64,000 bases of DNA from Candidatus Latescibacterota bacterium (lineage in GTDB: Bacteria; Latescibacterota; UBA2968). Numbering within the stretch: the first letter of the stretch is position 1; the number at the start of each line of letters is the position of its first letter. The stretch spans positions 1,632,001 through 1,696,000 of the forward strand of contig OZ244960.1 of NCBI GenBank assembly GCA_965222605.1, in the 5' to 3' direction. Below are positions 1 through 64,000 of the stretch, in pieces. The notes under the pieces were generated by a model, which was not told where the DNA came from, searched no databases, and was given only the letters and a program-made list of their open reading frames with translations. The position numbers and the translations under genes are program-made.

Positions 1-1
1 C

Positions 2-3000
2 ATGCAGCAGGCCATCGTCGAGGCTGCAATGGCCGGGGAACACATTCTGGGGATTCTGCCCACCGGCACCGGCAAGTCACTCTGCTACCAGATCCCTGCC
101 CTGTCCCGCTACGACAAGACCGGTGCTCTCACGGTGGTGATTTCGCCTCTGGTCGCGCTCATGGCGGATCAGGTGGCAGGGCTGGAGGCTCATGGAATCG
201 GCTCATGCGTGGCCATTAATGGATTGCTGTCCATGCCCGAGCGAGCCGATGCGCTGGACCGGGTTCGGCTCGGGGACGCAGGCATCCTCATTATCTCACC
301 TGAGCAACTCCGCAATCATTCCCTGCACAAGGTACTGGACCAACGTGAGATCGGTGCCTGGGTGCTGGACGAGGCCCACTGTCTCTCAAAGTGGGGGCAC
401 GACTTCCGGCCCGATTATCGCTACGTGGGGCGCTTCATTCGCGAAAAGGCGGGACAGAACCCGATCCCGCCGGTGTTATGCCTGACCGCGACCGCCAAAC
501 CTGACGTGATGGCGGACATCAAACAGCATTTTCGGGACGAACTCGGTGTAAGACTGAAGGTTTTCGACGGCGGTTCTCATCGTACCAATCTGGCGTTCAC
601 AGTGGTGCCGACGACCGGGGGAGAGAAGTTCTCGCACATCCACCAGATTCTAATGTCAGACCTTCCGCAGGAGACCCCCGGAGGTGCCATCGTGTATTGC
701 GCGACGCGCCGTCAGACCGAAGAAGTGGCGGAATTCCTGCAGGTCAAAGAGGTCGCGGCAGACTATTTTCACGCGGGGCTACCGCCCGAGAGAAAAAAGA
801 GCGTGCAACAAGGCTTCATCAGCGGCGAGTTGCGCGTGATCGCGGCCACCAATGCCTTTGGCATGGGCATCGACAAGCCGGACGTACGACTGGTAATCCA
901 CGCCGACATCCCGGGATCGCTGGAGAACTACCTACAGGAGACAGGTCGCGCCGGACGTGACCGGCAGATGGCACACTGCATACTGCTCTATGCGACGGAC
1001 GACGTGGAGAGACAGTTCGGCATGTCGGCGCGCTCGCGGCTCACCCGGCGAGAGATTCACGGCGTCCTGAGAGCGCTGCGTAACCTGGATCGGAAGAAGC
1101 GTCTGGACGGCGAGGTCGTGGCCACCGCTGGCGAGATCCTCAGCGAGGACGACGAGAAGGTGTTCGAACGAGACTCGGCCACCGACGATACCCGCGTGCG
1201 AACCGCCATCTCCTGGCTTGAAGAGGCGGTACTGTTGACCCGAAATGAGAACCGGGTTCAGGTGTTTCCTTCATCTCTCCGGGTGAATTCGATGGAGGAA
1301 GCACGCAGTCGGTTGGCGAAGGCGTCCATGACCGACGACTACCGGAGACGGCTGCTCAGAATTGCCGAGACATTGATCGATGCCGATTCCGACGAGGGCA
1401 TCTCCACCGACGAACTGATGGGCGTATCCGGCCTGAGTGCCGAAGGCGTACGCGGTGCTCTGTACGACCTGGAGCGGCTGGGCATCGCCAGCAACGATAC
1501 GGTGCTGACCGCCTTTGTCCACGCGGGAGTGGCGCGTAACTCGCTCAAGCGCTTTGATGAGGCGGCGGAGTTGGAGACCGCCCTGATCGCGCAGATGCGC
1601 GAAGCGGCACCGGATATGGGCAAAGGAGACACCTCAATCCTGCATTTGCGCGTCGCCGCGCAAACTCTGCGAGATGAGGGAGTGGCCGATCCCCTGCCGG
1701 AACGGCTGTGGCGCATTCTCCGCAGCATCGCCGGCGACGGGCGCGGCGAAGGAGGCGACGCTGGCAGCCTCGGGGTACGGCGGCGGGATGCTGAGACGGT
1801 GCAGGTGATGTTGCGACGCGAATGGTCGGATTTGGAGGAGCTCGCGTCGCGTCGGCGTGAGGGGGCGAAGCGCCTGCTGGATCACTTGCTCGCCTGTCTG
1901 CCGCCCGGGAGTCGGGGGACGGATCTTCTGGCCGAGACCACTCTTGGCAAACTACTGGAAGCGATCACGTCCGACCTGTTTCTGAAGAGCAGGAACCCCG
2001 AGAGGTTGCTGCATCACGCCCTGCTATGGCTGCACGATCAAGAGGTCATTCGTCTCAATAAGGGCTTGGCAGTATTCCGTCCGGCCATGACCATCCGGCT
2101 GGAGGAGGAAAATCGTGGCTTTGCCAACGCCGACTTTGCACCACTCGATTTCCACTACAAGGGGCAGGTGCTACAGATCCATGTAATGGTGGAATTCGCG
2201 CAACTGGGCCTCAACAACATGGCTGACGCTCTGCATCTGGCCATTGACTACTTCAGCCTGAATCAGGAAGATTTCCTTCGCCGTTGGCTGCCAGATCGGG
2301 ATAAGGAAATTGCGCGGGAGACCACGCCCGAATCGTGGCGAGCCATCGTCGAAAGCCTGAAGAATCCCATCCAGCAGCGCATCGTCGCGGATGATCGGGA
2401 GCAAACGAACGTGCTGGTGCTCGCCGGTCCCGGCTCCGGCAAGACGCGAGTGCTGGTGCATCGCATCGCCTACCTCGTGCGCGCAAGGCGCGAAAATCCC
2501 CGCGGCATTCTGGCCCTGGCCTACAATCGACACGCAGCGGTCGAGATCCGGCGACGCCTCATAGATTTGATCGGCGACGACGCCCGCGGGATAACCGTGC
2601 TCACCTGTCACGCGCTGGCTATGCGACTGGTCGGTGTCAGCTTTCAAGAGCGAGAACGGCTGCTCGACGACGATGCATTCCGAGAGGTTTTGCGCCAGGC
2701 AGTGGCACTGCTGCGCGGTGAGGGGCTGGAGCCGGAGGAAGCGGACGATCAGCGGGAACGGCTTCTCGCGGGTTTCCGCTGGATCCTGGTGGACGAATAC
2801 CAGGACATTGGCGCAGATCAATACGAGTTGATATCAGCCCTGGCCGGACGGACCCTACAAGATGAGGATCGCAAGCTCACCCTCTTCGCAGTAGGCGACG
2901 ACGATCAGAACATCTATGCCTTCAATGGTGCTTCGGTGGAGTTCATCCGTCGTTTCGAGGCGGATTACGGGCCGAAGCCCACCTACCTGACCGACAACTA

Positions 3001-4288
3001 CCGTTCCACCGGCCACATCATCGCAACGGCCAACGCGCTGATCAACCCGGCGCGACAACGGATGAAGACCGGACATCCCATCCGCATTGACCGGGCGCGT
3101 GCGAAGAATCCGCTCGGTGGCGACTGGGATGCGCTGGACCCGATCGCTCGCGGTCGAGTCCAGATTCTGTCCGCCTGGCGCGACCCTATCTCGCAAGCGC
3201 AGGTCGCCATGACAGAGTTACAGCGCCTCGCCGGACTCTCGCCGAATTGGGATTGGTCCACCTGTGCGGTAATCGCACGCGAGTGGAAATATCTGGATCC
3301 GGTACGTGCGTTCTGCGAAGTCCACCGCATCCCGGTACAGATGGGGAACGAAGAAATCCCGAGCTTCTGGCACCTGCGGGAAACCCGGGAATTTGTTGAA
3401 TGGCTACGTGGACGAGATACCCGCCTGGTAGAAAGTGCGGATTTGGCCGATTGGGTAGATGCACATCCCCCAGGACCCTGGATTGAGCTACTGCGGCAAG
3501 CCCTGGACGAGCACGCTCTGGAAACTGGCGGCGCAGAAGTGCCGGTGGATCACTTCATTGAGTGGTTAGCCGAGTGGGGGCGAGATATACGTCGCCGCCA
3601 GCGTGGGCTCTTGCTCTTGACCGCACACCGCGCCAAGGGATTGGAGTTTGATCATATAGCGGTACTAGACGGAAGCTGGAACAAAATAGATAGGGGCGAA
3701 GACCCGGACGCACCGCGCAGGCTCTACTACGTGGCCATGACGCGCGCCCGACAAACTCTCGCGCTCGTGCGTTTTCAAGGATCGCGATCAGCAGGAGGTA
3801 CACGACCAGATTTCGTAATGGAGTCTGAACCCCCGGTGTACGGACGCTTGCACTCGCTACCGTATGCCTTTCCAAACAACGGCTCGATTCTACACCGCAC
3901 ATCCGGTGACTTGCAGCCGGAAACTCTGGAACTCGCACGTCAATATCGGCGGCCCAGTCTGCGCGAGATCAATCTGGGATTCGCAGGGCGTTACTACACC
4001 AACCATCCAGTGCATCGTGCAATAGCCGCTCTGTCGCCGGGCGATCCGATAGAGACGCGGATTGCCAAAACTGGCTCCTGGGAATTGCTGAACCAGTCAG
4101 GGATGGTGGTGGGGCGTCTTGCCCAGGCGTTTGAACCTCCACCGGGAATGCGGTGCAAGTCTGCTGCAGTCTTCGCCGTCGTGGATTGGAGCCGCGAAGC
4201 ATCGGAGCCTCAGTACCGCGACCACGCGAAATGCGATGCCTGGGAGGTTGTGGTGCCAGAACTGGTATTCGAGCCGGAGCACGAGTAG
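2..4288 (+). CDS. RecQ-family (SF2) helicase fused to a UvrD/Rep-family (SF1) helicase; probably 5'-truncated by the window edge
   Basis: RecQ motifs LPTGTGKSLCYQ, SPLVALMADQ, LDEAHCLSKWGHDFRPDY, ATNAFGMGIDKPDVR, QETGRAGRD. UvrD motifs LAGPGSGKT, VDEYQD, VGDDDQNIY, NYRS, TAHRAKGLEFD, YVAMTRA. Confidence 0.92.
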   Translation: MQQAIVEAAMAGEHILGILPTGTGKSLCYQIPALSRYDKTGALTVVISPLVALMADQVAGLEAHGIGSCVAINGLLSMPERADALDRVRLGDAGILIISPEQLRNHSLHKVLDQREIGAWVLDEAHCLSKWGHDFRPDYRYVGRFIREKAGQNPIPPVLCLTATAKPDVMADIKQHFRDELGVRLKVFDGGSHRTNLAFTVVPTTGGEKFSHIHQILMSDLPQETPGGAIVYCATRRQTEEVAEFLQVKEVAADYFHAGLPPERKKSVQQGFISGELRVIAATNAFGMGIDKPDVRLVIHADIPGSLENYLQETGRAGRDRQMAHCILLYATDDVERQFGMSARSRLTRREIHGVLRALRNLDRKKRLDGEVVATAGEILSEDDEKVFERDSATDDTRVRTAISWLEEAVLLTRNENRVQVFPSSLRVNSMEEARSRLAKASMTDDYRRRLLRIAETLIDADSDEGISTDELMGVSGLSAEGVRGALYDLERLGIASNDTVLTAFVHAGVARNSLKRFDEAAELETALIAQMREAAPDMGKGDTSILHLRVAAQTLRDEGVADPLPERLWRILRSIAGDGRGEGGDAGSLGVRRRDAETVQVMLRREWSDLEELASRRREGAKRLLDHLLACLPPGSRGTDLLAETTLGKLLEAITSDLFLKSRNPERLLHHALLWLHDQEVIRLNKGLAVFRPAMTIRLEEENRGFANADFAPLDFHYKGQVLQIHVMVEFAQLGLNNMADALHLAIDYFSLNQEDFLRRWLPDRDKEIARETTPESWRAIVESLKNPIQQRIVADDREQTNVLVLAGPGSGKTRVLVHRIAYLVRARRENPRGILALAYNRHAAVEIRRRLIDLIGDDARGITVLTCHALAMRLVGVSFQERERLLDDDAFREVLRQAVALLRGEGLEPEEADDQRERLLAGFRWILVDEYQDIGADQYELISALAGRTLQDEDRKLTLFAVGDDDQNIYAFNGASVEFIRRFEADYGPKPTYLTDNYRSTGHIIATANALINPARQRMKTGHPIRIDRARAKNPLGGDWDALDPIARGRVQILSAWRDPISQAQVAMTELQRLAGLSPNWDWSTCAVIAREWKYLDPVRAFCEVHRIPVQMGNEEIPSFWHLRETREFVEWLRGRDTRLVESADLADWVDAHPPGPWIELLRQALDEHALETGGAEVPVDHFIEWLAEWGRDIRRRQRGLLLLTAHRAKGLEFDHIAVLDGSWNKIDRGEDPDAPRRLYYVAMTRARQTLALVRFQGSRSAGGTRPDFVMESEPPVYGRLHSLPYAFPNNGSILHRTSGDLQPETLELARQYRRPSLREINLGFAGRYYTNHPVHRAIAALSPGDPIETRIAKTGSWELLNQSGMVVGRLAQAFEPPPGMRCKSAAVFAVVDWSREASEPQYRDHAKCDAWEVVVPELVFEPEHE

Positions 4289-4319
4289 CACATCAAAATC
4301 TGTTTACTCAGAATTTTTC

Positions 4320-4348
4320 TTGATGATTTGGCGTCTTAATGGTACACT
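4320..4348 (+). promoter_or_regulatory. Putative sigma70 promoter of the TA pair
   Basis: TTGATG-N17-TACACT, followed by RBS GGAGGT at 4375-4380 before the TTG start. Confidence 0.5.
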
Positions 4349-4388
4349 TTATACGTGATGTGTGACTTCAAATTGGAGGTAAAGAAGA

Positions 4389-4631
4389 TTGGCCAGCATG
4401 ACAATACGTAATCTTAGCGACGACATTAAGCAGCGTCTGCGCATCCAGGCGGCTGAGCATGGCCACTCAATGGAAGAGGAAGCGCGGATAATTTTGCGTG
4501 CTGCGCTTATTGATCACACGCCTCCCATCAATTTAGCACGCGCTATACACGATCGATTCGCGCCCCTGGGAGGTGTGGAACTGGATATACCGCCGCGCGA
4601 GCCGATGCGCGCCCCACCCCGATTCGGTTGA
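4389..4631 (+). CDS. FitA-like ribbon-helix-helix antitoxin
   Basis: MASMTIRNL..LRIQAAEHGHSMEEEARIIL pattern; lies directly upstream of a PIN toxin. Confidence 0.88.
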   Translation: MASMTIRNLSDDIKQRLRIQAAEHGHSMEEEARIILRAALIDHTPPINLARAIHDRFAPLGGVELDIPPREPMRAPPRFG

Positions 4632-4641
4632 GTTATCGAAT

Positions 4642-5094
4642 ATGATCCTACTCGATACCAACGTTGTCTCGGAGTTGATGCGCTCCAAGCCCGATCCCGG
4701 CGTGAAGATGTGGCTTGCTAAACAGGACACCGCAAATGTCTTCATCTCGGTGATCACAGAGGCCGAGCTACGGTACGGCGTCGCTATTCTGCCAATGGGT
4801 CGGCGGCGAGATCAGATCGCAGCCGAAGTCGAAAATATGCTCAAGGAAGATTTTGCACGACGCATTCTACCTTTTGACAGTAAGGCATCACCCATCTATG
4901 CTGAGATTGGTGCTGGTCGCCGGGCCGCTGGCCTGCCGATCAGCCACGCGGACTGCCAAATAGCAGCTATCGCCCGTTGTCGCGGGGCGGCCATCGCTAC
5001 TCGCAATGTCGGGCATTTCGAGCACTGTGGCATTGAGGTAATCAACCCTTGGACCGCTCTTACAGGTCTTCAGTCAGAGAGTACAGAGACATGA
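4642..5094 (+). CDS. vapC: VapC/FitB PIN-domain toxin
   Basis: MILLDTNVVSE...DCQIAAIA...ATRNV.HF...INPW. Start moved to ATG 4642. Confidence 0.92.
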   Translation: MILLDTNVVSELMRSKPDPGVKMWLAKQDTANVFISVITEAELRYGVAILPMGRRRDQIAAEVENMLKEDFARRILPFDSKASPIYAEIGAGRRAAGLPISHADCQIAAIARCRGAAIATRNVGHFEHCGIEVINPWTALTGLQSESTET

Positions 5095-5129
5095 GCACTG
5101 TAGGACAACGGGAGATCAAGACGGAATAA
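5091..5129 (+). pseudogene. 5' stub of a type I restriction subunit HsdR gene
   Basis: ATGA-coupled 12-codon ORF MSTVGQREIKTE resembles the MSxVGQxExxTQ N-terminus of type I HsdR proteins (from recall). Confidence 0.55.
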
Positions 5130-5132
5130 GCT

Positions 5133-5357
5133 ATGGCGAGCCAAATTCACGTTAGTTCTAAGGCGGTTCAAGTCCCTGAGATAGCTTCTGAGCTTGATAA
5201 CACAACAGGCATGCCCTCAAGCACTGCTATCATCTGGCAAGAATGGACACAAAAACGCGCCCAAGACGCGCCGACTCTTGAACAGGTACAAGCAATCACC
5301 AAAAAAGTTAAACTCAATGTGACACAAACCATCTTGGAAGAACGTCGGAAATCGTAA
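5133..5357 (+). CDS. Small hypothetical protein, possible orphan antitoxin
   Basis: 74-aa ORF in a TA-rich context; its C-terminus (..TILEERRKS) resembles VapB-type antitoxin tails. Confidence 0.4.
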   Translation: MASQIHVSSKAVQVPEIASELDNTTGMPSSTAIIWQEWTQKRAQDAPTLEQVQAITKKVKLNVTQTILEERRKS

Positions 5358-5406
5358 TGTCGTCGTATGATCCTGAAAATCCTTTTCCCTAATTAAAAAA
5401 TAGGAG

Positions 5407-6306
5407 TTGCTCATGGGACCTAATGGCCTTCAAGCCACCATTGAGAAATTGCAAGACAAGATTAGGACACATTACTTTTACCTCCATAACATTGAAACAG
5501 CCGTTCGGCAAGTGCTGATTGATCCTCTGTTATTGGCGTTAGAGTGGGATGTTTCGGATCCAGAGCAAGTCCGGTTAGAGTGTCCCATAGGAAATGGACG
5601 ACAAGCCGACTACGTCCTGGTGTCAAACAATAAACCTGTAGCCGTGATTGAAGCGAAAAGTTTACGCAATAGCCCATTGGATGCAATCATTACGGACGCT
5701 CGCGTTTACGCAGATACTCTTGGTACTAAATATATGGTTATTACCAATGGCGGGGAATGGCGAATGTACGACGTTTCCGCCCAGCCACCAACCATACTCA
5801 TGTGGTTCTTGATAACTCAAACGCCAGTTCTGGAGAGCTCGTTGCAAGCATTGCGGATGTGGAAACCAAATCTTGCTTCCGGTAATCCCGCTCCCGCCAG
5901 TACGTCTCCGCCAGCATGGGTTTCGCTGACAATTTCCATAAACATAACCAGTCATAATTCCAGCCCTGTGCTCATCAGATTTCGTGATGGACACACTGAA
6001 AATATCAGCTCATCTTCCGCCGCGCGAGATATTCTAATAAAAACAGCGAAGTGGCTCACAAATAATGGCTATCTAACATCTGCAAACGCTCAGTTACTAT
6101 ACCCATGGACAAAAAAGGGACCCTGGTATATTTCCAACACACAGCCACAGCATCCTTGTGGCCAAGAGTTTTCAAACTCTCAATTAGTAGGTGATGGTGT
6201 GTACATCGAAAAAGATTGGGATCCTGAAGAGCGTATAGTCGCCGCGAGGGCACTTCTTGAACATTGTGGGGTGGATCCAGACACAGTCCAAGTCAGTTTT
6301 GAATAG
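5407..6306 (+). CDS. HsdR N-terminal-like PD-(D/E)xK nuclease with a C-terminal accessory domain
   Basis: ETAVRQVLIDPLL.AL.WD, ADYVL, IEAKSL, ITNG.EW motifs; RBS AGGAG. Confidence 0.8.
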   Translation: MLMGPNGLQATIEKLQDKIRTHYFYLHNIETAVRQVLIDPLLLALEWDVSDPEQVRLECPIGNGRQADYVLVSNNKPVAVIEAKSLRNSPLDAIITDARVYADTLGTKYMVITNGGEWRMYDVSAQPPTILMWFLITQTPVLESSLQALRMWKPNLASGNPAPASTSPPAWVSLTISINITSHNSSPVLIRFRDGHTENISSSSAARDILIKTAKWLTNNGYLTSANAQLLYPWTKKGPWYISNTQPQHPCGQEFSNSQLVGDGVYIEKDWDPEERIVAARALLEHCGVDPDTVQVSFE

Positions 6307-6312
6307 GAAATC

Positions 6313-6519
6313 ATGAAAGGAAGAGAATTTGTCAGGCGTGCCAGACGCTATGCGAGAGAGACAGGTGAGGAGTTCCGATTTGATCGACGCCGCGGCAAGG
6401 GCAGCCATGGTACACTCTACCTCGGCAATCACCACACAATGGTTAAGCACGGCGAAATTTCCAAAGGCGTTTTGGCAACCATGCTCAAACACCTCGGCAT
6501 TGACAGGAAGGAGTTCTGA
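6313..6519 (+). CDS. hicA: HicA toxin
   Basis: 68 aa with GKGSH motif and EI.KG.L..MLK.LG tail; upstream of HicB. Confidence 0.88.
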   Translation: MKGREFVRRARRYARETGEEFRFDRRRGKGSHGTLYLGNHHTMVKHGEISKGVLATMLKHLGIDRKEF

Positions 6520-6522
6520 TTC

Positions 6523-6957
6523 ATGCAATACGCTTATCCATGCAATCTGATTCCCGACCACGAAGAGGGCGAGGGATTCATCGTGACCTTCCCAGACGTA
6601 CCCGGAGCCATAACGGGGGCGCAAACCAGGGAAGAATCTCTTTTCTTAGCCGAAGACGCCCTCGTTGCCATGCTCGCTGTGTACGTCCAACAGCAACGAG
6701 AAATCCCAAGGCCAAGCCCTGTTGCCGACGATCAGGAACTCGTCGCAGTCCCGCCTATCGCCGCCGCCAAGCTGGCTCTCTATACGGCCATGCGCGAGCA
6801 AAGAATCACTGGGGACGCGCTCGCCGTTCGTCTAAACCTGAGCGATTCTGCCATACGTAAGTTGCTCGACCCGGACTGCTACTCTCATATCAGTCAGATC
6901 ATGAAAGCACTCCGAAATGTCGGGCGCAGCCTGGTCATAGAAGACAGAGCGGCGTAA
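6523..6957 (+). CDS. hicB: HicB antitoxin with C-terminal HTH
   Basis: F.VTFPDVPGAIT...EES...AEDAL and AAKLALY..MR motifs. Confidence 0.9.
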   Translation: MQYAYPCNLIPDHEEGEGFIVTFPDVPGAITGAQTREESLFLAEDALVAMLAVYVQQQREIPRPSPVADDQELVAVPPIAAAKLALYTAMREQRITGDALAVRLNLSDSAIRKLLDPDCYSHISQIMKALRNVGRSLVIEDRAA

Positions 6958-6990
6958 TCGCCCATGATTTTTGTAGTGTAAAAAACTTTC

Positions 6991-7083
6991 TGGATTGCGG
7001 CTTTAAGCCTGCCGCAATGACAAAGACACGAGCCTGCCCCGTAATGCCTGCCCCTGCCTGCTTTAAGCAGGGGCCGCGATGAC
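6991..7083. repeat. Composite REP-like palindrome cluster
   Basis: Hairpin ATTGCGGC/GCCGCAAT in a TGGATT...AATGAC frame; GCCTGCCCC twice; hairpin CTGCTT/AAGCAG; second GCCGCGATGAC. Confidence 0.6.
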
Positions 7084-7131
7084 GGCTTTCAGATTCAGCA
7101 CATGTAATAAAATAAACAACAGGAGTGCCAT

Positions 7132-7923
7132 GTGAGCGCACCACCAATTCCAGAACGTCCACCCATCCCGGGAGTCAAACACATCGTCGCAATCGCCAGT
7201 GGCAAAGGCGGCGTGGGCAAAACGACGACCGCGTCAAATTTGGCTGTGGCAATGGCACAGTCGGGTCACGCGGTGGGATTGATGGATGCGGATATTTACG
7301 GTCCCAATGTACCGATCATGATGGGCAGCAAAGCACAACCGCAAATGACACCAGAGCAAAAAATTGAACCACTTGAGCGGTACGGTGTAAAAATGGTATC
7401 TTTGGGACTGATCGCCGGCGATGGCGTACCCATTATCTGGCGCGGGCCGATGTTGGCAAAAATGGTAACCCAATTTGTGCGCGATGTGGCCTGGGCACCG
7501 CTCGACTGTCTGGTCATCGACTTGCCCCCAGGCACCGGCGATGTGCAGTTGACTCTGACCCAATCGACCCCTTTGGATGGCGCTGTCATTGTGACAACAC
7601 CCCCTCTGGTCGCCCTGGAGGATGTGCGACGCGGCGTCGAAATGTTTCATACCGTTGAAGTACCCGTACTGGGTGTAATCGAAAACATGAGCACTTATAT
7701 ATGTAGCAAGTGCGGCACAGAAACGCCGATCTTTGGTCAGGGGGGGGGTGAGCGCATGGCAAAAGCCTATCACATCCCGTTTTTGGGCGCGATTCCCCTG
7801 CATCTACAGGTACAAATGGGAAGTGACGCGGGAGAGCCGATTGTGGCCTCTGATCCCGACTCGCCTCTAACAAAAATATACCACGATATCGCCGATAGCA
7901 TCTGGCGATCTCTGGAAATGTGA
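7132..7923 (+). CDS. apbC: Mrp/NBP35 (ApbC) Fe-S cluster carrier ATPase
   Basis: ASGKGGVGKTT, DADIYGP, WRGPM, DLPPGTGD, IENMS..CxxC. Confidence 0.93.
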   Translation: MSAPPIPERPPIPGVKHIVAIASGKGGVGKTTTASNLAVAMAQSGHAVGLMDADIYGPNVPIMMGSKAQPQMTPEQKIEPLERYGVKMVSLGLIAGDGVPIIWRGPMLAKMVTQFVRDVAWAPLDCLVIDLPPGTGDVQLTLTQSTPLDGAVIVTTPPLVALEDVRRGVEMFHTVEVPVLGVIENMSTYICSKCGTETPIFGQGGGERMAKAYHIPFLGAIPLHLQVQMGSDAGEPIVASDPDSPLTKIYHDIADSIWRSLEM

Positions 7924-7949
7924 AAACTGCATCCACAATCGCGTATCAT

Positions 7950-7990
7950 AAAAAGGTGGTCGTTATGCGAGCGCCTTTTTTTCTTTCTTT
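7950..7990 (+). terminator. Intrinsic terminator after apbC
   Basis: AAAAAGGTG..TCG/CGA..CGCCTTTTT imperfect stem followed by a T-rich run. Confidence 0.6.
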
Positions 7991-8105
7991 CTTGAAAACT
8001 ACACATTCGTTCAGTATATTTACTGCTGATTTCCGAAACCAGTCTTCCCGTTGGTGCGTCAAAGGTCTTGTAGATTTCAGGCATATTCCAACCTGTGAGG
8101 AATAA

Positions 8106-9329
8106 ATGATGTTGCAGCGTATATCGGTTATACTTGGGATTCTGATTGCTCTTTGGGCGTTTTCCGGTTGCAGTGAGGAAGCTACTGCTGACAAGGCATC
8201 TTCTGATAGCACCGCAAAGACCAGTTCGGCCAAGGCTGATTCAACCAGGGCTGATTCTGCCAAAGTTGCCAAGAATCGCAAACGCAAAAAACCGACCCCA
8301 AAGGCCAAAAATCAAAAGCCGAGAGTCGCCGAAGGGGTCCCCGTAAAAGTATCTGTCGTGGAAACGGGCAAAATTTCCCAGCATGTACTCTACAGTGCCA
8401 CAGTAGAAGCTGAGGAGACCATCGACATTTATGCGCGAGGCTCCGGGTTGGTGCGGCGCGTACTGGTCGAAGAAGGGGCGCAGGTGCGCGAGGGCCAGGT
8501 AATGGTTGAGCTGGTTGACGACGAGTTAAAGCTCAACGAGGCCGAGGCGAAATTGGCGCATCAAAAGCTGGAAGGCCAACTCAGGCGAAAAGAGGAGTTA
8601 TTTAATCGACAACTTTTGGCAAAAGAAGAATACGAGGACCTCAAGATCAATGTTGAACAGAGCAAAATTCGGTGGGAACGCGCCCGGCTATCCCTCGATT
8701 ATGCGCGCGTGCGTGCGCCGGTAAGCGGAGTCATCTCAAAACGCTCGGTCAAGCTGGGCGACCGCATTGGGGCCAGTACAAAGCTCTACGAAATGGTCAA
8801 CTTGAGTCGCTTGATCGCCTATGTACACGTACCGGGGCAGGGCATGCACAATTTGGCAGTTGGACAGCCCGCACTCGTGACAACAGATTTTTTGCCCGGA
8901 ACAAACTTTCAAGGAAAGATATTGCGTATCAGCCCCGTAGTCGATCCCGGGTCGGGCACGTTTAAAGTAACTCTGGAACTGAAATCAAAGAATCGGCTGC
9001 TGCGGCCCGGCATGTTCATCAATGCACACATCGTCACAGCAACCCACCCCAGGGCCGTGCTCGTACCCAAACGGGCTGTGGTGTACGACGATGGCATGCC
9101 ACATGTATTCGTCGTGTCGGACAGCACGGTCAACAAAATCCGCTTTGAAATGGGTTTTGACGACACCGAATTTGTCGAGGTGCTCGCGGGTGTGAAAAAA
9201 GGCGATCAGATTGTGGTAGTAGGGCAAAATGGTTTGAAGGATAAAGCCAAAGTACGGATCATCGAAGGTGAGGGGTTACGCATTCCCGCGAAGCCAGATT
9301 CAACTCGGGAACAAGCAGAAAAGACGTGA
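8106..9329 (+). CDS. RND efflux periplasmic adaptor (MFP), probable lipoprotein
   Basis: Lipobox-like FSGC; V.EG..V.EGQ lipoyl half, VRAPVSGVI, LRPGMF. Confidence 0.92.
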   Translation: MMLQRISVILGILIALWAFSGCSEEATADKASSDSTAKTSSAKADSTRADSAKVAKNRKRKKPTPKAKNQKPRVAEGVPVKVSVVETGKISQHVLYSATVEAEETIDIYARGSGLVRRVLVEEGAQVREGQVMVELVDDELKLNEAEAKLAHQKLEGQLRRKEELFNRQLLAKEEYEDLKINVEQSKIRWERARLSLDYARVRAPVSGVISKRSVKLGDRIGASTKLYEMVNLSRLIAYVHVPGQGMHNLAVGQPALVTTDFLPGTNFQGKILRISPVVDPGSGTFKVTLELKSKNRLLRPGMFINAHIVTATHPRAVLVPKRAVVYDDGMPHVFVVSDSTVNKIRFEMGFDDTEFVEVLAGVKKGDQIVVVGQNGLKDKAKVRIIEGEGLRIPAKPDSTREQAEKT

Positions 9330-9486
9330 TGAGAGATTTATTGTTCGCGGCATAGGTTCGTGGCTGACGCAATCGCCGTCCCATGAACCTGTGTTGCCTG
9401 TCGTTGTGTGAAAATAGCGAATCGCAGACTTTTAATATGTGGGCGGTTCGCTGATTTTTTATGCGGAGCGATACATGGAGAACAAT

Positions 9487-12400
9487 ATGGAATCGGAAGT
9501 TCGGGACAATGTAAAACGGGATTTTTCTCAAACATTTGCAATTACGACCCGGCGGCCCGTAGCGATCTTTATGGTAGTCCTGGCCGTTGCCGTATTTGGT
9601 TATGTGTCATATCAGCAATTGCCGCTAAATATGATGCCCGACATTTCATATCCAACGCTAACAGTGCGCACCGAATATCCCGATACCGCACCCGAGGAAG
9701 TTGAAAATTTAATCTCAAGGCCAATTGAGCAGCGCCTGGGAGTGGTGAGCAACCTCGTGAGTATTACATCGATCTCCAGACCTGGCATGTCCGACGTGAT
9801 TTTGGAATTTGGCTGGGACACCGATATGAATGATGCCGTGCAGACAGTACGCGAAAATCTCGACCGCCTCAATTTGCCACGCGGGGTCAATCGCCCGTTG
9901 ATTTTGCGCTACGACCCAACGCAAGACCCGATAATGCGCGTGGGGATTTACGGTAAAGAAAACATGTATGTGTTGCGCCATATTGCCGAAGAAGAAATCA
10001 AACAAGAACTGGAGGCACTCAAAGGCGTAGCTGCGGCGCGTGTGAAAGGTGGCCTCGAAGAAGAAATTCGGGTTGAGATCAGCGAGCGGAAATTGGCACT
10101 GATGGGACTCAATATCAACACCATCAACAGGCGGTTGCAAGAAGAAAATGTCAACCTCGCCGGCGGCAGCTTGTTGGACGGACAAACGCAGTACCTCGTG
10201 CGTACTCTGAATGAATTTCGCACCATCGATGAAATTGCCAATCTGGTGGTGGGCGACCGCAACAATATAGAAATCCGGGTAAAAGATGTGGGACAGGTTG
10301 ATCGCACGCACAAAGAGCGGGAGATCATCACACGGGTCAATGGCGTAGAAAGTGTAGAAATCGAAATTTTTAAGGAAGCCGACGCCAATATCGTGGCGAC
10401 GGCACAGCGCGTGCGCGACCGCCTATTTGGCACGCCCGAACAATTGGCGTACATAGAAAAAGTCAAAGCGGGCGAGATCGAAAAAGCCAAAGCCAATGAC
10501 CGGCAGGAACAGGTGCGGCAATTTGTGCAGATGAAAGAAATGACGAGTTTTATTGCTTTTACATTACCCGAAGACGTGGCTATGGAAATGCTATCCGACC
10601 AATCGACATTTATTGAATCCTCGATCAATGAGGTCAAACAAACCGCGCTATTGGGTGGGTTGCTGGCGATATTGGTTTTGTACATCTTTCTTCGCAATCC
10701 GTCGCACACGGCCATAGTGGGCCTCGCCATCCCGATTTCAATTGTAGCGACATTTGCCCCCATGAACATTTTTGGCGTATCCTTAAACATCATGTCTCTG
10801 GGCGGATTGGCACTCGGTATTGGAATGCTGGTTGACAATGCCATTGTGGTATTGGAAAGCATTTTTCGATGCCGCGAAGAAGGCGACGATATGGTTTCAG
10901 CCACCATCCGGGGAACGGGTGAAGTCGGCGGAGCGGTTTTTGCATCCACGCTGACAACTGTGGCGGTGTTTTTTCCCATTGTATTTGTCGAGGGCGTGGC
11001 CGGGCAGATTTTCGGCGACATGGCACTAACCGTTGTTTTTTCACTCCTGGCATCTTTGGGCGTCGCGCTGTTTTTTATTCCCATGCTGGCTTCGCGGCAA
11101 ATGCATTTGTCGCGCGGCGATAGCGAAGAGCAAGGCGCGCGTCTGATGCGATCCGAAGTGTTGCAGTTGCGCTCGGTAGAGTGGTTGCTCGAGGGCATGG
11201 GACTAAAAAAAAGGGGCGAGGATGCTCTTAAATATCACGCCATGAATTTTAGCACGCTGTTGATGCGCGTGCCAATTGGCTTTGTCTATTTGTTGGGCGA
11301 ATACATCGTCCGCGTATTGTGGCTTACAAGTGTAATCGCGGTCGTGGCACTCAAAGCCGTATTTACCGTATTGGCGGTTCTTCTATACCCCATTATCTAT
11401 CCCGGATGGGGATTTTATTGTTGGCTCGGTTCTGGACCAGCATGGCGTCAGGAAATAAATCGCCTGTGGGGACCTCTGTGCGCCTGGGCTGCGGAACAAG
11501 ACCTGTTTGGCAAAGCATGGGTGCGGATAATATGGGACGATTTGCTGGTGTTTGTAACACCCCAAAATTTGGGACGCGACCTGAGTGTGCAAACGAAATG
11601 GACAGGAAGAACACTGACGCGTCTGTTCCGCTGGGTTTGGAAGCACGCGGTCTGGAAGCGCGTTTTGGAGCTCGTACCCGTATTCTTGGGCGCAGTGGGC
11701 GTTTTGTTGCTATTTGTACTCGGCGCAGTTTATTTTCTTCTACGATTCCTGATTTTTACCACACTCATATTAACCGGCAAAATACTGATCTTGACACTCA
11801 TGTTTTTGTTTTTGACCGGATTGGTCACATTGCTGGTCGTCGCCCTTGTCCTGTTGCCCATCCTCGCGCCAGTCCTGTTTTTGTTTGAACGCGGTTTTGG
11901 AGCTGTTCGGAACGCTTACACGCCTTTTATCCGCTGGGCTTTGCACAACAGGCTGAGCATTGTAGCAGGTGCTGTGGTACCTTTTGCGATATGCTGGATG
12001 GTCTTGTTGCCCCGATTGGGCAATGAATTGATCCCACAGGTACATCAGGGCGAATTTAATGTGGATATTGGTTTGCCCGTGGGCACGCCGCTCGAAATGA
12101 CTGACGAGACCCTGAAGCTCATCGAGTCGCGGGTAATAGATGCATATGATGTGGGCGCGATTTCTTCGACAGTTGGCGTGGATAAAACCGATATCGCATC
12201 GTCTGATCAAGGCGAGCACACCGGGGTAGTTTCTGTGGTGCTGGAGGATAGCGAAACAGAGGACAGGAAAAATGTACTGGCGAGTTGGGGGCAAGACCTC
12301 CTGACATTGCCCGCACGTATTTGGGGCGGCATCAAAGGAGAAAGCGTTTTGGCACAACGCGAAGATGCATTAATGGCTGATTTGAGAAACAGGCTCTCGG

Positions 12401-13515
12401 ATTTGCCGCAGATAAAAGCCGATTTTTCGCGCCCCGCACTATTTAGTTTTAAGACGCCTATAGAGGTGGAAGTTCGCGGTTATGATTTGCCAACATTGAC
12501 TCAATTGGGACGCGAGGCCGAGCGGGTGATGAGCGAAATTCCCGGACTTTACGATGTGAAATCGAGCCTTCAGCGTGGCAACCCGGAAGTACAAATTGTT
12601 TACAAGCGCGACTTGTTAGCCAAATACAACTTGAATGTGCGTCAGGTAGCCTCGCTGGTGCGCGAAAAAGTCCAGGGCAATGTGGTGACGCGATTTCGAG
12701 AGGCCGACCGGCGCATTGATGTGCTGGTGCGCATAGATGAGGCCGACCGCGCCGGGGTGTCTGAACTGCGTCGGCTGGTGGTGAACCCGGGGCGACAGCA
12801 AGTGCCCATTCGCCTATCTGCGGTAGCCGATATTGAAGTACACGAAGGACCCAGTGAAATTCGGCGCATAGATCAACAGCGCGCGGTTCTGATTTCGGCC
12901 AATGTGAGCGGTGTGGATTTGGGAACGATGACAGCTATGATTCAGCAAGCATTGGAAACAATGGAAGTACCTCAGGATGTATCGATGGTCATTGGCGGAC
13001 AAAACAAGGAAATGGAGACATCTTTGAACAGTTTGACCTTTGCATTGGGTCTTGCAATTTTTCTCGTGTACATCGTAATGGCCTCGCAATTTGAATCATT
13101 CCTCCATCCATTCGTCATTATGTTTAGCATCCCACTGGCACTAATTGGCGTAATTGTCATTCTATTTGTCACCGGCATACCTCTTTCGGTCGTGGTCTTT
13201 TTGGGCGTTATCATGCTGGCGGGCATTGTCGTGAACAATGCCATTGTGCTCGTAGATTATATCAACCACCTGCGGCGCAGTGGGTTGTCCAAAATAGAAG
13301 CCATTGTCCAGGCAGGCGAAGTGCGGTTGCGCCCTATCTTGATGACCACATCGACAACCGTGTTGGGATTATTGCCCATGGCACTCGGCCTGGGCGATGG
13401 CGCAGAAATCCGCACGCCAATGGCGATTACCGTCGTGGCCGGGCTAATCAGTTCCACCCTTTTAACGCTGGTAATTATTCCAACGGTATATTCGCTGATG
13501 GACCGCGGCGAGTAA
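9487..13515 (+). CDS. AcrB/AcrD/AcrF-family RND transporter with a large extra hydrophobic insertion
   Basis: RRPVAIFM, GMLVDNAIVVLE, GIVVNNAIVLVD, RLRPILMTT; about 1340 aa; GGAG RBS before ATG 9487. Confidence 0.93.
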   Translation: MESEVRDNVKRDFSQTFAITTRRPVAIFMVVLAVAVFGYVSYQQLPLNMMPDISYPTLTVRTEYPDTAPEEVENLISRPIEQRLGVVSNLVSITSISRPGMSDVILEFGWDTDMNDAVQTVRENLDRLNLPRGVNRPLILRYDPTQDPIMRVGIYGKENMYVLRHIAEEEIKQELEALKGVAAARVKGGLEEEIRVEISERKLALMGLNINTINRRLQEENVNLAGGSLLDGQTQYLVRTLNEFRTIDEIANLVVGDRNNIEIRVKDVGQVDRTHKEREIITRVNGVESVEIEIFKEADANIVATAQRVRDRLFGTPEQLAYIEKVKAGEIEKAKANDRQEQVRQFVQMKEMTSFIAFTLPEDVAMEMLSDQSTFIESSINEVKQTALLGGLLAILVLYIFLRNPSHTAIVGLAIPISIVATFAPMNIFGVSLNIMSLGGLALGIGMLVDNAIVVLESIFRCREEGDDMVSATIRGTGEVGGAVFASTLTTVAVFFPIVFVEGVAGQIFGDMALTVVFSLLASLGVALFFIPMLASRQMHLSRGDSEEQGARLMRSEVLQLRSVEWLLEGMGLKKRGEDALKYHAMNFSTLLMRVPIGFVYLLGEYIVRVLWLTSVIAVVALKAVFTVLAVLLYPIIYPGWGFYCWLGSGPAWRQEINRLWGPLCAWAAEQDLFGKAWVRIIWDDLLVFVTPQNLGRDLSVQTKWTGRTLTRLFRWVWKHAVWKRVLELVPVFLGAVGVLLLFVLGAVYFLLRFLIFTTLILTGKILILTLMFLFLTGLVTLLVVALVLLPILAPVLFLFERGFGAVRNAYTPFIRWALHNRLSIVAGAVVPFAICWMVLLPRLGNELIPQVHQGEFNVDIGLPVGTPLEMTDETLKLIESRVIDAYDVGAISSTVGVDKTDIASSDQGEHTGVVSVVLEDSETEDRKNVLASWGQDLLTLPARIWGGIKGESVLAQREDALMADLRNRLSDLPQIKADFSRPALFSFKTPIEVEVRGYDLPTLTQLGREAERVMSEIPGLYDVKSSLQRGNPEVQIVYKRDLLAKYNLNVRQVASLVREKVQGNVVTRFREADRRIDVLVRIDEADRAGVSELRRLVVNPGRQQVPIRLSAVADIEVHEGPSEIRRIDQQRAVLISANVSGVDLGTMTAMIQQALETMEVPQDVSMVIGGQNKEMETSLNSLTFALGLAIFLVYIVMASQFESFLHPFVIMFSIPLALIGVIVILFVTGIPLSVVVFLGVIMLAGIVVNNAIVLVDYINHLRRSGLSKIEAIVQAGEVRLRPILMTTSTTVLGLLPMALGLGDGAEIRTPMAITVVAGLISSTLLTLVIIPTVYSLMDRGE

Positions 13516-13531
13516 CCGAACACCGTTGCCA

Positions 13532-13557
13532 GTAGGGGCGGATCCCTGTGTCCGCCC
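13532..13557 (+). repeat. GTAG-type REP element
   Basis: GTAG foot followed by the perfect hairpin GGGCGGA-N8-TCCGCCC just after the RND stop. Confidence 0.7.
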
Positions 13558-13802
13558 GTCCTAAAACAGGCGTCTTAAGGTATTGCGATACAGTAAGTTC
13601 CTTAAAAGTCCCACCCTCCCCCCGTCCCCTGCCGCACTGCCCGAGGTTTTTTTTCAATTGACTTTTGACAACTTTTTGTTTTCTTAAGCACTTGTAGTTT
13701 TTATGACAAAGCAAGCAAATACTCGGTAACTTTTTGGTCTTTTTTTCGTCTAACCTTTGTAACAACAATAGCCACCTCATTTGTAGAAATATGGAGAATT
13801 GG

Positions 13803-15179
13803 ATGATGCATTGTATTAAATATATCGCAGTATTGGCAATTGTCCTTGCCTGCGTGAATACCAGTGCCCAGGAAGCGCGAAGGGAAATGCGCCTCACGCT
13901 GAATGAGTGTGTGGAGATCGCGCTGACGAGTAGTGCCCAAATCGAGCAAGATAAGTACACCGTTGCGATTTCTGAGACCCAGGTAGATAATGCGCGAAAT
14001 AGTTTTTTGCCGAACACTTCGAACATGTCATGGGGTATCAGCAGAAATGTTCAGGGGCCGCGTGAAGGACAAGTTCTGGATCCGTCAACGGGTACACTGG
14101 TGCAGCTATTAGGGGAAGATCGCGTTAGTGGCGCACAAAGCTTCAGTATTACTGGATTGACAATGCCGGTTTATGATGGTCGGCTCATCTCCCAGCTATC
14201 GAGCGCGAAAAACAGTCTGATGCAGACGCGAATGCAACAAGCTGGCAATCGCCAAACGATCACTTTTCAGACCAAACAGCGCTACTTTCAATTGTTACAA
14301 GCCATCAAACTATTGGAAGTTCAGCAAGAGCGCGTACGAGTATCCGAAGAAAGCCTGCGCAGGGCAGAGACATTATACGAGATTGGATCCGTGGCAATTT
14401 TACAGGTGACGAATGCAAGATCGGCTCTGGCGGGTTTGCGTGCAACCCTGATCCAGCGAGAAAATGATGTGAGCATTGCGCAGTCGAACCTGGCATTTAC
14501 AATGGGTCTGGGCACGGATATAGATATTATTCCATCAGAAGAAGAGTTTGAACTTGCGTCTCCAAAATATTCTTTTCTCGATGCACTATCTATCGCGCTT
14601 GCAGAACATCCCGATATCCTGGGTAGCAAGTACGATATGCAGGCTTCCCGAGACGATTACAATGCAACAAAAAAAGGATTGTACCATCCCAGGATTACGA
14701 TGAGCACCAATGCCTATAGCTGGAGCCTTGGTAAGGATGAAGAGTTTGGCGGTCCGGAAGATATCTTTCTCAAGAACTATAGCTATGGTATTAGTCTCAA
14801 CGTAACCATGCCCCTTTTTAACTTTAACACGAGCAATACTTTGAAGCGGCTAAAGTTGCAGTATTTGCGCAGTCAGGAGCAGTTAGATCAGGCCAAACGG
14901 CAAAAAGCATTGACCATTCGACTGCGCTATCTCAACCTGGAGCGCTTTCGGCGTTTGATCGAGGCGAATGAAGTAGCCGTACAAGCGGCTGAAGAAAATT
15001 TTAAGCTGGAAGAAGAGCGGTATAATTTTGGCGGGGGAACTTTTCTCGAGCGGTTGACCGCTCAGAGCAATCTGTACAATGCACGCAATAATCTGGTGCA
15101 GTCAAAATACAACTATTTGGTCGAAATAGCGAATTTGGAAAACGAAATCGGCACACCTGTTGTCGGAAATCCTGAATAG
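13803..15179 (+). CDS. TolC-family outer-membrane efflux protein
   Basis: Signal peptide, LTLNECVEIAL, two OEP-like repeats, YN.G..T.LE motif. Start approximate. Confidence 0.88.
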   Translation: MMHCIKYIAVLAIVLACVNTSAQEARREMRLTLNECVEIALTSSAQIEQDKYTVAISETQVDNARNSFLPNTSNMSWGISRNVQGPREGQVLDPSTGTLVQLLGEDRVSGAQSFSITGLTMPVYDGRLISQLSSAKNSLMQTRMQQAGNRQTITFQTKQRYFQLLQAIKLLEVQQERVRVSEESLRRAETLYEIGSVAILQVTNARSALAGLRATLIQRENDVSIAQSNLAFTMGLGTDIDIIPSEEEFELASPKYSFLDALSIALAEHPDILGSKYDMQASRDDYNATKKGLYHPRITMSTNAYSWSLGKDEEFGGPEDIFLKNYSYGISLNVTMPLFNFNTSNTLKRLKLQYLRSQEQLDQAKRQKALTIRLRYLNLERFRRLIEANEVAVQAAEENFKLEEERYNFGGGTFLERLTAQSNLYNARNNLVQSKYNYLVEIANLENEIGTPVVGNPE

Positions 15180-15194
15180 TACGGAGGCGAGTTT

Positions 15195-15674
15195 ATGGGT
15201 ATGTTTTATCGAATGATCCGCTGGCGCAGTTGTACAAGTATGGGATTGGTTGTGGTTGCCCTGCTCTTGAGCATGGCGGTCCCTGCCCAGGCTGTGGATA
15301 AGGATTTTTTGATGCGATCAAAATTTCACGGCGCACTGATGCTGGGCCTTGGCGGCGTTCTGGTTAAAGGAGCGTTCGATGCAAAAAAAGAGGCCAATGA
15401 TGCTTATGATCTTTACAAACAAGCCGGTACCTCTTCATTAGCGCGAGAATTTTACGATAATTCCAAGCGCCATGACACCCGCGCTGCAGTGTTGGGAGTA
15501 GCGGGTGGTGCAACCATTCTTTTTGCCGTGCATCTGTTTCTGAAAGAAGATGAGGGGGGGTTGCCTCCCCCAAAGATGAATCGGGGCATTGTGAACATCA
15601 AGGGTGTCGCATTAGATATAAAAGGCGATGTGTTTCAGAGAAAGATGCAGGTCCAGATAAAAAAAGGGTTTTGA
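15195..15674 (+). CDS. Hypothetical exported/membrane protein
   Basis: RBS GGAGG; signal peptide ending AQA; two glycine-rich hydrophobic segments. Confidence 0.7.
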   Translation: MGMFYRMIRWRSCTSMGLVVVALLLSMAVPAQAVDKDFLMRSKFHGALMLGLGGVLVKGAFDAKKEANDAYDLYKQAGTSSLAREFYDNSKRHDTRAAVLGVAGGATILFAVHLFLKEDEGGLPPPKMNRGIVNIKGVALDIKGDVFQRKMQVQIKKGF

Positions 15675-15687
15675 AGTATAAAAAATA

Positions 15688-15727
15688 AAAAAAGGGTCAA
15701 TGCTCGCGTGAGTGTTGACCCTTTTTT
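15688..15727. terminator. Intrinsic terminator (bidirectional shape)
   Basis: AAAAAAGGGTCAATGCTC-GCGT-GAGTGTTGACCCTTTTTT. Confidence 0.85.
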
Positions 15728-15795
15728 GCATGGTATTTGCTGGACTTAAGTTCAACTGCCCATGCGCGTTGGGCGATTTGTGGAGGGCGTTTGAC

Positions 15796-16290
15796 ATGCC
15801 GTCGGGTAAGACACATACGCGGATTGATCTTTTTTTACTGGTGGTCATTATCGGCATAGGAGCCTGTTTTTGGGGATCTCTCGTCGAATTTTTTGGACGC
15901 GATGAGATAGTCGAATACGGAACTGTTTTTGTGATTGCCTATTTATTTGGCACGTTTTTACTATCGCCCGATCTGGACTTAAAGGCCAGTGACCCGTTGA
16001 AGAACTGGGGAATTTTGCGTTTGCTGTGGCGGCCTTATTCCCATATTTTCAAACACAGAGGGCTTTCCCATGTGCCGATTGTGGGCACTCTGACCCGCGT
16101 GATTTATATTTTCGTGGTGGTGTACGCACTCGCAGCTATGGCCAACGCATTCTTTAATTTGGGTTGGGAAATGTCGTTTGACGACTTGAAGAACATGGAT
16201 TTCAAAATCATTATATGGGCACTTGCGGGGCTGTGTTTGCCTGATCTCTTTCACATTTTGGCCGATCACACACTTAAAAACGCCCGTTGA
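15796..16290 (+). CDS. DUF2227-family putative metal-binding membrane protein
   Basis: MPSGKTH, LSPDLD, W.PY...FKHRGLSH...GTLTR, HILAD; RBS GGAGG. Confidence 0.85.
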   Translation: MPSGKTHTRIDLFLLVVIIGIGACFWGSLVEFFGRDEIVEYGTVFVIAYLFGTFLLSPDLDLKASDPLKNWGILRLLWRPYSHIFKHRGLSHVPIVGTLTRVIYIFVVVYALAAMANAFFNLGWEMSFDDLKNMDFKIIIWALAGLCLPDLFHILADHTLKNAR

Positions 16291-16346
16291 TTTCTGGTAT
16301 AATGCCCTTTATATTGCACACCCGCAGGCTCAAAGCATTGGGAGAC

Positions 16347-17174
16347 GTGTTGAAACGCAAAAATTTTTCGGTGCTGGTCATTCCAGACGATGGCTCGAGA
16401 ACCCTGAAGTTTAAGCTCAGTTATCCCATGCTGTTGGGGATAGGCCTGGTATCGGCCTTTGCGCTGTGTATGGTATTTATCGGTCTGTTCTTTTTGTGGC
16501 AAGCCCTGTATTGGAAACACACCGCACAAAATCTTGAACGGGACAATGAACGCCTGTACGCTGACGTTACCCGCGTGGATGAATTGGCGCAAGTGATAAC
16601 GCGCATGCAGGTCGGAGAGCAAAAACTGCGTTCTATATTGGCGGGCCACATCGGCTTGTCGCCAACACCCGACGAAGTGCGGTACATTGAGGGTGACTAT
16701 GCAGTTGCAACGCTATTGGTGCAAAGCAATCAGCGCGTTGGTCTGGATATCCACTGGGTTCCCGCAATCTGGCCAGTACCCCCTTCTCTTGGATGGGTGG
16801 CACGCGCGTTTGAAGCGGAAGACAACTGCGTCAACGGGTTATCTCCGACGAGCATATTCAAAAATCGCCATTCGGGGATTGATATCGCCGCCAGTGAAGG
16901 GACGCCCGTGCAGGCCACAGCCGATGGACAGGTAACATTTGCAGATTTCGATCTCGAGTTGGGGTATATGGTGGTTATTGATCACGGTGGCATTTATACG
17001 ACGCGGTATGGTCACAATCGCGCACTGCTGGTCAAAGAAGGGGAGTATGTTAGGCAAGGGCAATACGTTGCACTGGTGGGCACCTCAACGCAAAGCCGTG
17101 AGCCTCATTTACACTACGAAGTTATCGAAGGGGGACGGGCATGCAATCCGCGCGATTTCTTACCTCGAAAATAG
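16347..17174 (+). CDS. M23-family metallopeptidase
   Basis: HSGIDIA (HxxxD), TRYGH, PHLHYEV (HxH); N-terminal TM helix and coiled coil. Start approximate. Confidence 0.9.
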   Translation: MLKRKNFSVLVIPDDGSRTLKFKLSYPMLLGIGLVSAFALCMVFIGLFFLWQALYWKHTAQNLERDNERLYADVTRVDELAQVITRMQVGEQKLRSILAGHIGLSPTPDEVRYIEGDYAVATLLVQSNQRVGLDIHWVPAIWPVPPSLGWVARAFEAEDNCVNGLSPTSIFKNRHSGIDIAASEGTPVQATADGQVTFADFDLELGYMVVIDHGGIYTTRYGHNRALLVKEGEYVRQGQYVALVGTSTQSREPHLHYEVIEGGRACNPRDFLPRK

Positions 17175-17176
17175 CC

Positions 17177-17278
17177 ATGTTTAACAAGCAAAACCACGTA
17201 GAAGCCATCAATACGATTGTGGGCGAAGGATCGGTTGTGGATATGACGCGCGTTTTTTTTGTTTCTCCAAATAGCTAA
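17177..17278 (+). pseudogene. Truncated bactofilin-like gene (5' stub)
   Basis: MFNKQNHVEAINTIVGEGSVV matches the bactofilin N-terminal pattern and follows M23, its usual neighbour; stops after 33 codons. Confidence 0.65.
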
Positions 17279-17299
17279 CCCGCTGATACTGCATCTTGT

Positions 17300-18616
17300 T
17301 CAGCACAGGCTCTGATAACGACCATTGGGCAAAAGACGCCGTGCATTGTGTTGGCTGAGTTTGACCTCCATTAAAACATCGTTGCCTTTGTAGTCCGTGT
17401 GCAAAATTTCGCCAATTCGGTAGAGTTCTGACAGAAGTTTGCCCTCGCGTTGCGGAATCTGAACCACGAGCGTCAGGCGGTCGCCCTCAAGGTGATTGTA
17501 GATCGCCCACCGCAGGTCTTCGAGTCCCTCGCCCGTCTCAGCGGAAAGCCAGACCGCGTCGGGATATGTCGCTTTTAGATATTCGCGTCGGGCCCGATCG
17601 TCTAACAGATCATTTTTGTTAAACACCAGCATCGTCGGCCTGTCAGCTACGTCGAGTTCGCCAAGCACCTCAATCACCGTGGCGATGTGTTCTTCACAAG
17701 CTGGATGGCTGACATCAACGACATGGAGCAACAGATCGGCTTCGATTGCCTCTTCAAGGGTACCGTGAAAAGAAGCGATCAGATGGTGGGGCAGCTTTTT
17801 GATAAAACCAACGGTATCGGACAAAAGAATATCGCGGTTATAACCGAGGGAAACGCGCCGCGTGGTGGAATCGAGGGTGACAAAGAGCCGATCCTCAATC
17901 AATACATCGGCACCGGACAGGGCACGCATAAGCGTGGATTTGCCCGCATTGGTATAGCCGACAAGCGCTGCGCGAAAAATATCGGTGCGTTGTTTGCGGG
18001 CAATTGCGCGTTGTCTGGCAATGCGGTCGAGTGCTTGTTTGAGAATGGTAATGCGGCGATTGGTTGCGCGTCGATCTACTTCGAGCTGCGTTTCACCCGG
18101 ACCGCGCGTACCCACGCCGCCAGTGCCACCAGTACCGCCAGCCTGCCGCGAAAGATGGGTCCATTGACGGGTCAAACGGGGCAACATATAGATAAGTTGG
18201 GCCAACTCGACCTGTGTTTGCGCTTCTCGGGTTCTGGCGCGGCTGGCAAAAATGTCCAGAATAAGTCGGCTGCGATCGATGATTTTAACTTCAAGCAGAG
18301 TTTCGAGATTGCGGGTTTGTGCTGGCGAGAGATCTTCGTCAAAAATAACGACTTGTGCATCGTATTCTGCGACCTGTTCGACGAGTTCTTCGGCTTTACC
18401 ACGACCAATGAGATACGCAGAGTCCCTGCGCTGGCGTTCCTGAAGCACCTGCACGGCAACGTCAACACCCGCCGTATCCGCCAAAAGGCCGAGTTCGTCA
18501 AGCGTGTCTTGTGCTTCATCGAGTGAGATGCCGGGCAGAGCCAGCCCGACGAGTATGCCCCGCTCAATCGCGTGTTCTTTAGTGAGATCGTGCATATTTG
18601 CCATATATTGTCCCAT
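17300..18616 (-). CDS. hflX: GTPase HflX
   Basis: ILDIFA.RA.T.EA..QVELAQL.Y.LPRL, GPGETQLE.DRR, GYTNAGKST, DTVGFI, NK.D. Confidence 0.97.
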   Translation of the reverse strand: MGQYMANMHDLTKEHAIERGILVGLALPGISLDEAQDTLDELGLLADTAGVDVAVQVLQERQRRDSAYLIGRGKAEELVEQVAEYDAQVVIFDEDLSPAQTRNLETLLEVKIIDRSRLILDIFASRARTREAQTQVELAQLIYMLPRLTRQWTHLSRQAGGTGGTGGVGTRGPGETQLEVDRRATNRRITILKQALDRIARQRAIARKQRTDIFRAALVGYTNAGKSTLMRALSGADVLIEDRLFVTLDSTTRRVSLGYNRDILLSDTVGFIKKLPHHLIASFHGTLEEAIEADLLLHVVDVSHPACEEHIATVIEVLGELDVADRPTMLVFNKNDLLDDRARREYLKATYPDAVWLSAETGEGLEDLRWAIYNHLEGDRLTLVVQIPQREGKLLSELYRIGEILHTDYKGNDVLMEVKLSQHNARRLLPNGRYQSLC

Positions 18617-18625
18617 CTGAATTTA

Positions 18626-19123
18626 CTACGTCTTAAAATTCGGCCTTATAACAGAAGCTATTTCTTCCGCCCGTTCCCATGATACGGTTACCTTCTGCTT
18701 CATACCCCCATCTTTTGGCTGTAAGGCAGCGATATGCGGTGGTCCACTCCCCCAGTTGCTCAACTTACGACGCGGTACAACGTGAATGTGAAAATGCGGC
18801 ACTTCCTGCAAACTGGTCACGCCGTTATTCTGATACACAGTAATGCCATCCGGGTTAAACGTTTCTGTAAGTGCTTCTGCTGCTATTCGGACCGTCTTCA
18901 TAATTTCACGAGCCTCATCATCTGTCAGGTCTAATATCGTCGGCGCGTGTCGGCGAGGGATAACGAGAAGCTGACCGACTTCAAACTGCCTGGGATTGAG
19001 CAATGCAAGCGTCTTTTCAGTCGAATATATAACATGCCTCATTTCGCCGCGTCTGGCAACTATCTCACAAAATGGACAGGGATCCCACGTCGGCATCTCA
19101 AATGGGGCAACAGTATGACTCAT
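18626..19123 (-). CDS. HIT-family hydrolase
   Basis: CPFC and QEVPHFHIHVVPR histidine triad. Confidence 0.92.
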   Translation of the reverse strand: MSHTVAPFEMPTWDPCPFCEIVARRGEMRHVIYSTEKTLALLNPRQFEVGQLLVIPRRHAPTILDLTDDEAREIMKTVRIAAEALTETFNPDGITVYQNNGVTSLQEVPHFHIHVVPRRKLSNWGSGPPHIAALQPKDGGMKQKVTVSWERAEEIASVIRPNFKT

Positions 19124-19162
19124 CTTTATTCATCCTCATCTCGTCCGCCCTTGCCTGGTCTC

Positions 19163-19867
19163 CTACTGATGGAAGTCTAATAAAGCATCTATATATGCAC
19201 CAGTGGATTTATGCAAGCGTTCTATCCTCTCTTTGGGAATAGGACCGTGATCTTCTTTGACACACAAATCAGATATGATGCGAATACCGACATATTTAAT
19301 CTTATTAATCGCACAAACATCCACAATAGCCGCTGATTCCCAATTCACGGCTATGGCTCCACTCTCTACGGCGATTCTATCTCGCACTTCGCGATCATAA
19401 ACATCCATATCTCCGCAAATCACAGAAGCTTCCCTGAGCTTAGCACCCGAGTTTTTTGATAAACACTCTGCGAACCTGTCTATCGAAGCGGAGGAGGCAT
19501 TGAAAAGACGCGATCTCCATACATCTTGCTCGCTCTGAATCTCCGGCCTATTTGGTACATCGTGCTCAGAGACGCCAGTAACTACGACAATGTCTCCAAT
19601 ATTTAAAAATTCTATTAAGCCACCCGCAAATCCAAACTCGAAAAATGTATCTACTTGATACCTGTCTATTATCATTTGGCACATCGAAGCCGCACGCACT
19701 TTGCCCATACCCGACTGCATGACGACCCATTTCTCATCTCCATCGCACCACGCAAACTGCAACCTGCCATTCCAGTCAACCGAAGCGCCCGCATCTCGCC
19801 CCAAAACATCGAGAAGCGCCCGCGTCTCATCCGCATAAGCTGTCATAACGCACAGCCTCGAACTCAT
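19163..19867 (-). CDS. MTA/SAH nucleosidase-like protein (PNP_UDP_1 family)
   Basis: SGMGKVRAA, GFAGGL...IGDIVV, WESAAI..VC, IRIISD. Confidence 0.85.
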   Translation of the reverse strand: MSSRLCVMTAYADETRALLDVLGRDAGASVDWNGRLQFAWCDGDEKWVVMQSGMGKVRAASMCQMIIDRYQVDTFFEFGFAGGLIEFLNIGDIVVVTGVSEHDVPNRPEIQSEQDVWRSRLFNASSASIDRFAECLSKNSGAKLREASVICGDMDVYDREVRDRIAVESGAIAVNWESAAIVDVCAINKIKYVGIRIISDLCVKEDHGPIPKERIERLHKSTGAYIDALLDFHQ

Positions 19868-20319
19868 AAATTTGTCTCCATTTTCATCGCAACAAAATAT
19901 TCGTTAAAACCTATCTTCCTCCAAAAGTTCTGGCCTTCCGAGTTAGTTGCCACGACATCGAGAGCTATAGATTGAATGTCTTTGGGAAAACGTGTGTCTA
20001 TTAGAATCTGGAAGGCCGCTTTACCCAAGCCAAGGCGACGATGAGAGCGTTCAATATAATACTGACGAATATAAATTACCGCCTCCTCTGGATAATAGTA
20101 GTCCTTACGCTCTTGATACACGGAATAGCCTATCATCTGTCCATCACTCAGAAACACATCTACCGTCCATATATCGGTATCTAACCACTCGCGAAATCGT
20201 ACCTCATATTCTTCCAGTGAAAACGGATTCTCGCTGCCCTGGTCATCCACGAGGCAACTATTCATTATAGCCAACTGAGGCAAGTCACTTAATTGCGCAG
20301 CGCGAACGGCGACTGACAT
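19864..20319 (-). CDS. GNAT acetyltransferase
   Basis: YIRQYYI...HRRLGLG, N..GQNFWRKIGF. Confidence 0.88.
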   Translation of the reverse strand: MSVAVRAAQLSDLPQLAIMNSCLVDDQGSENPFSLEEYEVRFREWLDTDIWTVDVFLSDGQMIGYSVYQERKDYYYPEEAVIYIRQYYIERSHRRLGLGKAAFQILIDTRFPKDIQSIALDVVATNSEGQNFWRKIGFNEYFVAMKMETNL

Positions 20320-20332
20320 GATACCCTCACTG

Positions 20333-20809
20333 TCATTTTTTTAATAATTTCTCAAAAGAAACAATAGTCATTCTGTCGTTAACCTCTTGAGTGGCTCCCG
20401 TTCTCCTGTAGCCCATTTTCTCATAAAAATAACAGTTGCCTTCCTCTTGTAGAATCGTCTCAAGTTCCCAGCACTCCGCATCAACAACATCCTCAACAAG
20501 CGCGATAGCATCCTGACCATACCCCTTCCCCTGATGCTCTGGGACGATAAACATGGGACTAATCCTCGCTCGCCTGATCTCGTCATCGTAGATAATTCTG
20601 ATCGCTCCGATTTGGACGCCATCAAGCATAATAAAATAGTAAGTGGTATGGTGTTGCTTTAATCTATCAATAATACGTTCAACGTCTTCATTAGCCGGAT
20701 TCGTTCCGTAATCCCGATACTTGCGGAGCAATGGCAGAAATGACCCAACCTGAAGCCGGTGAATAGCTTCCGCGTCTCTCATAGATGCTTTGTTTAGACT
20801 GATTCGCAT
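20333..20809 (-). CDS. GNAT acetyltransferase
   Basis: ISPMFIVPEHQGKGYG, N..FYEKMGY. Confidence 0.9.
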   Translation of the reverse strand: MRISLNKASMRDAEAIHRLQVGSFLPLLRKYRDYGTNPANEDVERIIDRLKQHHTTYYFIMLDGVQIGAIRIIYDDEIRRARISPMFIVPEHQGKGYGQDAIALVEDVVDAECWELETILQEEGNCYFYEKMGYRRTGATQEVNDRMTIVSFEKLLKK

Positions 20810-20828
20810 AAGTAGAAATATACCTCTT

Positions 20829-21380
20829 TCACCTGTTTTTACGAGCCTCCCATTCACAACGCAATAACCCGCACCACACCATGTTTTTAAATTCGCCTCT
20901 CAGATAGATATCCTGGCGCAGGATACCTTCACGGACCATGCCGATCTTCTCCATTACCCGGAGAGAACCGACATTTCTCTCATCGGCCGAGGCTCGAATG
21001 CGATTCAACTCTGGATAGACCGAAAACGCTTCATCGCTAACAGCACCCGCAGCTTCCGTGGTCAACCCCTTTCCCCAAAAGCGTCGGGCAATGCTATAGC
21101 CCATTTCGCCAACGCGATTATCAAAATCAAACCTTATATTGATTCCACCAATAACAGAACCAGCGTGTTCAATCGCCCAGGATGCGCGTGATTTACGATC
21201 CTTCAACAGTTGACCCGCCAAAAATTTTTCGGCATCTGCTCTCGTGTAGGGTTGGGGAACCGGAAGAAAGCGTGCCCATTCCGGATCGGATGCGTATAAC
21301 AGGATATCTTCAACATCCTTGAGGCTAAACAGCCTGAGCTTCAACCGGTCTGTTTTAATAAGTTCTGACATCATTCTCAT
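20829..21380 (-). CDS. RimJ/RimL-type GNAT acetyltransferase
   Basis: TDRLKLR, EMGYSI...FWGKGLTTEA, N.GS.RVMEKIGM..EG. Start approximate. Confidence 0.9.
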   Translation of the reverse strand: MRMMSELIKTDRLKLRLFSLKDVEDILLYASDPEWARFLPVPQPYTRADAEKFLAGQLLKDRKSRASWAIEHAGSVIGGINIRFDFDNRVGEMGYSIARRFWGKGLTTEAAGAVSDEAFSVYPELNRIRASADERNVGSLRVMEKIGMVREGILRQDIYLRGEFKNMVWCGLLRCEWEARKNR

Positions 21381-21542
21381 ATCTCTTTTTTTGAATGTCA
21401 TGAGTCAGAGCGCATCCTCTTTGTTTCCATACATTGGCTGCATATATTAAGCCTATTTCAGGACTGCTGAGGATTGGAACTAAAATTTCCGGGCACAAAC
21501 TTGCGGCTCCCGCCATAGAGGCTTGTGCCAACACAATGACAT

Positions 21543-21616
21543 CTCCTTATAGATAGTGTTTTTACCACGAAGATTTTCTAATCTTGTGACAATTCTAGCG
21601 GCAAAATGGTTTCTAT
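21543..21616 (-). promoter_or_regulatory. Conserved leader copy B (promoter-like boxes plus RBS)
   Basis: Minus strand ATAGAAACCAT-N8-TAGAATtGTCACAaGATTAG...GTAAAA..CTATCT..GGAG; homologous to 31518-31593. Confidence 0.65.
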
Positions 21617-21655
21617 ATTGCAAAGAATGTTCACGATACAACTCAAGAGGGCTAC

Positions 21656-21670
21656 GGAGATTTGCGATAT
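21656..21670. repeat. 15-bp direct repeat, copy 1
   Basis: GGAGATTTGCGATAT, identical to 22149-22163. Confidence 0.85.
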
Positions 21671-21817
21671 CCCGATCCGTCATCCGCGTAGCGAGTTGGG
21701 CGGAGGCGCGATTGCGCCACAACAAAAACCGCTGTATTACACAATTGCAACACAGCGTACTGAACCTGGACAGCTTAATTCCATCTCATTGAACATTCAG
21801 TGGGAATAGACTACCGC

Positions 21818-22078
21818 TCACGCAGCTGTGGTCTGCCTAATTTCCCAACCGGGGAAAACGAGAACAGCCGGATGGCATTGCAACGCTCGAGCGAGTACCT
21901 TGGCGCGCTCAACCCCAACCTGGATGCGGTTATTTTCGATGGCCGAAATAGTCGATTGGGGAATGCCTGTACGCCTGGCGAGTTCATTTTGACTAAGTTC
22001 CTGAAGTTCGCGGATAATACGGACGGATTCTCCTACGGATACCTCAACCTGCTTCTTGGCACGACGGTAATTTTCCAT
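21818..22078 (-). CDS. XRE/HigA-like HTH antitoxin
   Basis: VSVGESVRIIRELQELSQNELA..TGIPQSTISAIEN..RAKVLARAL..HPAVLVFPGW. Confidence 0.88.
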   Translation of the reverse strand: MENYRRAKKQVEVSVGESVRIIRELQELSQNELARRTGIPQSTISAIENNRIQVGVERAKVLARALQCHPAVLVFPGWEIRQTTAA

Positions 22079-22082
22079 TTCA

Positions 22083-22154
22083 CTATCTCCGGTAATCATG
22101 AGCTGTTAGACTTACAACCTGTACGAGAACTCTGCTGGCTTCGGTTTTGGAGAT
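22083..22154 (-). pseudogene. 3' remnant of a RelE/HigB-like toxin
   Basis: Startless frame ISKTEASRVLVQVVSLTAHDYRR* directly upstream of the antitoxin; HDYRR tail typical of this toxin family (from recall). Confidence 0.65.
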
Positions 22155-22163
22155 TTGCGATAT
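22149..22163. repeat. 15-bp direct repeat, copy 2
   Basis: GGAGATTTGCGATAT, identical to 21656-21670. Confidence 0.85.
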
Positions 22164-22172
22164 ACCAAACCA

Positions 22173-22880
22173 TTACGAAATGTGCATATCCACACCGTAT
22201 ATCTGCAATCCCAGCTTTTCTGCGACGCGTTGAGAGGCTTTATTATCCCAGGAAGTACTATAAAGAGGAATACGACCTTGTTCTCTGACAACGCCAGCCC
22301 ATCCTGCCACGACCTGTGCTGCATAGCCCTTCCCCCGATGCGACAGTAAGGTATCTACCCCTGCCTCCTCTGCCTTCTCTGATTTCCGCACGCTCTGGCA
22401 AACCGATACTGCTTTGTCTCCCTCGACAATTGCCACAACAGGCTGGCAGTGATCCAATTCAGGAATCAGGTCGGAAAAACCAAATTCAAGGAGATATGCT
22501 GTACTCCGATCAATCCGCACGACCTCGGGGGAGCCCCCAAGCGAGTCTGGAAATCGATAGGCGGGGCCAATCCATTGCTGGTCCGTTGTAATATATGGTG
22601 TAAGCAAATCCTTCACTGTAGCCAGACACGAGGGGCTTTCATATAAATTGCCAGACGATAGTTGAGCTTGAATGATCGCCTGGACTCGCTGACAGAGCGC
22701 CTCTGGCACATCATAGCGAAAACGCACGACCGAACCGCCTCGAGTTCGTCCGATGAAAACAACAGGAGCAGGATGGTCTTCCGGTCGATACGGTTCATTT
22801 ATGAAACGGAGACGTTCATCATGATCATGAACAAAGAGCGTACCAACCTGAATTTTCATGAGTGATAAATCGGAAATCAT
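22173..22880 (-). CDS. GNAT acetyltransferase (C-terminal GNAT domain)
   Basis: EAGVDT...HRGKGYA, YSTSWDNKASQRVAEKLG. Confidence 0.88.
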   Translation of the reverse strand: MISDLSLMKIQVGTLFVHDHDERLRFINEPYRPEDHPAPVVFIGRTRGGSVVRFRYDVPEALCQRVQAIIQAQLSSGNLYESPSCLATVKDLLTPYITTDQQWIGPAYRFPDSLGGSPEVVRIDRSTAYLLEFGFSDLIPELDHCQPVVAIVEGDKAVSVCQSVRKSEKAEEAGVDTLLSHRGKGYAAQVVAGWAGVVREQGRIPLYSTSWDNKASQRVAEKLGLQIYGVDMHIS

Positions 22881-23311
22881 AGATTTGAGTCACGTGATCG
22901 TATCAAAGTATCTATCCCGTATTTTCCTGAGCCGATAACCACAAACATCCCTGTAATAACCAGGTACAGAAACGCCATCTCCTTCGTGCTAAATGGATCC
23001 GCTGCGTGTTGAAAGAACCCGGCCACCAACATGGTAGAGCAGATAAAAAACGCCCCTGGTCGCGTGAGTAATCCCAGTGCCAGCAATAGCCCGCCGCCAA
23101 ACTCCGAAAAGGCTGCTACCCAGGCAAAAAACTCGGGAACAGGAAACCCCAGATCTCCCGTAATGGTCACAAACCGCTCGGAAGGTGGGAGCTTCCCCAA
23201 TCCATGTCCCAATGCCATACTCAACCCTACAAACACCCGGAGAATCGCCAATCCGACATTTGCCGGGATCGACTCAATAACCGCTCCGCCAAATAGAAGT
23301 CGCTTAATCAT
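22877..23311 (-). CDS. DoxX-family membrane protein
   Basis: LRVFVG...HG.GK, EFGGGLLLALGLLTR, GSGKYGID. Confidence 0.92.
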   Translation of the reverse strand: MIKRLLFGGAVIESIPANVGLAILRVFVGLSMALGHGLGKLPPSERFVTITGDLGFPVPEFFAWVAAFSEFGGGLLLALGLLTRPGAFFICSTMLVAGFFQHAADPFSTKEMAFLYLVITGMFVVIGSGKYGIDTLIRSRDSNL

Positions 23312-23401
23312 ATTCCACCTCCTAATTAAGGTTCACCGCCCTTTCCTCAGAGAGTTCAATACCTTATTTCCACTCCTGAGCATTACATACCCACTATTCA
23401 A

Positions 23402-24031
23402 TCATTGTTCAGAGTTCGCAATAGAATTTTTGAGACCCTCGTTTTTAGAATCTTCAAGAGGATGAAGGTCAATCGGTGTGAGAACCCCGTAAAAGCCGTA
23501 TTTAATACCCGAGTGATCTCCTCTCCCCGGAGGGAAATATTCTTCTATAAGCGCCAATAATTGACGACCAAATTCCGATGCCTGTTCTTCAGAAAGTCGT
23601 GCGCGATTGTGGTTAACTGACATCTGAAATGTCGAGCTATATAAACCCTCGGCAGCTTCGCGAAATGCCTGATTGAACTGACTGACAACATCAGTCGGCA
23701 TGGCCTCGGCAATTTGGTCATTCGTCGAAAGAGTCTCTCGAACGCGAATTCTGCCCGCCGCTGGCAAACAAAACCACTCCTGGAGACCAGCCTCATCTTC
23801 CTCCAAATGCACAACACCTGTTTGCGCCAGTCGTTTCAAGTGATACAGCACCCGGGCATCGGTAACGTCCAACGCCTGCGAAATCTCCGCCACCGACTTC
23901 CCGTCTCCAAGAATTTCGAGGATGCGCCAGCGAAGTGGATCGGCGAGTATATTCGCACGATCATCTTCGACAACGAGCACTGTGTCCTTTAACGCTGTGG
24001 TCGGGAAGGTCAACTCGCGCCATGTACTCAT
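23402..24031 (-). CDS. ArsR-like winged-HTH regulator
   Basis: LADPLRWRILEIL...SVAEISQAL...VLYHLKRL. Confidence 0.82.
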   Translation of the reverse strand: MSTWRELTFPTTALKDTVLVVEDDRANILADPLRWRILEILGDGKSVAEISQALDVTDARVLYHLKRLAQTGVVHLEEDEAGLQEWFCLPAAGRIRVRETLSTNDQIAEAMPTDVVSQFNQAFREAAEGLYSSTFQMSVNHNRARLSEEQASEFGRQLLALIEEYFPPGRGDHSGIKYGFYGVLTPIDLHPLEDSKNEGLKNSIANSEQ

Positions 24032-24097
24032 TCAAATTCTCCAGTCGTATAGTGGTATAATTAAACCAGATCCGCGTGATCAGGGCTTAACCTCATA

Positions 24098-26191
24098 TCA
24101 ATCCTTAAGATATTGATTGAACCAGTTGAGCACGCTCTCGTAATAATCCCTGGTATCCTCAGCTAACCAATTAGTCATAACATGGCCTTCACGTCGATAT
24201 TCTCGCATTTCCACTCGCTTGCCAAGTCGCCTGAGACCGAGGTATGTCTCACGTGCATTCACCGATCCAGGCACATCTTTGGTTCCGCATATAACCAACA
24301 CCGGCGCTTCGACCTGGTCGAAAGCAAAGAGCGGCGAGTTCTTAATATAGGTATCTCGTTTCTCCCATAGACTTCCACCATTTCGCGCTTGCTTTCCCTC
24401 GCACCACCCTATTCTCTGTACATCTACAAAATAGGTACTGGTCATGTTGATTCCGAACGGCGCATTGGCAACTGCGGCGCGGAAAGCCCGTGTATGGGAA
24501 ACCAATGCCATCACACCATAAGCACCATAACTATGCCCCCAAACACCGATTCGATTTCTGTCGGCAAAACCCATTTCTATGACACGATTAACAGCGGGCA
24601 GTGTTACGCCCACAATCTGCTCAATTGGATTATTGTCCTCCATAATCGAATCTGGATATAGTGCAGCATAACCGACGCTGGTGAGTAACCGCGCTTCCGA
24701 GTTATACCTATTACTCCTTGAAAAATTACTCCCAGGATAGATAGTAACAATCAGGGGTAGTCGGTCTTCTGCCCGAGCGTCTCTGGGAAGGAAAAGAGCC
24801 GCCTTCTGTACACGACCATTCGCGTCCTTAAACTCTATGACTTTGCGCACCGGTTGTTCCACATCCCGTCGCCAGGGATTGATCTTAAGTAGTGTCGTTG
24901 CCTCCCCACTGTCGAGAGGGTACGCATGTACCGCCTCTCTGCCGCGAGCAAAAACGAAACGTTCGGATGCTATCAGAGTGAACTCATCAGGACTTGAAAG
25001 TGGCGCGGGACAAACCGTGGTCGTCTCGCCTGAAACGGAATGGATGCGGACGATATATTTCAAGTTATCGCGTTTGTCAATTGCGTGGGCAAGAATATTG
25101 CCCTGATCATCCGTATGAAGAACTGATTCTCCGTGCCGTTGCGCAATCACATTTATCCTCATCTGATTGTCAGTCGAATCCTTCAACAACCGACGATTCT
25201 TACCGTCCTCAATAGATAGATGATACAAACATCCTTTTTGCAGCCATATAAGGCGCGTGCCGTCATCGGTCCACCAGGGTATTTGAAAGTTACCCAGGGA
25301 CGAAGTGAATTCTGTCACCATTGTAGGCTCAGTTGATCCGTCCGCTGGTGCGAAGTAGAGATGTTGAGGGTCACCCCACTTTCCACCGGTGACATAGGAA
25401 ATTGTCTGACAATCGGGCGACCACGAAAAACGACAGGCATAACTGTTGACCGGTACATTCCGAGCGACCGCATAAGGCTCGCGACCATCAAATGGGATGA
25501 TATTCACATCGGCAATAGTGTGGGGACGATCCACCGGATATGCAATTTTATTGAGAAGTGCTACAGCTTGCCCATCAGGAGCCACACGTGGGACAGTGAA
25601 CGTGAGACCGGACGCAAACTCCGTCACAATGCCTGAGCTTACCTCCACAACACCGACGCACTCACCAATACCCGACTGTTTAAAGAAAGATCTATGCTGG
25701 CCTGATGCGGACTGTTCCGGAGTGTATGATTGTACAATGATGTCAGAAGATTTTGTAGAGACACGGGCACTCGGGATCAACGGCACGATGATGCGGCGAC
25801 CGTCAGGAGTCCATTGAGGAACGGCGCCCCACCCGCGGATCACAGCGTTGGATACGAGGAACACTTCGTGCGTCTGTCTGTTCCATAATCCAACACAGGC
25901 ATGAGCATCTTGTGTGACGACATACGCAGCAAGCGTTTGTCCATCTGGAGACCAGCGACCTGCCCAGCTCATCCGTAGATCAGAAAACGGCTCTATGGAC
26001 TCACCTGTTTCAACGTCTATAAGGACAATGTATGCGCCGTTCTCACCATAATTGGTATCGCCTGGCAAGCGACGCTTCCCCTGACTGAGTGTTACAGCAA
26101 GCAATCCGCCATCAGGCGAAATATCCCACGGGCAACGACTGGTAAACTGGTTGACGTTCAACAAGTCATCAACAGTGAATGGTCGCAACAT
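24098..26191 (-). CDS. S9 prolyl oligopeptidase-family peptidase
   Basis: WSPDG beta-propeller repeats; GHSYGA nucleophile; G..D and EGH catalytic motifs. Confidence 0.9.
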   Translation of the reverse strand: MLRPFTVDDLLNVNQFTSRCPWDISPDGGLLAVTLSQGKRRLPGDTNYGENGAYIVLIDVETGESIEPFSDLRMSWAGRWSPDGQTLAAYVVTQDAHACVGLWNRQTHEVFLVSNAVIRGWGAVPQWTPDGRRIIVPLIPSARVSTKSSDIIVQSYTPEQSASGQHRSFFKQSGIGECVGVVEVSSGIVTEFASGLTFTVPRVAPDGQAVALLNKIAYPVDRPHTIADVNIIPFDGREPYAVARNVPVNSYACRFSWSPDCQTISYVTGGKWGDPQHLYFAPADGSTEPTMVTEFTSSLGNFQIPWWTDDGTRLIWLQKGCLYHLSIEDGKNRRLLKDSTDNQMRINVIAQRHGESVLHTDDQGNILAHAIDKRDNLKYIVRIHSVSGETTTVCPAPLSSPDEFTLIASERFVFARGREAVHAYPLDSGEATTLLKINPWRRDVEQPVRKVIEFKDANGRVQKAALFLPRDARAEDRLPLIVTIYPGSNFSRSNRYNSEARLLTSVGYAALYPDSIMEDNNPIEQIVGVTLPAVNRVIEMGFADRNRIGVWGHSYGAYGVMALVSHTRAFRAAVANAPFGINMTSTYFVDVQRIGWCEGKQARNGGSLWEKRDTYIKNSPLFAFDQVEAPVLVICGTKDVPGSVNARETYLGLRRLGKRVEMREYRREGHVMTNWLAEDTRDYYESVLNWFNQYLKD

Positions 26192-26293
26192 ATTTATCTC
26201 TCCTGGGGTTTACTGCTGTTGAGTTCCGTTAAAGACGACTGATGGTTTGGGTTCTGATACAACCACATCTGGCAAATGTGGCCCCTTGGGATT

Positions 26294-27313
26294 TCATTGC
26301 AGACTCTCGAGATCGGAAACCGCCGCACCCAGAAATTCAGGCGTTTTAGGATGTAGAAGACGACCGCAGTCCCAAAAAAACCTTATTCCCCGGAGATTCG
26401 CGACAATTGACAGTAACTTCTCCTCTACAGGCGATAACTCCATAAGGGGCTTTTCGATAACGGCATTGTAGGAAGATCGAAAAGCATCAACATATCCGGG
26501 TTCGGAATGCTCTGAACTCGGCCTGGCCACATATTCTCCCTCCGCTTGCCGCAGGTCATGAGCCGCGATCCCCCAGCCAGCCGATTGGAAATCATGGACG
26601 TTTGAAATACGCAGTGCATTGCCGTTTTCCACAAGCACATTGTGGAGTCCTGCTTCGCCCCACAGAAATACGTTGTCGCCATGCACCCTGACTTCGGGCA
26701 CCGGGTCCGTGGCGACCAATAGCCTGCCCCAGAGTTCCGGCAGAGTTGCTGCCAGGGAGAAAGCCAACTCCTCGTCTCCAAACATTGCTTCCCGGATCGT
26801 CACTTCCCACGACGCAAGATCTCTCGTTTTCTGTGATTGAAGCTCTTGCGGACATTGTTGCCTATGCACATGTGCAACAGTCTGTCCCAGAAGCGCGCCC
26901 AAATGCAATCGCTGTGCCCGAGATGCGCCCAGATAGTAACTGAGACCCGACTCCCCCGGCTCACATGGGATCAAAAGACATTCAAAAGCAAGTGGTTCTC
27001 CATCGTCGTCGTACACCAGAGATTCAGACACCGGAACACCGGCGATACCGCGCAATGCCCTTGTGGCGACGAACTCGGTTTTCAAACTGAAACTGAGGGA
27101 TTGGCGAAACTGGGTCTTCAAGATTACCCGGCCGTGGGCGCGAGTCTCCACCTGAAAAATCTGGTTTATGAAATTGGCTTCCAAACGCTTGATTGACCAG
27201 GACGAGCTGAAACCATGTTTCTCAAAAAGCACATCGATCTGTGCGCGGGTTACATCCGGCTTATCGCGGAATAAAGCTCGGATATCCTTCATGCTGGCGA
27301 GTCTTGTGACCAT
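26294..27313 (-). CDS. Aminoglycoside phosphotransferase (APH)-like protein with a degenerate catalytic loop
   Basis: N..F...ILK, E..A...L...GVPV, A.VH, WGEAGLHNVLV, HDFQSAGWG...DL. Confidence 0.7.
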   Translation of the reverse strand: MVTRLASMKDIRALFRDKPDVTRAQIDVLFEKHGFSSSWSIKRLEANFINQIFQVETRAHGRVILKTQFRQSLSFSLKTEFVATRALRGIAGVPVSESLVYDDDGEPLAFECLLIPCEPGESGLSYYLGASRAQRLHLGALLGQTVAHVHRQQCPQELQSQKTRDLASWEVTIREAMFGDEELAFSLAATLPELWGRLLVATDPVPEVRVHGDNVFLWGEAGLHNVLVENGNALRISNVHDFQSAGWGIAAHDLRQAEGEYVARPSSEHSEPGYVDAFRSSYNAVIEKPLMELSPVEEKLLSIVANLRGIRFFWDCGRLLHPKTPEFLGAAVSDLESLQ

Positions 27314-27366
27314 GCGGTGCTATCTCCGCGGGATATTCTGACTAATGGGATTTCATTTTGACTCAT

Positions 27367-27795
27367 TCACACGTTGATCAAATCGATAGCAGAAGGACCG
27401 GTTTGTACCTTGTAATATGTCCTTGTCTTATCCGCAAAATAGTCCTTGATACGCTCGACCTGCTTCGGGAAGGTGTTACTCGGGATACGATCTAATTGAA
27501 AGTATTCGATCTGGTCCGCCTCATCGGTAAGTTGGACCGTGCCTCCCGTAACCTGGCAAAAAAATGACAATACGATCTCATTCTTATCTGGTTTACTATA
27601 CACCCCACTAAGATAGACGGGCACTGCTCTCAAACCCGTTTCTTCTTCTATCTCCCGCACTAGAGCAGCCCACGGACTCTCGCCAGCCTCAACCCCACCA
27701 CCTGGCAAATTCCACAGATCGAAGTCGCGTCGGTGGCACAACAAGACGCGGTCTTTGTCATCGGTAATGATTCCAAAAACGCCAATTGTGAACAC
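27367..27795 (-). CDS. NUDIX hydrolase
   Basis: WNLPGGGVEAGES...A..REIEEETGL Nudix box. Confidence 0.95.
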   Translation of the reverse strand: MFTIGVFGIITDDKDRVLLCHRRDFDLWNLPGGGVEAGESPWAALVREIEEETGLRAVPVYLSGVYSKPDKNEIVLSFFCQVTGGTVQLTDEADQIEYFQLDRIPSNTFPKQVERIKDYFADKTRTYYKVQTGPSAIDLINV

Positions 27796-27857
27796 GATCA
27801 AATTCCCTTTTTGCTAACTCGAACATATCCCAACTCAGCTTCGGAGATACCCATACT

Positions 27858-28376
27858 TCAAATAAAATCGAGATATAAACGACTGGATTGAATACCCGTG
27901 TTGTTTTGATATTTGCCACTTTCGTAGGTCTCGAAATCGCCATCCAGGGTATGATAGTAAATTTGACAGATTTCCACATTTGGATAGATCCGGATGGGCC
28001 GAATACAAAACATCTCCAAAGTCCAGTAGCCAGCAAATCCCACATCACCAAAACCTGCGGTCACGTGTACAAACAGCCCCAATCTGCCCACTGATGACCG
28101 CCCCTCGAGCATGGGGACATAATTATTCGTTTGGGTGAATTCTGCTGTCCTGCCAAGATAGAGCGTTTGGGGTTGCATCTCGTACCCATCATCCGAAATT
28201 TGAATGGATCGCGTGCGATTTTTCTTTTTCATATCGAGAACGCCATCCTCGTATATCATGAGTTCATTGGCAAGTGAAAGATTATAACTATTTGGATTGA
28301 GCCTGGCAGGATCAAACGGCTCAATAATAATGTCTTTTCCCATTCGCTCGTGAATCATTTTTCCCGACAAAATCAT
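27858..28376 (-). CDS. dcd: dCTP deaminase
   Basis: MILSG, LNPNSYNL, EGRSSVGRLG..VH.TAGFGD.GF.G.WTLE, ICQIYY, KYQ. Confidence 0.93.
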   Translation of the reverse strand: MILSGKMIHERMGKDIIIEPFDPARLNPNSYNLSLANELMIYEDGVLDMKKKNRTRSIQISDDGYEMQPQTLYLGRTAEFTQTNNYVPMLEGRSSVGRLGLFVHVTAGFGDVGFAGYWTLEMFCIRPIRIYPNVEICQIYYHTLDGDFETYESGKYQNNTGIQSSRLYLDFI

Positions 28377-28390
28377 AACGCGCGCCCCGA

Positions 28391-28873
28391 CTATTCTACT
28401 TCTGGAAGATCTCTGTACATTATGTGCATATAGTCTGTAAATCCATGCTTTCTCCAAAATGAATATCCAACTGTATTCATAGAAGCCACCCGCAGTTCGA
28501 CTCTGTCTATTCCCCGAAACCGAAACCAATCCAACACCTCTTTTACCATCAACTCTCCAAGTCCTTTTCTCCTGTGTTCAGAAGAAACAGCCAAATCTTC
28601 AATAGTGCCACAGGTTTGCTTGACGAATACGGGAGGATATTTGTCAATTCTTGCTATTCCGAAGCCCATTGGCTTTGTATTCTCGACCGCTATAATCACA
28701 AGGGCATCCTCAGCCGCGATCAGTCTTGCCAGATTCTTACCCATGCTTTCTTCCGCATCATCAGACAGGGTATATCTCGAATCAAACGGAACATGAAAAT
28801 CCATGAGTTCTTTCCAGATCTCGAGTATAGCGGGTATGTCAGATTTGCGGGCTTTAACAACTTCCATTTTCAT
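28391..28873 (-). CDS. GNAT acetyltransferase
   Basis: IEDLAV...HRRKGLG, N..GYSFWRKHGF. Confidence 0.9.
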   Translation of the reverse strand: MKMEVVKARKSDIPAILEIWKELMDFHVPFDSRYTLSDDAEESMGKNLARLIAAEDALVIIAVENTKPMGFGIARIDKYPPVFVKQTCGTIEDLAVSSEHRRKGLGELMVKEVLDWFRFRGIDRVELRVASMNTVGYSFWRKHGFTDYMHIMYRDLPEVE

Positions 28874-28886
28874 TCTCTCCAATATA

Positions 28887-29726
28887 CTATGCGTCATTGA
28901 CCACCTGACCCAAATTGGCTTCCTCAGTCACCTGCGTATATACTTCTGTTTTTGAAACCTCCGAAATTGCGAAATCGAGAAAATCCATTGCCTCCTGTCT
29001 CGCATCCAATTCAATACCGTATTGCCACTCCTGAGCACTGCCTACCAAATTACGCCATCTCTCTCCATAGTTCTCCTTCACCCATGATGCAGCCATCTTC
29101 TTCGAGCCAACTACGGAGCAAATCACAGTATGCAATATTCGACACAGATTCAGGATAAAATACGATTCTTGGTGGCTATCCTTAAAATACTCCGAATTGG
29201 ATTTTTTGGGCACCCATTCCTGAAACAAATCGCGCACGCATGCTTTTCGCACATCCTCAATATCAACCGGGGGCGACAGCTTTTTAAAGCTCGGACCAAA
29301 TAGCGCGATGGAATGACCATAAAGAAAATATTTGTTGATTATCCATTCATTCCCATAAGGTGCCTCTGCATAAAGAGTACAATCACCACCCCAATACCAT
29401 GGTCGAGGCTCCGTTGGAGGCATAACGCCTGGGAGCATTTTAACAGGCGTGTAAGAACACTCTAACCGCCGCGCCCATTTCTCGAACTTCTCTTCCATCT
29501 CTCTGTGTAAACGCCCAATTGAATTGAGTTCGCATCGAGAAACAGGTCGATGCACAATCACAGTAATATCAATATCACTGCTATGGTAGTTAAACGCCCC
29601 ATAGGACAGCGAGCCAGTCAGATATATCCCGAGTACGTTTCCATCGAGAACGGGAATAACGCTTCTAACAAAAAAATCTATAATCTCGTTTACATCGGGA
29701 TATTTTGTAAGGTTGCTTGCAATCAT
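28887..29726 (-). CDS. Aminoglycoside adenylyltransferase-like nucleotidyltransferase (DUF4111-type C-terminus)
   Basis: GIYLTGSL..G.F...SDIDI Pol-beta motif; Y.ILNLCRILHT...SK..AA.W. Confidence 0.85.
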   Translation of the reverse strand: MIASNLTKYPDVNEIIDFFVRSVIPVLDGNVLGIYLTGSLSYGAFNYHSSDIDITVIVHRPVSRCELNSIGRLHREMEEKFEKWARRLECSYTPVKMLPGVMPPTEPRPWYWGGDCTLYAEAPYGNEWIINKYFLYGHSIALFGPSFKKLSPPVDIEDVRKACVRDLFQEWVPKKSNSEYFKDSHQESYFILNLCRILHTVICSVVGSKKMAASWVKENYGERWRNLVGSAQEWQYGIELDARQEAMDFLDFAISEVSKTEVYTQVTEEANLGQVVNDA

Positions 29727-29748
29727 TGAATTGTCTTCATCTATACTG

Positions 29749-30297
29749 TCACGCCAACTTGCGTTTCATGAATATGGCAACTTCACCCTCAACATCACGG
29801 TTGGTATAATAGGATAGATCCACACCATCGACTTCAAAACCGACACTGCGATAAAAGTCAATGGCTGGCACATTGGTATTTTGAGTCTCACAAACCAAAA
29901 TCCTCAACCCTTCAGCTTTGGCGATTTCTGCTACCTCCTCCATCAATTGCCTACCGACACCCTTTCTCCTATATGACGCAGCAACCCCAAATTCCCGGAT
30001 CCATAGACTCCTATTCCACTCTATCTTTTCCGAAATAGCGATACCCACAAGCTGACCAGCGTCGTAGGCTCCCAACGACAGACCACGATTGACAAGTTCG
30101 CTGTAGTTCCTGAAATCCTCATCTAACATTGACCAGCGTTTCACATAGGATTCATTCAGCTTTTGACGCTTCAGAATAAAGCAGAACTCATCAGCAGTCT
30201 CAGTCTTCGAGACATGGTATCTATCAGTTGAAACATAGCCATCCATTATTTGTAGATCTTCGCGCCGTAACTGCTTTAATTTTCTGATTTCGATCAT
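29749..30297 (-). CDS. Streptothricin acetyltransferase-like GNAT
   Basis: WNRSLWI..FGV...YRRKGVG, ETQNTNVPAIDFY..GF..DG.D...Y. Confidence 0.82.
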   Translation of the reverse strand: MIEIRKLKQLRREDLQIMDGYVSTDRYHVSKTETADEFCFILKRQKLNESYVKRWSMLDEDFRNYSELVNRGLSLGAYDAGQLVGIAISEKIEWNRSLWIREFGVAASYRRKGVGRQLMEEVAEIAKAEGLRILVCETQNTNVPAIDFYRSVGFEVDGVDLSYYTNRDVEGEVAIFMKRKLA

Positions 30298-30332
30298 GTA
30301 TTTCTAAGCTCTTTCGCCTAATATCCATAGGT

Positions 30333-31157
30333 TTATTTTGATCTATTATCTTCCAGCCAGCCGACCGTGAAATCCACGACATCACGCTGTGGCATGAACT
30401 GGCAACTCGCGAGACCAACCCTGCCCTGACGCACAACTTTCCCTGCATCCGACCGCAAAAAATCCTCACCTATGCGATCAAAATCCGAACTATCGATATC
30501 AACATCTTCAAAGGTAGCCCAGGTCCTTGAACCCGACGCAGAGATCGGAGCGCCCTCCTGCACAATGCGCCTGGTAGAAAAAGTCGCCCGATATTCCGCA
30601 AGGTGCATAGACGTATTGTTTCCAGGCCCCACACCGAGAAGAAGGACAAAACCGTGCAAATCGTAGATTCTCGCAAGCGGTGAATGCTCACCCATGCCAA
30701 AAGCCAACGAATGATCATTTACGACATACGACGCTTGAGGCCCACGCGCACAAAATGAGTCCAGCGGATGTGAACTACGAAGAACCCCTCTCTGCTTGCG
30801 AAATGTCTCCGCGATAATACCCATAGCACGAGTTGGCGTAAGATCTGGATCGTAAGCCGGCATATTCTCGCGTATTACCGGCCACCACGACTCGGGGACG
30901 GGCGGACTTTCCCACTTGCTCGGCTCGCTCAGACCGGATGAGTGCGCGGGCATTACAAGCGTTCCAGTAGATCCCAAAACTCTCTGAAGCGCGATAACAA
31001 CCGCCACAGATCCTCCGCACACCCATCCCATCGCACTCAAAGACGAATGCACCAACACGACCATCCCCGGTCCAACGCCAAGCGCACTAAGATCCGTCTG
31101 CAACGATTCAATCGTAGCGGGCGTTTTTGTTTTTTGAACAACCTTGTCTTCACTCAT
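30333..31157 (-). CDS. AAC(3)/YokD-family N-acetyltransferase
   Basis: VLVHSSLSAMGWVCGG, GTLVMP, MGIIAETFR, RSSHP..SF, SPLARIY, NTSMHLAE. Confidence 0.93.
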   Translation of the reverse strand: MSEDKVVQKTKTPATIESLQTDLSALGVGPGMVVLVHSSLSAMGWVCGGSVAVVIALQRVLGSTGTLVMPAHSSGLSEPSKWESPPVPESWWPVIRENMPAYDPDLTPTRAMGIIAETFRKQRGVLRSSHPLDSFCARGPQASYVVNDHSLAFGMGEHSPLARIYDLHGFVLLLGVGPGNNTSMHLAEYRATFSTRRIVQEGAPISASGSRTWATFEDVDIDSSDFDRIGEDFLRSDAGKVVRQGRVGLASCQFMPQRDVVDFTVGWLEDNRSK

Positions 31158-31167
31158 TATACGTCAC

Positions 31168-31512
31168 CTATTTCGCTGCAATCGCGACCATCTCCACAAG
31201 CGTCTCTCCCTCCAGCTTAACCTCCACACAGGCGCGCTGAGGCCAATTGTCGGCACCAATCCATGTGTCCCAAACCGCGTTGAGGACGGGTTTCTTTGAC
31301 ATATCTGTGATATAAATCGTGACGGAAAGAAGACAAGACTTATCGGTCCCAGCCTCGGCGAGATTCGCGTCCAACTGTTCGAGTGCCTGTTGAGTCTGAC
31401 CCTTGAGGTCTGCGGACACATCCGGTGCGGTGACAACTGTATAGACGATGCCATTGTGCTCAACGGACTTGCTGCGGCCAAATGCCTTTCCCGGATATCG
31501 ATTGATGGCCAT
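31168..31512 (-). CDS. RidA/YjgF-family protein (YoaB-like)
   Basis: QT.Q.L..LD..L.EAGTDK, N.VWD.W....PQRACV. Confidence 0.9.
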   Translation of the reverse strand: MAINRYPGKAFGRSKSVEHNGIVYTVVTAPDVSADLKGQTQQALEQLDANLAEAGTDKSCLLSVTIYITDMSKKPVLNAVWDTWIGADNWPQRACVEVKLEGETLVEMVAIAAK

Positions 31513-31517
31513 AAATG

Positions 31518-31593
31518 CTCCAATAATAGATAGCGTTTTACGACAGAATTTTTACTAATCCTGTGACGATTCTATTAACAGGATGGTTTCTAT
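31518..31593 (-). promoter_or_regulatory. Conserved leader copy A (promoter-like boxes plus RBS)
   Basis: Minus strand ATAGAAACCAT-N8-TAGAATcGTCACAgGATTAG...GTAAAA..CTATCT..GGAG, ending 5 nt before the RidA ATG; homologous to 21543-21616. Confidence 0.7.
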
Positions 31594-31677
31594 GATACAC
31601 GCGATAAATTCTTCTGGAGGGGTTGGCGCGATTGGCGTAAGAGTCCGCGGATTGCCAAACGCAGACCGAAGGATGAA

Positions 31678-31707
31678 GGGAGGTTTGGGTGGGTTGGGTA
31701 AGGCGGG
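31678..31707 (+). other. Canonical G-quadruplex motif
   Basis: GGG-AGGTTT-GGG-T-GGG-TT-GGG-TAAGGC-GGG (five G3 runs). Confidence 0.6.
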
Positions 31708-31739
31708 AATTGGTGTATTAAACGCTGGTAGCCTCTTTC

Positions 31740-31814
31740 TCACTTTATCGGCTGGAGGCGGTCATAATCCTCAGCACGAGTTGAAAATTGAACACTTTGA
31801 GATTTCTGATTCAT
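31740..31814 (-). pseudogene. 5' stub of a class I SAM methyltransferase-like gene
   Basis: 24-codon MNQKSQSVQFSTRAEDYDRLQPIK*; F...A..YD is a common methyltransferase N-terminal pattern. Confidence 0.45.
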
Positions 31815-31897
31815 AGTATAATACCCTATCACTCCGTGTACAAAACATCGGAAAGACGAACTCTATTTCCTAAAGGCTATATTAATTGCATCTTCAC

Positions 31898-31984
31898 AAC
31901 TTGCAGAAAAGCGGTGTTGCTCAGGAGATGATATAACTGAAAGTATTCGATCTGGTCCGCCTCATCGTTGAGGTTGATCGTGTC
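31898..31984 (-). pseudogene. Internal fragment of a NUDIX paralog
   Basis: Gap-free 87-nt alignment to 27457-27543 with a 30-nt identical core (31938-31967 = 27497-27526; DEADQIEYF). Confidence 0.85.
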
Positions 31985-32004
31985 TCATGTTTTCGTCCCC
32001 ATGT

Positions 32005-32202
32005 TTAATCTGACTGGCGTACTTCCTCACGACCTTCATACACTGCCAATTCTTCATGTAGGCGTGCAATCATCTTGCGGATACCTGCCTTAGTGAACCC
32101 TTTAGAGCCAATCGGGTGGCTTTTCTGTAACCGCGCCAATCGTTCTTCAAGATGACGAATCTCTTCTTGAGCCTTTTGATATTCTGTCAGGTTAGCAATC
32201 AT
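32005..32202 (-). CDS. Small helical hypothetical protein coupled to a DUF6932-like gene
   Basis: 65-aa ORF with ATGA overlap to the upstream gene; amphipathic helices. Confidence 0.75.
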   Translation of the reverse strand: MIANLTEYQKAQEEIRHLEERLARLQKSHPIGSKGFTKAGIRKMIARLHEELAVYEGREEVRQSD

Positions 32203-32627
32203 AATTCAATCTCCACAAGTCCTTTGAGACGTCCGTCAACTTCGCGAGTACGGCTGAAGAACGCGACCCAATCATCCCAATCCGTTTCATCTTCGGCTGC
32301 GAATATTTCTTCAGGATGGCGTGTTAGGAGCATGTCTTCGAGTTCAAGGGCAGCTTCAATACCTTTTTTGATTTGGTGCTCAAAATCGGGTGGAAGCCAA
32401 ATAACAGCATCAATGTCATTGGGCTCATCTTTTGCTGTGACAAAACTCCCATCAATCAACAGCCGAATCGCTCCAACTTGTCTGGCGATTACCACCCAGC
32501 GTCTCATCCTGAGAACCAAATACCTGCGCCTCCGGTTCAGTGTTCCGAATCGGAAGGTGGCTTGTGCTTCCGTAGCGAAATGCAATCCTTCGGGCAAGTA
32601 ACCGTCAGATCGAAATTTTGGGATCAT
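32199..32627 (-). CDS. DUF6932-like protein (minimal nucleotidyltransferase-like)
   Basis: MIP.F..DG.LP.G.H and IDGSFVT.K.EPNDID motifs. Confidence 0.78.
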   Translation of the reverse strand: MIPKFRSDGYLPEGLHFATEAQATFRFGTLNRRRRYLVLRMRRWVVIARQVGAIRLLIDGSFVTAKDEPNDIDAVIWLPPDFEHQIKKGIEAALELEDMLLTRHPEEIFAAEDETDWDDWVAFFSRTREVDGRLKGLVEIEL

Positions 32628-32645
32628 CTGTTTCCATTGGAAGTT

Positions 32646-32804
32646 TCAGGTGGTTTCATTGACTTCGAGATATTCCTGTATGGCTATCTCAATATTTGCA
32701 ATTGCCTCATCTTTCGTATCTCCTTGCGACCAACAGCCTGGCAAGCCAAGCACTGAAATACTATAACCATCTTCGGATTTGTAAAGGGCAATTTTGTATC
32801 TCAT
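32646..32804 (-). CDS. Short, probably truncated, orphan HicB-like antitoxin
   Basis: GYS.SV.GLPGCWSQGDT.DEA..NI..AI.EYL; 52 aa; RBS AAGGAGG; no hicA alongside. Confidence 0.75.
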   Translation of the reverse strand: MRYKIALYKSEDGYSISVLGLPGCWSQGDTKDEAIANIEIAIQEYLEVNETT

Positions 32805-34135
32805 TAGAACCTCCTTATAGAAGTTATGTTTGTGTTGACACAAACAGCATCATTGATAACATCAAGCACCGCTTTCACCTCACACCACGGAACCTCATGG
32901 GGCAACCTATCCGACAGAGCGGCTTTAGCCGCACAAACGCCAGCAGCCTGTCCCATTGCCACGGCGTTTCCAGTCACCCGGTAGCTCGAATGCGCTATAA
33001 AATCACCACTAATACAACGCCCTGCCATCAGCAAGCCATCGACATCCCGCGCGATCAGCGCCCTGAGTGGGATATCATAGGGCTGTGACCGGTGCGGCTT
33101 GGCCTCTACAATCTTTGTTTTCTTTGGGTCAGTCGAATGTACATCAATCCCCATCGTGACCCGGCAGACTGCATCCTCAAACCGCGCACCCCGCAGAAGA
33201 TCCTCCCCCGTCACCTCATACCGTCCGTGAATCCGCCGTCCCTCCCGAATGCCAATCTGCGCGCCCGTTGACACCACGCGCATATCCGACCACACATCGC
33301 CGTACGCCCGCAAAGCAGCCACCTGTGTATGAACCTCTCGACGTGCGCGGATCATCGCCTCTGTAATCGCATTGGCATCATCGCATTTCACGCCATATTG
33401 GTGATTCGCCATCAGCGCGAACAGATTATCCCTGATGCGAAATAATGTCGGGTGACCATACGAAGGCGAAACACCGATCTCGTCCATCAGCGCGAACAGC
33501 CGCTGCTTCGGCTCTGCCATAGACCCACCTACGTAGGGTTCAATCTGATCGAACTGCAACCCCGTAATCAGCGCCATCAGACTCATCGGCTGGACATCCC
33601 CGGTCTCCGGATGACCGACATCAAACCCACATCCGCAAAGCGCCCCCAGATCACCGTCGCCAGTTGTGTCGATAAAAGCCTTCGCATGCCATGCCTCTCG
33701 CCCGCTTTTGGACTCTGTAATCACGACTGAAAGCCTGTTCTCGCTATCCCGCGCTGCCCCGACCACGCGCGTCAACAGCCGAATCTCAACACCCGCCTCG
33801 ACACACATCTCGTCGAGAAGCAACTTCATCTCTTCGACATCATACGCGTAGTTCTTTCCGCCCTGAGCGCGAAGCCTGCGCGCATCTCGCGCGTCGAGCC
33901 GAGACGTGATCTCCGCCATAATGCCGGGCTTGTCTGCCGAATCGATAATCCAACTCAACGCACCCGTCGTCCACACACCCCCCAGGCTACCGTGCAACTC
34001 AATCAGCCGCGTCCTGGCACCCTGCCGCGCACACGCGATCGCAGCGGCAATACCAGCCGGACCACCTCCACAAACCACCACATCCACGTTTTCCACAATC
34101 GGAATGTCTCTTTTTTCTTCTCTATGAGTCAACAC
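32804..34135 (-). CDS. FAD-dependent oxidoreductase
   Basis: DVVVCGGGPAG, FIDTTGDGDLG, IGIREGRRIHG, PYDIPLRAL, AGRCISGD; RBS AGGAG before GTG. Confidence 0.9.
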   Translation of the reverse strand: MLTHREEKRDIPIVENVDVVVCGGGPAGIAAAIACARQGARTRLIELHGSLGGVWTTGALSWIIDSADKPGIMAEITSRLDARDARRLRAQGGKNYAYDVEEMKLLLDEMCVEAGVEIRLLTRVVGAARDSENRLSVVITESKSGREAWHAKAFIDTTGDGDLGALCGCGFDVGHPETGDVQPMSLMALITGLQFDQIEPYVGGSMAEPKQRLFALMDEIGVSPSYGHPTLFRIRDNLFALMANHQYGVKCDDANAITEAMIRARREVHTQVAALRAYGDVWSDMRVVSTGAQIGIREGRRIHGRYEVTGEDLLRGARFEDAVCRVTMGIDVHSTDPKKTKIVEAKPHRSQPYDIPLRALIARDVDGLLMAGRCISGDFIAHSSYRVTGNAVAMGQAAGVCAAKAALSDRLPHEVPWCEVKAVLDVINDAVCVNTNITSIRRF

Positions 34136-34181
34136 GGCCTCTCCTTGACATTCGACATTAGGCACATGCCCAGCCTCCCAT

Positions 34182-36104
34182 TCAGCTACAGTACCTCTCC
34201 AACCACGACAACATCCTATCGAGATATTCCTCGTGCAGTGCCGGGTGGCCGCTCTTCCTGAACCCGTGAGACGATTTCGGAAAGCGCACAAACTCCACCG
34301 TCTTGCCCCGTCGCTTCAGCGCGACAAAAAACTGCTCGGCCTGCTCGATTGGACAGCGGTAATCCTCCTCGCCATGCATCAGCAAAACCGGCGTCTGCAC
34401 CTCAGATACATACGTCAACGGCGATCGCTCCACGAGCGCTTCCACATTCTCCAGAACCGAACCTCCCCACTGATTCTCTCCAAACGACACCCCGATATCC
34501 GACGTACCGTACATACTGTGCAAATTAATACACGGAGCGCCGATCACCGCTGCCTTGAACCGATGATCGTGCCCGACGATCCAGCTACTCATAAAACCGC
34601 CATAGCTGTAGCCGTGAACCCCCAACCGGTCCGCATCCACATAATGCCGCTCGCACAGCAAGTCAACCCCTGCCATCAGATCCAGAAAATCTTCCCCGCC
34701 CCAGTCCCCCAGCACCGCCTTCAGAAAATCTGGCCCGTAAGACGACGACCCCCTCGGATTCACAGCCAGCACAATATATCCCGCGCCCGCCAGAATCTGA
34801 TGTGTGACATCGTACGAATCCGAGAAACGGCCATTTGGTCCGCCGTGAATATCCAACACCAACGGATATGACCTCGCCTCATCAAAATCCTGGGGAAACA
34901 GCACCCGCGCCTGAATCGTCTCGCCCCCCCGCTCAAACACCAGCTTCTCCACACGCGCACCGGGATGAGCCTCCAAAAACTTAGCGTTCACAGCCGTCAC
35001 CGCGCGTTGACGCTTCGCATCCACATCCATCACCACCACATCGCCCGGACAGACAGGCGAAGTCATCACCATAGCGACACACGCGCCCGCGCGGTCAACC
35101 GACAAACCCGTACAAACCTGACCACCCCCATCCACAAACTCGGTCTGCAAAGAAGAGTTATCGGGATTCACCCGACACAAAAACGACTCCCCCGCCCTGT
35201 CACCGATAAACAATATCCCACCCCTCGGCGTCCAGCACCGCGGCGCAAGAGGTTGCACAACCGTATAAACATCACCCGCCACGCACACCGGCGCCTCGTC
35301 TTCCTCGAGCACAAACAGCCACGACTGCCTTGAATCCCACACATCCGCGTCATGCGACCCCGCAACCACCAACCGCATTCCATCCGGCGACCACGCCACA
35401 CACTCCGCGCGGCTCAACCCCCGCGACCAGCACCGCGACCTCCCGCCCGCCTTTTCCATCACATGGACCTCTGAACCCCGCACAAAATCGCGCCCCTCAA
35501 CGCAATCTGTCACAAATGCAATACGACTCCCATCCGGCGACCACGCCGGCGCCTCGTGATTGCCTTCCTCCTCCGTAATCTGCTCCGCCTCGCCCGTTAC
35601 AGCATCCACCAGAAACAATTGCGAAAATGCATCGCCTCGCCAGCCATCCCCGTCATCGCGATACCGCACGCGACGGGCGACCTGCGTCCTTGGCACCTTC
35701 TCCTCGCCTTCTTCCACGCGATCTGGATCCACACGCGACACAACGACAAACTCCGAACCATCTGGCGACCACGCCATGTCTCTCACACCATCGGGAAGCG
35801 TCGTCACCTGTCTCGTATCCCCGCCATCAACCGGCATCACCCAGACCTGCTTCTTATCATCCTCTCCCGAACGCAAAAAAGCCAGGGTCTTCCCATCTGC
35901 CGAGAGCCTGGGTGCCGTATCCCCGGTCGCCATATCCACAGCATCCTCATCCGCAAGCGACTGCACCACAATCCGCGACTCTCGCTTCATCGTCTCCTTG
36001 TTGATCTCCTGCCGCACGAAAACCACAGCCGACCCATCCGCCGCGATCTCCACTGCAGATACTTCGATCAAATTGTATGTATGCTCGGGTTTAATTGGCG
36101 ACAT
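34182..36104 (-). CDS. S9 acylaminoacyl peptidase
   Basis: WSPDG repeats, IHGGP, NPRGS, GYSYGG, HGEEDYRC, SHG. Confidence 0.93.
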   Translation of the reverse strand: MSPIKPEHTYNLIEVSAVEIAADGSAVVFVRQEINKETMKRESRIVVQSLADEDAVDMATGDTAPRLSADGKTLAFLRSGEDDKKQVWVMPVDGGDTRQVTTLPDGVRDMAWSPDGSEFVVVSRVDPDRVEEGEEKVPRTQVARRVRYRDDGDGWRGDAFSQLFLVDAVTGEAEQITEEEGNHEAPAWSPDGSRIAFVTDCVEGRDFVRGSEVHVMEKAGGRSRCWSRGLSRAECVAWSPDGMRLVVAGSHDADVWDSRQSWLFVLEEDEAPVCVAGDVYTVVQPLAPRCWTPRGGILFIGDRAGESFLCRVNPDNSSLQTEFVDGGGQVCTGLSVDRAGACVAMVMTSPVCPGDVVVMDVDAKRQRAVTAVNAKFLEAHPGARVEKLVFERGGETIQARVLFPQDFDEARSYPLVLDIHGGPNGRFSDSYDVTHQILAGAGYIVLAVNPRGSSSYGPDFLKAVLGDWGGEDFLDLMAGVDLLCERHYVDADRLGVHGYSYGGFMSSWIVGHDHRFKAAVIGAPCINLHSMYGTSDIGVSFGENQWGGSVLENVEALVERSPLTYVSEVQTPVLLMHGEEDYRCPIEQAEQFFVALKRRGKTVEFVRFPKSSHGFRKSGHPALHEEYLDRMLSWLERYCS

Positions 36105-36106
36105 AT

Positions 36107-37252
36107 CTATCTCCCACGCGACGTATAAACGCGACCGCCCTTGATGACCGCAACCGGCACCAGATTCCGCCGACCTGTCCGAACTTCTCCGCGCGAATCC
36201 TCAAGCCGAAACTCTCCTTCTCGCAACTCAAACACGACGGCATCTCCAAACGCCCCCTTCGCCAGCGTCCCCACCTCGCCCTTCATTCCAATGACCTCGG
36301 ACGGCACAGAAGTCACGCGCGAGATCGCCTCTTCCATCGACAGACCCAGGTGCAGAAACTTTGTCACTACAGATGCAAGATCGTAAACAGGACCATTTAC
36401 ATTGTAAATATGCAGATCCGATGAAATCGTATTTGGCAGAACATCCTGCGACATCGCCGCCTCGACAATCTCCCACGAAAAAGACCCCGCCCCGTGTCCC
36501 ACATCGAACACAACGCCCCGCTCAATCGCGTCCAGAACCGAATCGCGGATGCGGCCTTCGCCATCGAGAATCCCGCACGGAAAATCGTGAAAACAATGCG
36601 TTAAAATATCTCCGCCTTTCATCACCTTCAAAATATCGTCAATCGAATCGCACCACGCATCCTGCGGATGCACCATAATGGGCAACCCAGCCGCGTCTGC
36701 CGCCTCTCTCGCTCTGTGTAGAGGCAACATCCCGGACCGCTCGCTGACGATGCTATTCCTCGTCAATCGGACCTTCACCCCGAGAACAATGTCGCGGTGC
36801 TGTTCAATCATACGGCACGCCTTATCGACATCCGCGTATTCGGGAATCTCGAACTCGCCAATCTCAGCAGTCAGCATACCCTGCGACGAGATATTCATCT
36901 GCGCCAGAATCCGCGTCTCACTCACATCGATCACGTACTTTCGGAATCCCGGAAAAATGTCTGCGCCAGCAGATCCCGCATCGACCACAGTCGTCGCGCC
37001 TCGGGCAAGACATGTGGGATCGGGTTCGATGCCGAAATGGCTGACGCCGGCAAACACATGGACGTGAATATCGATCAACCCCGGCGTCACCACACAACCC
37101 GTCGCGTCAATCACCTCGCGGGCATCGCCCTTATCCAGATCTTCCCCAACAGCAGCAACCCTGCCCTCCGCGAACGCCACATCCCGCACGCCGCTGAGAC
37201 CTTCTGCCGGATCGACCAGCGTCCCTCCCTTGATGAGCAAATCGTACCTCAT
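36107..37252 (-). CDS. Amidohydrolase / dihydroorotase-like metallohydrolase
   Basis: PGLIDIHVH, TTVVDAGSAG, GDILTHCFH, FDVGHGAGSF, ISSDLH. Confidence 0.92.
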   Translation of the reverse strand: MRYDLLIKGGTLVDPAEGLSGVRDVAFAEGRVAAVGEDLDKGDAREVIDATGCVVTPGLIDIHVHVFAGVSHFGIEPDPTCLARGATTVVDAGSAGADIFPGFRKYVIDVSETRILAQMNISSQGMLTAEIGEFEIPEYADVDKACRMIEQHRDIVLGVKVRLTRNSIVSERSGMLPLHRAREAADAAGLPIMVHPQDAWCDSIDDILKVMKGGDILTHCFHDFPCGILDGEGRIRDSVLDAIERGVVFDVGHGAGSFSWEIVEAAMSQDVLPNTISSDLHIYNVNGPVYDLASVVTKFLHLGLSMEEAISRVTSVPSEVIGMKGEVGTLAKGAFGDAVVFELREGEFRLEDSRGEVRTGRRNLVPVAVIKGGRVYTSRGR

Positions 37253-37289
37253 CGCAAACTCCCTTCTCTTGAGAACTGTCCTACTACAC

Positions 37290-38072
37290 TCACCCGGCGT
37301 GTACACGCGGCATAATCAGGCGGCGGTTGCGCGCCAGAGGCAAACCGGCAAAAGCGCAGCGGTTATTCCACTGATCTACAGCCGCGGCACTTTTGTATTC
37401 ATTGATAATGGCGTGGCGGCCCCTCTGAGTGTAGTTGTGCCCAGCCCGGTGTACGGCCAATACGTGAATAATCGCCACATCGCCGGGTTGCGCGCTCAAA
37501 ACGACCGGACGTTCGGGAGCAATCAATTCATCTGCAATTGAGTGACCCTTGTAAGTGGGAAACTCACCCTCTCGATGGGAACCGGGCACGACCTCAGTGG
37601 CCCCGGCTTCAAAATCAGTGGGATCGAGGTACGTAATAGCCGCGGCCAAATCTGGAATCGTGTGACGCTCGTACGGCCAATCCTGATGCCAGCTCTGCTC
37701 GCAGAAAAATCCAGGCGGTTTATTGCGGATCTTCCCATTGTGAAAATCGAGATCAGGCCCCAAAAGATCGACCATAACCGAGACAATGCGCGGCTCGGTA
37801 AACTGATCAAACCAATAATCATCAGCCAGCGTCTGATCCATCATACCCACCACATTCTTCGGATTAAAAGGATCGGGCTGATACCCCTCGGGCACCTCCA
37901 TAAAACTGTAGCGCATATTTTGGGGGCGTCCTTCAGTGCGAGTGACCAGATCGTGGAAACGGCGGCGCATCTCCTCCATTTCCCGGGAACTGTAAAAACT
38001 CTCCAAAAGAAGGAACCCATCGTCGTCAAACGCGCGCTTCTGCTCTGGTGTCAAAATTAAAAGGTCGGACAT
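37290..38072 (-). CDS. Phytanoyl-CoA dioxygenase (PhyH) family protein
   Basis: F..DGFL, WHQDW (HxD), VVPGSH, PGD....H...HRAG.N. Confidence 0.92.
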   Translation of the reverse strand: MSDLLILTPEQKRAFDDDGFLLLESFYSSREMEEMRRRFHDLVTRTEGRPQNMRYSFMEVPEGYQPDPFNPKNVVGMMDQTLADDYWFDQFTEPRIVSVMVDLLGPDLDFHNGKIRNKPPGFFCEQSWHQDWPYERHTIPDLAAAITYLDPTDFEAGATEVVPGSHREGEFPTYKGHSIADELIAPERPVVLSAQPGDVAIIHVLAVHRAGHNYTQRGRHAIINEYKSAAAVDQWNNRCAFAGLPLARNRRLIMPRVHAG

Positions 38073-38125
38073 AACACAATCCTCCTACAGAATAAGCAAG
38101 GCCAACGTGATGAACAGGTGTTTTG

Positions 38126-39106
38126 TCAATGGGGATGGGATATTTCCTGGAAAACAGGCAGCAAATAGGCGATAGCAACACTCACGATCAGACCAAAAGT
38201 GATCTTTGCAAAGTCGGAAAGCACCAGACGCGACACCTCCCGGTGGCTGCGATGCTTCTCATTCCAAACAATGGCAATCTCGCGTCCAGCCAACAGCCCG
38301 ACAAAAACCCAGGTCGTGCTCATCGGGAGGTGGCTGACCTCCTTGAACAGGAACAATACAATGCCGTAGATCAAATCTACGAATGTCGCCGAACGGATAT
38401 CCGTGGTATTCGTCTTCGTCAACACCACCTTCTGGATCGCACCGCCATGCGTGTAAAAGATAATGGCTTGCATAGCCAGCATGGCGACGATGGATGCAAT
38501 GAACCATCCCACGGCCAGTTCTGGTATGCGAGTGACCGGGTCGCGCGGCAGAAAAACATAGATATTGGCCAGATCCTGTATCAGCCACTGGCTCCAGAGA
38601 AAACCGGTTGAGCACCACTGCGCTACCACCCACCAGGGGTTTGTCGGTCCATCCGTTTGCCTGAAGCGGGACTCGATCCCCCGCGTAACCAGCCTGTAAA
38701 TGAAGATGGCGGCCACAAAGGCGGTCGCATACCCCGCCAACGACTTGATTAGCATGCTCGGCAGTGCTTTAGGTGCAAACACCGTCAGAGTCAGAAAGGT
38801 GGTGCTAACCGGGATACCCCCGCGTGTCAGCAAGAGCAAGACAAAAGCCGGGACGCAGTAAACCCAGTTAAAGTGGTCTGGAACTGGAATCGCTTGCAGT
38901 CTGCTATAAGAGACATCGCTATCATAGACCACCCATCCATACATGAGGACCACTGTCAGGATGCCGCCAGCAAAGAGCCATAGCACCCACCAGGGACGGT
39001 GAGAGTTGGAACTGAGAAACGTCCCCAGCGTCTGAATTGCGTCGTTGCCGACAATGGAATACGCGCCGAGCAAGAACCCGACGACCATTAAAACTTCCTG
39101 ACTCAT
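38126..39106 (-). CDS. PiT/PHO4-related membrane transporter
   Basis: Multiple TM helices; GNDAIQTLGT, IPVSTTF, QDLANI, PMSTTW repeat motifs. Confidence 0.65.
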   Translation of the reverse strand: MSQEVLMVVGFLLGAYSIVGNDAIQTLGTFLSSNSHRPWWVLWLFAGGILTVVLMYGWVVYDSDVSYSRLQAIPVPDHFNWVYCVPAFVLLLLTRGGIPVSTTFLTLTVFAPKALPSMLIKSLAGYATAFVAAIFIYRLVTRGIESRFRQTDGPTNPWWVVAQWCSTGFLWSQWLIQDLANIYVFLPRDPVTRIPELAVGWFIASIVAMLAMQAIIFYTHGGAIQKVVLTKTNTTDIRSATFVDLIYGIVLFLFKEVSHLPMSTTWVFVGLLAGREIAIVWNEKHRSHREVSRLVLSDFAKITFGLIVSVAIAYLLPVFQEISHPH

Positions 39107-39192
39107 AGTGAACCCTTCCTGTAAGGTCGTGTCAAATGTCCATTACCCGAGTCATGGCAGACATTCAACAAACGGTTGCGATGATAACGATA

Positions 39193-40662
39193 TCACGCAA
39201 TCGAAAGATCAAATATAGCATGCGACTGATCGGGTGCAGCAGTAAATATGACGTTCGCCGTGGTCTCTATGATCTCAACGGCTCGCTGCGCGATATCCGT
39301 CTCGATCCCAATCTCCATTCCATCCAGACGCCATACACCCCCTTCGAACACAGCCGCATCGGCTCCAGGCGAAAAAATCTCGAACGCAAACTCTCGCGGG
39401 TGTGCGGCCTCTGTCTGCTGTTCATCTCTGATCTCAGCCTCAATCGACAGACGGCCCTTTTCCGCCTTCGCCGCAATCTGTCCAATATGCCGCAACGCGA
39501 GCCAGCCGGTCTCTCCATCTGACCTGCGCCAGTGGATCGTCGCCGGATGGTACTGGAAGCTGCGACCAGAATAGCCACCCGAATCTTCTGCCCCGATCAT
39601 GTAATGCTCATCCAACCACGCAGTTGCAACGCGCTCAGCCGTGATCTGTTTCTCGACACTTCGTGGACCTTCAAACGTCGAGAAGGCAACAGCGATCTCT
39701 GGCGGAGCATCAACCCCGAGAATCGCAAGACACGGTCCATAGTTGAACTCGGAATTGATCTCCTCTCCACTCGGAAACGGGGTCACCTCACGGCCAAACG
39801 CGAGCCAGATATGCAAACTCGTAAGCGCGGTATAGTGCTTCATATCCATCCCATAGCTGCGCGAAAAAGGCCCGCACAGATTGCCCAACCCCGCGTGGTA
39901 ATAGCGCGCAATATCCCGCCAGAGTTCTGCCTCCATGTACGCGCCCAGTTCGTGGAGCGAACTATTCTCCAGGTAGCGTCGCCAGAAGCCAAGTGCGTAA
40001 AGGTTGACGCCGTAGTACGTCGGTGAGTTGTACTCGGCGAAGGCATTGTTCTGTGCGAACAAACGATGGACCTCACCGCCAAACTCTTCACCGTATAAAA
40101 CCATCTCATCGTTTCCGATTCGCTTCCCAACCCACACGGCCATCGCAGCCTTCATCAAAGCGATATTCGAATACGTCGGCGGACAGCGATCCGGCGGCTC
40201 GCCCACCACAGCCATCTCCAAAGACCGGATCATTCGATCGATCAGTCGCTGGGGCAACCGATCCCCGTACTCCTCGAGCGCAGTCGCAAACCCAAGCCCG
40301 ATAAACTGTCGCCAGTTCGGATCGTAAGCTCGCCACATCACGGCATCACCCTCTGACGGATGCGGCTCGCCCACATACCGATAGAAAGTACCGTGGTATG
40401 GCGTCCCTGGCTCGTCGAACTGATTGTCGATAATCGCGTCAATTGTGCGACACGCTTGCTCAACATCGTCACCCCGATTGCGAAGAAGAAGCCCCACCGC
40501 AAACCAGACCGAATTTCGAACCATTAGCACTGCATCATTCTGGCGGTGAGACCACAACAACGCGCTCTCGGGATCCCAGAATCCCTCTGACCATTCGAGC
40601 GACTCCGTTGCGAGATGCCTTGCATGAGGCGACAGATCGTATAAAGAAATTCCTTCAGACAT
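39193..40662 (-). CDS. Conserved hypothetical protein (possible alpha/alpha-toroid lyase-like)
   Basis: 489-aa ORF with DPNWRQF, YSNIALM, EYNSPTYYG, GPFSRSYG motifs. Confidence 0.65.
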   Translation of the reverse strand: MSEGISLYDLSPHARHLATESLEWSEGFWDPESALLWSHRQNDAVLMVRNSVWFAVGLLLRNRGDDVEQACRTIDAIIDNQFDEPGTPYHGTFYRYVGEPHPSEGDAVMWRAYDPNWRQFIGLGFATALEEYGDRLPQRLIDRMIRSLEMAVVGEPPDRCPPTYSNIALMKAAMAVWVGKRIGNDEMVLYGEEFGGEVHRLFAQNNAFAEYNSPTYYGVNLYALGFWRRYLENSSLHELGAYMEAELWRDIARYYHAGLGNLCGPFSRSYGMDMKHYTALTSLHIWLAFGREVTPFPSGEEINSEFNYGPCLAILGVDAPPEIAVAFSTFEGPRSVEKQITAERVATAWLDEHYMIGAEDSGGYSGRSFQYHPATIHWRRSDGETGWLALRHIGQIAAKAEKGRLSIEAEIRDEQQTEAAHPREFAFEIFSPGADAAVFEGGVWRLDGMEIGIETDIAQRAVEIIETTANVIFTAAPDQSHAIFDLSIA

Positions 40663-40749
40663 CGCGTGTTCCCGGGTTCAAATTTGAGTGCTTCATAATA
40701 TACACTTTCATTGCAAATCCTTTACCGAAAAATTTCCGTTAAAAATGGG

Positions 40750-41454
40750 CTACGACCGCGCCTTGTATTGCCGCAACGCTTCGGCAATGCGTATGAAGCG
40801 CGTATCTTCGGGAAACTGCTCGAGCCACTCCATCAATGTCTTGTTATCCTCTGTAAACTTCGCATCGGGATCGGCGCCGCCCTCCAAAAGCAACTCTACC
40901 GTATCGAGGTGCCCGTGCCCACCCGCGCAATACAAAACCGTATGCCCGCGATCATTTGTGACATTGATATCTGCGCCATGCGCGATCAACAGATGCACGA
41001 TTTCCGTATCGCCATTGCGTGCTGCGTGATGAATAGGCTGATCGCCGCGCCCATCTGTCGCCGTCGCCAGATGGGGATGCCTGTTGAGCAATGCTTGCAC
41101 CCGTGCTACATCCGCGAGAAAAACAGCCCCCAGAAACTGCCGCGACAAATCATCAGCCGGACGAACATGGGGATCCAGAGCACCGTATTGAATAAGCAGC
41201 GAAACAATATTTTTATTATTTGGAACCTCGCCAGCATAGTGCAACACATAGCCATCATGAGCCGCCAGATCGGCACCCGCCTCAATAAGCAGTCGCACAA
41301 CATCCTCACGTCGCCAAAGTCCCGCATGAAAAATTGGCCGCCATCCGTATTCATCATCTGCGTCAACCACAGCGGGATCGGCTGCAATCATTTCGCGCAC
41401 AGCCCCGATATCCCCCCGTCTGCATGCCTCGTGAATTGTCGATATATCACTCAT
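40750..41454 (-). CDS. Ankyrin-repeat protein
   Basis: G..PIHHAARNG..EIV.LLI..GADIN and G.T.L..A...GH...V.LLL..GAD repeats. Confidence 0.92.
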   Translation of the reverse strand: MSDISTIHEACRRGDIGAVREMIAADPAVVDADDEYGWRPIFHAGLWRREDVVRLLIEAGADLAAHDGYVLHYAGEVPNNKNIVSLLIQYGALDPHVRPADDLSRQFLGAVFLADVARVQALLNRHPHLATATDGRGDQPIHHAARNGDTEIVHLLIAHGADINVTNDRGHTVLYCAGGHGHLDTVELLLEGGADPDAKFTEDNKTLMEWLEQFPEDTRFIRIAEALRQYKARS

Positions 41455-41457
41455 CGT

Positions 41458-41610
41458 TTACCTTTCTCGTCTTCTCAAAAATGCCTCGAATTCATTCATA
41501 TTGGTCACCCCTTCTTCTAAAACAGCCCGATAAATATCTTGACTTGTAAAGGACCGGCGATAGGCAGGATCTTGCCAGCATCGCGACTTAATCCTGAGGA
41601 TACTCAGACG
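41458..41610 (-). pseudogene. Startless 3' gene remnant (50 codons)
   Basis: Stop-free frame RLSILRIKSRCWQDPAYRRSFTSQDIYRAVLEEGV...RRRER* fills the gap between two genes. Confidence 0.55.
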
Positions 41611-42219
41611 TTAAAATCGGCGGCGAGCAATAACAGAATGAAAACAAATACCATCTCGGGGTTCTAATCTGCGATAGTATTCCAACCTGAATGACTTCTG
41701 CAGCACTTTCAGAAGTGTCTCTGTCCTTCTCAAAGAGAAAAACCGCTTTGGTTCGTACGTATCTCGCTCCAAAATGCCCTCGAAATCATCGCCACCCCAC
41801 ACGCCAACATACATCAACCCATCCTCCACGAGCCGCGCTGCAATCAAATCGAAAATCTCATCTATATCTGCCTGCGGAATATGGAGCAGGCAATTCATGG
41901 AATAAACCGCATCAAAAGTCTCGCTCATCTGATCGAGATTATAGCAATCCAAAACGCGAGCGGAAATACCCTTTTCTCTCGTCAGCTTTACCATCGCAGG
42001 CGCATTGTCAACTGCAAAAACCTGGAAACCCTGCTCTTGAAAAAACCGTGCATCATGGCCGGGTCCACATCCCAGTTCCAGAATCGAACTTCGCTGTTCG
42101 TTTCTCAAGCACTTCAAAAACGCGCTTCTCTCTCGCGCCTTAAACTCATCTGGAGAACTATGCTCCCTCTCCAGAGCATGCTTTTCATACGAGGCAATCA
42201 GGCTATTGGTGAACTTCAT
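41611..42219 (-). CDS. Class I SAM-dependent methyltransferase
   Basis: ILELGCGPG.D, AVD...MV, FDAVYSMNCLLH. Confidence 0.92.
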   Translation of the reverse strand: MKFTNSLIASYEKHALEREHSSPDEFKARERSAFLKCLRNEQRSSILELGCGPGHDARFFQEQGFQVFAVDNAPAMVKLTREKGISARVLDCYNLDQMSETFDAVYSMNCLLHIPQADIDEIFDLIAARLVEDGLMYVGVWGGDDFEGILERDTYEPKRFFSLRRTETLLKVLQKSFRLEYYRRLEPRDGICFHSVIARRRF

Positions 42220-42375
42220 GAAAGCCTCCTCAAAATGGATTGGCAGATAGGAAATAAGAGCATTGATTCTTGATTTTCAGTCACAGCCTTCTTATTATGC
42301 CTTGCAACTTCCACAAAACCAAAGACATTTTTTATGTATGCATCAGATCTTTCTGGAGATGAGGCAAAGGACTTT

Positions 42376-43740
42376 ATGACAACAGATCAAATCAGAGCGC
42401 GTCTTGAAAGCGACAAAATAAAAAAAATTAAACTCGCCGGCTTCGATATCGATGGCGTTATGCGCGGCAAATACATATCGCTCGACAAGTTCTTTTCTGC
42501 CATCGAAAAGGGCCTGGGCTTCTGTGATGTAACATTTGGCTGGGACATAAGCGATCAACTCTACGAACAACCGACCGTCACAGGCTGGCACACCGGATAC
42601 CCAGATCTCCTCGCCAAAATTGACCTGAATACATATCGCGTAATACCCTGGGAGCCGAATACCGCGTTATTTTTACTCGACTTTTACGAAAACAAAAATC
42701 AGCCACTTGCGGTATCCCCGCGCCAACTGCTCCAAACAGTCGTTCGCAAAGCGAATGACATGGAATTTCAGCCATTCATGTCAGCAGAATACGAATACTT
42801 CATCTTTCGGGAAACGCCCCACTCCCTTGAGGACAAAGGATTTGAAAATATGACGCCACTCTCGCCCGGCTGGTTTGGCTACAGTGTGTTGCGGGCATCT
42901 GCGGCTTCAGAATTTGTTCACGCAATAATCGATGGAATGGAAGCGTATGACGTTGAACTGGAAGGGATACACACCGAAACCGGACCCGGCGTATATGAAA
43001 CCGCGATTCGTTACGACACGGCATGCAACGCCGCAGACAAAGCCGCGCTATTCAAAACGGGTGTGAAAGAGATACTCTCCAGACACGGACTCGTGGCAAC
43101 CTTTATGGCGAGGTGGAGTCCAGACTACCCCGGCTGCAGCGGACACCTGCACCAGAGCTTGTGGAATTTAGAGGGAGATACAAATCTATTTGCCGATGAA
43201 TCAGATCCACTGGGTATGTCTCAAATAATGAAACACTATATCGCGGGACAAATCGCTACAATGCCCCACATGATGGCACTGATATGCCCGACCATCAACT
43301 CCTACAAGCGGACAGTCCCCGGAGCCTGGGCGCCAACCAACGCCTCCTGGGGCATTGAAAATCGAACCGCATCTCTCCGCGCGATTCCCAGTACATCCCC
43401 TGAATCCACACGCACCGAATATCGACTGGCCGGCGCCGACGCCAATCCCCATATCTCGATGGCGGCCAGCCTTGCCGCTGGGCTATACGGCATAGAGCAC
43501 CAACTCGACCCCGGTGAACCATTCACGGGAAATGCCTACGAAGCCCCCGAAGGGCGATTTGAGCCTTTGCCAAAATCACTTGAAGAAGCGACAGACCGGT
43601 TAAAAAATAGCGAAATTAGCCGTGCCTGCCTCGGCGATGCATTTGTAGATCACTTCGCAATCACACGCGAACACGAAATTGCGGAATATCGCCGTGCCAT
43701 AACGGATTGGGAACTCAAACGATACTTTGAGATCATCTAA
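42376..43740 (+). CDS. Glutamine synthetase-like gamma-glutamyl ligase
   Basis: D.DG.MRGK, EYEY, HTETGPG.YE, GCSGHLHQSL, NSYKR, WG.ENR, EYRLAGADANP. Confidence 0.92.
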   Translation: MTTDQIRARLESDKIKKIKLAGFDIDGVMRGKYISLDKFFSAIEKGLGFCDVTFGWDISDQLYEQPTVTGWHTGYPDLLAKIDLNTYRVIPWEPNTALFLLDFYENKNQPLAVSPRQLLQTVVRKANDMEFQPFMSAEYEYFIFRETPHSLEDKGFENMTPLSPGWFGYSVLRASAASEFVHAIIDGMEAYDVELEGIHTETGPGVYETAIRYDTACNAADKAALFKTGVKEILSRHGLVATFMARWSPDYPGCSGHLHQSLWNLEGDTNLFADESDPLGMSQIMKHYIAGQIATMPHMMALICPTINSYKRTVPGAWAPTNASWGIENRTASLRAIPSTSPESTRTEYRLAGADANPHISMAASLAAGLYGIEHQLDPGEPFTGNAYEAPEGRFEPLPKSLEEATDRLKNSEISRACLGDAFVDHFAITREHEIAEYRRAITDWELKRYFEII

Positions 43741-45254
43741 TTCCTAATTCCCCTACCAAACACCTCTACAATATAATGTCCCACCCGCAAGGCATTTGCC
43801 GCAATCGTCAAACTCGGATTGACGCCGCCAGATGTGGGAAACACGCTCCCATCCGTCACAAACAAATTGCCAATCCCGCGAAACTGGCAATTTTCGTCCA
43901 GCACACTCGTCTCTTCATCATCGCCCATACGCACTGACCCCACGCCATGAGAAAAGGTGTCAATGCGATACGTATGAAAAAAAACCGCGCCCGACGCGCG
44001 TAAAATCCCCTTGGCCTTTTCCACCAGATAATTGCGGCGTTCGCAATCCCGCGCTGTGTACTGATGCACGACCTGTGCGCGGCTAATTCCATAAACATCC
44101 TTCTCATCTGCCAGCGCGACGCGATTTTCAAACTGTGGCTCATCCTCGGCAACGCACAACAGATTTTGCAAAAAGCCAGCAGCCATTGCCGTGAGATTTT
44201 TAAGTCCAAAAGGCGCGTGGTACTTCAGCGCTATGGGCGGCGGTGTGTAAATATCCTGAATCACCCCAACAGCGCGACCATCCTGCCCTCGACAATCCTC
44301 GTAAAAATCCGAAAAACACACTTGCTTGTGAAACACCCGCTCCGGATTCGTGCGAAACGGAAACACGCCCGCCACAACGGCATTGCAATGGCGCATCAGA
44401 AAACGCCCAATCAAATCGCCCTGCGGAAACGAATGCAACTCTGACCGCAACAAAATAGCCGGACTTTGCAATGCCCCCGCAGCGACAACAGCAACAGATG
44501 CGGGCACTTCAAACGCCCTTTTTGTTCGCCGATCCACACACGCCACAGCGCGCACGCGCCCCTTTTCACAAATAACACGCGCGACCTGCACGCCCGTCAA
44601 AATCTCAGCCCCTGCATCTTGTGCCAATTTGAGCAACGTCATAGTCAGATCATTTTTAGCCTCAATTTGACACGGAAAACCATCGCAGGTCAAACATCGG
44701 ATACACACGGTTCGCGCCCGATCCGAAAAATTGATCGCCAATGGCATGCGAAAAGGCCGATACCCCAGCGCACATCCAGCATCCCAAATGCGCTGTGCAG
44801 GGCGGGTGAGTTCAATAGGCGGATACAAATAGTCCCCTGTGCGCGGCGGCTCGCACGGATCGACATCCGCCTCTCCATGCACTTCCAACAAGCGCTCGAC
44901 ACAATCGTAATGCGGAGCCAGATCCCCATACAAAATTGGCCACGCGACCAAATCTTCTTCGCGCAGCCTCAGCGATGCCCCACCGTAAAACACGGACATC
45001 CCACCAACCACTTCATTCTCGACCACATCTGAAAAATCGCGGTCCTCATATTGCCTGACGCGAAGCGGTGATGGCCCCTGATAGCGTTTCTCAACCAGCA
45101 CAGAACGGGGATCCCAATCCTCTGCATCGCGTCTTGCCCAATCGCCCCGTTCCAACAGTAAAACCTTCATGCCAGCCGCAGCCAACACATAAGCGCAGGC
45201 ACTACCTCCAAATCCCGTACCGATAATAACGGCGTCGTAATCGTTAAAATTCAT
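43737..45254 (-). CDS. GMC-family flavin oxidoreductase
   Basis: IIGTGFGG, VGGMS.FYG, C..C..C..F.C, SP.ILLRS, H.VGSVRMG, D.SVFPT.GG.NP.LTI.ANA. Confidence 0.92.
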   Translation of the reverse strand: MNFNDYDAVIIGTGFGGSACAYVLAAAGMKVLLLERGDWARRDAEDWDPRSVLVEKRYQGPSPLRVRQYEDRDFSDVVENEVVGGMSVFYGGASLRLREEDLVAWPILYGDLAPHYDCVERLLEVHGEADVDPCEPPRTGDYLYPPIELTRPAQRIWDAGCALGYRPFRMPLAINFSDRARTVCIRCLTCDGFPCQIEAKNDLTMTLLKLAQDAGAEILTGVQVARVICEKGRVRAVACVDRRTKRAFEVPASVAVVAAGALQSPAILLRSELHSFPQGDLIGRFLMRHCNAVVAGVFPFRTNPERVFHKQVCFSDFYEDCRGQDGRAVGVIQDIYTPPPIALKYHAPFGLKNLTAMAAGFLQNLLCVAEDEPQFENRVALADEKDVYGISRAQVVHQYTARDCERRNYLVEKAKGILRASGAVFFHTYRIDTFSHGVGSVRMGDDEETSVLDENCQFRGIGNLFVTDGSVFPTSGGVNPSLTIAANALRVGHYIVEVFGRGIRN

Positions 45255-46045
45255 TATACCTCAAACACAGACAATACAATTAAACCAATAATAATGACAA
45301 GTGCCCCGTAATGAAATTTTTCTCGGGTATCAATACACCGCTGAATCTGCGGCAAATCGGGGCGAAATTTACCCGACATAGTACGCTGAATATAAGTCTT
45401 GTAATACTCCACAACAAAACGCTCCAACCCACCATTCATATAAACCAGAAATCCCAACGATATGGGATACACGGGATCATTGAGAAAATAGAACAGCGGC
45501 GAACAAATCGCCAGCACCAGGCCCGACCGCTGAAACTTCAAAATTTTAAATCCCTCAAACGGCGCGTCTTTATACGCCCCGCCAAGCGACACCAGCAGGC
45601 CCGTGATATAAGCCGTCAGAAGAAATACCCAGAACATCGTCACAGGCGCGGGAATCAACAACACGGCAAAAACGCCCAGCACCAGCACAGTACCAACCGC
45701 ATAACGCAGCAAATCGCTCGCAACATACCGCCCAAAAAACGTAATGCGCGAAGGCACAAAATACTTATCCTGATCTTCCGTGCGAAAAAACCCCTTGTAG
45801 AGCTCGGCCAAGAACCGCTCCAACCCCATAATCAGAAAAAAAATCTGAACCCATCCCAATGCGAAAAAACTCGCCTCAAAAATCGGTACAAAATACAACA
45901 CCGCAAAAATCACAACATGAAAATAAATACTCCTCGGAAACGTCCTGGGCTTAAAATCCTCATAAGGCGAATCCTTGAACGCCCCCCACAAAGACGTATA
46001 AAGTCCAGATACAATACTCACGCCCAGGCCAATATAGAAATTCAT
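45254..46045 (-). CDS. Hypothetical polytopic membrane protein with a two-fold internal repeat
   Basis: GAFKDSPYEDF...FPRS...GLERFLAELYK repeated as GAYKDAPFEGF...FQRS...GLERFVVEYYK. Confidence 0.8.
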   Translation of the reverse strand: MNFYIGLGVSIVSGLYTSLWGAFKDSPYEDFKPRTFPRSIYFHVVIFAVLYFVPIFEASFFALGWVQIFFLIMGLERFLAELYKGFFRTEDQDKYFVPSRITFFGRYVASDLLRYAVGTVLVLGVFAVLLIPAPVTMFWVFLLTAYITGLLVSLGGAYKDAPFEGFKILKFQRSGLVLAICSPLFYFLNDPVYPISLGFLVYMNGGLERFVVEYYKTYIQRTMSGKFRPDLPQIQRCIDTREKFHYGALVIIIGLIVLSVFEV

Positions 46046-46073
46046 AGCTATAATTCCGATCCGAGTGATTCCT

Positions 46074-48521
46074 CTACGTCACCTTTTTTCCCTCACGCTC
46101 ATTGCCGCCCTCTCCACGTCGCATCCGCCCCCCTTCAAGCACTTCCAAAATAGCGGGCAACACCAGCACGGCAGCCACAAAACAAGTCCACAAACCAATC
46201 AACGCCAATCGCCCAATCGAATTGAGGCCGGGATGTGCCGCCATCATCAACCCAAAAAAGCCCACCATCGTCGTCAGCATGGAAATGAACATCGCCCCAC
46301 CAGTGCTCCTGATCACCACAGGCATAGATCCGGGACCCTCCTCTCGATACCGGTGATAGAGATGTACCCCATTATCAATTCCCATACCAATGATAGTGGG
46401 CAACGCGACCATATTGTAGAAATTGAGCTTCAAATCCTGCAAATACAGCGAACCACACATCCACACAGTACCGCAGGCAAGAGGAAAAATCACCAGCAAA
46501 GCAGAGCGTAAACTGCGAAAATCAGCCAGCACAATGAGCAACACGACAATCACCGTCAGCGAGATCGCACGCGGACTATCGCGCAGCATCAAGCGCAACA
46601 TATCGGCAAAAATAATATTAGAACTCGACGAATAAAACACCTTTCCCGATGCGGTGTGAATCTCGTGTGAATCTTCGGCAAATGCAATGGCATTTTTCCC
46701 ATCGCGCAACTGCACACTCGGTAAAATTTGTGCAAAATACGCCTGACTCCCATCAATAGTCTTAAATTTTCTCAATAAATTTTCGGGCAAATCCTCAACC
46801 GAAAGCCTTTTGACATTCAACAAATCGCGCAGAGAATCGAGCTTTGCCTTTTGCTCTCCCTTGATCAAATTCGCGCCCTCGCCATTGGTCAACGCGCGAA
46901 TTTCCCCAATAATATCCAGCTTCTCATCTTGACCGCGCAGCTCTGTCCAGAGTGTTTTAACTTTGTCAATCGTCGGCGTTGGATCATCTTCCGATATTTT
47001 CTTTTCCAATGCGGCCACAATTTCATCGAGTTCCGCTTTGCTATCCGCCAGCACAATGCCATAAGACTGCGATTCACTGCCGTATTTCGGAATCGTCGCC
47101 ATCTTTTGTTTTACTTTCACCGATGCGGGCAAGTTGGAACGCAAATTGGTAAAATCGTATTCAAAATCTATATCGCGCAAATGAATACCCAGATATATTG
47201 TGAGGATCAACGCACCGGCAAGCACCAACTTTGGATATGGAAAATGTCCCCTGCTACCGCCCCAATTGTGTCCCCACACATGCCGCATGCGAATCCACAT
47301 GAACTTTTGATCCGCCAGCACCAGCACAGCGGGCAATACAGTCGTCATCGATACCAGCGACATCAAAATACCCGTGCCCACAATAAAACCAAACTCGGAA
47401 AACCCCCTGAAATCTGTCAGCGTCAGAAAAAAGAACGCAATTGACGTGGTTATCGCCGCCGTCAAAATAGCCTGTCCAGTCTGACTCAGCATCGTCTCTA
47501 TGGACATCCGTACATCCGTCTTATCCATGCGAACTTCGAGATATCGCGCAAACATGTGAATACCAAAATCGATCCCCAGTCCAAACAAAATCACAAATAG
47601 AAAAGCCGTCATAGTATTCAAATTGCCGATAACCCAATAGGTAATGGCAAACGCCCAGATCAAGCCCATTGCCAGCGGAATAGCCACAAAAAAAGCCGCC
47701 AATGGTTGGCGGAAATAAAACGTCAAAAGCGCGACAATACCCACGACACCAAATATCAACGTCGAACGCACATCGCTTAAAATGGTATCGTATTCGTCAA
47801 TTTTATTCTTAAACGGTCCCCCGTATTCAATCAACATCTGAGGATGATACGCGCGCGGATTCACCTTCTTGACCGCCTGCTGGATCACCTGCTGCATATC
47901 TTTGGCAAAACCGATATTGCTCACCGTACCTGCTGCCATCGCCTCCAATGCCAGAATGGTGCGGTCGGGATTGGTATAATACGTCTCATCCCCATTATCT
48001 GCCGTGCGATACTTCGACTCAATATCCGAAAAATCGAGCACGGCTTCTTCTTCATCAAGAGAAATATACAACGGCGACAGCTTCAACTTTTCCTGGATAA
48101 TATAATCATCTATGCGTGTGAGAATCTCATCCAAATCATCCGTTTCCATAAACAACAGCGCATTTTTGCGATAAAATTCCGCATCTCGCTTGTAATCGAC
48201 AAAGTTGATATAGGTCTCGTATTTTTCATCCTGTAATTCATGTGCCAGATCCTCGGCAAAACGCCTATTTGCCTCAAAATCGGGACTCTGTACCAAAACC
48301 ACCAAACTGCCCACACCACCCACGCGCTGTTTGATCTCATTGAGCGTCTTCACACTCTGATAATTTTCCGGAATCAGAGCAACGAGATCCGTCTCGAGTT
48401 TGCGTCCGAGCCTGTACACAAAAATACTGCAAAAAGCCGTCAACAAAATCGACACCACAAGAATACCTTTGTAGTGCCGATAAGTCCACCCCGCCAAAAA
48501 ACGAAGCACCACTTCAACCAA
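46074..48521 (-). CDS. MMPL/RND-superfamily lipid transporter (HpnN-like)
   Basis: Two 6-TM halves with GLGIDFGIH and GMGIDNGVH motifs. Confidence 0.9.
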   Translation of the reverse strand: MVEVVLRFLAGWTYRHYKGILVVSILLTAFCSIFVYRLGRKLETDLVALIPENYQSVKTLNEIKQRVGGVGSLVVLVQSPDFEANRRFAEDLAHELQDEKYETYINFVDYKRDAEFYRKNALLFMETDDLDEILTRIDDYIIQEKLKLSPLYISLDEEEAVLDFSDIESKYRTADNGDETYYTNPDRTILALEAMAAGTVSNIGFAKDMQQVIQQAVKKVNPRAYHPQMLIEYGGPFKNKIDEYDTILSDVRSTLIFGVVGIVALLTFYFRQPLAAFFVAIPLAMGLIWAFAITYWVIGNLNTMTAFLFVILFGLGIDFGIHMFARYLEVRMDKTDVRMSIETMLSQTGQAILTAAITTSIAFFFLTLTDFRGFSEFGFIVGTGILMSLVSMTTVLPAVLVLADQKFMWIRMRHVWGHNWGGSRGHFPYPKLVLAGALILTIYLGIHLRDIDFEYDFTNLRSNLPASVKVKQKMATIPKYGSESQSYGIVLADSKAELDEIVAALEKKISEDDPTPTIDKVKTLWTELRGQDEKLDIIGEIRALTNGEGANLIKGEQKAKLDSLRDLLNVKRLSVEDLPENLLRKFKTIDGSQAYFAQILPSVQLRDGKNAIAFAEDSHEIHTASGKVFYSSSSNIIFADMLRLMLRDSPRAISLTVIVVLLIVLADFRSLRSALLVIFPLACGTVWMCGSLYLQDLKLNFYNMVALPTIIGMGIDNGVHLYHRYREEGPGSMPVVIRSTGGAMFISMLTTMVGFFGLMMAAHPGLNSIGRLALIGLWTCFVAAVLVLPAILEVLEGGRMRRGEGGNEREGKKVT

Positions 48522-48535
48522 TGAATGCCACCTTT

Positions 48536-49132
48536 CTAATCCGACGTATCTTCACCCAGTTTTTCTTTTAACTTATCCATCAAGCCAGCAAAAGAAGACT
48601 TGCGAATCTCCCGGCGAAACTGCGACCGGTTGCTGCGCGCAACACTCAACTCATCGATGACCATATCGTAAATCAACCACTTGCCATCAACGAGATGCAA
48701 TTTATAGTCAATCGTACTCGACTCGCGCCTGTAATACACCACTGTTTTGACAATCGCCTGTGTGCTATCAACCTCGACACCCGTATAGTCGATCTTTTCT
48801 GCTTTCGTATATAACGCGGGATCGGCGTAATTTCTCTCGATCAACTGCCTGTTCACAGCCACAAAATCGGCTCGCTCTTCTTCTGTTCGCGCCGTCCAAT
48901 CTCGTCCGAGGGACTCCCGGCTAAATGTTTCAAAATCGAACAACTCACCGACAATAGCTTTAAGCGCAGCGCGCTCTTCAGCCGTACCGCCCCCGGTTTC
49001 TGAACGCACAATATCCTGAATCGCCCGATCGCGGCTCTTCACCATCTCGAGCAGCGCATCGCCCTGATCAGACGCACCCGCCACACCCATCAAAACGAGC
49101 GTCAGAAACGCAGGTCTAAACAATGAAATCAT
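48536..49132 (-). CDS. MlaC/Ttg2D (HpnM-like) periplasmic lipid-binding protein
   Basis: Signal peptide; FDFE..SR..LG..W and W.IYD..I...S.....RSQF. Confidence 0.88.
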   Translation of the reverse strand: MISLFRPAFLTLVLMGVAGASDQGDALLEMVKSRDRAIQDIVRSETGGGTAEERAALKAIVGELFDFETFSRESLGRDWTARTEEERADFVAVNRQLIERNYADPALYTKAEKIDYTGVEVDSTQAIVKTVVYYRRESSTIDYKLHLVDGKWLIYDMVIDELSVARSNRSQFRREIRKSSFAGLMDKLKEKLGEDTSD

Positions 49133-49330
49133 AATATATCGCCTATTAATATCAACAACTTGTTTGCAGACGGAATCTCCGTCGATTTTAATATCTTTCC
49201 CTCCCAAAGTCAAGGCAGCGGCAATTTGTCTTTGAGAAAGAGAGCTTAAGTATTAACAAAAATAAAGAACGCCTATTTTGCAACAAAATTCTCTAATGAT
49301 CTTTAAAAAAATACAGCGAAAGATTTTATC

Positions 49331-49394
49331 GGGATAATGGCGTACAAACAAACTTCTGTTGAAGTTGTACACCGCTCCAACAGAAGTTTATCCC
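49331..49394 (-). terminator. Terminator-like hairpin with an alternative pairing
   Basis: 12-bp perfect inverted repeat AAACTTCTGTTG/CAACAGAAGTTT with a U-rich tail on the minus strand, about 20 nt after the 49414 stop. Confidence 0.65.
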
Positions 49395-49413
49395 AATTCA
49401 GACAGGGTTTGCA

Positions 49414-50868
49414 TCAATCAGCTTTCTCTCCCAACTTCCCCTCATCCACATTCAAAGCACCGCGCGCGCGAAGCATCTGCCCGCCAAAGCCAAAAATACC
49501 CGCCGTCAACAGCGCGGAACCAATCACGAGAAACCAGTACATACCCTCAATACTATTGGCGACAGATAGTGTGCAAAAGAAAGCGGCAAAAAAATCGCGG
49601 CGACTCACAAATTTGAGCGACATACAAAAACGGTGAAAAAACCCGCGTTCACTCTCGGGAACATCGCTCGAAAACGCCATATTAAAACTCACAATACTGC
49701 CGGACCCCACCACTTTCATATAAAGAAAAATCAGCAACACCCCCAACACATCGAGAAAAACCATCACACCGCCCAGCAGGGGATAAAATGCCTCGCCCGT
49801 ATATTCGTACATCCCGGCGAGCACCGCGATAAAAAACACGAGATAAGATACATTATCCGCCAGCGTATCGACCCACTCGCCCAGGCGAGAACCCATAAAT
49901 TTTAATTTGGCAATCTCGCCATCGCACCCATCTACGATAGACGCAAACTGAAATAACAGCCCACCCAGTGCCAGATGCAAATAACTCGCACTCCCCTTAA
50001 AAACCAGCCACGCCGACAAAAAACTCAACAACATCGTCGCAATCGACAACTGATTTGGCGTAATAGGTGTATGCACGAGCAGGCGAGAAATGCGCGTGGA
50101 AATTTTGCGATTGAAATAACGCGACACAAAGCCATCGGTCGGCTTGCCAAGCCTGCGAAACATCTCCTGCTCGGCGTGGACATGCGCCTCGGGCGTATCC
50201 ACATCGAGCCAAAACGCGCCATCGATATCCGCAGTCCGCATACTGCCTTTCTCAGCCAAAACGCGAATTCCCCCCGACAATGACCCCTCGCCCTCTGCAA
50301 CAGACTGCTCAAGCGCGCCAAACAAAAACGGACTGCACAGAAAAATCCCCGTATCCACCGCATTGAAATCGGCCAACTCTTTTCCAATTTTGACCACGCG
50401 ATGATTCTGTGTCATCACCTTCGTGGCATCTTCCATATCAAAAATGCCATCGATATCTGTATCGACACACAGCACAGCTTCATCCCGTCCAACCGGCATA
50501 CGACGCAACTTGACCAGTATTTCGGGATCAAACAGATGATCGGACATCAAAAGAATAAACGGCTCATCGACATATTCCCTGGCACTCAATACCGACACCC
50601 CATTGCCGCGCGCCCATTCCTTATTTTGAACCCAATCAATTGCCACACCCGAAAGCTGAGGATCATCGGCAAGCGCGTGCATAATCTCGTGGCACCGATA
50701 CCCAACCACAACCACAAACTCTGAAATACCCGCGCGCATAGCCGACAAAATCGTGCGCTTGAGCAATGGCACGCCGGCCAGGGGAACGAGAGGCTTGGGC
50801 AAATCCGCCCCATAACCTCTCAACCGACTACCCATTCCGGCGGCAATAATTACAGCTTTATTCACCAT
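49414..50868 (-). CDS. Bifunctional NTP-transferase / CDP-alcohol phosphotransferase (IPCT/DIPPS-like)
   Basis: AAGMGSRL..PKPL, NGVS, MSDH, DTGIF, WLDVDTPE; DG.VSRYFNR, ITPNQLS, DGCDGEIA......S..G..VD...D. Confidence 0.9.
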   Translation of the reverse strand: MVNKAVIIAAGMGSRLRGYGADLPKPLVPLAGVPLLKRTILSAMRAGISEFVVVVGYRCHEIMHALADDPQLSGVAIDWVQNKEWARGNGVSVLSAREYVDEPFILLMSDHLFDPEILVKLRRMPVGRDEAVLCVDTDIDGIFDMEDATKVMTQNHRVVKIGKELADFNAVDTGIFLCSPFLFGALEQSVAEGEGSLSGGIRVLAEKGSMRTADIDGAFWLDVDTPEAHVHAEQEMFRRLGKPTDGFVSRYFNRKISTRISRLLVHTPITPNQLSIATMLLSFLSAWLVFKGSASYLHLALGGLLFQFASIVDGCDGEIAKLKFMGSRLGEWVDTLADNVSYLVFFIAVLAGMYEYTGEAFYPLLGGVMVFLDVLGVLLIFLYMKVVGSGSIVSFNMAFSSDVPESERGFFHRFCMSLKFVSRRDFFAAFFCTLSVANSIEGMYWFLVIGSALLTAGIFGFGGQMLRARGALNVDEGKLGEKAD

Positions 50869-50902
50869 AACTCCTGCAACCTTTCGCAATATCCCGAGCG
50901 AA

Positions 50903-52258
50903 TTACAAAAGACTGCGCCCAACAGCCCGTTGTAATCTTACCCAGGATCGGTTAAAATTGAACACTGCTTCGTAATATTTGGCGCGAATAATGCCGTACT
51001 CTTTTGCGGCATCAATCATATCCGAAGCCTCTTCAAGCCCGGCATTAAACCCATCGCGAACCGATACAAACCACCGGCGGGTCGCCCGCCGCGCCTTGCT
51101 GGCAGCCGCCATATTCTTCTGTGCCTCGATCAACTCGCGGTAAATCTTCTCAATTTCAATTGCCACGCCCTTCTCAGCCAGTTGCTTCTGATACACCAAC
51201 TTCTGATATTCCAAACTCGCTTTCCGCGCCTTCGCCGACGCAAGCCCAAACGACAGCGACTGCCGAATACCTATCACCGCCCCTGCCTGCAAAATATTGA
51301 AATCATCTCTGGCGAAAGGACTTAGTTGATCGTCGCGGTTCGGTGCATAGCCATACTTAAATTGACCCGCAATAAATATCTGGGGATACTGCTCGCCTTT
51401 TGCCACCTGCACCAGGGATTCACGCACCTGCACAACAGCCTGCAACTGCTGCATATCCTCGCGCGCTCCCGCACGTTTGAGATAAAACTCAAGCGGCTCA
51501 ATCTCCACATCAACCGGCGTTAAAGGACCAGCAAGAGTCAGCGAATCCCCTTCGCTCAATCCCAAAAGCAGGCGCAGGGCAGACTCGGCAAGAGCTTTGG
51601 TTTTCGATACCTCGTGTAATTTTTCGCTCACATCAAAGGCAAACCGATCAATACGGCCCAGATCGGCATACGTAAAATCGCCTTCCTCTGCCTCCAGTTT
51701 CTCCGTCACAAAATCGCGCGCCGTTTGAAAATCACTTTGCGCCTCTAATGCCAGCGTCCACAAATCCTGCGTCAGTTGCAACCCAAAATACACCTCGGCA
51801 ACCTGAAGCTCCAGATCGCCCCGCGCCTTTCGCAGTCCCGCCTGCCGAGCCGTCACCCCTGCCATAGCTGCTGCTTTGGCCCCGGATAACTGACCAAATG
51901 TGAACAGAGGTTGTACAACCGTGGCCTCCGTACGCGTAAACACACTCAAATGACTCAGCATGGTATTGCCATCGAGCGCGTCACCGCGCGCTTCGGGCGA
52001 GGGACCAATAACAGACCGCAATTCAAACTGCGGCAAAAAGCGAACGGCATTGGCCTGATCTAATTGCGCCCGTGCAATATCGACATCAACCACTGCTGCA
52101 CGCACGCCGGGATGCACGCGCATAGCCCGTGCAATACTCGCAGACAAATCATAAGTTTCGGCGTGTACAGAATGCACACAGATAAAAATCCCCAACCCGG
52201 ACACACACAGCTTTAGCATGTGTGAAAAAACAACACACCTGTGGCATTTTAACAACAT
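50903..52258 (-). CDS. TolC-family outer-membrane protein
   Basis: Signal peptide, QPLFTFG, coiled-coil OEP repeats; RBS AGGAG before 52258. Confidence 0.85.
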   Translation of the reverse strand: MLLKCHRCVVFSHMLKLCVSGLGIFICVHSVHAETYDLSASIARAMRVHPGVRAAVVDVDIARAQLDQANAVRFLPQFELRSVIGPSPEARGDALDGNTMLSHLSVFTRTEATVVQPLFTFGQLSGAKAAAMAGVTARQAGLRKARGDLELQVAEVYFGLQLTQDLWTLALEAQSDFQTARDFVTEKLEAEEGDFTYADLGRIDRFAFDVSEKLHEVSKTKALAESALRLLLGLSEGDSLTLAGPLTPVDVEIEPLEFYLKRAGAREDMQQLQAVVQVRESLVQVAKGEQYPQIFIAGQFKYGYAPNRDDQLSPFARDDFNILQAGAVIGIRQSLSFGLASAKARKASLEYQKLVYQKQLAEKGVAIEIEKIYRELIEAQKNMAAASKARRATRRWFVSVRDGFNAGLEEASDMIDAAKEYGIIRAKYYEAVFNFNRSWVRLQRAVGRSLL

Positions 52259-52394
52259 ATCTCTCCTGAACTCCGGCGAAAATTCAGATCTATAAAAATA
52301 TATACCTATATAAAACAAATATTTAGAAATAACATTCAACAGACACATAATATCTTCCCCTATATAAGCGAAATTCGTGCCAACGTAAAAATCT

Positions 52395-52420
52395 AAAAAA
52401 AACCGGACAAAAGCCCGGTT
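52395..52420 (-). terminator. Intrinsic terminator
   Basis: Minus strand AACCGGG-CTTTTG-TCCGGTT followed by a T run. Confidence 0.65.
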
Positions 52421-52509
52421 AGCTACCATCAACCTTTAGAGTTCAGCTATACTAACGTTTTGCTCCGCGAGTAGTTCCCTTCCATCCGCTCCAGGGCAAA
52501 ACAAAATAT

Positions 52510-53457
52510 TCACCGCCGCACCGCCATCAAAACAAATCCAAAAAACACCCAAAAAATTTTCCGAATGCGCCGAATCAATGCAACGCCCAATCCCAATTCG
52601 GGTGTCAACCCCAACAATTGAAAAAGAAACACATGCCCGCTCTCAAAAACACCGACACCAGATGGAATAAAGAAAAACGCCGTATTGATAATCAACGCCA
52701 AAGACACAAACAAAAATGCGGTCAAAAAGGGTTGTGGCTGCCCCAACAAGTTGAGAATCGCATACACTTCAAAAGTTCCCAAAACCCAACTCAGCATGTG
52801 CAACGCCATACACAGCCAGAACCCCAGGCGATTCTGCTGGTAAAATGCCGCAATCGTCCGATCAACTTCTTCAAATTTTTCACGCCTCGACTCCAAAAAA
52901 GAGAGACGCAACTTTTTTAAAATATCCAGCATCCATACAGACGCCCGTTGGCGCTGAGACACATAAGCCGCCACAATCCCCACCGTACCCAACACCAGGG
53001 CAACCCCCAATCCAATCTGCACTTCTACTGGAAGTGAAAACATACCCACAGCCAACCCCGTGCCAACCAGCGCGAAAACCAGGCCGCTCACCATTTCAAC
53101 CGTCTTATTGATCACCAGAGAGGGTACGCCCTGCGTCACAGAAACCCGATCGCGCAACATATACGCTTTGGCCAACTCACCGCCCACATGGGAAGCCGGT
53201 GTGACATTGCCAACAGCTTCTCCCGACAACTTTGTGCAAAAAAGTGACCAAAAATGAGGCCGATCGCCATCAAAACACATCGCCCAGGCCCACGTATTGC
53301 TCACATGCCAGCCCAATGCAATGAGCAAAACAGGTACATAGCCCCAACCCATCTGTCGCACTTGCGACCATGCGGCCATAATCCCAACCTCGTAAATTAA
53401 CACCGCCAGCAGTGTTAACCCAATTCCCCAGAACATCACTCTGCGCGCAGTTCTCAT
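52510..53457 (-). CDS. Lysylphosphatidylglycerol synthase TM-domain (flippase-like, HpnL-like) protein
   Basis: GEA...VTP...GGE.AK, FF.P.G.GV.E.G....F, RR.R motifs. Confidence 0.85.
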   Translation of the reverse strand: MRTARRVMFWGIGLTLLAVLIYEVGIMAAWSQVRQMGWGYVPVLLIALGWHVSNTWAWAMCFDGDRPHFWSLFCTKLSGEAVGNVTPASHVGGELAKAYMLRDRVSVTQGVPSLVINKTVEMVSGLVFALVGTGLAVGMFSLPVEVQIGLGVALVLGTVGIVAAYVSQRQRASVWMLDILKKLRLSFLESRREKFEEVDRTIAAFYQQNRLGFWLCMALHMLSWVLGTFEVYAILNLLGQPQPFLTAFLFVSLALIINTAFFFIPSGVGVFESGHVFLFQLLGLTPELGLGVALIRRIRKIFWVFFGFVLMAVRR

Positions 53458-53471
53458 TCACTATCTATCCC

Positions 53472-53503
53472 AAAAGAAACGGCGACCAAAATGCGCCGCC
53501 GTT
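53472..53503 (-). terminator. Intrinsic terminator after the TPR-PPIase gene
   Basis: Minus strand AACGGCG...CGCCGTT-TCTTTT. Confidence 0.55.
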
Positions 53504-53530
53504 CGTCAAAAAATATCTTCTAAAACACCG

Positions 53531-55039
53531 TCAATTAATCCGCATAATCACGTGATAGCCCAGAGGGGTTTTGATAATCCCGCTGACTTCATTGGGTTTG
53601 AGCTTCATCACTGCGGCTTCAAAATCTGGGTGCAAATCGCCCTTAGAAAAAAATCCCGTGCTTCCGCCATTTTCTTTTGAAGGATCAACAGAATAACTCC
53701 TCGCCAAAGCGGCAAAATCTTCTCCGGATTTGAGCTTGTTCAAAATTTCCTGAGCCTCAATTTCCGTCTTCACCAGAATATGCCGCACCCGCATCTTGCC
53801 CGCCTGAATCGACTTAATAATATCCAGATTGCCCTGTGCATCGCGCAGCGTATTGGCATCCTTGCTCTCTGCCATTGCCGTTTCATACGCTCTTCGCGCC
53901 TTGTCAAAATCTCCCCGAGACGAATAAATAAACCCCAAATTGTTGTGAACCTCGGCATCTTTGGGATCAATCGCCAATGCCTTCTCGTAAATCACACCCG
54001 CAGAATCGACCTTCTCTTCGCCCAAATACAGCAATGCCAACCGTTTATAGGGCGCAATCCACCTGGGCGCGCGCGAGATACAGGTCAACAGTTCGGCCTT
54101 GCCCTGTGCAATATCGCCCCTGGCCACATACACTTCCGCCAGCCGAAATCGCACCAAATTGCCATCGGGCGCGCGCTCCAAAATGCCCAGCATCTCGCCA
54201 ATACTGGCGTCAAATTTACCTCTGGCCGCGTACAACTGGGCAAGTGCATCGCGCACCTCGAGATCATCGGGAGCGAGATCGCGCACCTTTTCCCATGCTG
54301 TCTGTGCCATATCCAAAGAATCCACTTCTGCACCCATAAAACCGAGCGCGCGATATACCGACGGATCTTCTGGCGCAGCAGCAACAGCTTGTCGATATGC
54401 CGCAAAAGCCTTCTGCGTCATCCCCAGCGCGTGAAAAACCCCACCTCGATTGACCATCAACATCACATTGCCCGGATTGGCAGCAAGACCGCGATCCATG
54501 GCGGCGATTGCATTGAGTGTATCTCCAACCGCAATGTGGGTCAGCGCCAGAGATTGATACACCTCAATAAAATCGGGACGGCGTTTGAGTGCCGCTTCAA
54601 AATCGGCAATAGCTTCTTTGGGCTTGCCCAGATCGCCATTGAGAGATGCGCGCTCTGCCAGAAGCAAAGCGGGTTCATCGCTTTGTCCAATACCCCGATT
54701 CAGCGCAGAAAGAGCCTGAGAAAATTTGCCTTGCCGGGCGAACACCAGCGCCAGATCGCGATATCCTCGAACAGAACTCGGTTTTATCTCCACGACCTTT
54801 TGAAAAGCGGCTGCAGCAGCGTCCATCTGTCCGGCCTCTGCGTAAAGCGTACCCAAAAAACCGTGCGCTGCCATACTATCGGCATGTGCCTCGACAAAAG
54901 CGCGCGCCACCTCGAGAGCGTCGTCAATTTTGCCGTCGCTATAATGCGCCTCAATCTCTTTCAAAAAGTCCCGCGCATCCACAACCGGGGCCTGAAAAAA
55001 TATCATACCCCATACAAAACACAGCATCCTCCGTTTCAA
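53531..55039 (-). CDS. Exported TPR-repeat protein with a C-terminal parvulin (PpiC) PPIase domain
   Basis: About 11-12 TPR-like repeats; VRHILVK, DFA.LAR.YS.D, GG..GFF, TPLGYHVI. TTG start with GGAGG RBS. Confidence 0.9.
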   Translation of the reverse strand: MKRRMLCFVWGMIFFQAPVVDARDFLKEIEAHYSDGKIDDALEVARAFVEAHADSMAAHGFLGTLYAEAGQMDAAAAAFQKVVEIKPSSVRGYRDLALVFARQGKFSQALSALNRGIGQSDEPALLLAERASLNGDLGKPKEAIADFEAALKRRPDFIEVYQSLALTHIAVGDTLNAIAAMDRGLAANPGNVMLMVNRGGVFHALGMTQKAFAAYRQAVAAAPEDPSVYRALGFMGAEVDSLDMAQTAWEKVRDLAPDDLEVRDALAQLYAARGKFDASIGEMLGILERAPDGNLVRFRLAEVYVARGDIAQGKAELLTCISRAPRWIAPYKRLALLYLGEEKVDSAGVIYEKALAIDPKDAEVHNNLGFIYSSRGDFDKARRAYETAMAESKDANTLRDAQGNLDIIKSIQAGKMRVRHILVKTEIEAQEILNKLKSGEDFAALARSYSVDPSKENGGSTGFFSKGDLHPDFEAAVMKLKPNEVSGIIKTPLGYHVIMRIN

Positions 55040-55089
55040 AATTTGACCTCCATCCTTGACAACATCAATACAACACAATATACTCACTT

Positions 55090-55129
55090 TTTGTATCTTT
55101 GCATCTTTGTGTCTTCATGTCTTTGTGTG
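55090..55129. repeat. Degenerate 8-mer tandem repeat (5 units)
   Basis: TTTGTATC TTTGCATC TTTGTGTC TTCATGTC TTTGTGTG. Confidence 0.65.
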
Positions 55130-55150
55130 AGACCCTCTCACTTTTCACCT

Positions 55151-55711
55151 ATGAAAAATATCAAACAAAACGCCGTTCCACTCATAGCCTTTCTAATCGC
55201 GGGAAGCACAGCGATACTCGCTTACGACCACTTGCCCTACGTGATTCCCTTTGTGGTCTTTAAGTATCCCATCGCCATTGTCGTACTCTACGCATTTTTT
55301 CACCTCATCGCTTATGCAGAGCGTCGCCGCAGTGCCCAACTCGACGAAGTGGGCTTGCTTCGGCCCTTGCGCGATGGCGCATTCCTCGTATGCCTGCACG
55401 CACACCTGCGCGACCTCGGTATAGACCTGAGCCTTTTATCGTCGGCATCCAGCATACACCTCGCCCTGTTATCATGGGCAGTCGCCCTCATCGGATATTA
55501 TGCCATTGAGCAACCCGGCGGACTACCCGGTCGCTTAATCAATATCCTGTCCTCTTCTGCTACGCGCATCACAGTCTGCCGCGGACTCATCATCTCGGGA
55601 CTTCTGGGCGTGATCGGCACATTCGCGGCAATCGCGCAGCCTCTCTGGCTTGGCCTACCCCTGCTTCTGGTATTCATTCGCGCCTATCAGCGGTCCGGAG
55701 ACGGATCGTGA
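55151..55711 (+). CDS. Hypothetical membrane protein
   Basis: Hydrophobic last 186 aa of the long 53780 ORF; GTGA-coupled to the EamA gene. Confidence 0.7.
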   Translation: MKNIKQNAVPLIAFLIAGSTAILAYDHLPYVIPFVVFKYPIAIVVLYAFFHLIAYAERRRSAQLDEVGLLRPLRDGAFLVCLHAHLRDLGIDLSLLSSASSIHLALLSWAVALIGYYAIEQPGGLPGRLINILSSSATRITVCRGLIISGLLGVIGTFAAIAQPLWLGLPLLLVFIRAYQRSGDGS

Positions 55712-56592
55712 ACGTACAGAATGAACGCCTCAACACCCGCGCCGCCCTGCTCAACCTCTTGACAGCAATCCTCTGGGGCGGAAATTCCGTATCCATCAAA
55801 ATGGGACTATCTGGTATTCCGCCGCTTTGCCTGGCTGGCATGCGTTTTTTTCTCGGCGGACTCGTCGTCTATATTTGGACGCGCCCCCTGAAACTCGACC
55901 TGAAACTCAAACGCAACGAGCGGCGAAGCATTGTCGGCCTCATTTTTCTCTTTCTCACGCAAATCTACCTGCTCAATGCGGGAACTGCTTACACCCTCGC
56001 CAGCCGCTCGACCATCTTTATTTCGGCCTATCCCTTCTTCACCGCCTCGTTTGCACACATCTTTATACCGGGCGATAAAATCAGCACACGCAAAATGATC
56101 GGCATGGTATTGTCTTTTCTCGGCGTCGTGCTCATATTTGCCGAAAGCCTATCACTTGGCGAATATCAACATCTCCTGGGCGACATCCTCGTGATCGCAA
56201 GTGCCGCTCTGCTCGGTGCCCGCCAGGTTTATCTCAAGCGTCTCACCCAGAACATGCACCCCGGAAAAGTCTTGATCTGGCAATCCGCACCCAGCGTACC
56301 CATCTTTTTTCTTCTCAGCGCGCTTTTTGAAACACAGGCTATCCAACTCGATATCCGCGTCCTGAGTGCCGTTCTTTATCAGGGGCTTGTCGTCGCGGGC
56401 TTCTGCTTTATCCTCCTCACCAGCCTGCTAAAACGCTATTCGGCCAGCCGCCTCTCTGTTTTTGGATTTATCACCCCAATTGTCGGCGTCGTCATCAGCA
56501 ATTTCCTCCTTGGCGACCCCATCTCACCCATCATCCTCCTCAGCCTCGTACTCGTGGGCATCGGCATCACCATTGTCAATACGTCACAGTGA
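55708..56592 (+). CDS. EamA/DMT-family transporter
   Basis: About 10 TM helices; ILWG.N, PP...AG.RF, GD, duplicated halves. Confidence 0.92.
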   Translation: MNVQNERLNTRAALLNLLTAILWGGNSVSIKMGLSGIPPLCLAGMRFFLGGLVVYIWTRPLKLDLKLKRNERRSIVGLIFLFLTQIYLLNAGTAYTLASRSTIFISAYPFFTASFAHIFIPGDKISTRKMIGMVLSFLGVVLIFAESLSLGEYQHLLGDILVIASAALLGARQVYLKRLTQNMHPGKVLIWQSAPSVPIFFLLSALFETQAIQLDIRVLSAVLYQGLVVAGFCFILLTSLLKRYSASRLSVFGFITPIVGVVISNFLLGDPISPIILLSLVLVGIGITIVNTSQ

Positions 56593-56672
56593 GTCTCTCC
56601 CAAACGAACAGCCCATCAATTTAGGCGGTCTCATTATACGCCGCAAGAAAAAACTGGTTTCAGCTTCAGAAT

Positions 56673-58055
56673 CTAAGTTTTGATCCGAATATCCGGCAAC
56701 TCAAAATCATCGCCCGTGTCTTCAATCCACTGTGCGAGGCGCTTGTGGCACCTCTCCTTCTCCTTCTGAAAAGCTTTGTTATAAACGTAATTCGCCTGTT
56801 CGCATGGATCATCCGCTGTATTAAAAAGCAACCAATCATTCCCCGGTGTACAGGCGTATTTCCACCCATCTCGCATCACCACAGCCCGCCACGCCTTGTT
56901 TACAGTGTGCGAATGCATCTTTCGGGGAATCTGCTGCAAATATGCCGAATCGGGTTCTGCATTTCTATCGGGTTTGCCCTTGAACTCGGCGGCATTGCTG
57001 GAAATACAATGACCCGAATAATCGTGCCCGACCATGCCCTCGGGAACGGGAATACCACAAAGTCCCAGAGTAGTAGGTGCAATATCGACGTGATTGATAA
57101 CCGCATCGGTAGATCCCGTATTCATATTAGAACCGCCCCCCACTTTGCCGATAATAAACGGAATGCGGATCGACTCTTCCCACGGCGATGATTTGCCAGT
57201 CTGCGCGTGGCTCCACAGCATATCGCCGTGATCGGAAAAGAAAATCACATAAGTCTCCCGATCAACACCCATATCTTTGAGAGCCATGCGAATCCGCCCC
57301 ACATTGTAATCCAGATTTTCTACCATCGCGTAATATCCCGCATGATCCAGGGCTGCCCGCTCGCGGATCCAGGGAACATCTGGCACATTGCGCCGAAGCT
57401 GAATATCCGACGGATGAATCCGAGGCGCACCGCGATCCGGATTGGTGGGCGGCACATAGGGATTGTGCGGCGGCTGCACCGAAAGCACGGAAAAAAACGG
57501 CTGATAGTCTTCTTTATCACCCACATGATCCGCGAGATGGTCTAATAACAGCGAGGTCAGGTTATCGGTTTCGTATCCAGCCAAACGCTGGGGCGTTTCG
57601 CCCTCCGAACCATAAACATAGCACTCGTTCTGATTATTATTGTTCTCATACCCCATCCAGTACTGAAAATTCCCCCTGCGCTCGGGAGGAACATAGTTCT
57701 CCCGAGCATTGGACCCATCCAAATGCCACTTGCCGATATATGCCGTGTGATACCCCGCATCATTAAAAGGCATGGCAACGGTCGGAATCGCCGGATCCAG
57801 CGGAGACGGCGTCTGCGTCACGCCATTCTGATGCGGATAAGTACCCGTCATTAGCGCACCGCGAAAAGGCGAGCACCACGGCGCACCGGCCACCGCGCAA
57901 TCAAAGCGCAGGCCTTCACGCGCGAGATTGTCGATATTCGGCGTAAACACATTGGGATCGCCTCGATAACTCAATGCATGCGCGCGGTGCTGATCGCCAA
58001 AAACCCAGATCACATTGGGTCTGCGAACAGGGCGAAACGAAAATTGCTCATTCAT
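56673..58055 (-). CDS. Sulfatase (formylglycine type)
   Basis: PNVIW..DQ, CSPFR (CxPxR), GKWHL, PPH.PY, SDHGD. Confidence 0.95.
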   Translation of the reverse strand: MNEQFSFRPVRRPNVIWVFGDQHRAHALSYRGDPNVFTPNIDNLAREGLRFDCAVAGAPWCSPFRGALMTGTYPHQNGVTQTPSPLDPAIPTVAMPFNDAGYHTAYIGKWHLDGSNARENYVPPERRGNFQYWMGYENNNNQNECYVYGSEGETPQRLAGYETDNLTSLLLDHLADHVGDKEDYQPFFSVLSVQPPHNPYVPPTNPDRGAPRIHPSDIQLRRNVPDVPWIRERAALDHAGYYAMVENLDYNVGRIRMALKDMGVDRETYVIFFSDHGDMLWSHAQTGKSSPWEESIRIPFIIGKVGGGSNMNTGSTDAVINHVDIAPTTLGLCGIPVPEGMVGHDYSGHCISSNAAEFKGKPDRNAEPDSAYLQQIPRKMHSHTVNKAWRAVVMRDGWKYACTPGNDWLLFNTADDPCEQANYVYNKAFQKEKERCHKRLAQWIEDTGDDFELPDIRIKT

Positions 58056-58068
58056 CGTAAAAACCTCT

Positions 58069-60603
58069 CTAATGCTCGTGCCCATGATCGTGCAAGGGCG
58101 TATGGTCGTGATAAATACCTTGCTTGTGCATCTGCTGATGCAAGCGATTGTGCGCGGCCTCCAGCGTAGCGCGCATCTGTTTCAGGCGCCTCGCCTCAGG
58201 TCGCGGCGCGAGCGTATCCAGATAGGCAATTGCCCCTTCGATCTGTTCCAAAACCGTCGTAGCATCCGCCTGTGAAAAAATCGGTTTCTCCGCCACAACC
58301 ACCTGCACAGCACTCGTATGTGCGGCAATCTCGCCGTGCTGTCCCTTATAACTTCCACGCACCCGAAGTGCAATCCACGTCGAATCCTCCACCCTCACCT
58401 CTGCACTCCCCGACGCCACCAGACCCTTATCCACATTCACCTGCTCATGCGTCAGCCCGCCCACAACGATCTCGACCTGATCAATCGGCAACCGCACCGA
58501 CGCCACTTCCCACGTCACATTGACCGTCCCACCAGAAGCTGGCAATTCCACCCGTGAGCCGGGAGCCTTCCCCTCCACCTGAATTTCTGCCAGAGGTCCC
58601 ACCGTCACAAACGTATGACCCGCTTTTGTCGCCGCCATCCAGTTTTCATAGCTAAACTCGCGATCTTTCAAATGCGTATAAGTACGCACCCCGCCGAGCT
58701 GCGACGCAGCCGCCATCTTATCCGACCCGCCCACAACCGGTATGTGGTATCCCAAATTCAAATAGCGATACCAATCGGCAATCCCATAGGGATTGATCTG
58801 AGCATTGTGCGGATTAAACGTCATCATCTCCATCGCGTGGATCAGACCCAGCACAATATCTGCTGCGCGTTCACACTGTGGATTTGGACCGTGCGGCATC
58901 ACCACCAACCCACCCTGATCAATGCACTGTTGCGCCCACTCGGCCATCGTGACTTCCTGCGCGTCGCCCAGTGCGGATTCCGACGGCCCGCCCGAACACA
59001 GCGGATGAATCATAAGTCCCGAATAGCCCAACAGCGAAATATGCCCGAGCACCTGCATGCGATTCTCGGTTCCAACGCGCACGAGAAACTCGCCATCCCC
59101 ACCAAAATCCCGCGCGCCAAAGGTCGTTTTCCCATCAAAATCCGACACATTGCTGAACATTTCACCCCACTGGCTCGCCAGCAAATTCACCACATTCACG
59201 CCCTCGCCCTCGCCTTCCAGACGCGCAGTTTGCGGACTCAAAAAATGCACATGCGTATCGGCCGTCACCCAACCCTTTTCCCGCCACTTGAGCACGCGGT
59301 CAATTTCAAATGTTACCACATCAGTATCGGGCCCAACCGTGAACTTTTCGCGGATCGGCGCAATCTCATATCCCTTCTGAATATCGATATACACCTCGCC
59401 CAAAGGCAAGTCTGCCACGCATTCTCCCGGGATATAACAATACTGATTCAATCCATTGATATGTTCGCCGTAATTATCCTCAAACCAGTGCGGGTTCACC
59501 TTGCGATGATACCCCTTCGGCGGCAAATATTCCCCAGCCTCGCCGTGCATGTGCAACCGCACAGCAACCGGCATTTCTGTTCCTTTCTCCACCACGCGAA
59601 TTGCGACCGGACGATGTGCGGGTCGCACCTCGACAATCTCCCTTGCATCTGTTAGCTCGTAAACACCCCCTTCTACACCCACGTAAAGCCTCGCCTGCGG
59701 GTGTGCGATATACTCGACAACCACAGTGGAAGAAGACCGCGCGGGCTGTACATCCACATCTGCGCTCAACCAGCGTTCCGCATCGTAATCCAGCACAGCC
59801 CGCGCCGACATCACCACGCCCAGATCAATATCTATATCTTCAACCTCGCCATTTCCGTTCAAACGCGCGCGCTCGGGCAATTCCAACTTCAATTTTTGGC
59901 GCACACCCGGTCGCAACGGATGATCAACGACCCGTGTGTGCGTTATCCCCAGCACCAGCGACCGCTCATTTTTAGGAATGAGCTTCAGATGCCGAATGGG
60001 TTTTTCCGGATTGGGATTGGGCAGCGCATAAACCCACAGCTTTATGCGCCCGCCATCTCGCCCCGAACTGTGCCGCGTCTCGGCGCGCCCATAAGCCGAT
60101 GCAGGACGCCGTCCCAGACCGTGTTCATCCGTTGCACCCATCACAATCCCTGGTTTCGCCGCAGGCATCGCTGCAAACGCACTTGCCCCCCACGAAATAC
60201 GGGACTGCTGAATCGCAAACCGGCGCAAAATGCGCGTCGCCTCGGCCTCGCCATCTGCGTATTCCAGCACGTAATCCGATACGTGATCACCGAGTTCATT
60301 GCCATCCATAGCAAAATCGGCCAGCCCATCCTGATAATTACTCACGCGATTTTCGACCCCGTGTAAAAAAATCACATAGCTCGCCTTCACACCGCCCATG
60401 TCAACGCGCACAGCATCGCTGTCGAGCAATATACTGTTCGGCTCGCCTGGCGCACCCAGTTCAAAAGGCATGCCCAGAATAGACTGACCACCATACACCG
60501 CGCCCAAATCTTCGCCACCAAACCCATCCAATTGCACGCGATCCACATTGTAATTTTCCGCCAGCGAAATAGGCGTAAAATGTTCAGATGGAGGAATATT
60601 CAT
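58069..60603 (-). CDS. CehA/McbA-like (PHP-fold) metallohydrolase
   Basis: W..ADTHVH, GTENR..LGH, MPH, WYRYLN.G...P..GGSD. Confidence 0.75.
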   Translation of the reverse strand: MNIPPSEHFTPISLAENYNVDRVQLDGFGGEDLGAVYGGQSILGMPFELGAPGEPNSILLDSDAVRVDMGGVKASYVIFLHGVENRVSNYQDGLADFAMDGNELGDHVSDYVLEYADGEAEATRILRRFAIQQSRISWGASAFAAMPAAKPGIVMGATDEHGLGRRPASAYGRAETRHSSGRDGGRIKLWVYALPNPNPEKPIRHLKLIPKNERSLVLGITHTRVVDHPLRPGVRQKLKLELPERARLNGNGEVEDIDIDLGVVMSARAVLDYDAERWLSADVDVQPARSSSTVVVEYIAHPQARLYVGVEGGVYELTDAREIVEVRPAHRPVAIRVVEKGTEMPVAVRLHMHGEAGEYLPPKGYHRKVNPHWFEDNYGEHINGLNQYCYIPGECVADLPLGEVYIDIQKGYEIAPIREKFTVGPDTDVVTFEIDRVLKWREKGWVTADTHVHFLSPQTARLEGEGEGVNVVNLLASQWGEMFSNVSDFDGKTTFGARDFGGDGEFLVRVGTENRMQVLGHISLLGYSGLMIHPLCSGGPSESALGDAQEVTMAEWAQQCIDQGGLVVMPHGPNPQCERAADIVLGLIHAMEMMTFNPHNAQINPYGIADWYRYLNLGYHIPVVGGSDKMAAASQLGGVRTYTHLKDREFSYENWMAATKAGHTFVTVGPLAEIQVEGKAPGSRVELPASGGTVNVTWEVASVRLPIDQVEIVVGGLTHEQVNVDKGLVASGSAEVRVEDSTWIALRVRGSYKGQHGEIAAHTSAVQVVVAEKPIFSQADATTVLEQIEGAIAYLDTLAPRPEARRLKQMRATLEAAHNRLHQQMHKQGIYHDHTPLHDHGHEH

Positions 60604-60615
60604 AATGCACCTCGT

Positions 60616-62484
60616 CTATAAGAAATACCGCTCATTTTTTACCATAACTTCAAACTCCTCTCTCGCCTTCTGTACCTCTTCCACCGTCGAAACCTCGGCA
60701 ACCGGCACATCCCACCAGCTCTCGTAGCCCGGCACGCGCACCTCGCGATCTACCTCCACCGCAATCACCGTCGTGCAATCCATCGTTCGCGCTTCTGCAA
60801 TCGCCCTCATCAACCCTTCTCTGCCTTCGGGCCGCAACACATAAGCACCCAAACTCTCGGCATTTGTCGCCAAATCGGTCGGCACATTCTCGCCATCTAA
60901 TTGCCCGGTCTGCTCATCGCGCATCCTGTACTCTGTCCCAAACTCATGCGCGCCCACAGCATCTGACAACCCCCCAATACTCGCAAATCCGTGATTGTCC
61001 AGCAAAACAATATTCAGCTTAATCCCTTCCTGCACCGCCGTCGCAATCTCCTGCGCCATCATCAAATACGATCCATCCCCAACCATCACATACACCTCCC
61101 GAGAAGGATCGGCCATCTTAATGCCCAACCCCCCGGCAATCTCGTATCCCATGCACGAATATCCATACTCGAGGTGGTATCCCTTGGGATTGCGCGTTCG
61201 CCACAACTTGTGAAGATCGCCCGGCATACTGCCCGCTGCACAAATCATGACATCCTCGGGTGCCGAACCCTCATTCACCGCACCAATCACTTCACCCTGA
61301 CTCAAAATGGGCCGATGCCCCAAATTGTAAATGCGATCTACTTCTGCCTCCCACGCCTCCCGAAATGCGGCAACCCGCTGTGTCAAATCCACCGGTACGC
61401 GATATCCCTGCACCGTTTCTGCAAGTTCCTCCAACACCACCCGCGCATCGCCCACCAGCGGCAGTGCCCCGTGTTTGGCCGCATCAAATTCCGCTACATT
61501 AATCGCGATAAATTTCACATCTGGATTTTGAAACGCCGTCTTTGAAGCCGTCGTAAAATCGCTCAATCGCGTGCCAATCGCGATCACCAAATCCGCTTCT
61601 CGCGCAACAATATTCGCCCCCGGTGTCCCCGTCACGCCCACCGCACCCAAATTATTGGCGTGGTCGTAATTAAGCGACCCTTTGCCCGCCTGTGTCTCGC
61701 CCACTGGAATACCCGTCTGCTCGACAAATGCCGCCAGCGCATCTGTTGCCTCGCTATACAATACCCCCCCACCCGCAATCACCACAGGTTGCACACTCTC
61801 CCGAATCCACGCCGCTGCTTTTGACACCAGATCGCGATCCGCCCGATTGCGCGGCACCACCCACACCCGTTTTTCAAACAACGCTTCGGGATAATCAAAC
61901 GCCTCTGTCTGCGTATCCTGCGGACAACACAGCGTCACAGCACCTGTCTCAACAGGCGAGGTCAAAACCCGCATCGCCTCGGGCAATGCCACAATCGCTT
62001 GATCTGCCCGATTCAACCGATCCCAGTACCGCGACACCGGCTTAAAACAATCATTCACAGAAATATCCTGCGACGCATTGGACTCCAACTGCTGCAACAC
62101 GGGTGCCACATTTCGCCGCGCAAAAATATCACCCGGCAGCAATAACACCGGCAAACGATTAATCGTCGCCGTCGCCGCACCCGTCACCATATTCGTCGCC
62201 CCCGGTCCAATCGATGTCGTACACGCCAATGTACCCAACCTATTTTTCATCTTGGCATAAGCCGCAGCCGTATGTACCATCGCCTGTTCATTGCGCGTCT
62301 GATAATATCGGAACTCATCGCGATACTGATGCAACGCCTGACCAATCCCGGCCACATTCCCATGTCCAAAAATACCCGACATCCCCGCAAAAAAGGGCTG
62401 TTCAACCCCATCGCGCGAAACGTACTGCGCCTTCAAAAACTGAACAATCGCCTGTGCCATTGTCAATCGTCGTGTCTTTGCCAT
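60616..62484 (-). CDS. iolD: 3D-(3,5/4)-trihydroxycyclohexane-1,2-dione acylhydrolase (inositol catabolism)
   Basis: LTMAQA..FL, IFGHGNVAG, RNEQ.M, PVLQQLE, GDLHKLW, EYGYSCMGYE, WWDVPVAEVS. Confidence 0.96.
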   Translation of the reverse strand: MAKTRRLTMAQAIVQFLKAQYVSRDGVEQPFFAGMSGIFGHGNVAGIGQALHQYRDEFRYYQTRNEQAMVHTAAAYAKMKNRLGTLACTTSIGPGATNMVTGAATATINRLPVLLLPGDIFARRNVAPVLQQLESNASQDISVNDCFKPVSRYWDRLNRADQAIVALPEAMRVLTSPVETGAVTLCCPQDTQTEAFDYPEALFEKRVWVVPRNRADRDLVSKAAAWIRESVQPVVIAGGGVLYSEATDALAAFVEQTGIPVGETQAGKGSLNYDHANNLGAVGVTGTPGANIVAREADLVIAIGTRLSDFTTASKTAFQNPDVKFIAINVAEFDAAKHGALPLVGDARVVLEELAETVQGYRVPVDLTQRVAAFREAWEAEVDRIYNLGHRPILSQGEVIGAVNEGSAPEDVMICAAGSMPGDLHKLWRTRNPKGYHLEYGYSCMGYEIAGGLGIKMADPSREVYVMVGDGSYLMMAQEIATAVQEGIKLNIVLLDNHGFASIGGLSDAVGAHEFGTEYRMRDEQTGQLDGENVPTDLATNAESLGAYVLRPEGREGLMRAIAEARTMDCTTVIAVEVDREVRVPGYESWWDVPVAEVSTVEEVQKAREEFEVMVKNERYFL

Positions 62485-62506
62485 CTTATCCCTCGTGTTG
62501 AGATAT

Positions 62507-63277
62507 TTACACCAATACATCTGGCCGGTCGTGTACGCCGGGAAGCGTCAAAATCCGCTTCTGTTGCTCAGTCAACCCCTCATAAACCGAACGATCGTAC
62601 CCCTTTGGCGCAGAAATCAAATGCCCTGGACCGTATTTGTAAAGCAATACCCTGCGCTCGTGGTCTGCCCGCCACGGCAGTGTGCCGTGTACCAATGCCT
62701 CCGTAAAAAAGATCGCATCGCCCGCTCTTGCCTCTGGCTGGACAACATAGTGCGGAACCCGATCAAACCGCTGCACATCGCGCGGCAAATCCATCCTGAA
62801 ATTGCTCTTGTGACTACCCCGCACACAGGCAAATCCCCCATCTCCCGCATCTGCATCCGACAACACATATGTCAACACCGACAAACCACACTGCATCACC
62901 CCATCTCGATATCTGTAATAATGGTGAAACAACTTCGGCTGGCCGCCGTGCAAACTGCCGCGCCTCCCATTCTTCATCATAAAAATGGCATAATCGTGAT
63001 CCAGGCGGAACTTCGGTCCCAGAAATTCAATTAGATAAGGCAACACTTTGGGATGATCGATTAAATTCCGACACGCCACATCCCAATCTATAATACTCGG
63101 TGCGCGACGCACACCTTTAGCATTGCCAAAAGCGCCATCTGCTTCCACATCGTCGTAATCCCTGGGAAATTCTCGGTCCGCCACCCCATTGAGCACCTCC
63201 AATTCCTCCTGGCTCAACACATCTTTAATCACCAGATACCCGTCGAGATCAAACATGAACTTTTCTTCTGGGGTCAT
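62507..63277 (-). CDS. PhyH-family dioxygenase-like protein
   Basis: EKF.FDL.GYL, LHGG, GGF..V.GSHK, GDAIFFTEALVHGT.PW. Confidence 0.88.
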   Translation of the reverse strand: MTPEEKFMFDLDGYLVIKDVLSQEELEVLNGVADREFPRDYDDVEADGAFGNAKGVRRAPSIIDWDVACRNLIDHPKVLPYLIEFLGPKFRLDHDYAIFMMKNGRRGSLHGGQPKLFHHYYRYRDGVMQCGLSVLTYVLSDADAGDGGFACVRGSHKSNFRMDLPRDVQRFDRVPHYVVQPEARAGDAIFFTEALVHGTLPWRADHERRVLLYKYGPGHLISAPKGYDRSVYEGLTEQQKRILTLPGVHDRPDVLV

Positions 63278-63288
63278 ATCGCATACTC

Positions 63289-64000
63289 CTATCGATAGGG
63301 CAATGGCTTGGGATCGAGCCATTCTACAATTCGATCTTTAATTGCCCATGCAAAAAAGAAATTCCCGCGCGGCGTATGATGCCCAATATAATACGGTGCC
63401 AAAAACGCCTGCACATCCCCCCGATATGTCGCGTATTCTTCCCGAAAAGCATCGCGCAAATCGATCACCGGCACATTCTTTGTCGCCAACCAATCCAAAA
63501 ACGTCTGGTCAAAAAGCGGCTCACCTTCTAATGCCCGAGCCACATTGCTCGAACCAAACGACAAAATCACCAGCAGCTTCTTCCCATTTGTCTTCGCAAA
63601 AGCCTCGGCCTTTTCAATCACAAACCGCGTCGCAAACAAAGCCGCCTCGGTATGCAAGCTGTAAACCTCGGCATCTGATTCCGCATTCTCGAGTTCTCCC
63701 CCCATCTTTTCCGCCATTGCCGACGCATCTTCCAAACTGCCTTTGCGCGCCATAACCGCGTGCAAAATTGGATCGTCGCCAAAGGACTCCCACACCCAAT
63801 CCGCATCGCATAGCCGATAGAGTTCTTCGGGAGCCTTGCACAAATTCTCGCGTTCCTCCACAGTGCCACTTTCCAGATTCACGCGCAAATGCGGCAGCGT
63901 AAACCGCCCTTGTCGCCCCATGCGAATGGACCGCCACGCATCCAAATTGCGAAAGTGATCGTCGTCCCACACATTCAAAATCACGTATTCGGCGGGATAC
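63289..64000 (-). CDS. Hypothetical protein, possible SGNH-like fold (partial, runs off the window)
   Basis: Open frame to the window edge; VIDL...F and GHHTPRGN..FA.AI C-terminus. Confidence 0.6.
   Translation of the reverse strand, partial: YPAEYVILNVWDDDHFRNLDAWRSIRMGRQGRFTLPHLRVNLESGTVEERENLCKAPEELYRLCDADWVWESFGDDPILHAVMARKGSLEDASAMAEKMGGELENAESDAEVYSLHTEAALFATRFVIEKAEAFAKTNGKKLLVILSFGSSNVARALEGEPLFDQTFLDWLATKNVPVIDLRDAFREEYATYRGDVQAFLAPYYIGHHTPRGNFFFAWAIKDRIVEWLDPKPLPYR

Follow-up and report, generated by a model that had tools for sequence, protein, structure and literature searches.

A variable gene array next to hflX of an uncultured sponge-symbiont-type bacterium: probably an old inherited cluster reduced by differential loss

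Sedentary chromosomal integron arrays and CALINs are long, compact and co-oriented, carry small single-domain accessory genes, are rich in GNAT and TA genes, and vary in content between relatives. We asked how a locus that resembles them in cargo, compactness, co-orientation and varying content came to look this way. It lies in a 64-kb window (the whole stretch of DNA analysed, 64,000 nucleotides) from an uncultured, sponge-symbiont-type bacterium of a Poribacteria/'Latescibacterota'-labelled genus, one subclade of which carries the locus. Our ORF listing and Pfam matches give 21 intact minus-strand genes between hflX and a FAD oxidoreductase (Table 1), agreeing with a first-pass annotation that had described about 21 consecutive detoxification- and resistance-type genes running into hflX. 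The cargo comprises six GNATs, AAC(3)-, ANT- and APH-like genes, NUDIX, HIT, nucleosidase, DoxX, RidA, dcd (the sole dCTP deaminase of the genome) and TA-like parts, together with XRE, an ArsR-type HTH, an S9 peptidase, a 65-aa ORF, DUF6932 and a HicB-like N-terminal piece. A 119-aa ORF considered as RidA proved to be an overlapping frame of the real gene. The short spacers noted earlier are present: of the 25 junctions between ORF calls, 19 overlap or span less than 60 bp (the start and stop of GNAT4 and DoxX overlap by 4 bp), the other six measuring 66–261 bp. Co-orientation does not set the array apart: almost all genes across 17.3 to 64 kb lie on the minus strand, the leading one in this replichore according to genome-wide GC skew.

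Table 1 Features of the array and its anchors (positions in the window).
Feature	Position	Strand	Remarks
hflX GTPase	17300..18616	-	Pfam GTP-bdg_N/M and MMR_HSR1; conserved downstream anchor
HIT-family hydrolase	18626..19123	-	9 bp upstream of hflX; in 15/15 sister-species loci
PNP_UDP / MTA-SAH-nucleosidase-like	19163..19867	-	Intact in only 2/15 sister loci; C-terminal stub in L069
GNAT1 ORF	19864-20319	-	Within captured segment
Captured single-gene segment, 467 bp	19877..20343	-	Forms GNAT1; copied from paralogous locus
GNAT2	20333-20857	-	Conserved backbone gene
GNAT3 (Acetyltransf_3)	20829-21401	-	Conserved backbone gene
Asp/Glu-racemase-like remnants	21412..21743	-	N- and C-terminal pieces; ~545-bp internal deletion between 21548 and 21549
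Terminator-like hairpin	21730..21757	-	Just downstream of XRE; sole strong one on array strand
XRE-family HTH gene	21818-22099	-	Preceded by c29 stub
c29 C-terminal stub	22086-22154	-	c29 is the partner gene of XRE
GNAT4 and DoxX	22173..23311	-	GNAT4 (22173-22880) AAC(2')-II-like, below cut-off
ANT-like patch, 37 nt	23355-23391		86% identical to part of ANT; in ArsR-DoxX spacer
ArsR-type HTH	23402-24031	-	Pfam
S9 peptidase	24098-26191	-	Pfam
APH-family kinase	26294-27313	-	Upstream of S9-ArsR-DoxX block only in window and L069
NUDIX hydrolase	27367-27801	-	With 56-bp spacer, block 27367..27857
Second NUDIX (NUDIX2) 3' end	dcd-NUDIX spacer, 56 bp	-	Aligned with G014
dcd, GNAT5, ANT (AadA_C/DUF4111), GNAT6, AAC(3)-like	27858..31157	-	Best conserved block
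GNAT5	28391-28897	-	In dcd..AAC(3)-like block
GNAT6	29749-30297	-	In dcd..AAC(3)-like block
RidA (Ribonuc_L-PSP)	31168-31512	-	96% identical to G015 protein matching PF01042
Racemase-like piece, 68 nt	31526-31593	-	In stub block 31526..31811, with racemase-like small ORF o62/c28
Methyltransferase N-terminal stub	31680-31811	-	Residues 12-57 of 252
Window-specific insertion, 1039 bp	31813..32851	-	Between FAD oxidoreductase and methyltransferase
NUDIX-like fragment, 74 nt	31913-31986	-	Inside insertion
65-aa ORF	32005-32202	-	Inside insertion
DUF6932	32199-32627	-	Inside insertion
HicB-like N-terminal piece	32646-32843	-	Inside insertion
FAD-dependent oxidoreductase	32804..34291	-	Conserved upstream anchor

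We compared the window with 15 sister-species loci (16 loci in all), one genome per species, so that the comparison is between species. The array occupies the same place in all 15, with content that differs, order that partly differs and a recurring backbone order, while the flanks are almost fully syntenic, bearing out the variability upstream of hflX that had been anticipated. Blastn cover of the window in six closed relatives is ~1.00 at 8–18 kb and mostly 0.9–1.0 at 34–64 kb, with lower values in single genomes (G002, 0.60 and 0.43 at 34–38 kb and 0.23 at 42–44 kb; G017, 0.46 at 36–38 kb; G015, 0.35 at 62–64 kb), and is patchy, from 0.00 to 1.00, at 18–34 kb; this confined drop shows that the hotspot is localized. 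Orthologues of hflX are 86–97% identical in all 18 congeners searched, and four more distant congeners have no array genes beside hflX and lack the ANT gene. Several genes have also moved. The c29-XRE pair occupies at least four different positions among species, XRE retaining 90–93% nucleotide identity wherever it lies; in the window and in one sister locus, L069, APH flanks the S9-ArsR-DoxX block on the side opposite to its place in the remaining loci; and, depending on species, a five-gene block has the racemase to one side or the other. In these relocations orientation is always kept and junctions are clean at gene ends. Loss alone cannot explain such changes of order.

The array genes are as old as their surroundings. 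Median dS for 17 array genes (hflX included) is 0.21–0.49, compared with 0.30–0.47 for three flank genes, which indicates that the array was inherited from the common ancestor of the species compared. Nucleotide identity is 83–96% in the array and 89–93% in upstream flank genes, and dN/dS is 0.06–0.28 and 0.05–0.14, respectively; the surviving array genes remain under purifying selection. The roughly 16 species thus share an ancestor that already carried the array, then larger and numbering ~50 gene families.

Since that ancestor, a different subset of genes has been deleted in each species, leaving abundant traces. Within the window's array we confirmed at least seven gene remnants, where at least five interspersed fragments had been reported. 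The racemase-like gene, 220–300 aa in relatives and matching PF01177, is here reduced to pieces; NUDIX2, kept in 10 of 13 relatives, persists as the dcd-NUDIX spacer, which consists of the last ~50 nt of the deleted gene and carries the NUDIX ribosome-binding site. Intra-array gene fragments excepted, the array spacers are unique in the genome, and the short ectopic patches of array genes found in spacers are as expected from template switching. A census of distinct scars over the 16 genomes gave 23 C-terminal stubs, nine N-terminal stubs, seven internal deletions and four frameshift splits. Five of the 23 C-terminal rows were judged artefacts of over-long queries and dropped, leaving 18, and hence 34 distinct loss scars plus the four splits, which implies that the variation mostly reflects which members of a larger ancestral array each species has lost. 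Lone 3' (C-terminal) stubs, which sit immediately upstream of an intact gene, outnumber lone N-terminal ones about two to one, an excess that had p = 0.02 before the artefacts were removed (23 versus 9) and is not significant after (18 versus 9, p = 0.1 by rough estimate). Host-associated bacteria show pseudogene decay and deletional bias, and the array is alike in its internal deletions, frameshift splits and eroding stubs; here, however, decay is confined to one 14-kb interval, the neighbouring 45 kb being intact and the survivors under selection.

Against these losses, only two gains are documented in the window, neither of them site-specific. The earlier label of candidate gene-capture platform claims too much for what is a variability hotspot in which loss prevails. 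The first gain, and the one with an identifiable donor, is the GNAT1 segment, which begins 24 nt before the ATG and breaks off ~9 codons short of the donor's stop, the last codons and stop being supplied by the recipient's PNP leader. It is 86% identical in nucleotides to a GNAT locus elsewhere in congeners and has an 82–84% aa paralogue at G000:C1:2055248, and a GNAT1-less junction (19890>20343) is present in contigs of three runs. Microhomology of 10–12 nt, ATGAAA(A)WGGA, is found at one of its junctions and 1–2 nt at the other. A micro-homology route for adding and removing genes, as once proposed, is therefore consistent with one GNAT1 junction, but most events are deletions with scars. 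The second gain, the 1039-bp insertion, replaces the last ~16 codons of the FAD oxidoreductase; no homology of 31747–32830 to any relative was found, DUF6932 is absent from all 20 other congeners searched, and this 1-kb HicB/DUF6932 block is foreign, with no relative in the genus.

Together, these data lead us to favour, with reasonable though not high confidence, an old inherited cluster differentially reduced by loss, an element-free hotspot whose variability comes from illegitimate recombination. Deletions, the few same-orientation relocations (c29-XRE, APH, racemase) and rare insertions would arise by illegitimate, microhomology-level recombination or by replication template switching, with a probable further contribution from exchange of variants among co-resident relatives via their homologous flanks. 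Selection would pass those events that leave ORFs, ribosome-binding sites and leading-strand orientation intact. Such a filter may account for the cassette-like look of the array. As in the hotspots of horizontal transfer free of mobile elements (Oliveira, Touchon, Cury & Rocha 2017, Nat Commun 8:841, PMC5635113), variation falls in one interval between syntenic core genes, gene turnover is high and adaptive-type accessory genes are concentrated, in a window without integrase, transposase or tRNA. Unlike in those hotspots, the variation here is between species rather than strains, the content is mostly ancestral and being lost rather than newly transferred, and the array is a single compact row, co-oriented and operon-like, whose backbone order is conserved.

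Alternatively, homologous recombination at the flanks and in shared array genes may swap array variants among co-resident related species in the same host, in which case the mosaic of content and order would stem from replacement of alleles, not from deletion and relocation in situ. We consider this unlikely, although the closest relative does shift along the locus, from G014 at hflX (96% nucleotide identity) to L069 at APH (94%), ArsR (91%), DoxX (96%) and GNAT3 (93%), and to G004 at GNAT2, GNAT5, GNAT6 and AAC3. Contigs with alternative junctions (GNAT1-less, APH to racemase, DoxX to APH, S9-less) are also found in runs that contain the window's form, suggesting that related variants share habitats. 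In the hotspot results of Oliveira et al. (2017, PMC5635113), half of the hotspots lack recognizable mobile elements and their flanking core genes recombine more often. Donor candidates nevertheless differ by only a few percent in a star-like species set, which makes the mosaic signal weak; the alternative joints are metagenome contigs at 90% likeness that may belong to other species; and homologous exchange spreads stubs and relocations but does not make them.

The first-pass annotation itself envisaged a dedicated, attC-less capture platform, in which single genes would enter and leave downstream of a common, reusable leader, through a trans-acting recombinase not yet recognized or through programmed microhomology; we regard this as very unlikely. 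Consistent with it, gene-sized homology blocks recurrently terminate, across genomes, at a stop codon or a few bases from one (22879 DoxX, 26298 APH, 27372 NUDIX, 27863 dcd, 20343 GNAT2), the single orientation survived the movement of XRE, APH and the racemase as a cassette-type mechanism would predict, GNAT1 arrived as a single-ORF-sized piece, the cargo is integron-like, and comparable small genes form co-oriented runs at two other sites, the first elsewhere in this genome and the second in a different family of the phylum. Clean gene ends and uniform orientation, however, are explained by selection for intact ORFs and leading-strand bias. The captured GNAT1 piece came without a 3' end of its own and has two dissimilar junctions, the array junctions share no sequence or structure, and ragged scars (stubs of 23–100 codons, internal deletions) abound where site-specific excision would leave none; the genes, judged by dS, are old residents.

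Searches for machinery agree. No junction motif, shared leader or candidate trans-acting recombinase was seen, the 64-kb window contains no recombinase gene, promoter-like sites are not enriched (27 versus 22.3 ± 5.0 expected), and no repeat shared among array junctions was found in the window. A ~45-nt segment with the hairpin downstream of XRE is present in two copies each in G002, G005 and G011. No integrase or transposase was found among the 61 window ORFs scanned and no tRNA in the 64 kb, in line with the reported absence of attC, integrase and IS from the window (attC by proxy tests); a single IS element occurs in one of the 16 loci. Genome-wide, the best match to the integron integrase model TIGR02249 scored 88 bits against a cut-off of 265, and 14 of 14 control genomes give hits likewise. 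By proxy, RYYYAAC...GTTRRRY pairs numbered zero in 17.2 kb (zero in 29 of 30 random genome chunks, two in the other), and no inverted repeats were located at junctions. Nor is a chimeric assembly, also considered earlier, indicated: Logan contigs of run X1 bridge, with 0 differences, hflX-HIT-PNP, PNP-GNAT1-GNAT2, XRE-GNAT4, NUDIX-dcd-GNAT5-ANT and the AAC(3)-RidA-stub junctions, support that is not independent, since the source sample may be X1 itself. In our reading, no dedicated site-specific system takes part. A decayed sedentary integron or CALIN, its attC sites and integrase eroded past recognition, would suit the cargo type, compactness, co-orientation and internal TA-like genes, but is largely refuted and scarcely credible given that most spacers are too short to hold attC, several are demonstrably 3' ends of deleted genes, ragged stubs replace precise cassette boundaries, attC-like palindromes and any IntI remnant above cut-off are absent by these tests, and the 15 sister loci hold no integrase among the families scanned.

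What, then, might the inherited, loss-reduced cluster do? Intrinsic resistomes of environmental bacteria, such as cave Paenibacillus, are vertically inherited, chromosomal and without mobile elements. The array is alike in holding chromosomal genes resembling antibiotic-modifying enzymes, without mobile elements and conserved among related species, but differs in that these are clustered in one variable array and in that all resistance-family matches fall below NCBIfam curated cut-offs, their activity being putative. Judged by its gene families, the cluster appears to be a lineage-specific, chromosomal set of small-molecule-modifying enzymes, including acetyl-, adenylyl- and phosphotransferases like those that modify aminoglycosides, and, next to an RND efflux operon and hflX, may act as an intrinsic 'resistome/detox' locus of variable content.

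Between hflX and a gene for an FAD-dependent oxidoreductase, the single-contig, 6.34-Mb genome (G000) carries 21 intact minus-strand genes, identified from an ORF listing together with Pfam matches. They encode HIT, a PNP_UDP nucleosidase-like protein (PNP), six GNAT acetyltransferases (GNAT1-6, one resembling AAC(2')-II), XRE, DoxX, an ArsR-type HTH protein, an S9 peptidase, APH, NUDIX, dcd, ANT (AadA_C), AAC(3), RidA, a 65-aa ORF, DUF6932 and a HicB-like N-terminal piece. Nineteen of the 25 junctions between the ORF calls of the array are shorter than 60 bp or overlapping, and the first-pass annotation's description of a dense row of small, co-oriented genes is accurate. Remnants are present as well: the XRE partner gene (c29) and a methyltransferase persist as stubs, an Asp/Glu-racemase-like gene (racemase) has a ~545-bp internal deletion, and small patches come from array genes (NUDIX-like, 74 nt, 84%; ANT-like, 37 nt, 86%; racemase-like, 68 nt, 74%). 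The second frame over RidA is open in relatives too, because the underlying DNA is conserved.

Features of the array and its neighbourhood, in window coordinates
Feature	Position	Strand	Remark
PIN-domain gene	4573-5094		within the 4000-8000 spot
HSDR_N-only ORF	5407-6306		within the 4000-8000 spot
HicB-like ORF	6523-6957		within the 4000-8000 spot
RND efflux operon	8106-15179	plus	HlyD-type adaptor, AcrB-type pump, outer-membrane factor
hflX	17300-18616	minus	one border of the array
GNAT1 segment homologous to donor-type locus	20343-19877		467 bp, 86% nucleotide identity
23-nt direct repeat	21656-21678 and 22149-22171		87% identical; flanks c29-stub/XRE/terminator module
RidA	31168-31512	minus	114-aa frame of two overlapping long ORFs
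Second ORF overlapping RidA	31164-31523	minus	119 aa, other frame; not RidA
1039-bp block	31813-32851		HicB-like piece, DUF6932, 65-aa ORF, NUDIX-like fragment
FAD-dependent oxidoreductase	32804-34291	minus	other border of the array
Ankyrin-repeat protein	40750-41454	minus	

The minus strand carries nearly all genes from 17.3 to 64 kb of the window, and genome-wide cumulative GC skew (extremes at ~0.05 and ~3.06 Mb) identifies it as the leading strand of the replichore; co-orientation therefore belongs to the region, not to the array. The same skew places the window mid-replichore, ruling out a nearby replication terminus, at which a local GC-skew switch at ~17 kb had hinted. Five of the 28 PF00583 (GNAT) matches in the genome fall inside the 14-kb array, whose GC content is only mildly atypical (47.9% vs 51.0% for the genome, the 7.5th percentile among 14-kb windows). 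Among the matches listed, Logan contigs of the metagenome sequencing run X1 span the junctions hflX-HIT-PNP, PNP-GNAT1-GNAT2, XRE-GNAT4, NUDIX-dcd-GNAT5-ANT and AAC(3)-RidA-stub with 0 differences; since X1 is possibly the source sample, they back the assembly without being independent proof. A joint in X1 from 18103 to 35164, with a 21-nt side, was taken as spurious.

Integrons possess an integrase, IntI, a tyrosine recombinase with an IntI-specific insertion that is expected beside the array or, failing that, elsewhere in the genome; the first cassette is preceded by an attI site and a Pc promoter. Each cassette ends at its 3' end in an attC site, an imperfect palindrome of ~55-140 nt with R''/R' cores, and at least two such sites make a CALIN. 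The genome's best match to the integron integrase model TIGR02249 reached 88.4 bits (cut-off 265), and similar sub-threshold, Xer-type matches occurred in all 14 control genomes. No integrase or transposase domain was detected in the 61 window ORFs scanned, and neither tRNAs nor Rfam families (at gathering thresholds) were found within the window. For attC we relied on proxies, namely a core-pair scan, inverted repeats, shared repeats and spacer lengths. The scan returned 0 pairs of R''/R' cores 50-160 nt apart in 17.2 kb; of 30 random genome chunks, 29 had 0 raw core pairs and one had 2, none of them structured. No short-range inverted repeats were located at array junctions, no repeat common to several spacers was found, and no spacer recurs elsewhere in the genome, as a REP/MITE-type repeat or otherwise. 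Promoter-like sites were not enriched (27 observed vs 22.3 +/- 5.0 expected). The array thus fails to show the defining features of integrons and CALINs, having neither IntI nor, as judged by these proxies, attC at cassette ends, and the first-pass annotation was right to report an absence of both. The 23-nt direct repeat found no support as a recombination site, since it never lies beside XRE modules in the 15 relatives, where XRE modules and empty sites were both searched; in five of these its motif lies upstream of the racemase, and its one other occurrence is a weak, 4-mismatch match inside GNAT4 of one relative (G015).

To place the array in a comparative setting, we used 15 sister-species loci, 13 from relatives' genomes plus L069 and L071, some of which end at contig or locus edges. 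The array stands at the same place in all 15, running from hflX to the oxidoreductase/S9 peptidase wherever the locus reaches that far, and hflX orthologues are 86-97% identical in the 18 of 18 congeners first searched. The locus is truly variable. In six closed relatives, blastn cover is ~1.00 at 8-18 kb (6/6) and mostly 0.9-1.0 at 34-64 kb (6/6, a few single-genome bins being lower, down to 0.23), while it ranges from 0.00 to 1.00 per 2-kb bin at 18-34 kb. The pan-array comprises ~50 families unevenly spread over 16 loci (the window included), among them a second NUDIX, a second APH, a second PNP, several methyltransferases, creatininase, subtilase, a fatty-acid desaturase, a Gp49/HTH pair and an F420-oxidoreductase-like gene. 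Homology blocks are gene-sized, with ends at or a few bases from stop codons, recurrently at 22879, 26298, 27372, 27863 and 20343.

Backbone order is largely, not wholly, kept among loci. Depending on the species, the c29-XRE pair is placed after NUDIX, GNAT4, the racemase or the pan-array family unk210; in just the window and L069 does APH stand upstream of S9-ArsR-DoxX, its place in the other loci being downstream of DoxX(-GNAT4); and the racemase is found on either side of the PNP2-F420ox-APH2-unk210 block, with pieces at both sites in G004. A fixed gene order upstream of hflX, which would have spoken against the first-pass annotation, is therefore not what the 16 loci show: both content and order vary. 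In its syntenic core-gene borders and its far higher turnover inside than in the flanks, the array resembles, and falls within the definition of, the hotspots free of mobile elements reported by Oliveira et al. 2017 (PMC5635113), according to whom half of hotspots are without recognizable mobile elements and 27% without any integrase or transposase.

The divergence of the array genes speaks to their age. Against their orthologues, the 17 array genes compared (hflX included) have a median dS of 0.21-0.49 and the three flank genes one of 0.30-0.47, and dN/dS is 0.06-0.28 in the array vs 0.05-0.14 in the flanks, in a comparison that leaves out the FAD oxidoreductase and RidA. Nucleotide identity spans 83-96% for array genes and 89-93% for genes of the upstream flank, and no group of recently arrived genes stands out. 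Surviving array genes are under purifying selection. A census of distinct scars over the 16 loci counted 23 lone C-terminal stubs, of which 18 remain once five rows judged artefactual, owing to over-long query ORFs, are set aside. It also counted 9 lone N-terminal stubs, 7 internal deletions in which both ends of the gene survive, and 4 frameshift splits. C-terminal stubs include ArsR residues 176-209 before DoxX (G014, G009, G003), GNAT4 residues 204-235 before APH (G014), residues 283-305 of the pan-array family GNAT311 before HIT (G005, G011, L071) and PNP residues 173-234 before HIT (L069). In the window, the 56-bp dcd-NUDIX spacer consists of the last ~50 nt of a deleted NUDIX2, among them the purine-rich stretch that precedes the start of NUDIX, and therefore marks a loss, not an insertion. 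It also suggests a reason for the persistence of 3' stubs, which may supply the following gene with its translation-initiation region. Ancestral presence and differential deletion with scars are shown: the array genes are old residents, and the differences among loci are mostly losses.

Gains are few and non-site-specific. Of the 16 loci, the window is the one whose array includes GNAT1; the relatives of GNAT1 (82-85% amino-acid identity) occupy another site in 8 of the 20 congeners, and one is also present at G000:C1:2055248. Homology to this donor-type locus begins 24 nt ahead of the ATG and ends ~9 codons short of the donor's stop, and the last ~9 codons and stop of GNAT1 come from recipient sequence, the same sequence forming the GNAT2-PNP spacer in G009. 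The downstream junction falls within a shared ATGAAA(A)WGGA, and the upstream junction shares 1-2 nt. The second gain, the 1039-bp block, displaces the last ~16 codons of the oxidoreductase at a site that in relatives is the oxidoreductase-methyltransferase spacer (37 nt in G007); its DUF6932 was not found in any of 20 other congeners. The third is a DDE_Tnp_1 insertion sequence in one of the 16 loci (G015). The idea of a gene-capture platform, put forward in the first-pass annotation, is thus only partly supported: variable content and order and one microhomology gain agree with it, and old residents, a preponderance of losses and few gains do not.

The locus shows one microhomology junction and an absence of site-specific machinery. 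Illegitimate recombination or replication template switching probably produced the deletions, the rare insertions and the same-orientation relocations, these last perhaps through duplication then loss. Selection favouring intact ORFs, preserved ribosome-binding sites and genes on the leading strand would then filter the outcomes, which would give the array its cassette-like look. Exchange of variants between co-resident relatives via homologous flanks is a plausible contributor, as the best-hit mosaic shows the closest relative shifting along the locus and Logan contigs, from metagenomes holding several relatives, contain alternative junctions within the same runs; these joints cannot be assigned to one population and thus have no bearing on active excision, and stretches lacking cover in these runs carry no evidential weight. 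A bolder reading, which we regard as unlikely, is that of 'accretion operons', in which single-ORF-sized segments are stitched without a recombinase into a leading-strand operon by microhomology-mediated template switching. Inserts would borrow local start, stop and ribosome-binding signals, as GNAT1 did with the recipient stop, deletions would follow, and the 3' stubs would be kept as translation-initiation regions of the next genes. The same process would then lie behind a second array in this genome and an analogous one in another family of the phylum and, if true, would amount to integron-like tuning of a chemical-defence gene set in sponge-symbiont lineages.

These two further clusters are as follows. 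A looser one at G000:C1:5421001-5441000, with most genes on one strand, holds similar gene kinds: four GNATs, two methyltransferases, APH, two MFS transporters and a 2'-5' RNA ligase-like gene. In G107, of another family, a co-oriented run of ~17 small genes (G107:C1:4051812-4071811) contains at least five methyltransferases, GNATs, a 46% AAC(2')-like gene, a 66% ANT, glyoxalase, HAD, ankyrin-repeat proteins and SIR2. These genomes thus seem prone to clustering genes of this sort. No array genes were found within 20 kb of hflX in four more distant congeners (hflX 84-87%), and none in five neighbouring-family genomes save a 34-35% AAC(3)-like gene in four of them. ANT is present in 14 of 20 congeners and was not found in the four distant ones with the window ANT as query. 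Outside the genus, a search of 168 genomes of the phylum returned one close homologue (G107, 66% identity) and six other matching genomes at 23-28%; in metagenomes the DUF4111/AadA_C family grades down to ~50% identity, Chloroflexi-labelled proteins included. Titles and abstracts of the literature on Poribacteria pangenomes and acetyltransferases or aminoglycosides gave no account of such a locus.

Around the array, the RND operon is convergent with hflX from the other side, so that array, hflX and efflux pump form one neighbourhood. Beyond the operon, a second, smaller variable spot lies at 4000-8000 (blastn cover 0.00-0.88 in six relatives, against ~1.00 in the adjacent 8-18 kb), and its PIN, HSDR_N and HicB-like genes make its content look toxin-antitoxin- or defence-like. 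A second HflX paralogue, 48-50% identical, occurs in twelve congeners; in G000 the window hflX as query retrieved only the array-adjacent hflX and distant GTPases. Eukaryote-like repeat proteins, such as ankyrin-repeat proteins, are a hallmark of sponge symbionts; one is encoded in the window and two in the G107 array.

The array proteins fall short of named resistance families at NCBIfam cut-offs (AAC_3, 194.2 vs 270; AAC(2')-IIb, 214.6 vs 390; ANT(9), 50.6 vs 340; APH without an NCBIfam match), and the aminoglycoside-modifying-type genes belong to their families at the domain level (PF02522, PF12746, PF13427, PF01636). Only dcd, the sole dcd in the genome, passes its NCBIfam model (112.2 vs 92.8). 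GNAT6 resembles streptothricin acetyltransferases. Neither a HicAB pair nor the XRE-partner pair was found complete in the window: the HicB-like ORF matches just positions 1-47 of the 123 in the profile, no HicA domain was found among the ORFs scanned, c29 is cut down to residues 70-92 of 93, and the Gp49/HTH pair is complete only in relatives. A defence-island reading was tentatively set aside, the PADLOC matches being generic: at E <= 1e-4, five of 21 proteins matched (HIT as ThsC, 99 bits; NUDIX as PDC-S07; DUF6932 as PDC-M63A; XRE and ArsR only to generic HTH, control-protein and Csa3 models), and no complete PADLOC defence system was found among the 21.

The array offers a clean, base-resolved case of an integron look-alike arising and varying without integron machinery, in closed genomes of an uncultured, sponge-symbiont-type lineage. 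It lays out at base level how genes were lost, with stubs keeping the next ribosome-binding site, and how one was gained, as a single-gene segment joined to local signals; for annotation, it teaches that cargo and co-orientation alone are insufficient to infer a capture system. Judged by sequence, genes resembling those for aminoglycoside-, kasugamycin- and streptothricin-modifying enzymes beside hflX and an RND pump make the locus a candidate intrinsic resistome, and its species-specific content may reflect the differing chemical environments of the hosts.
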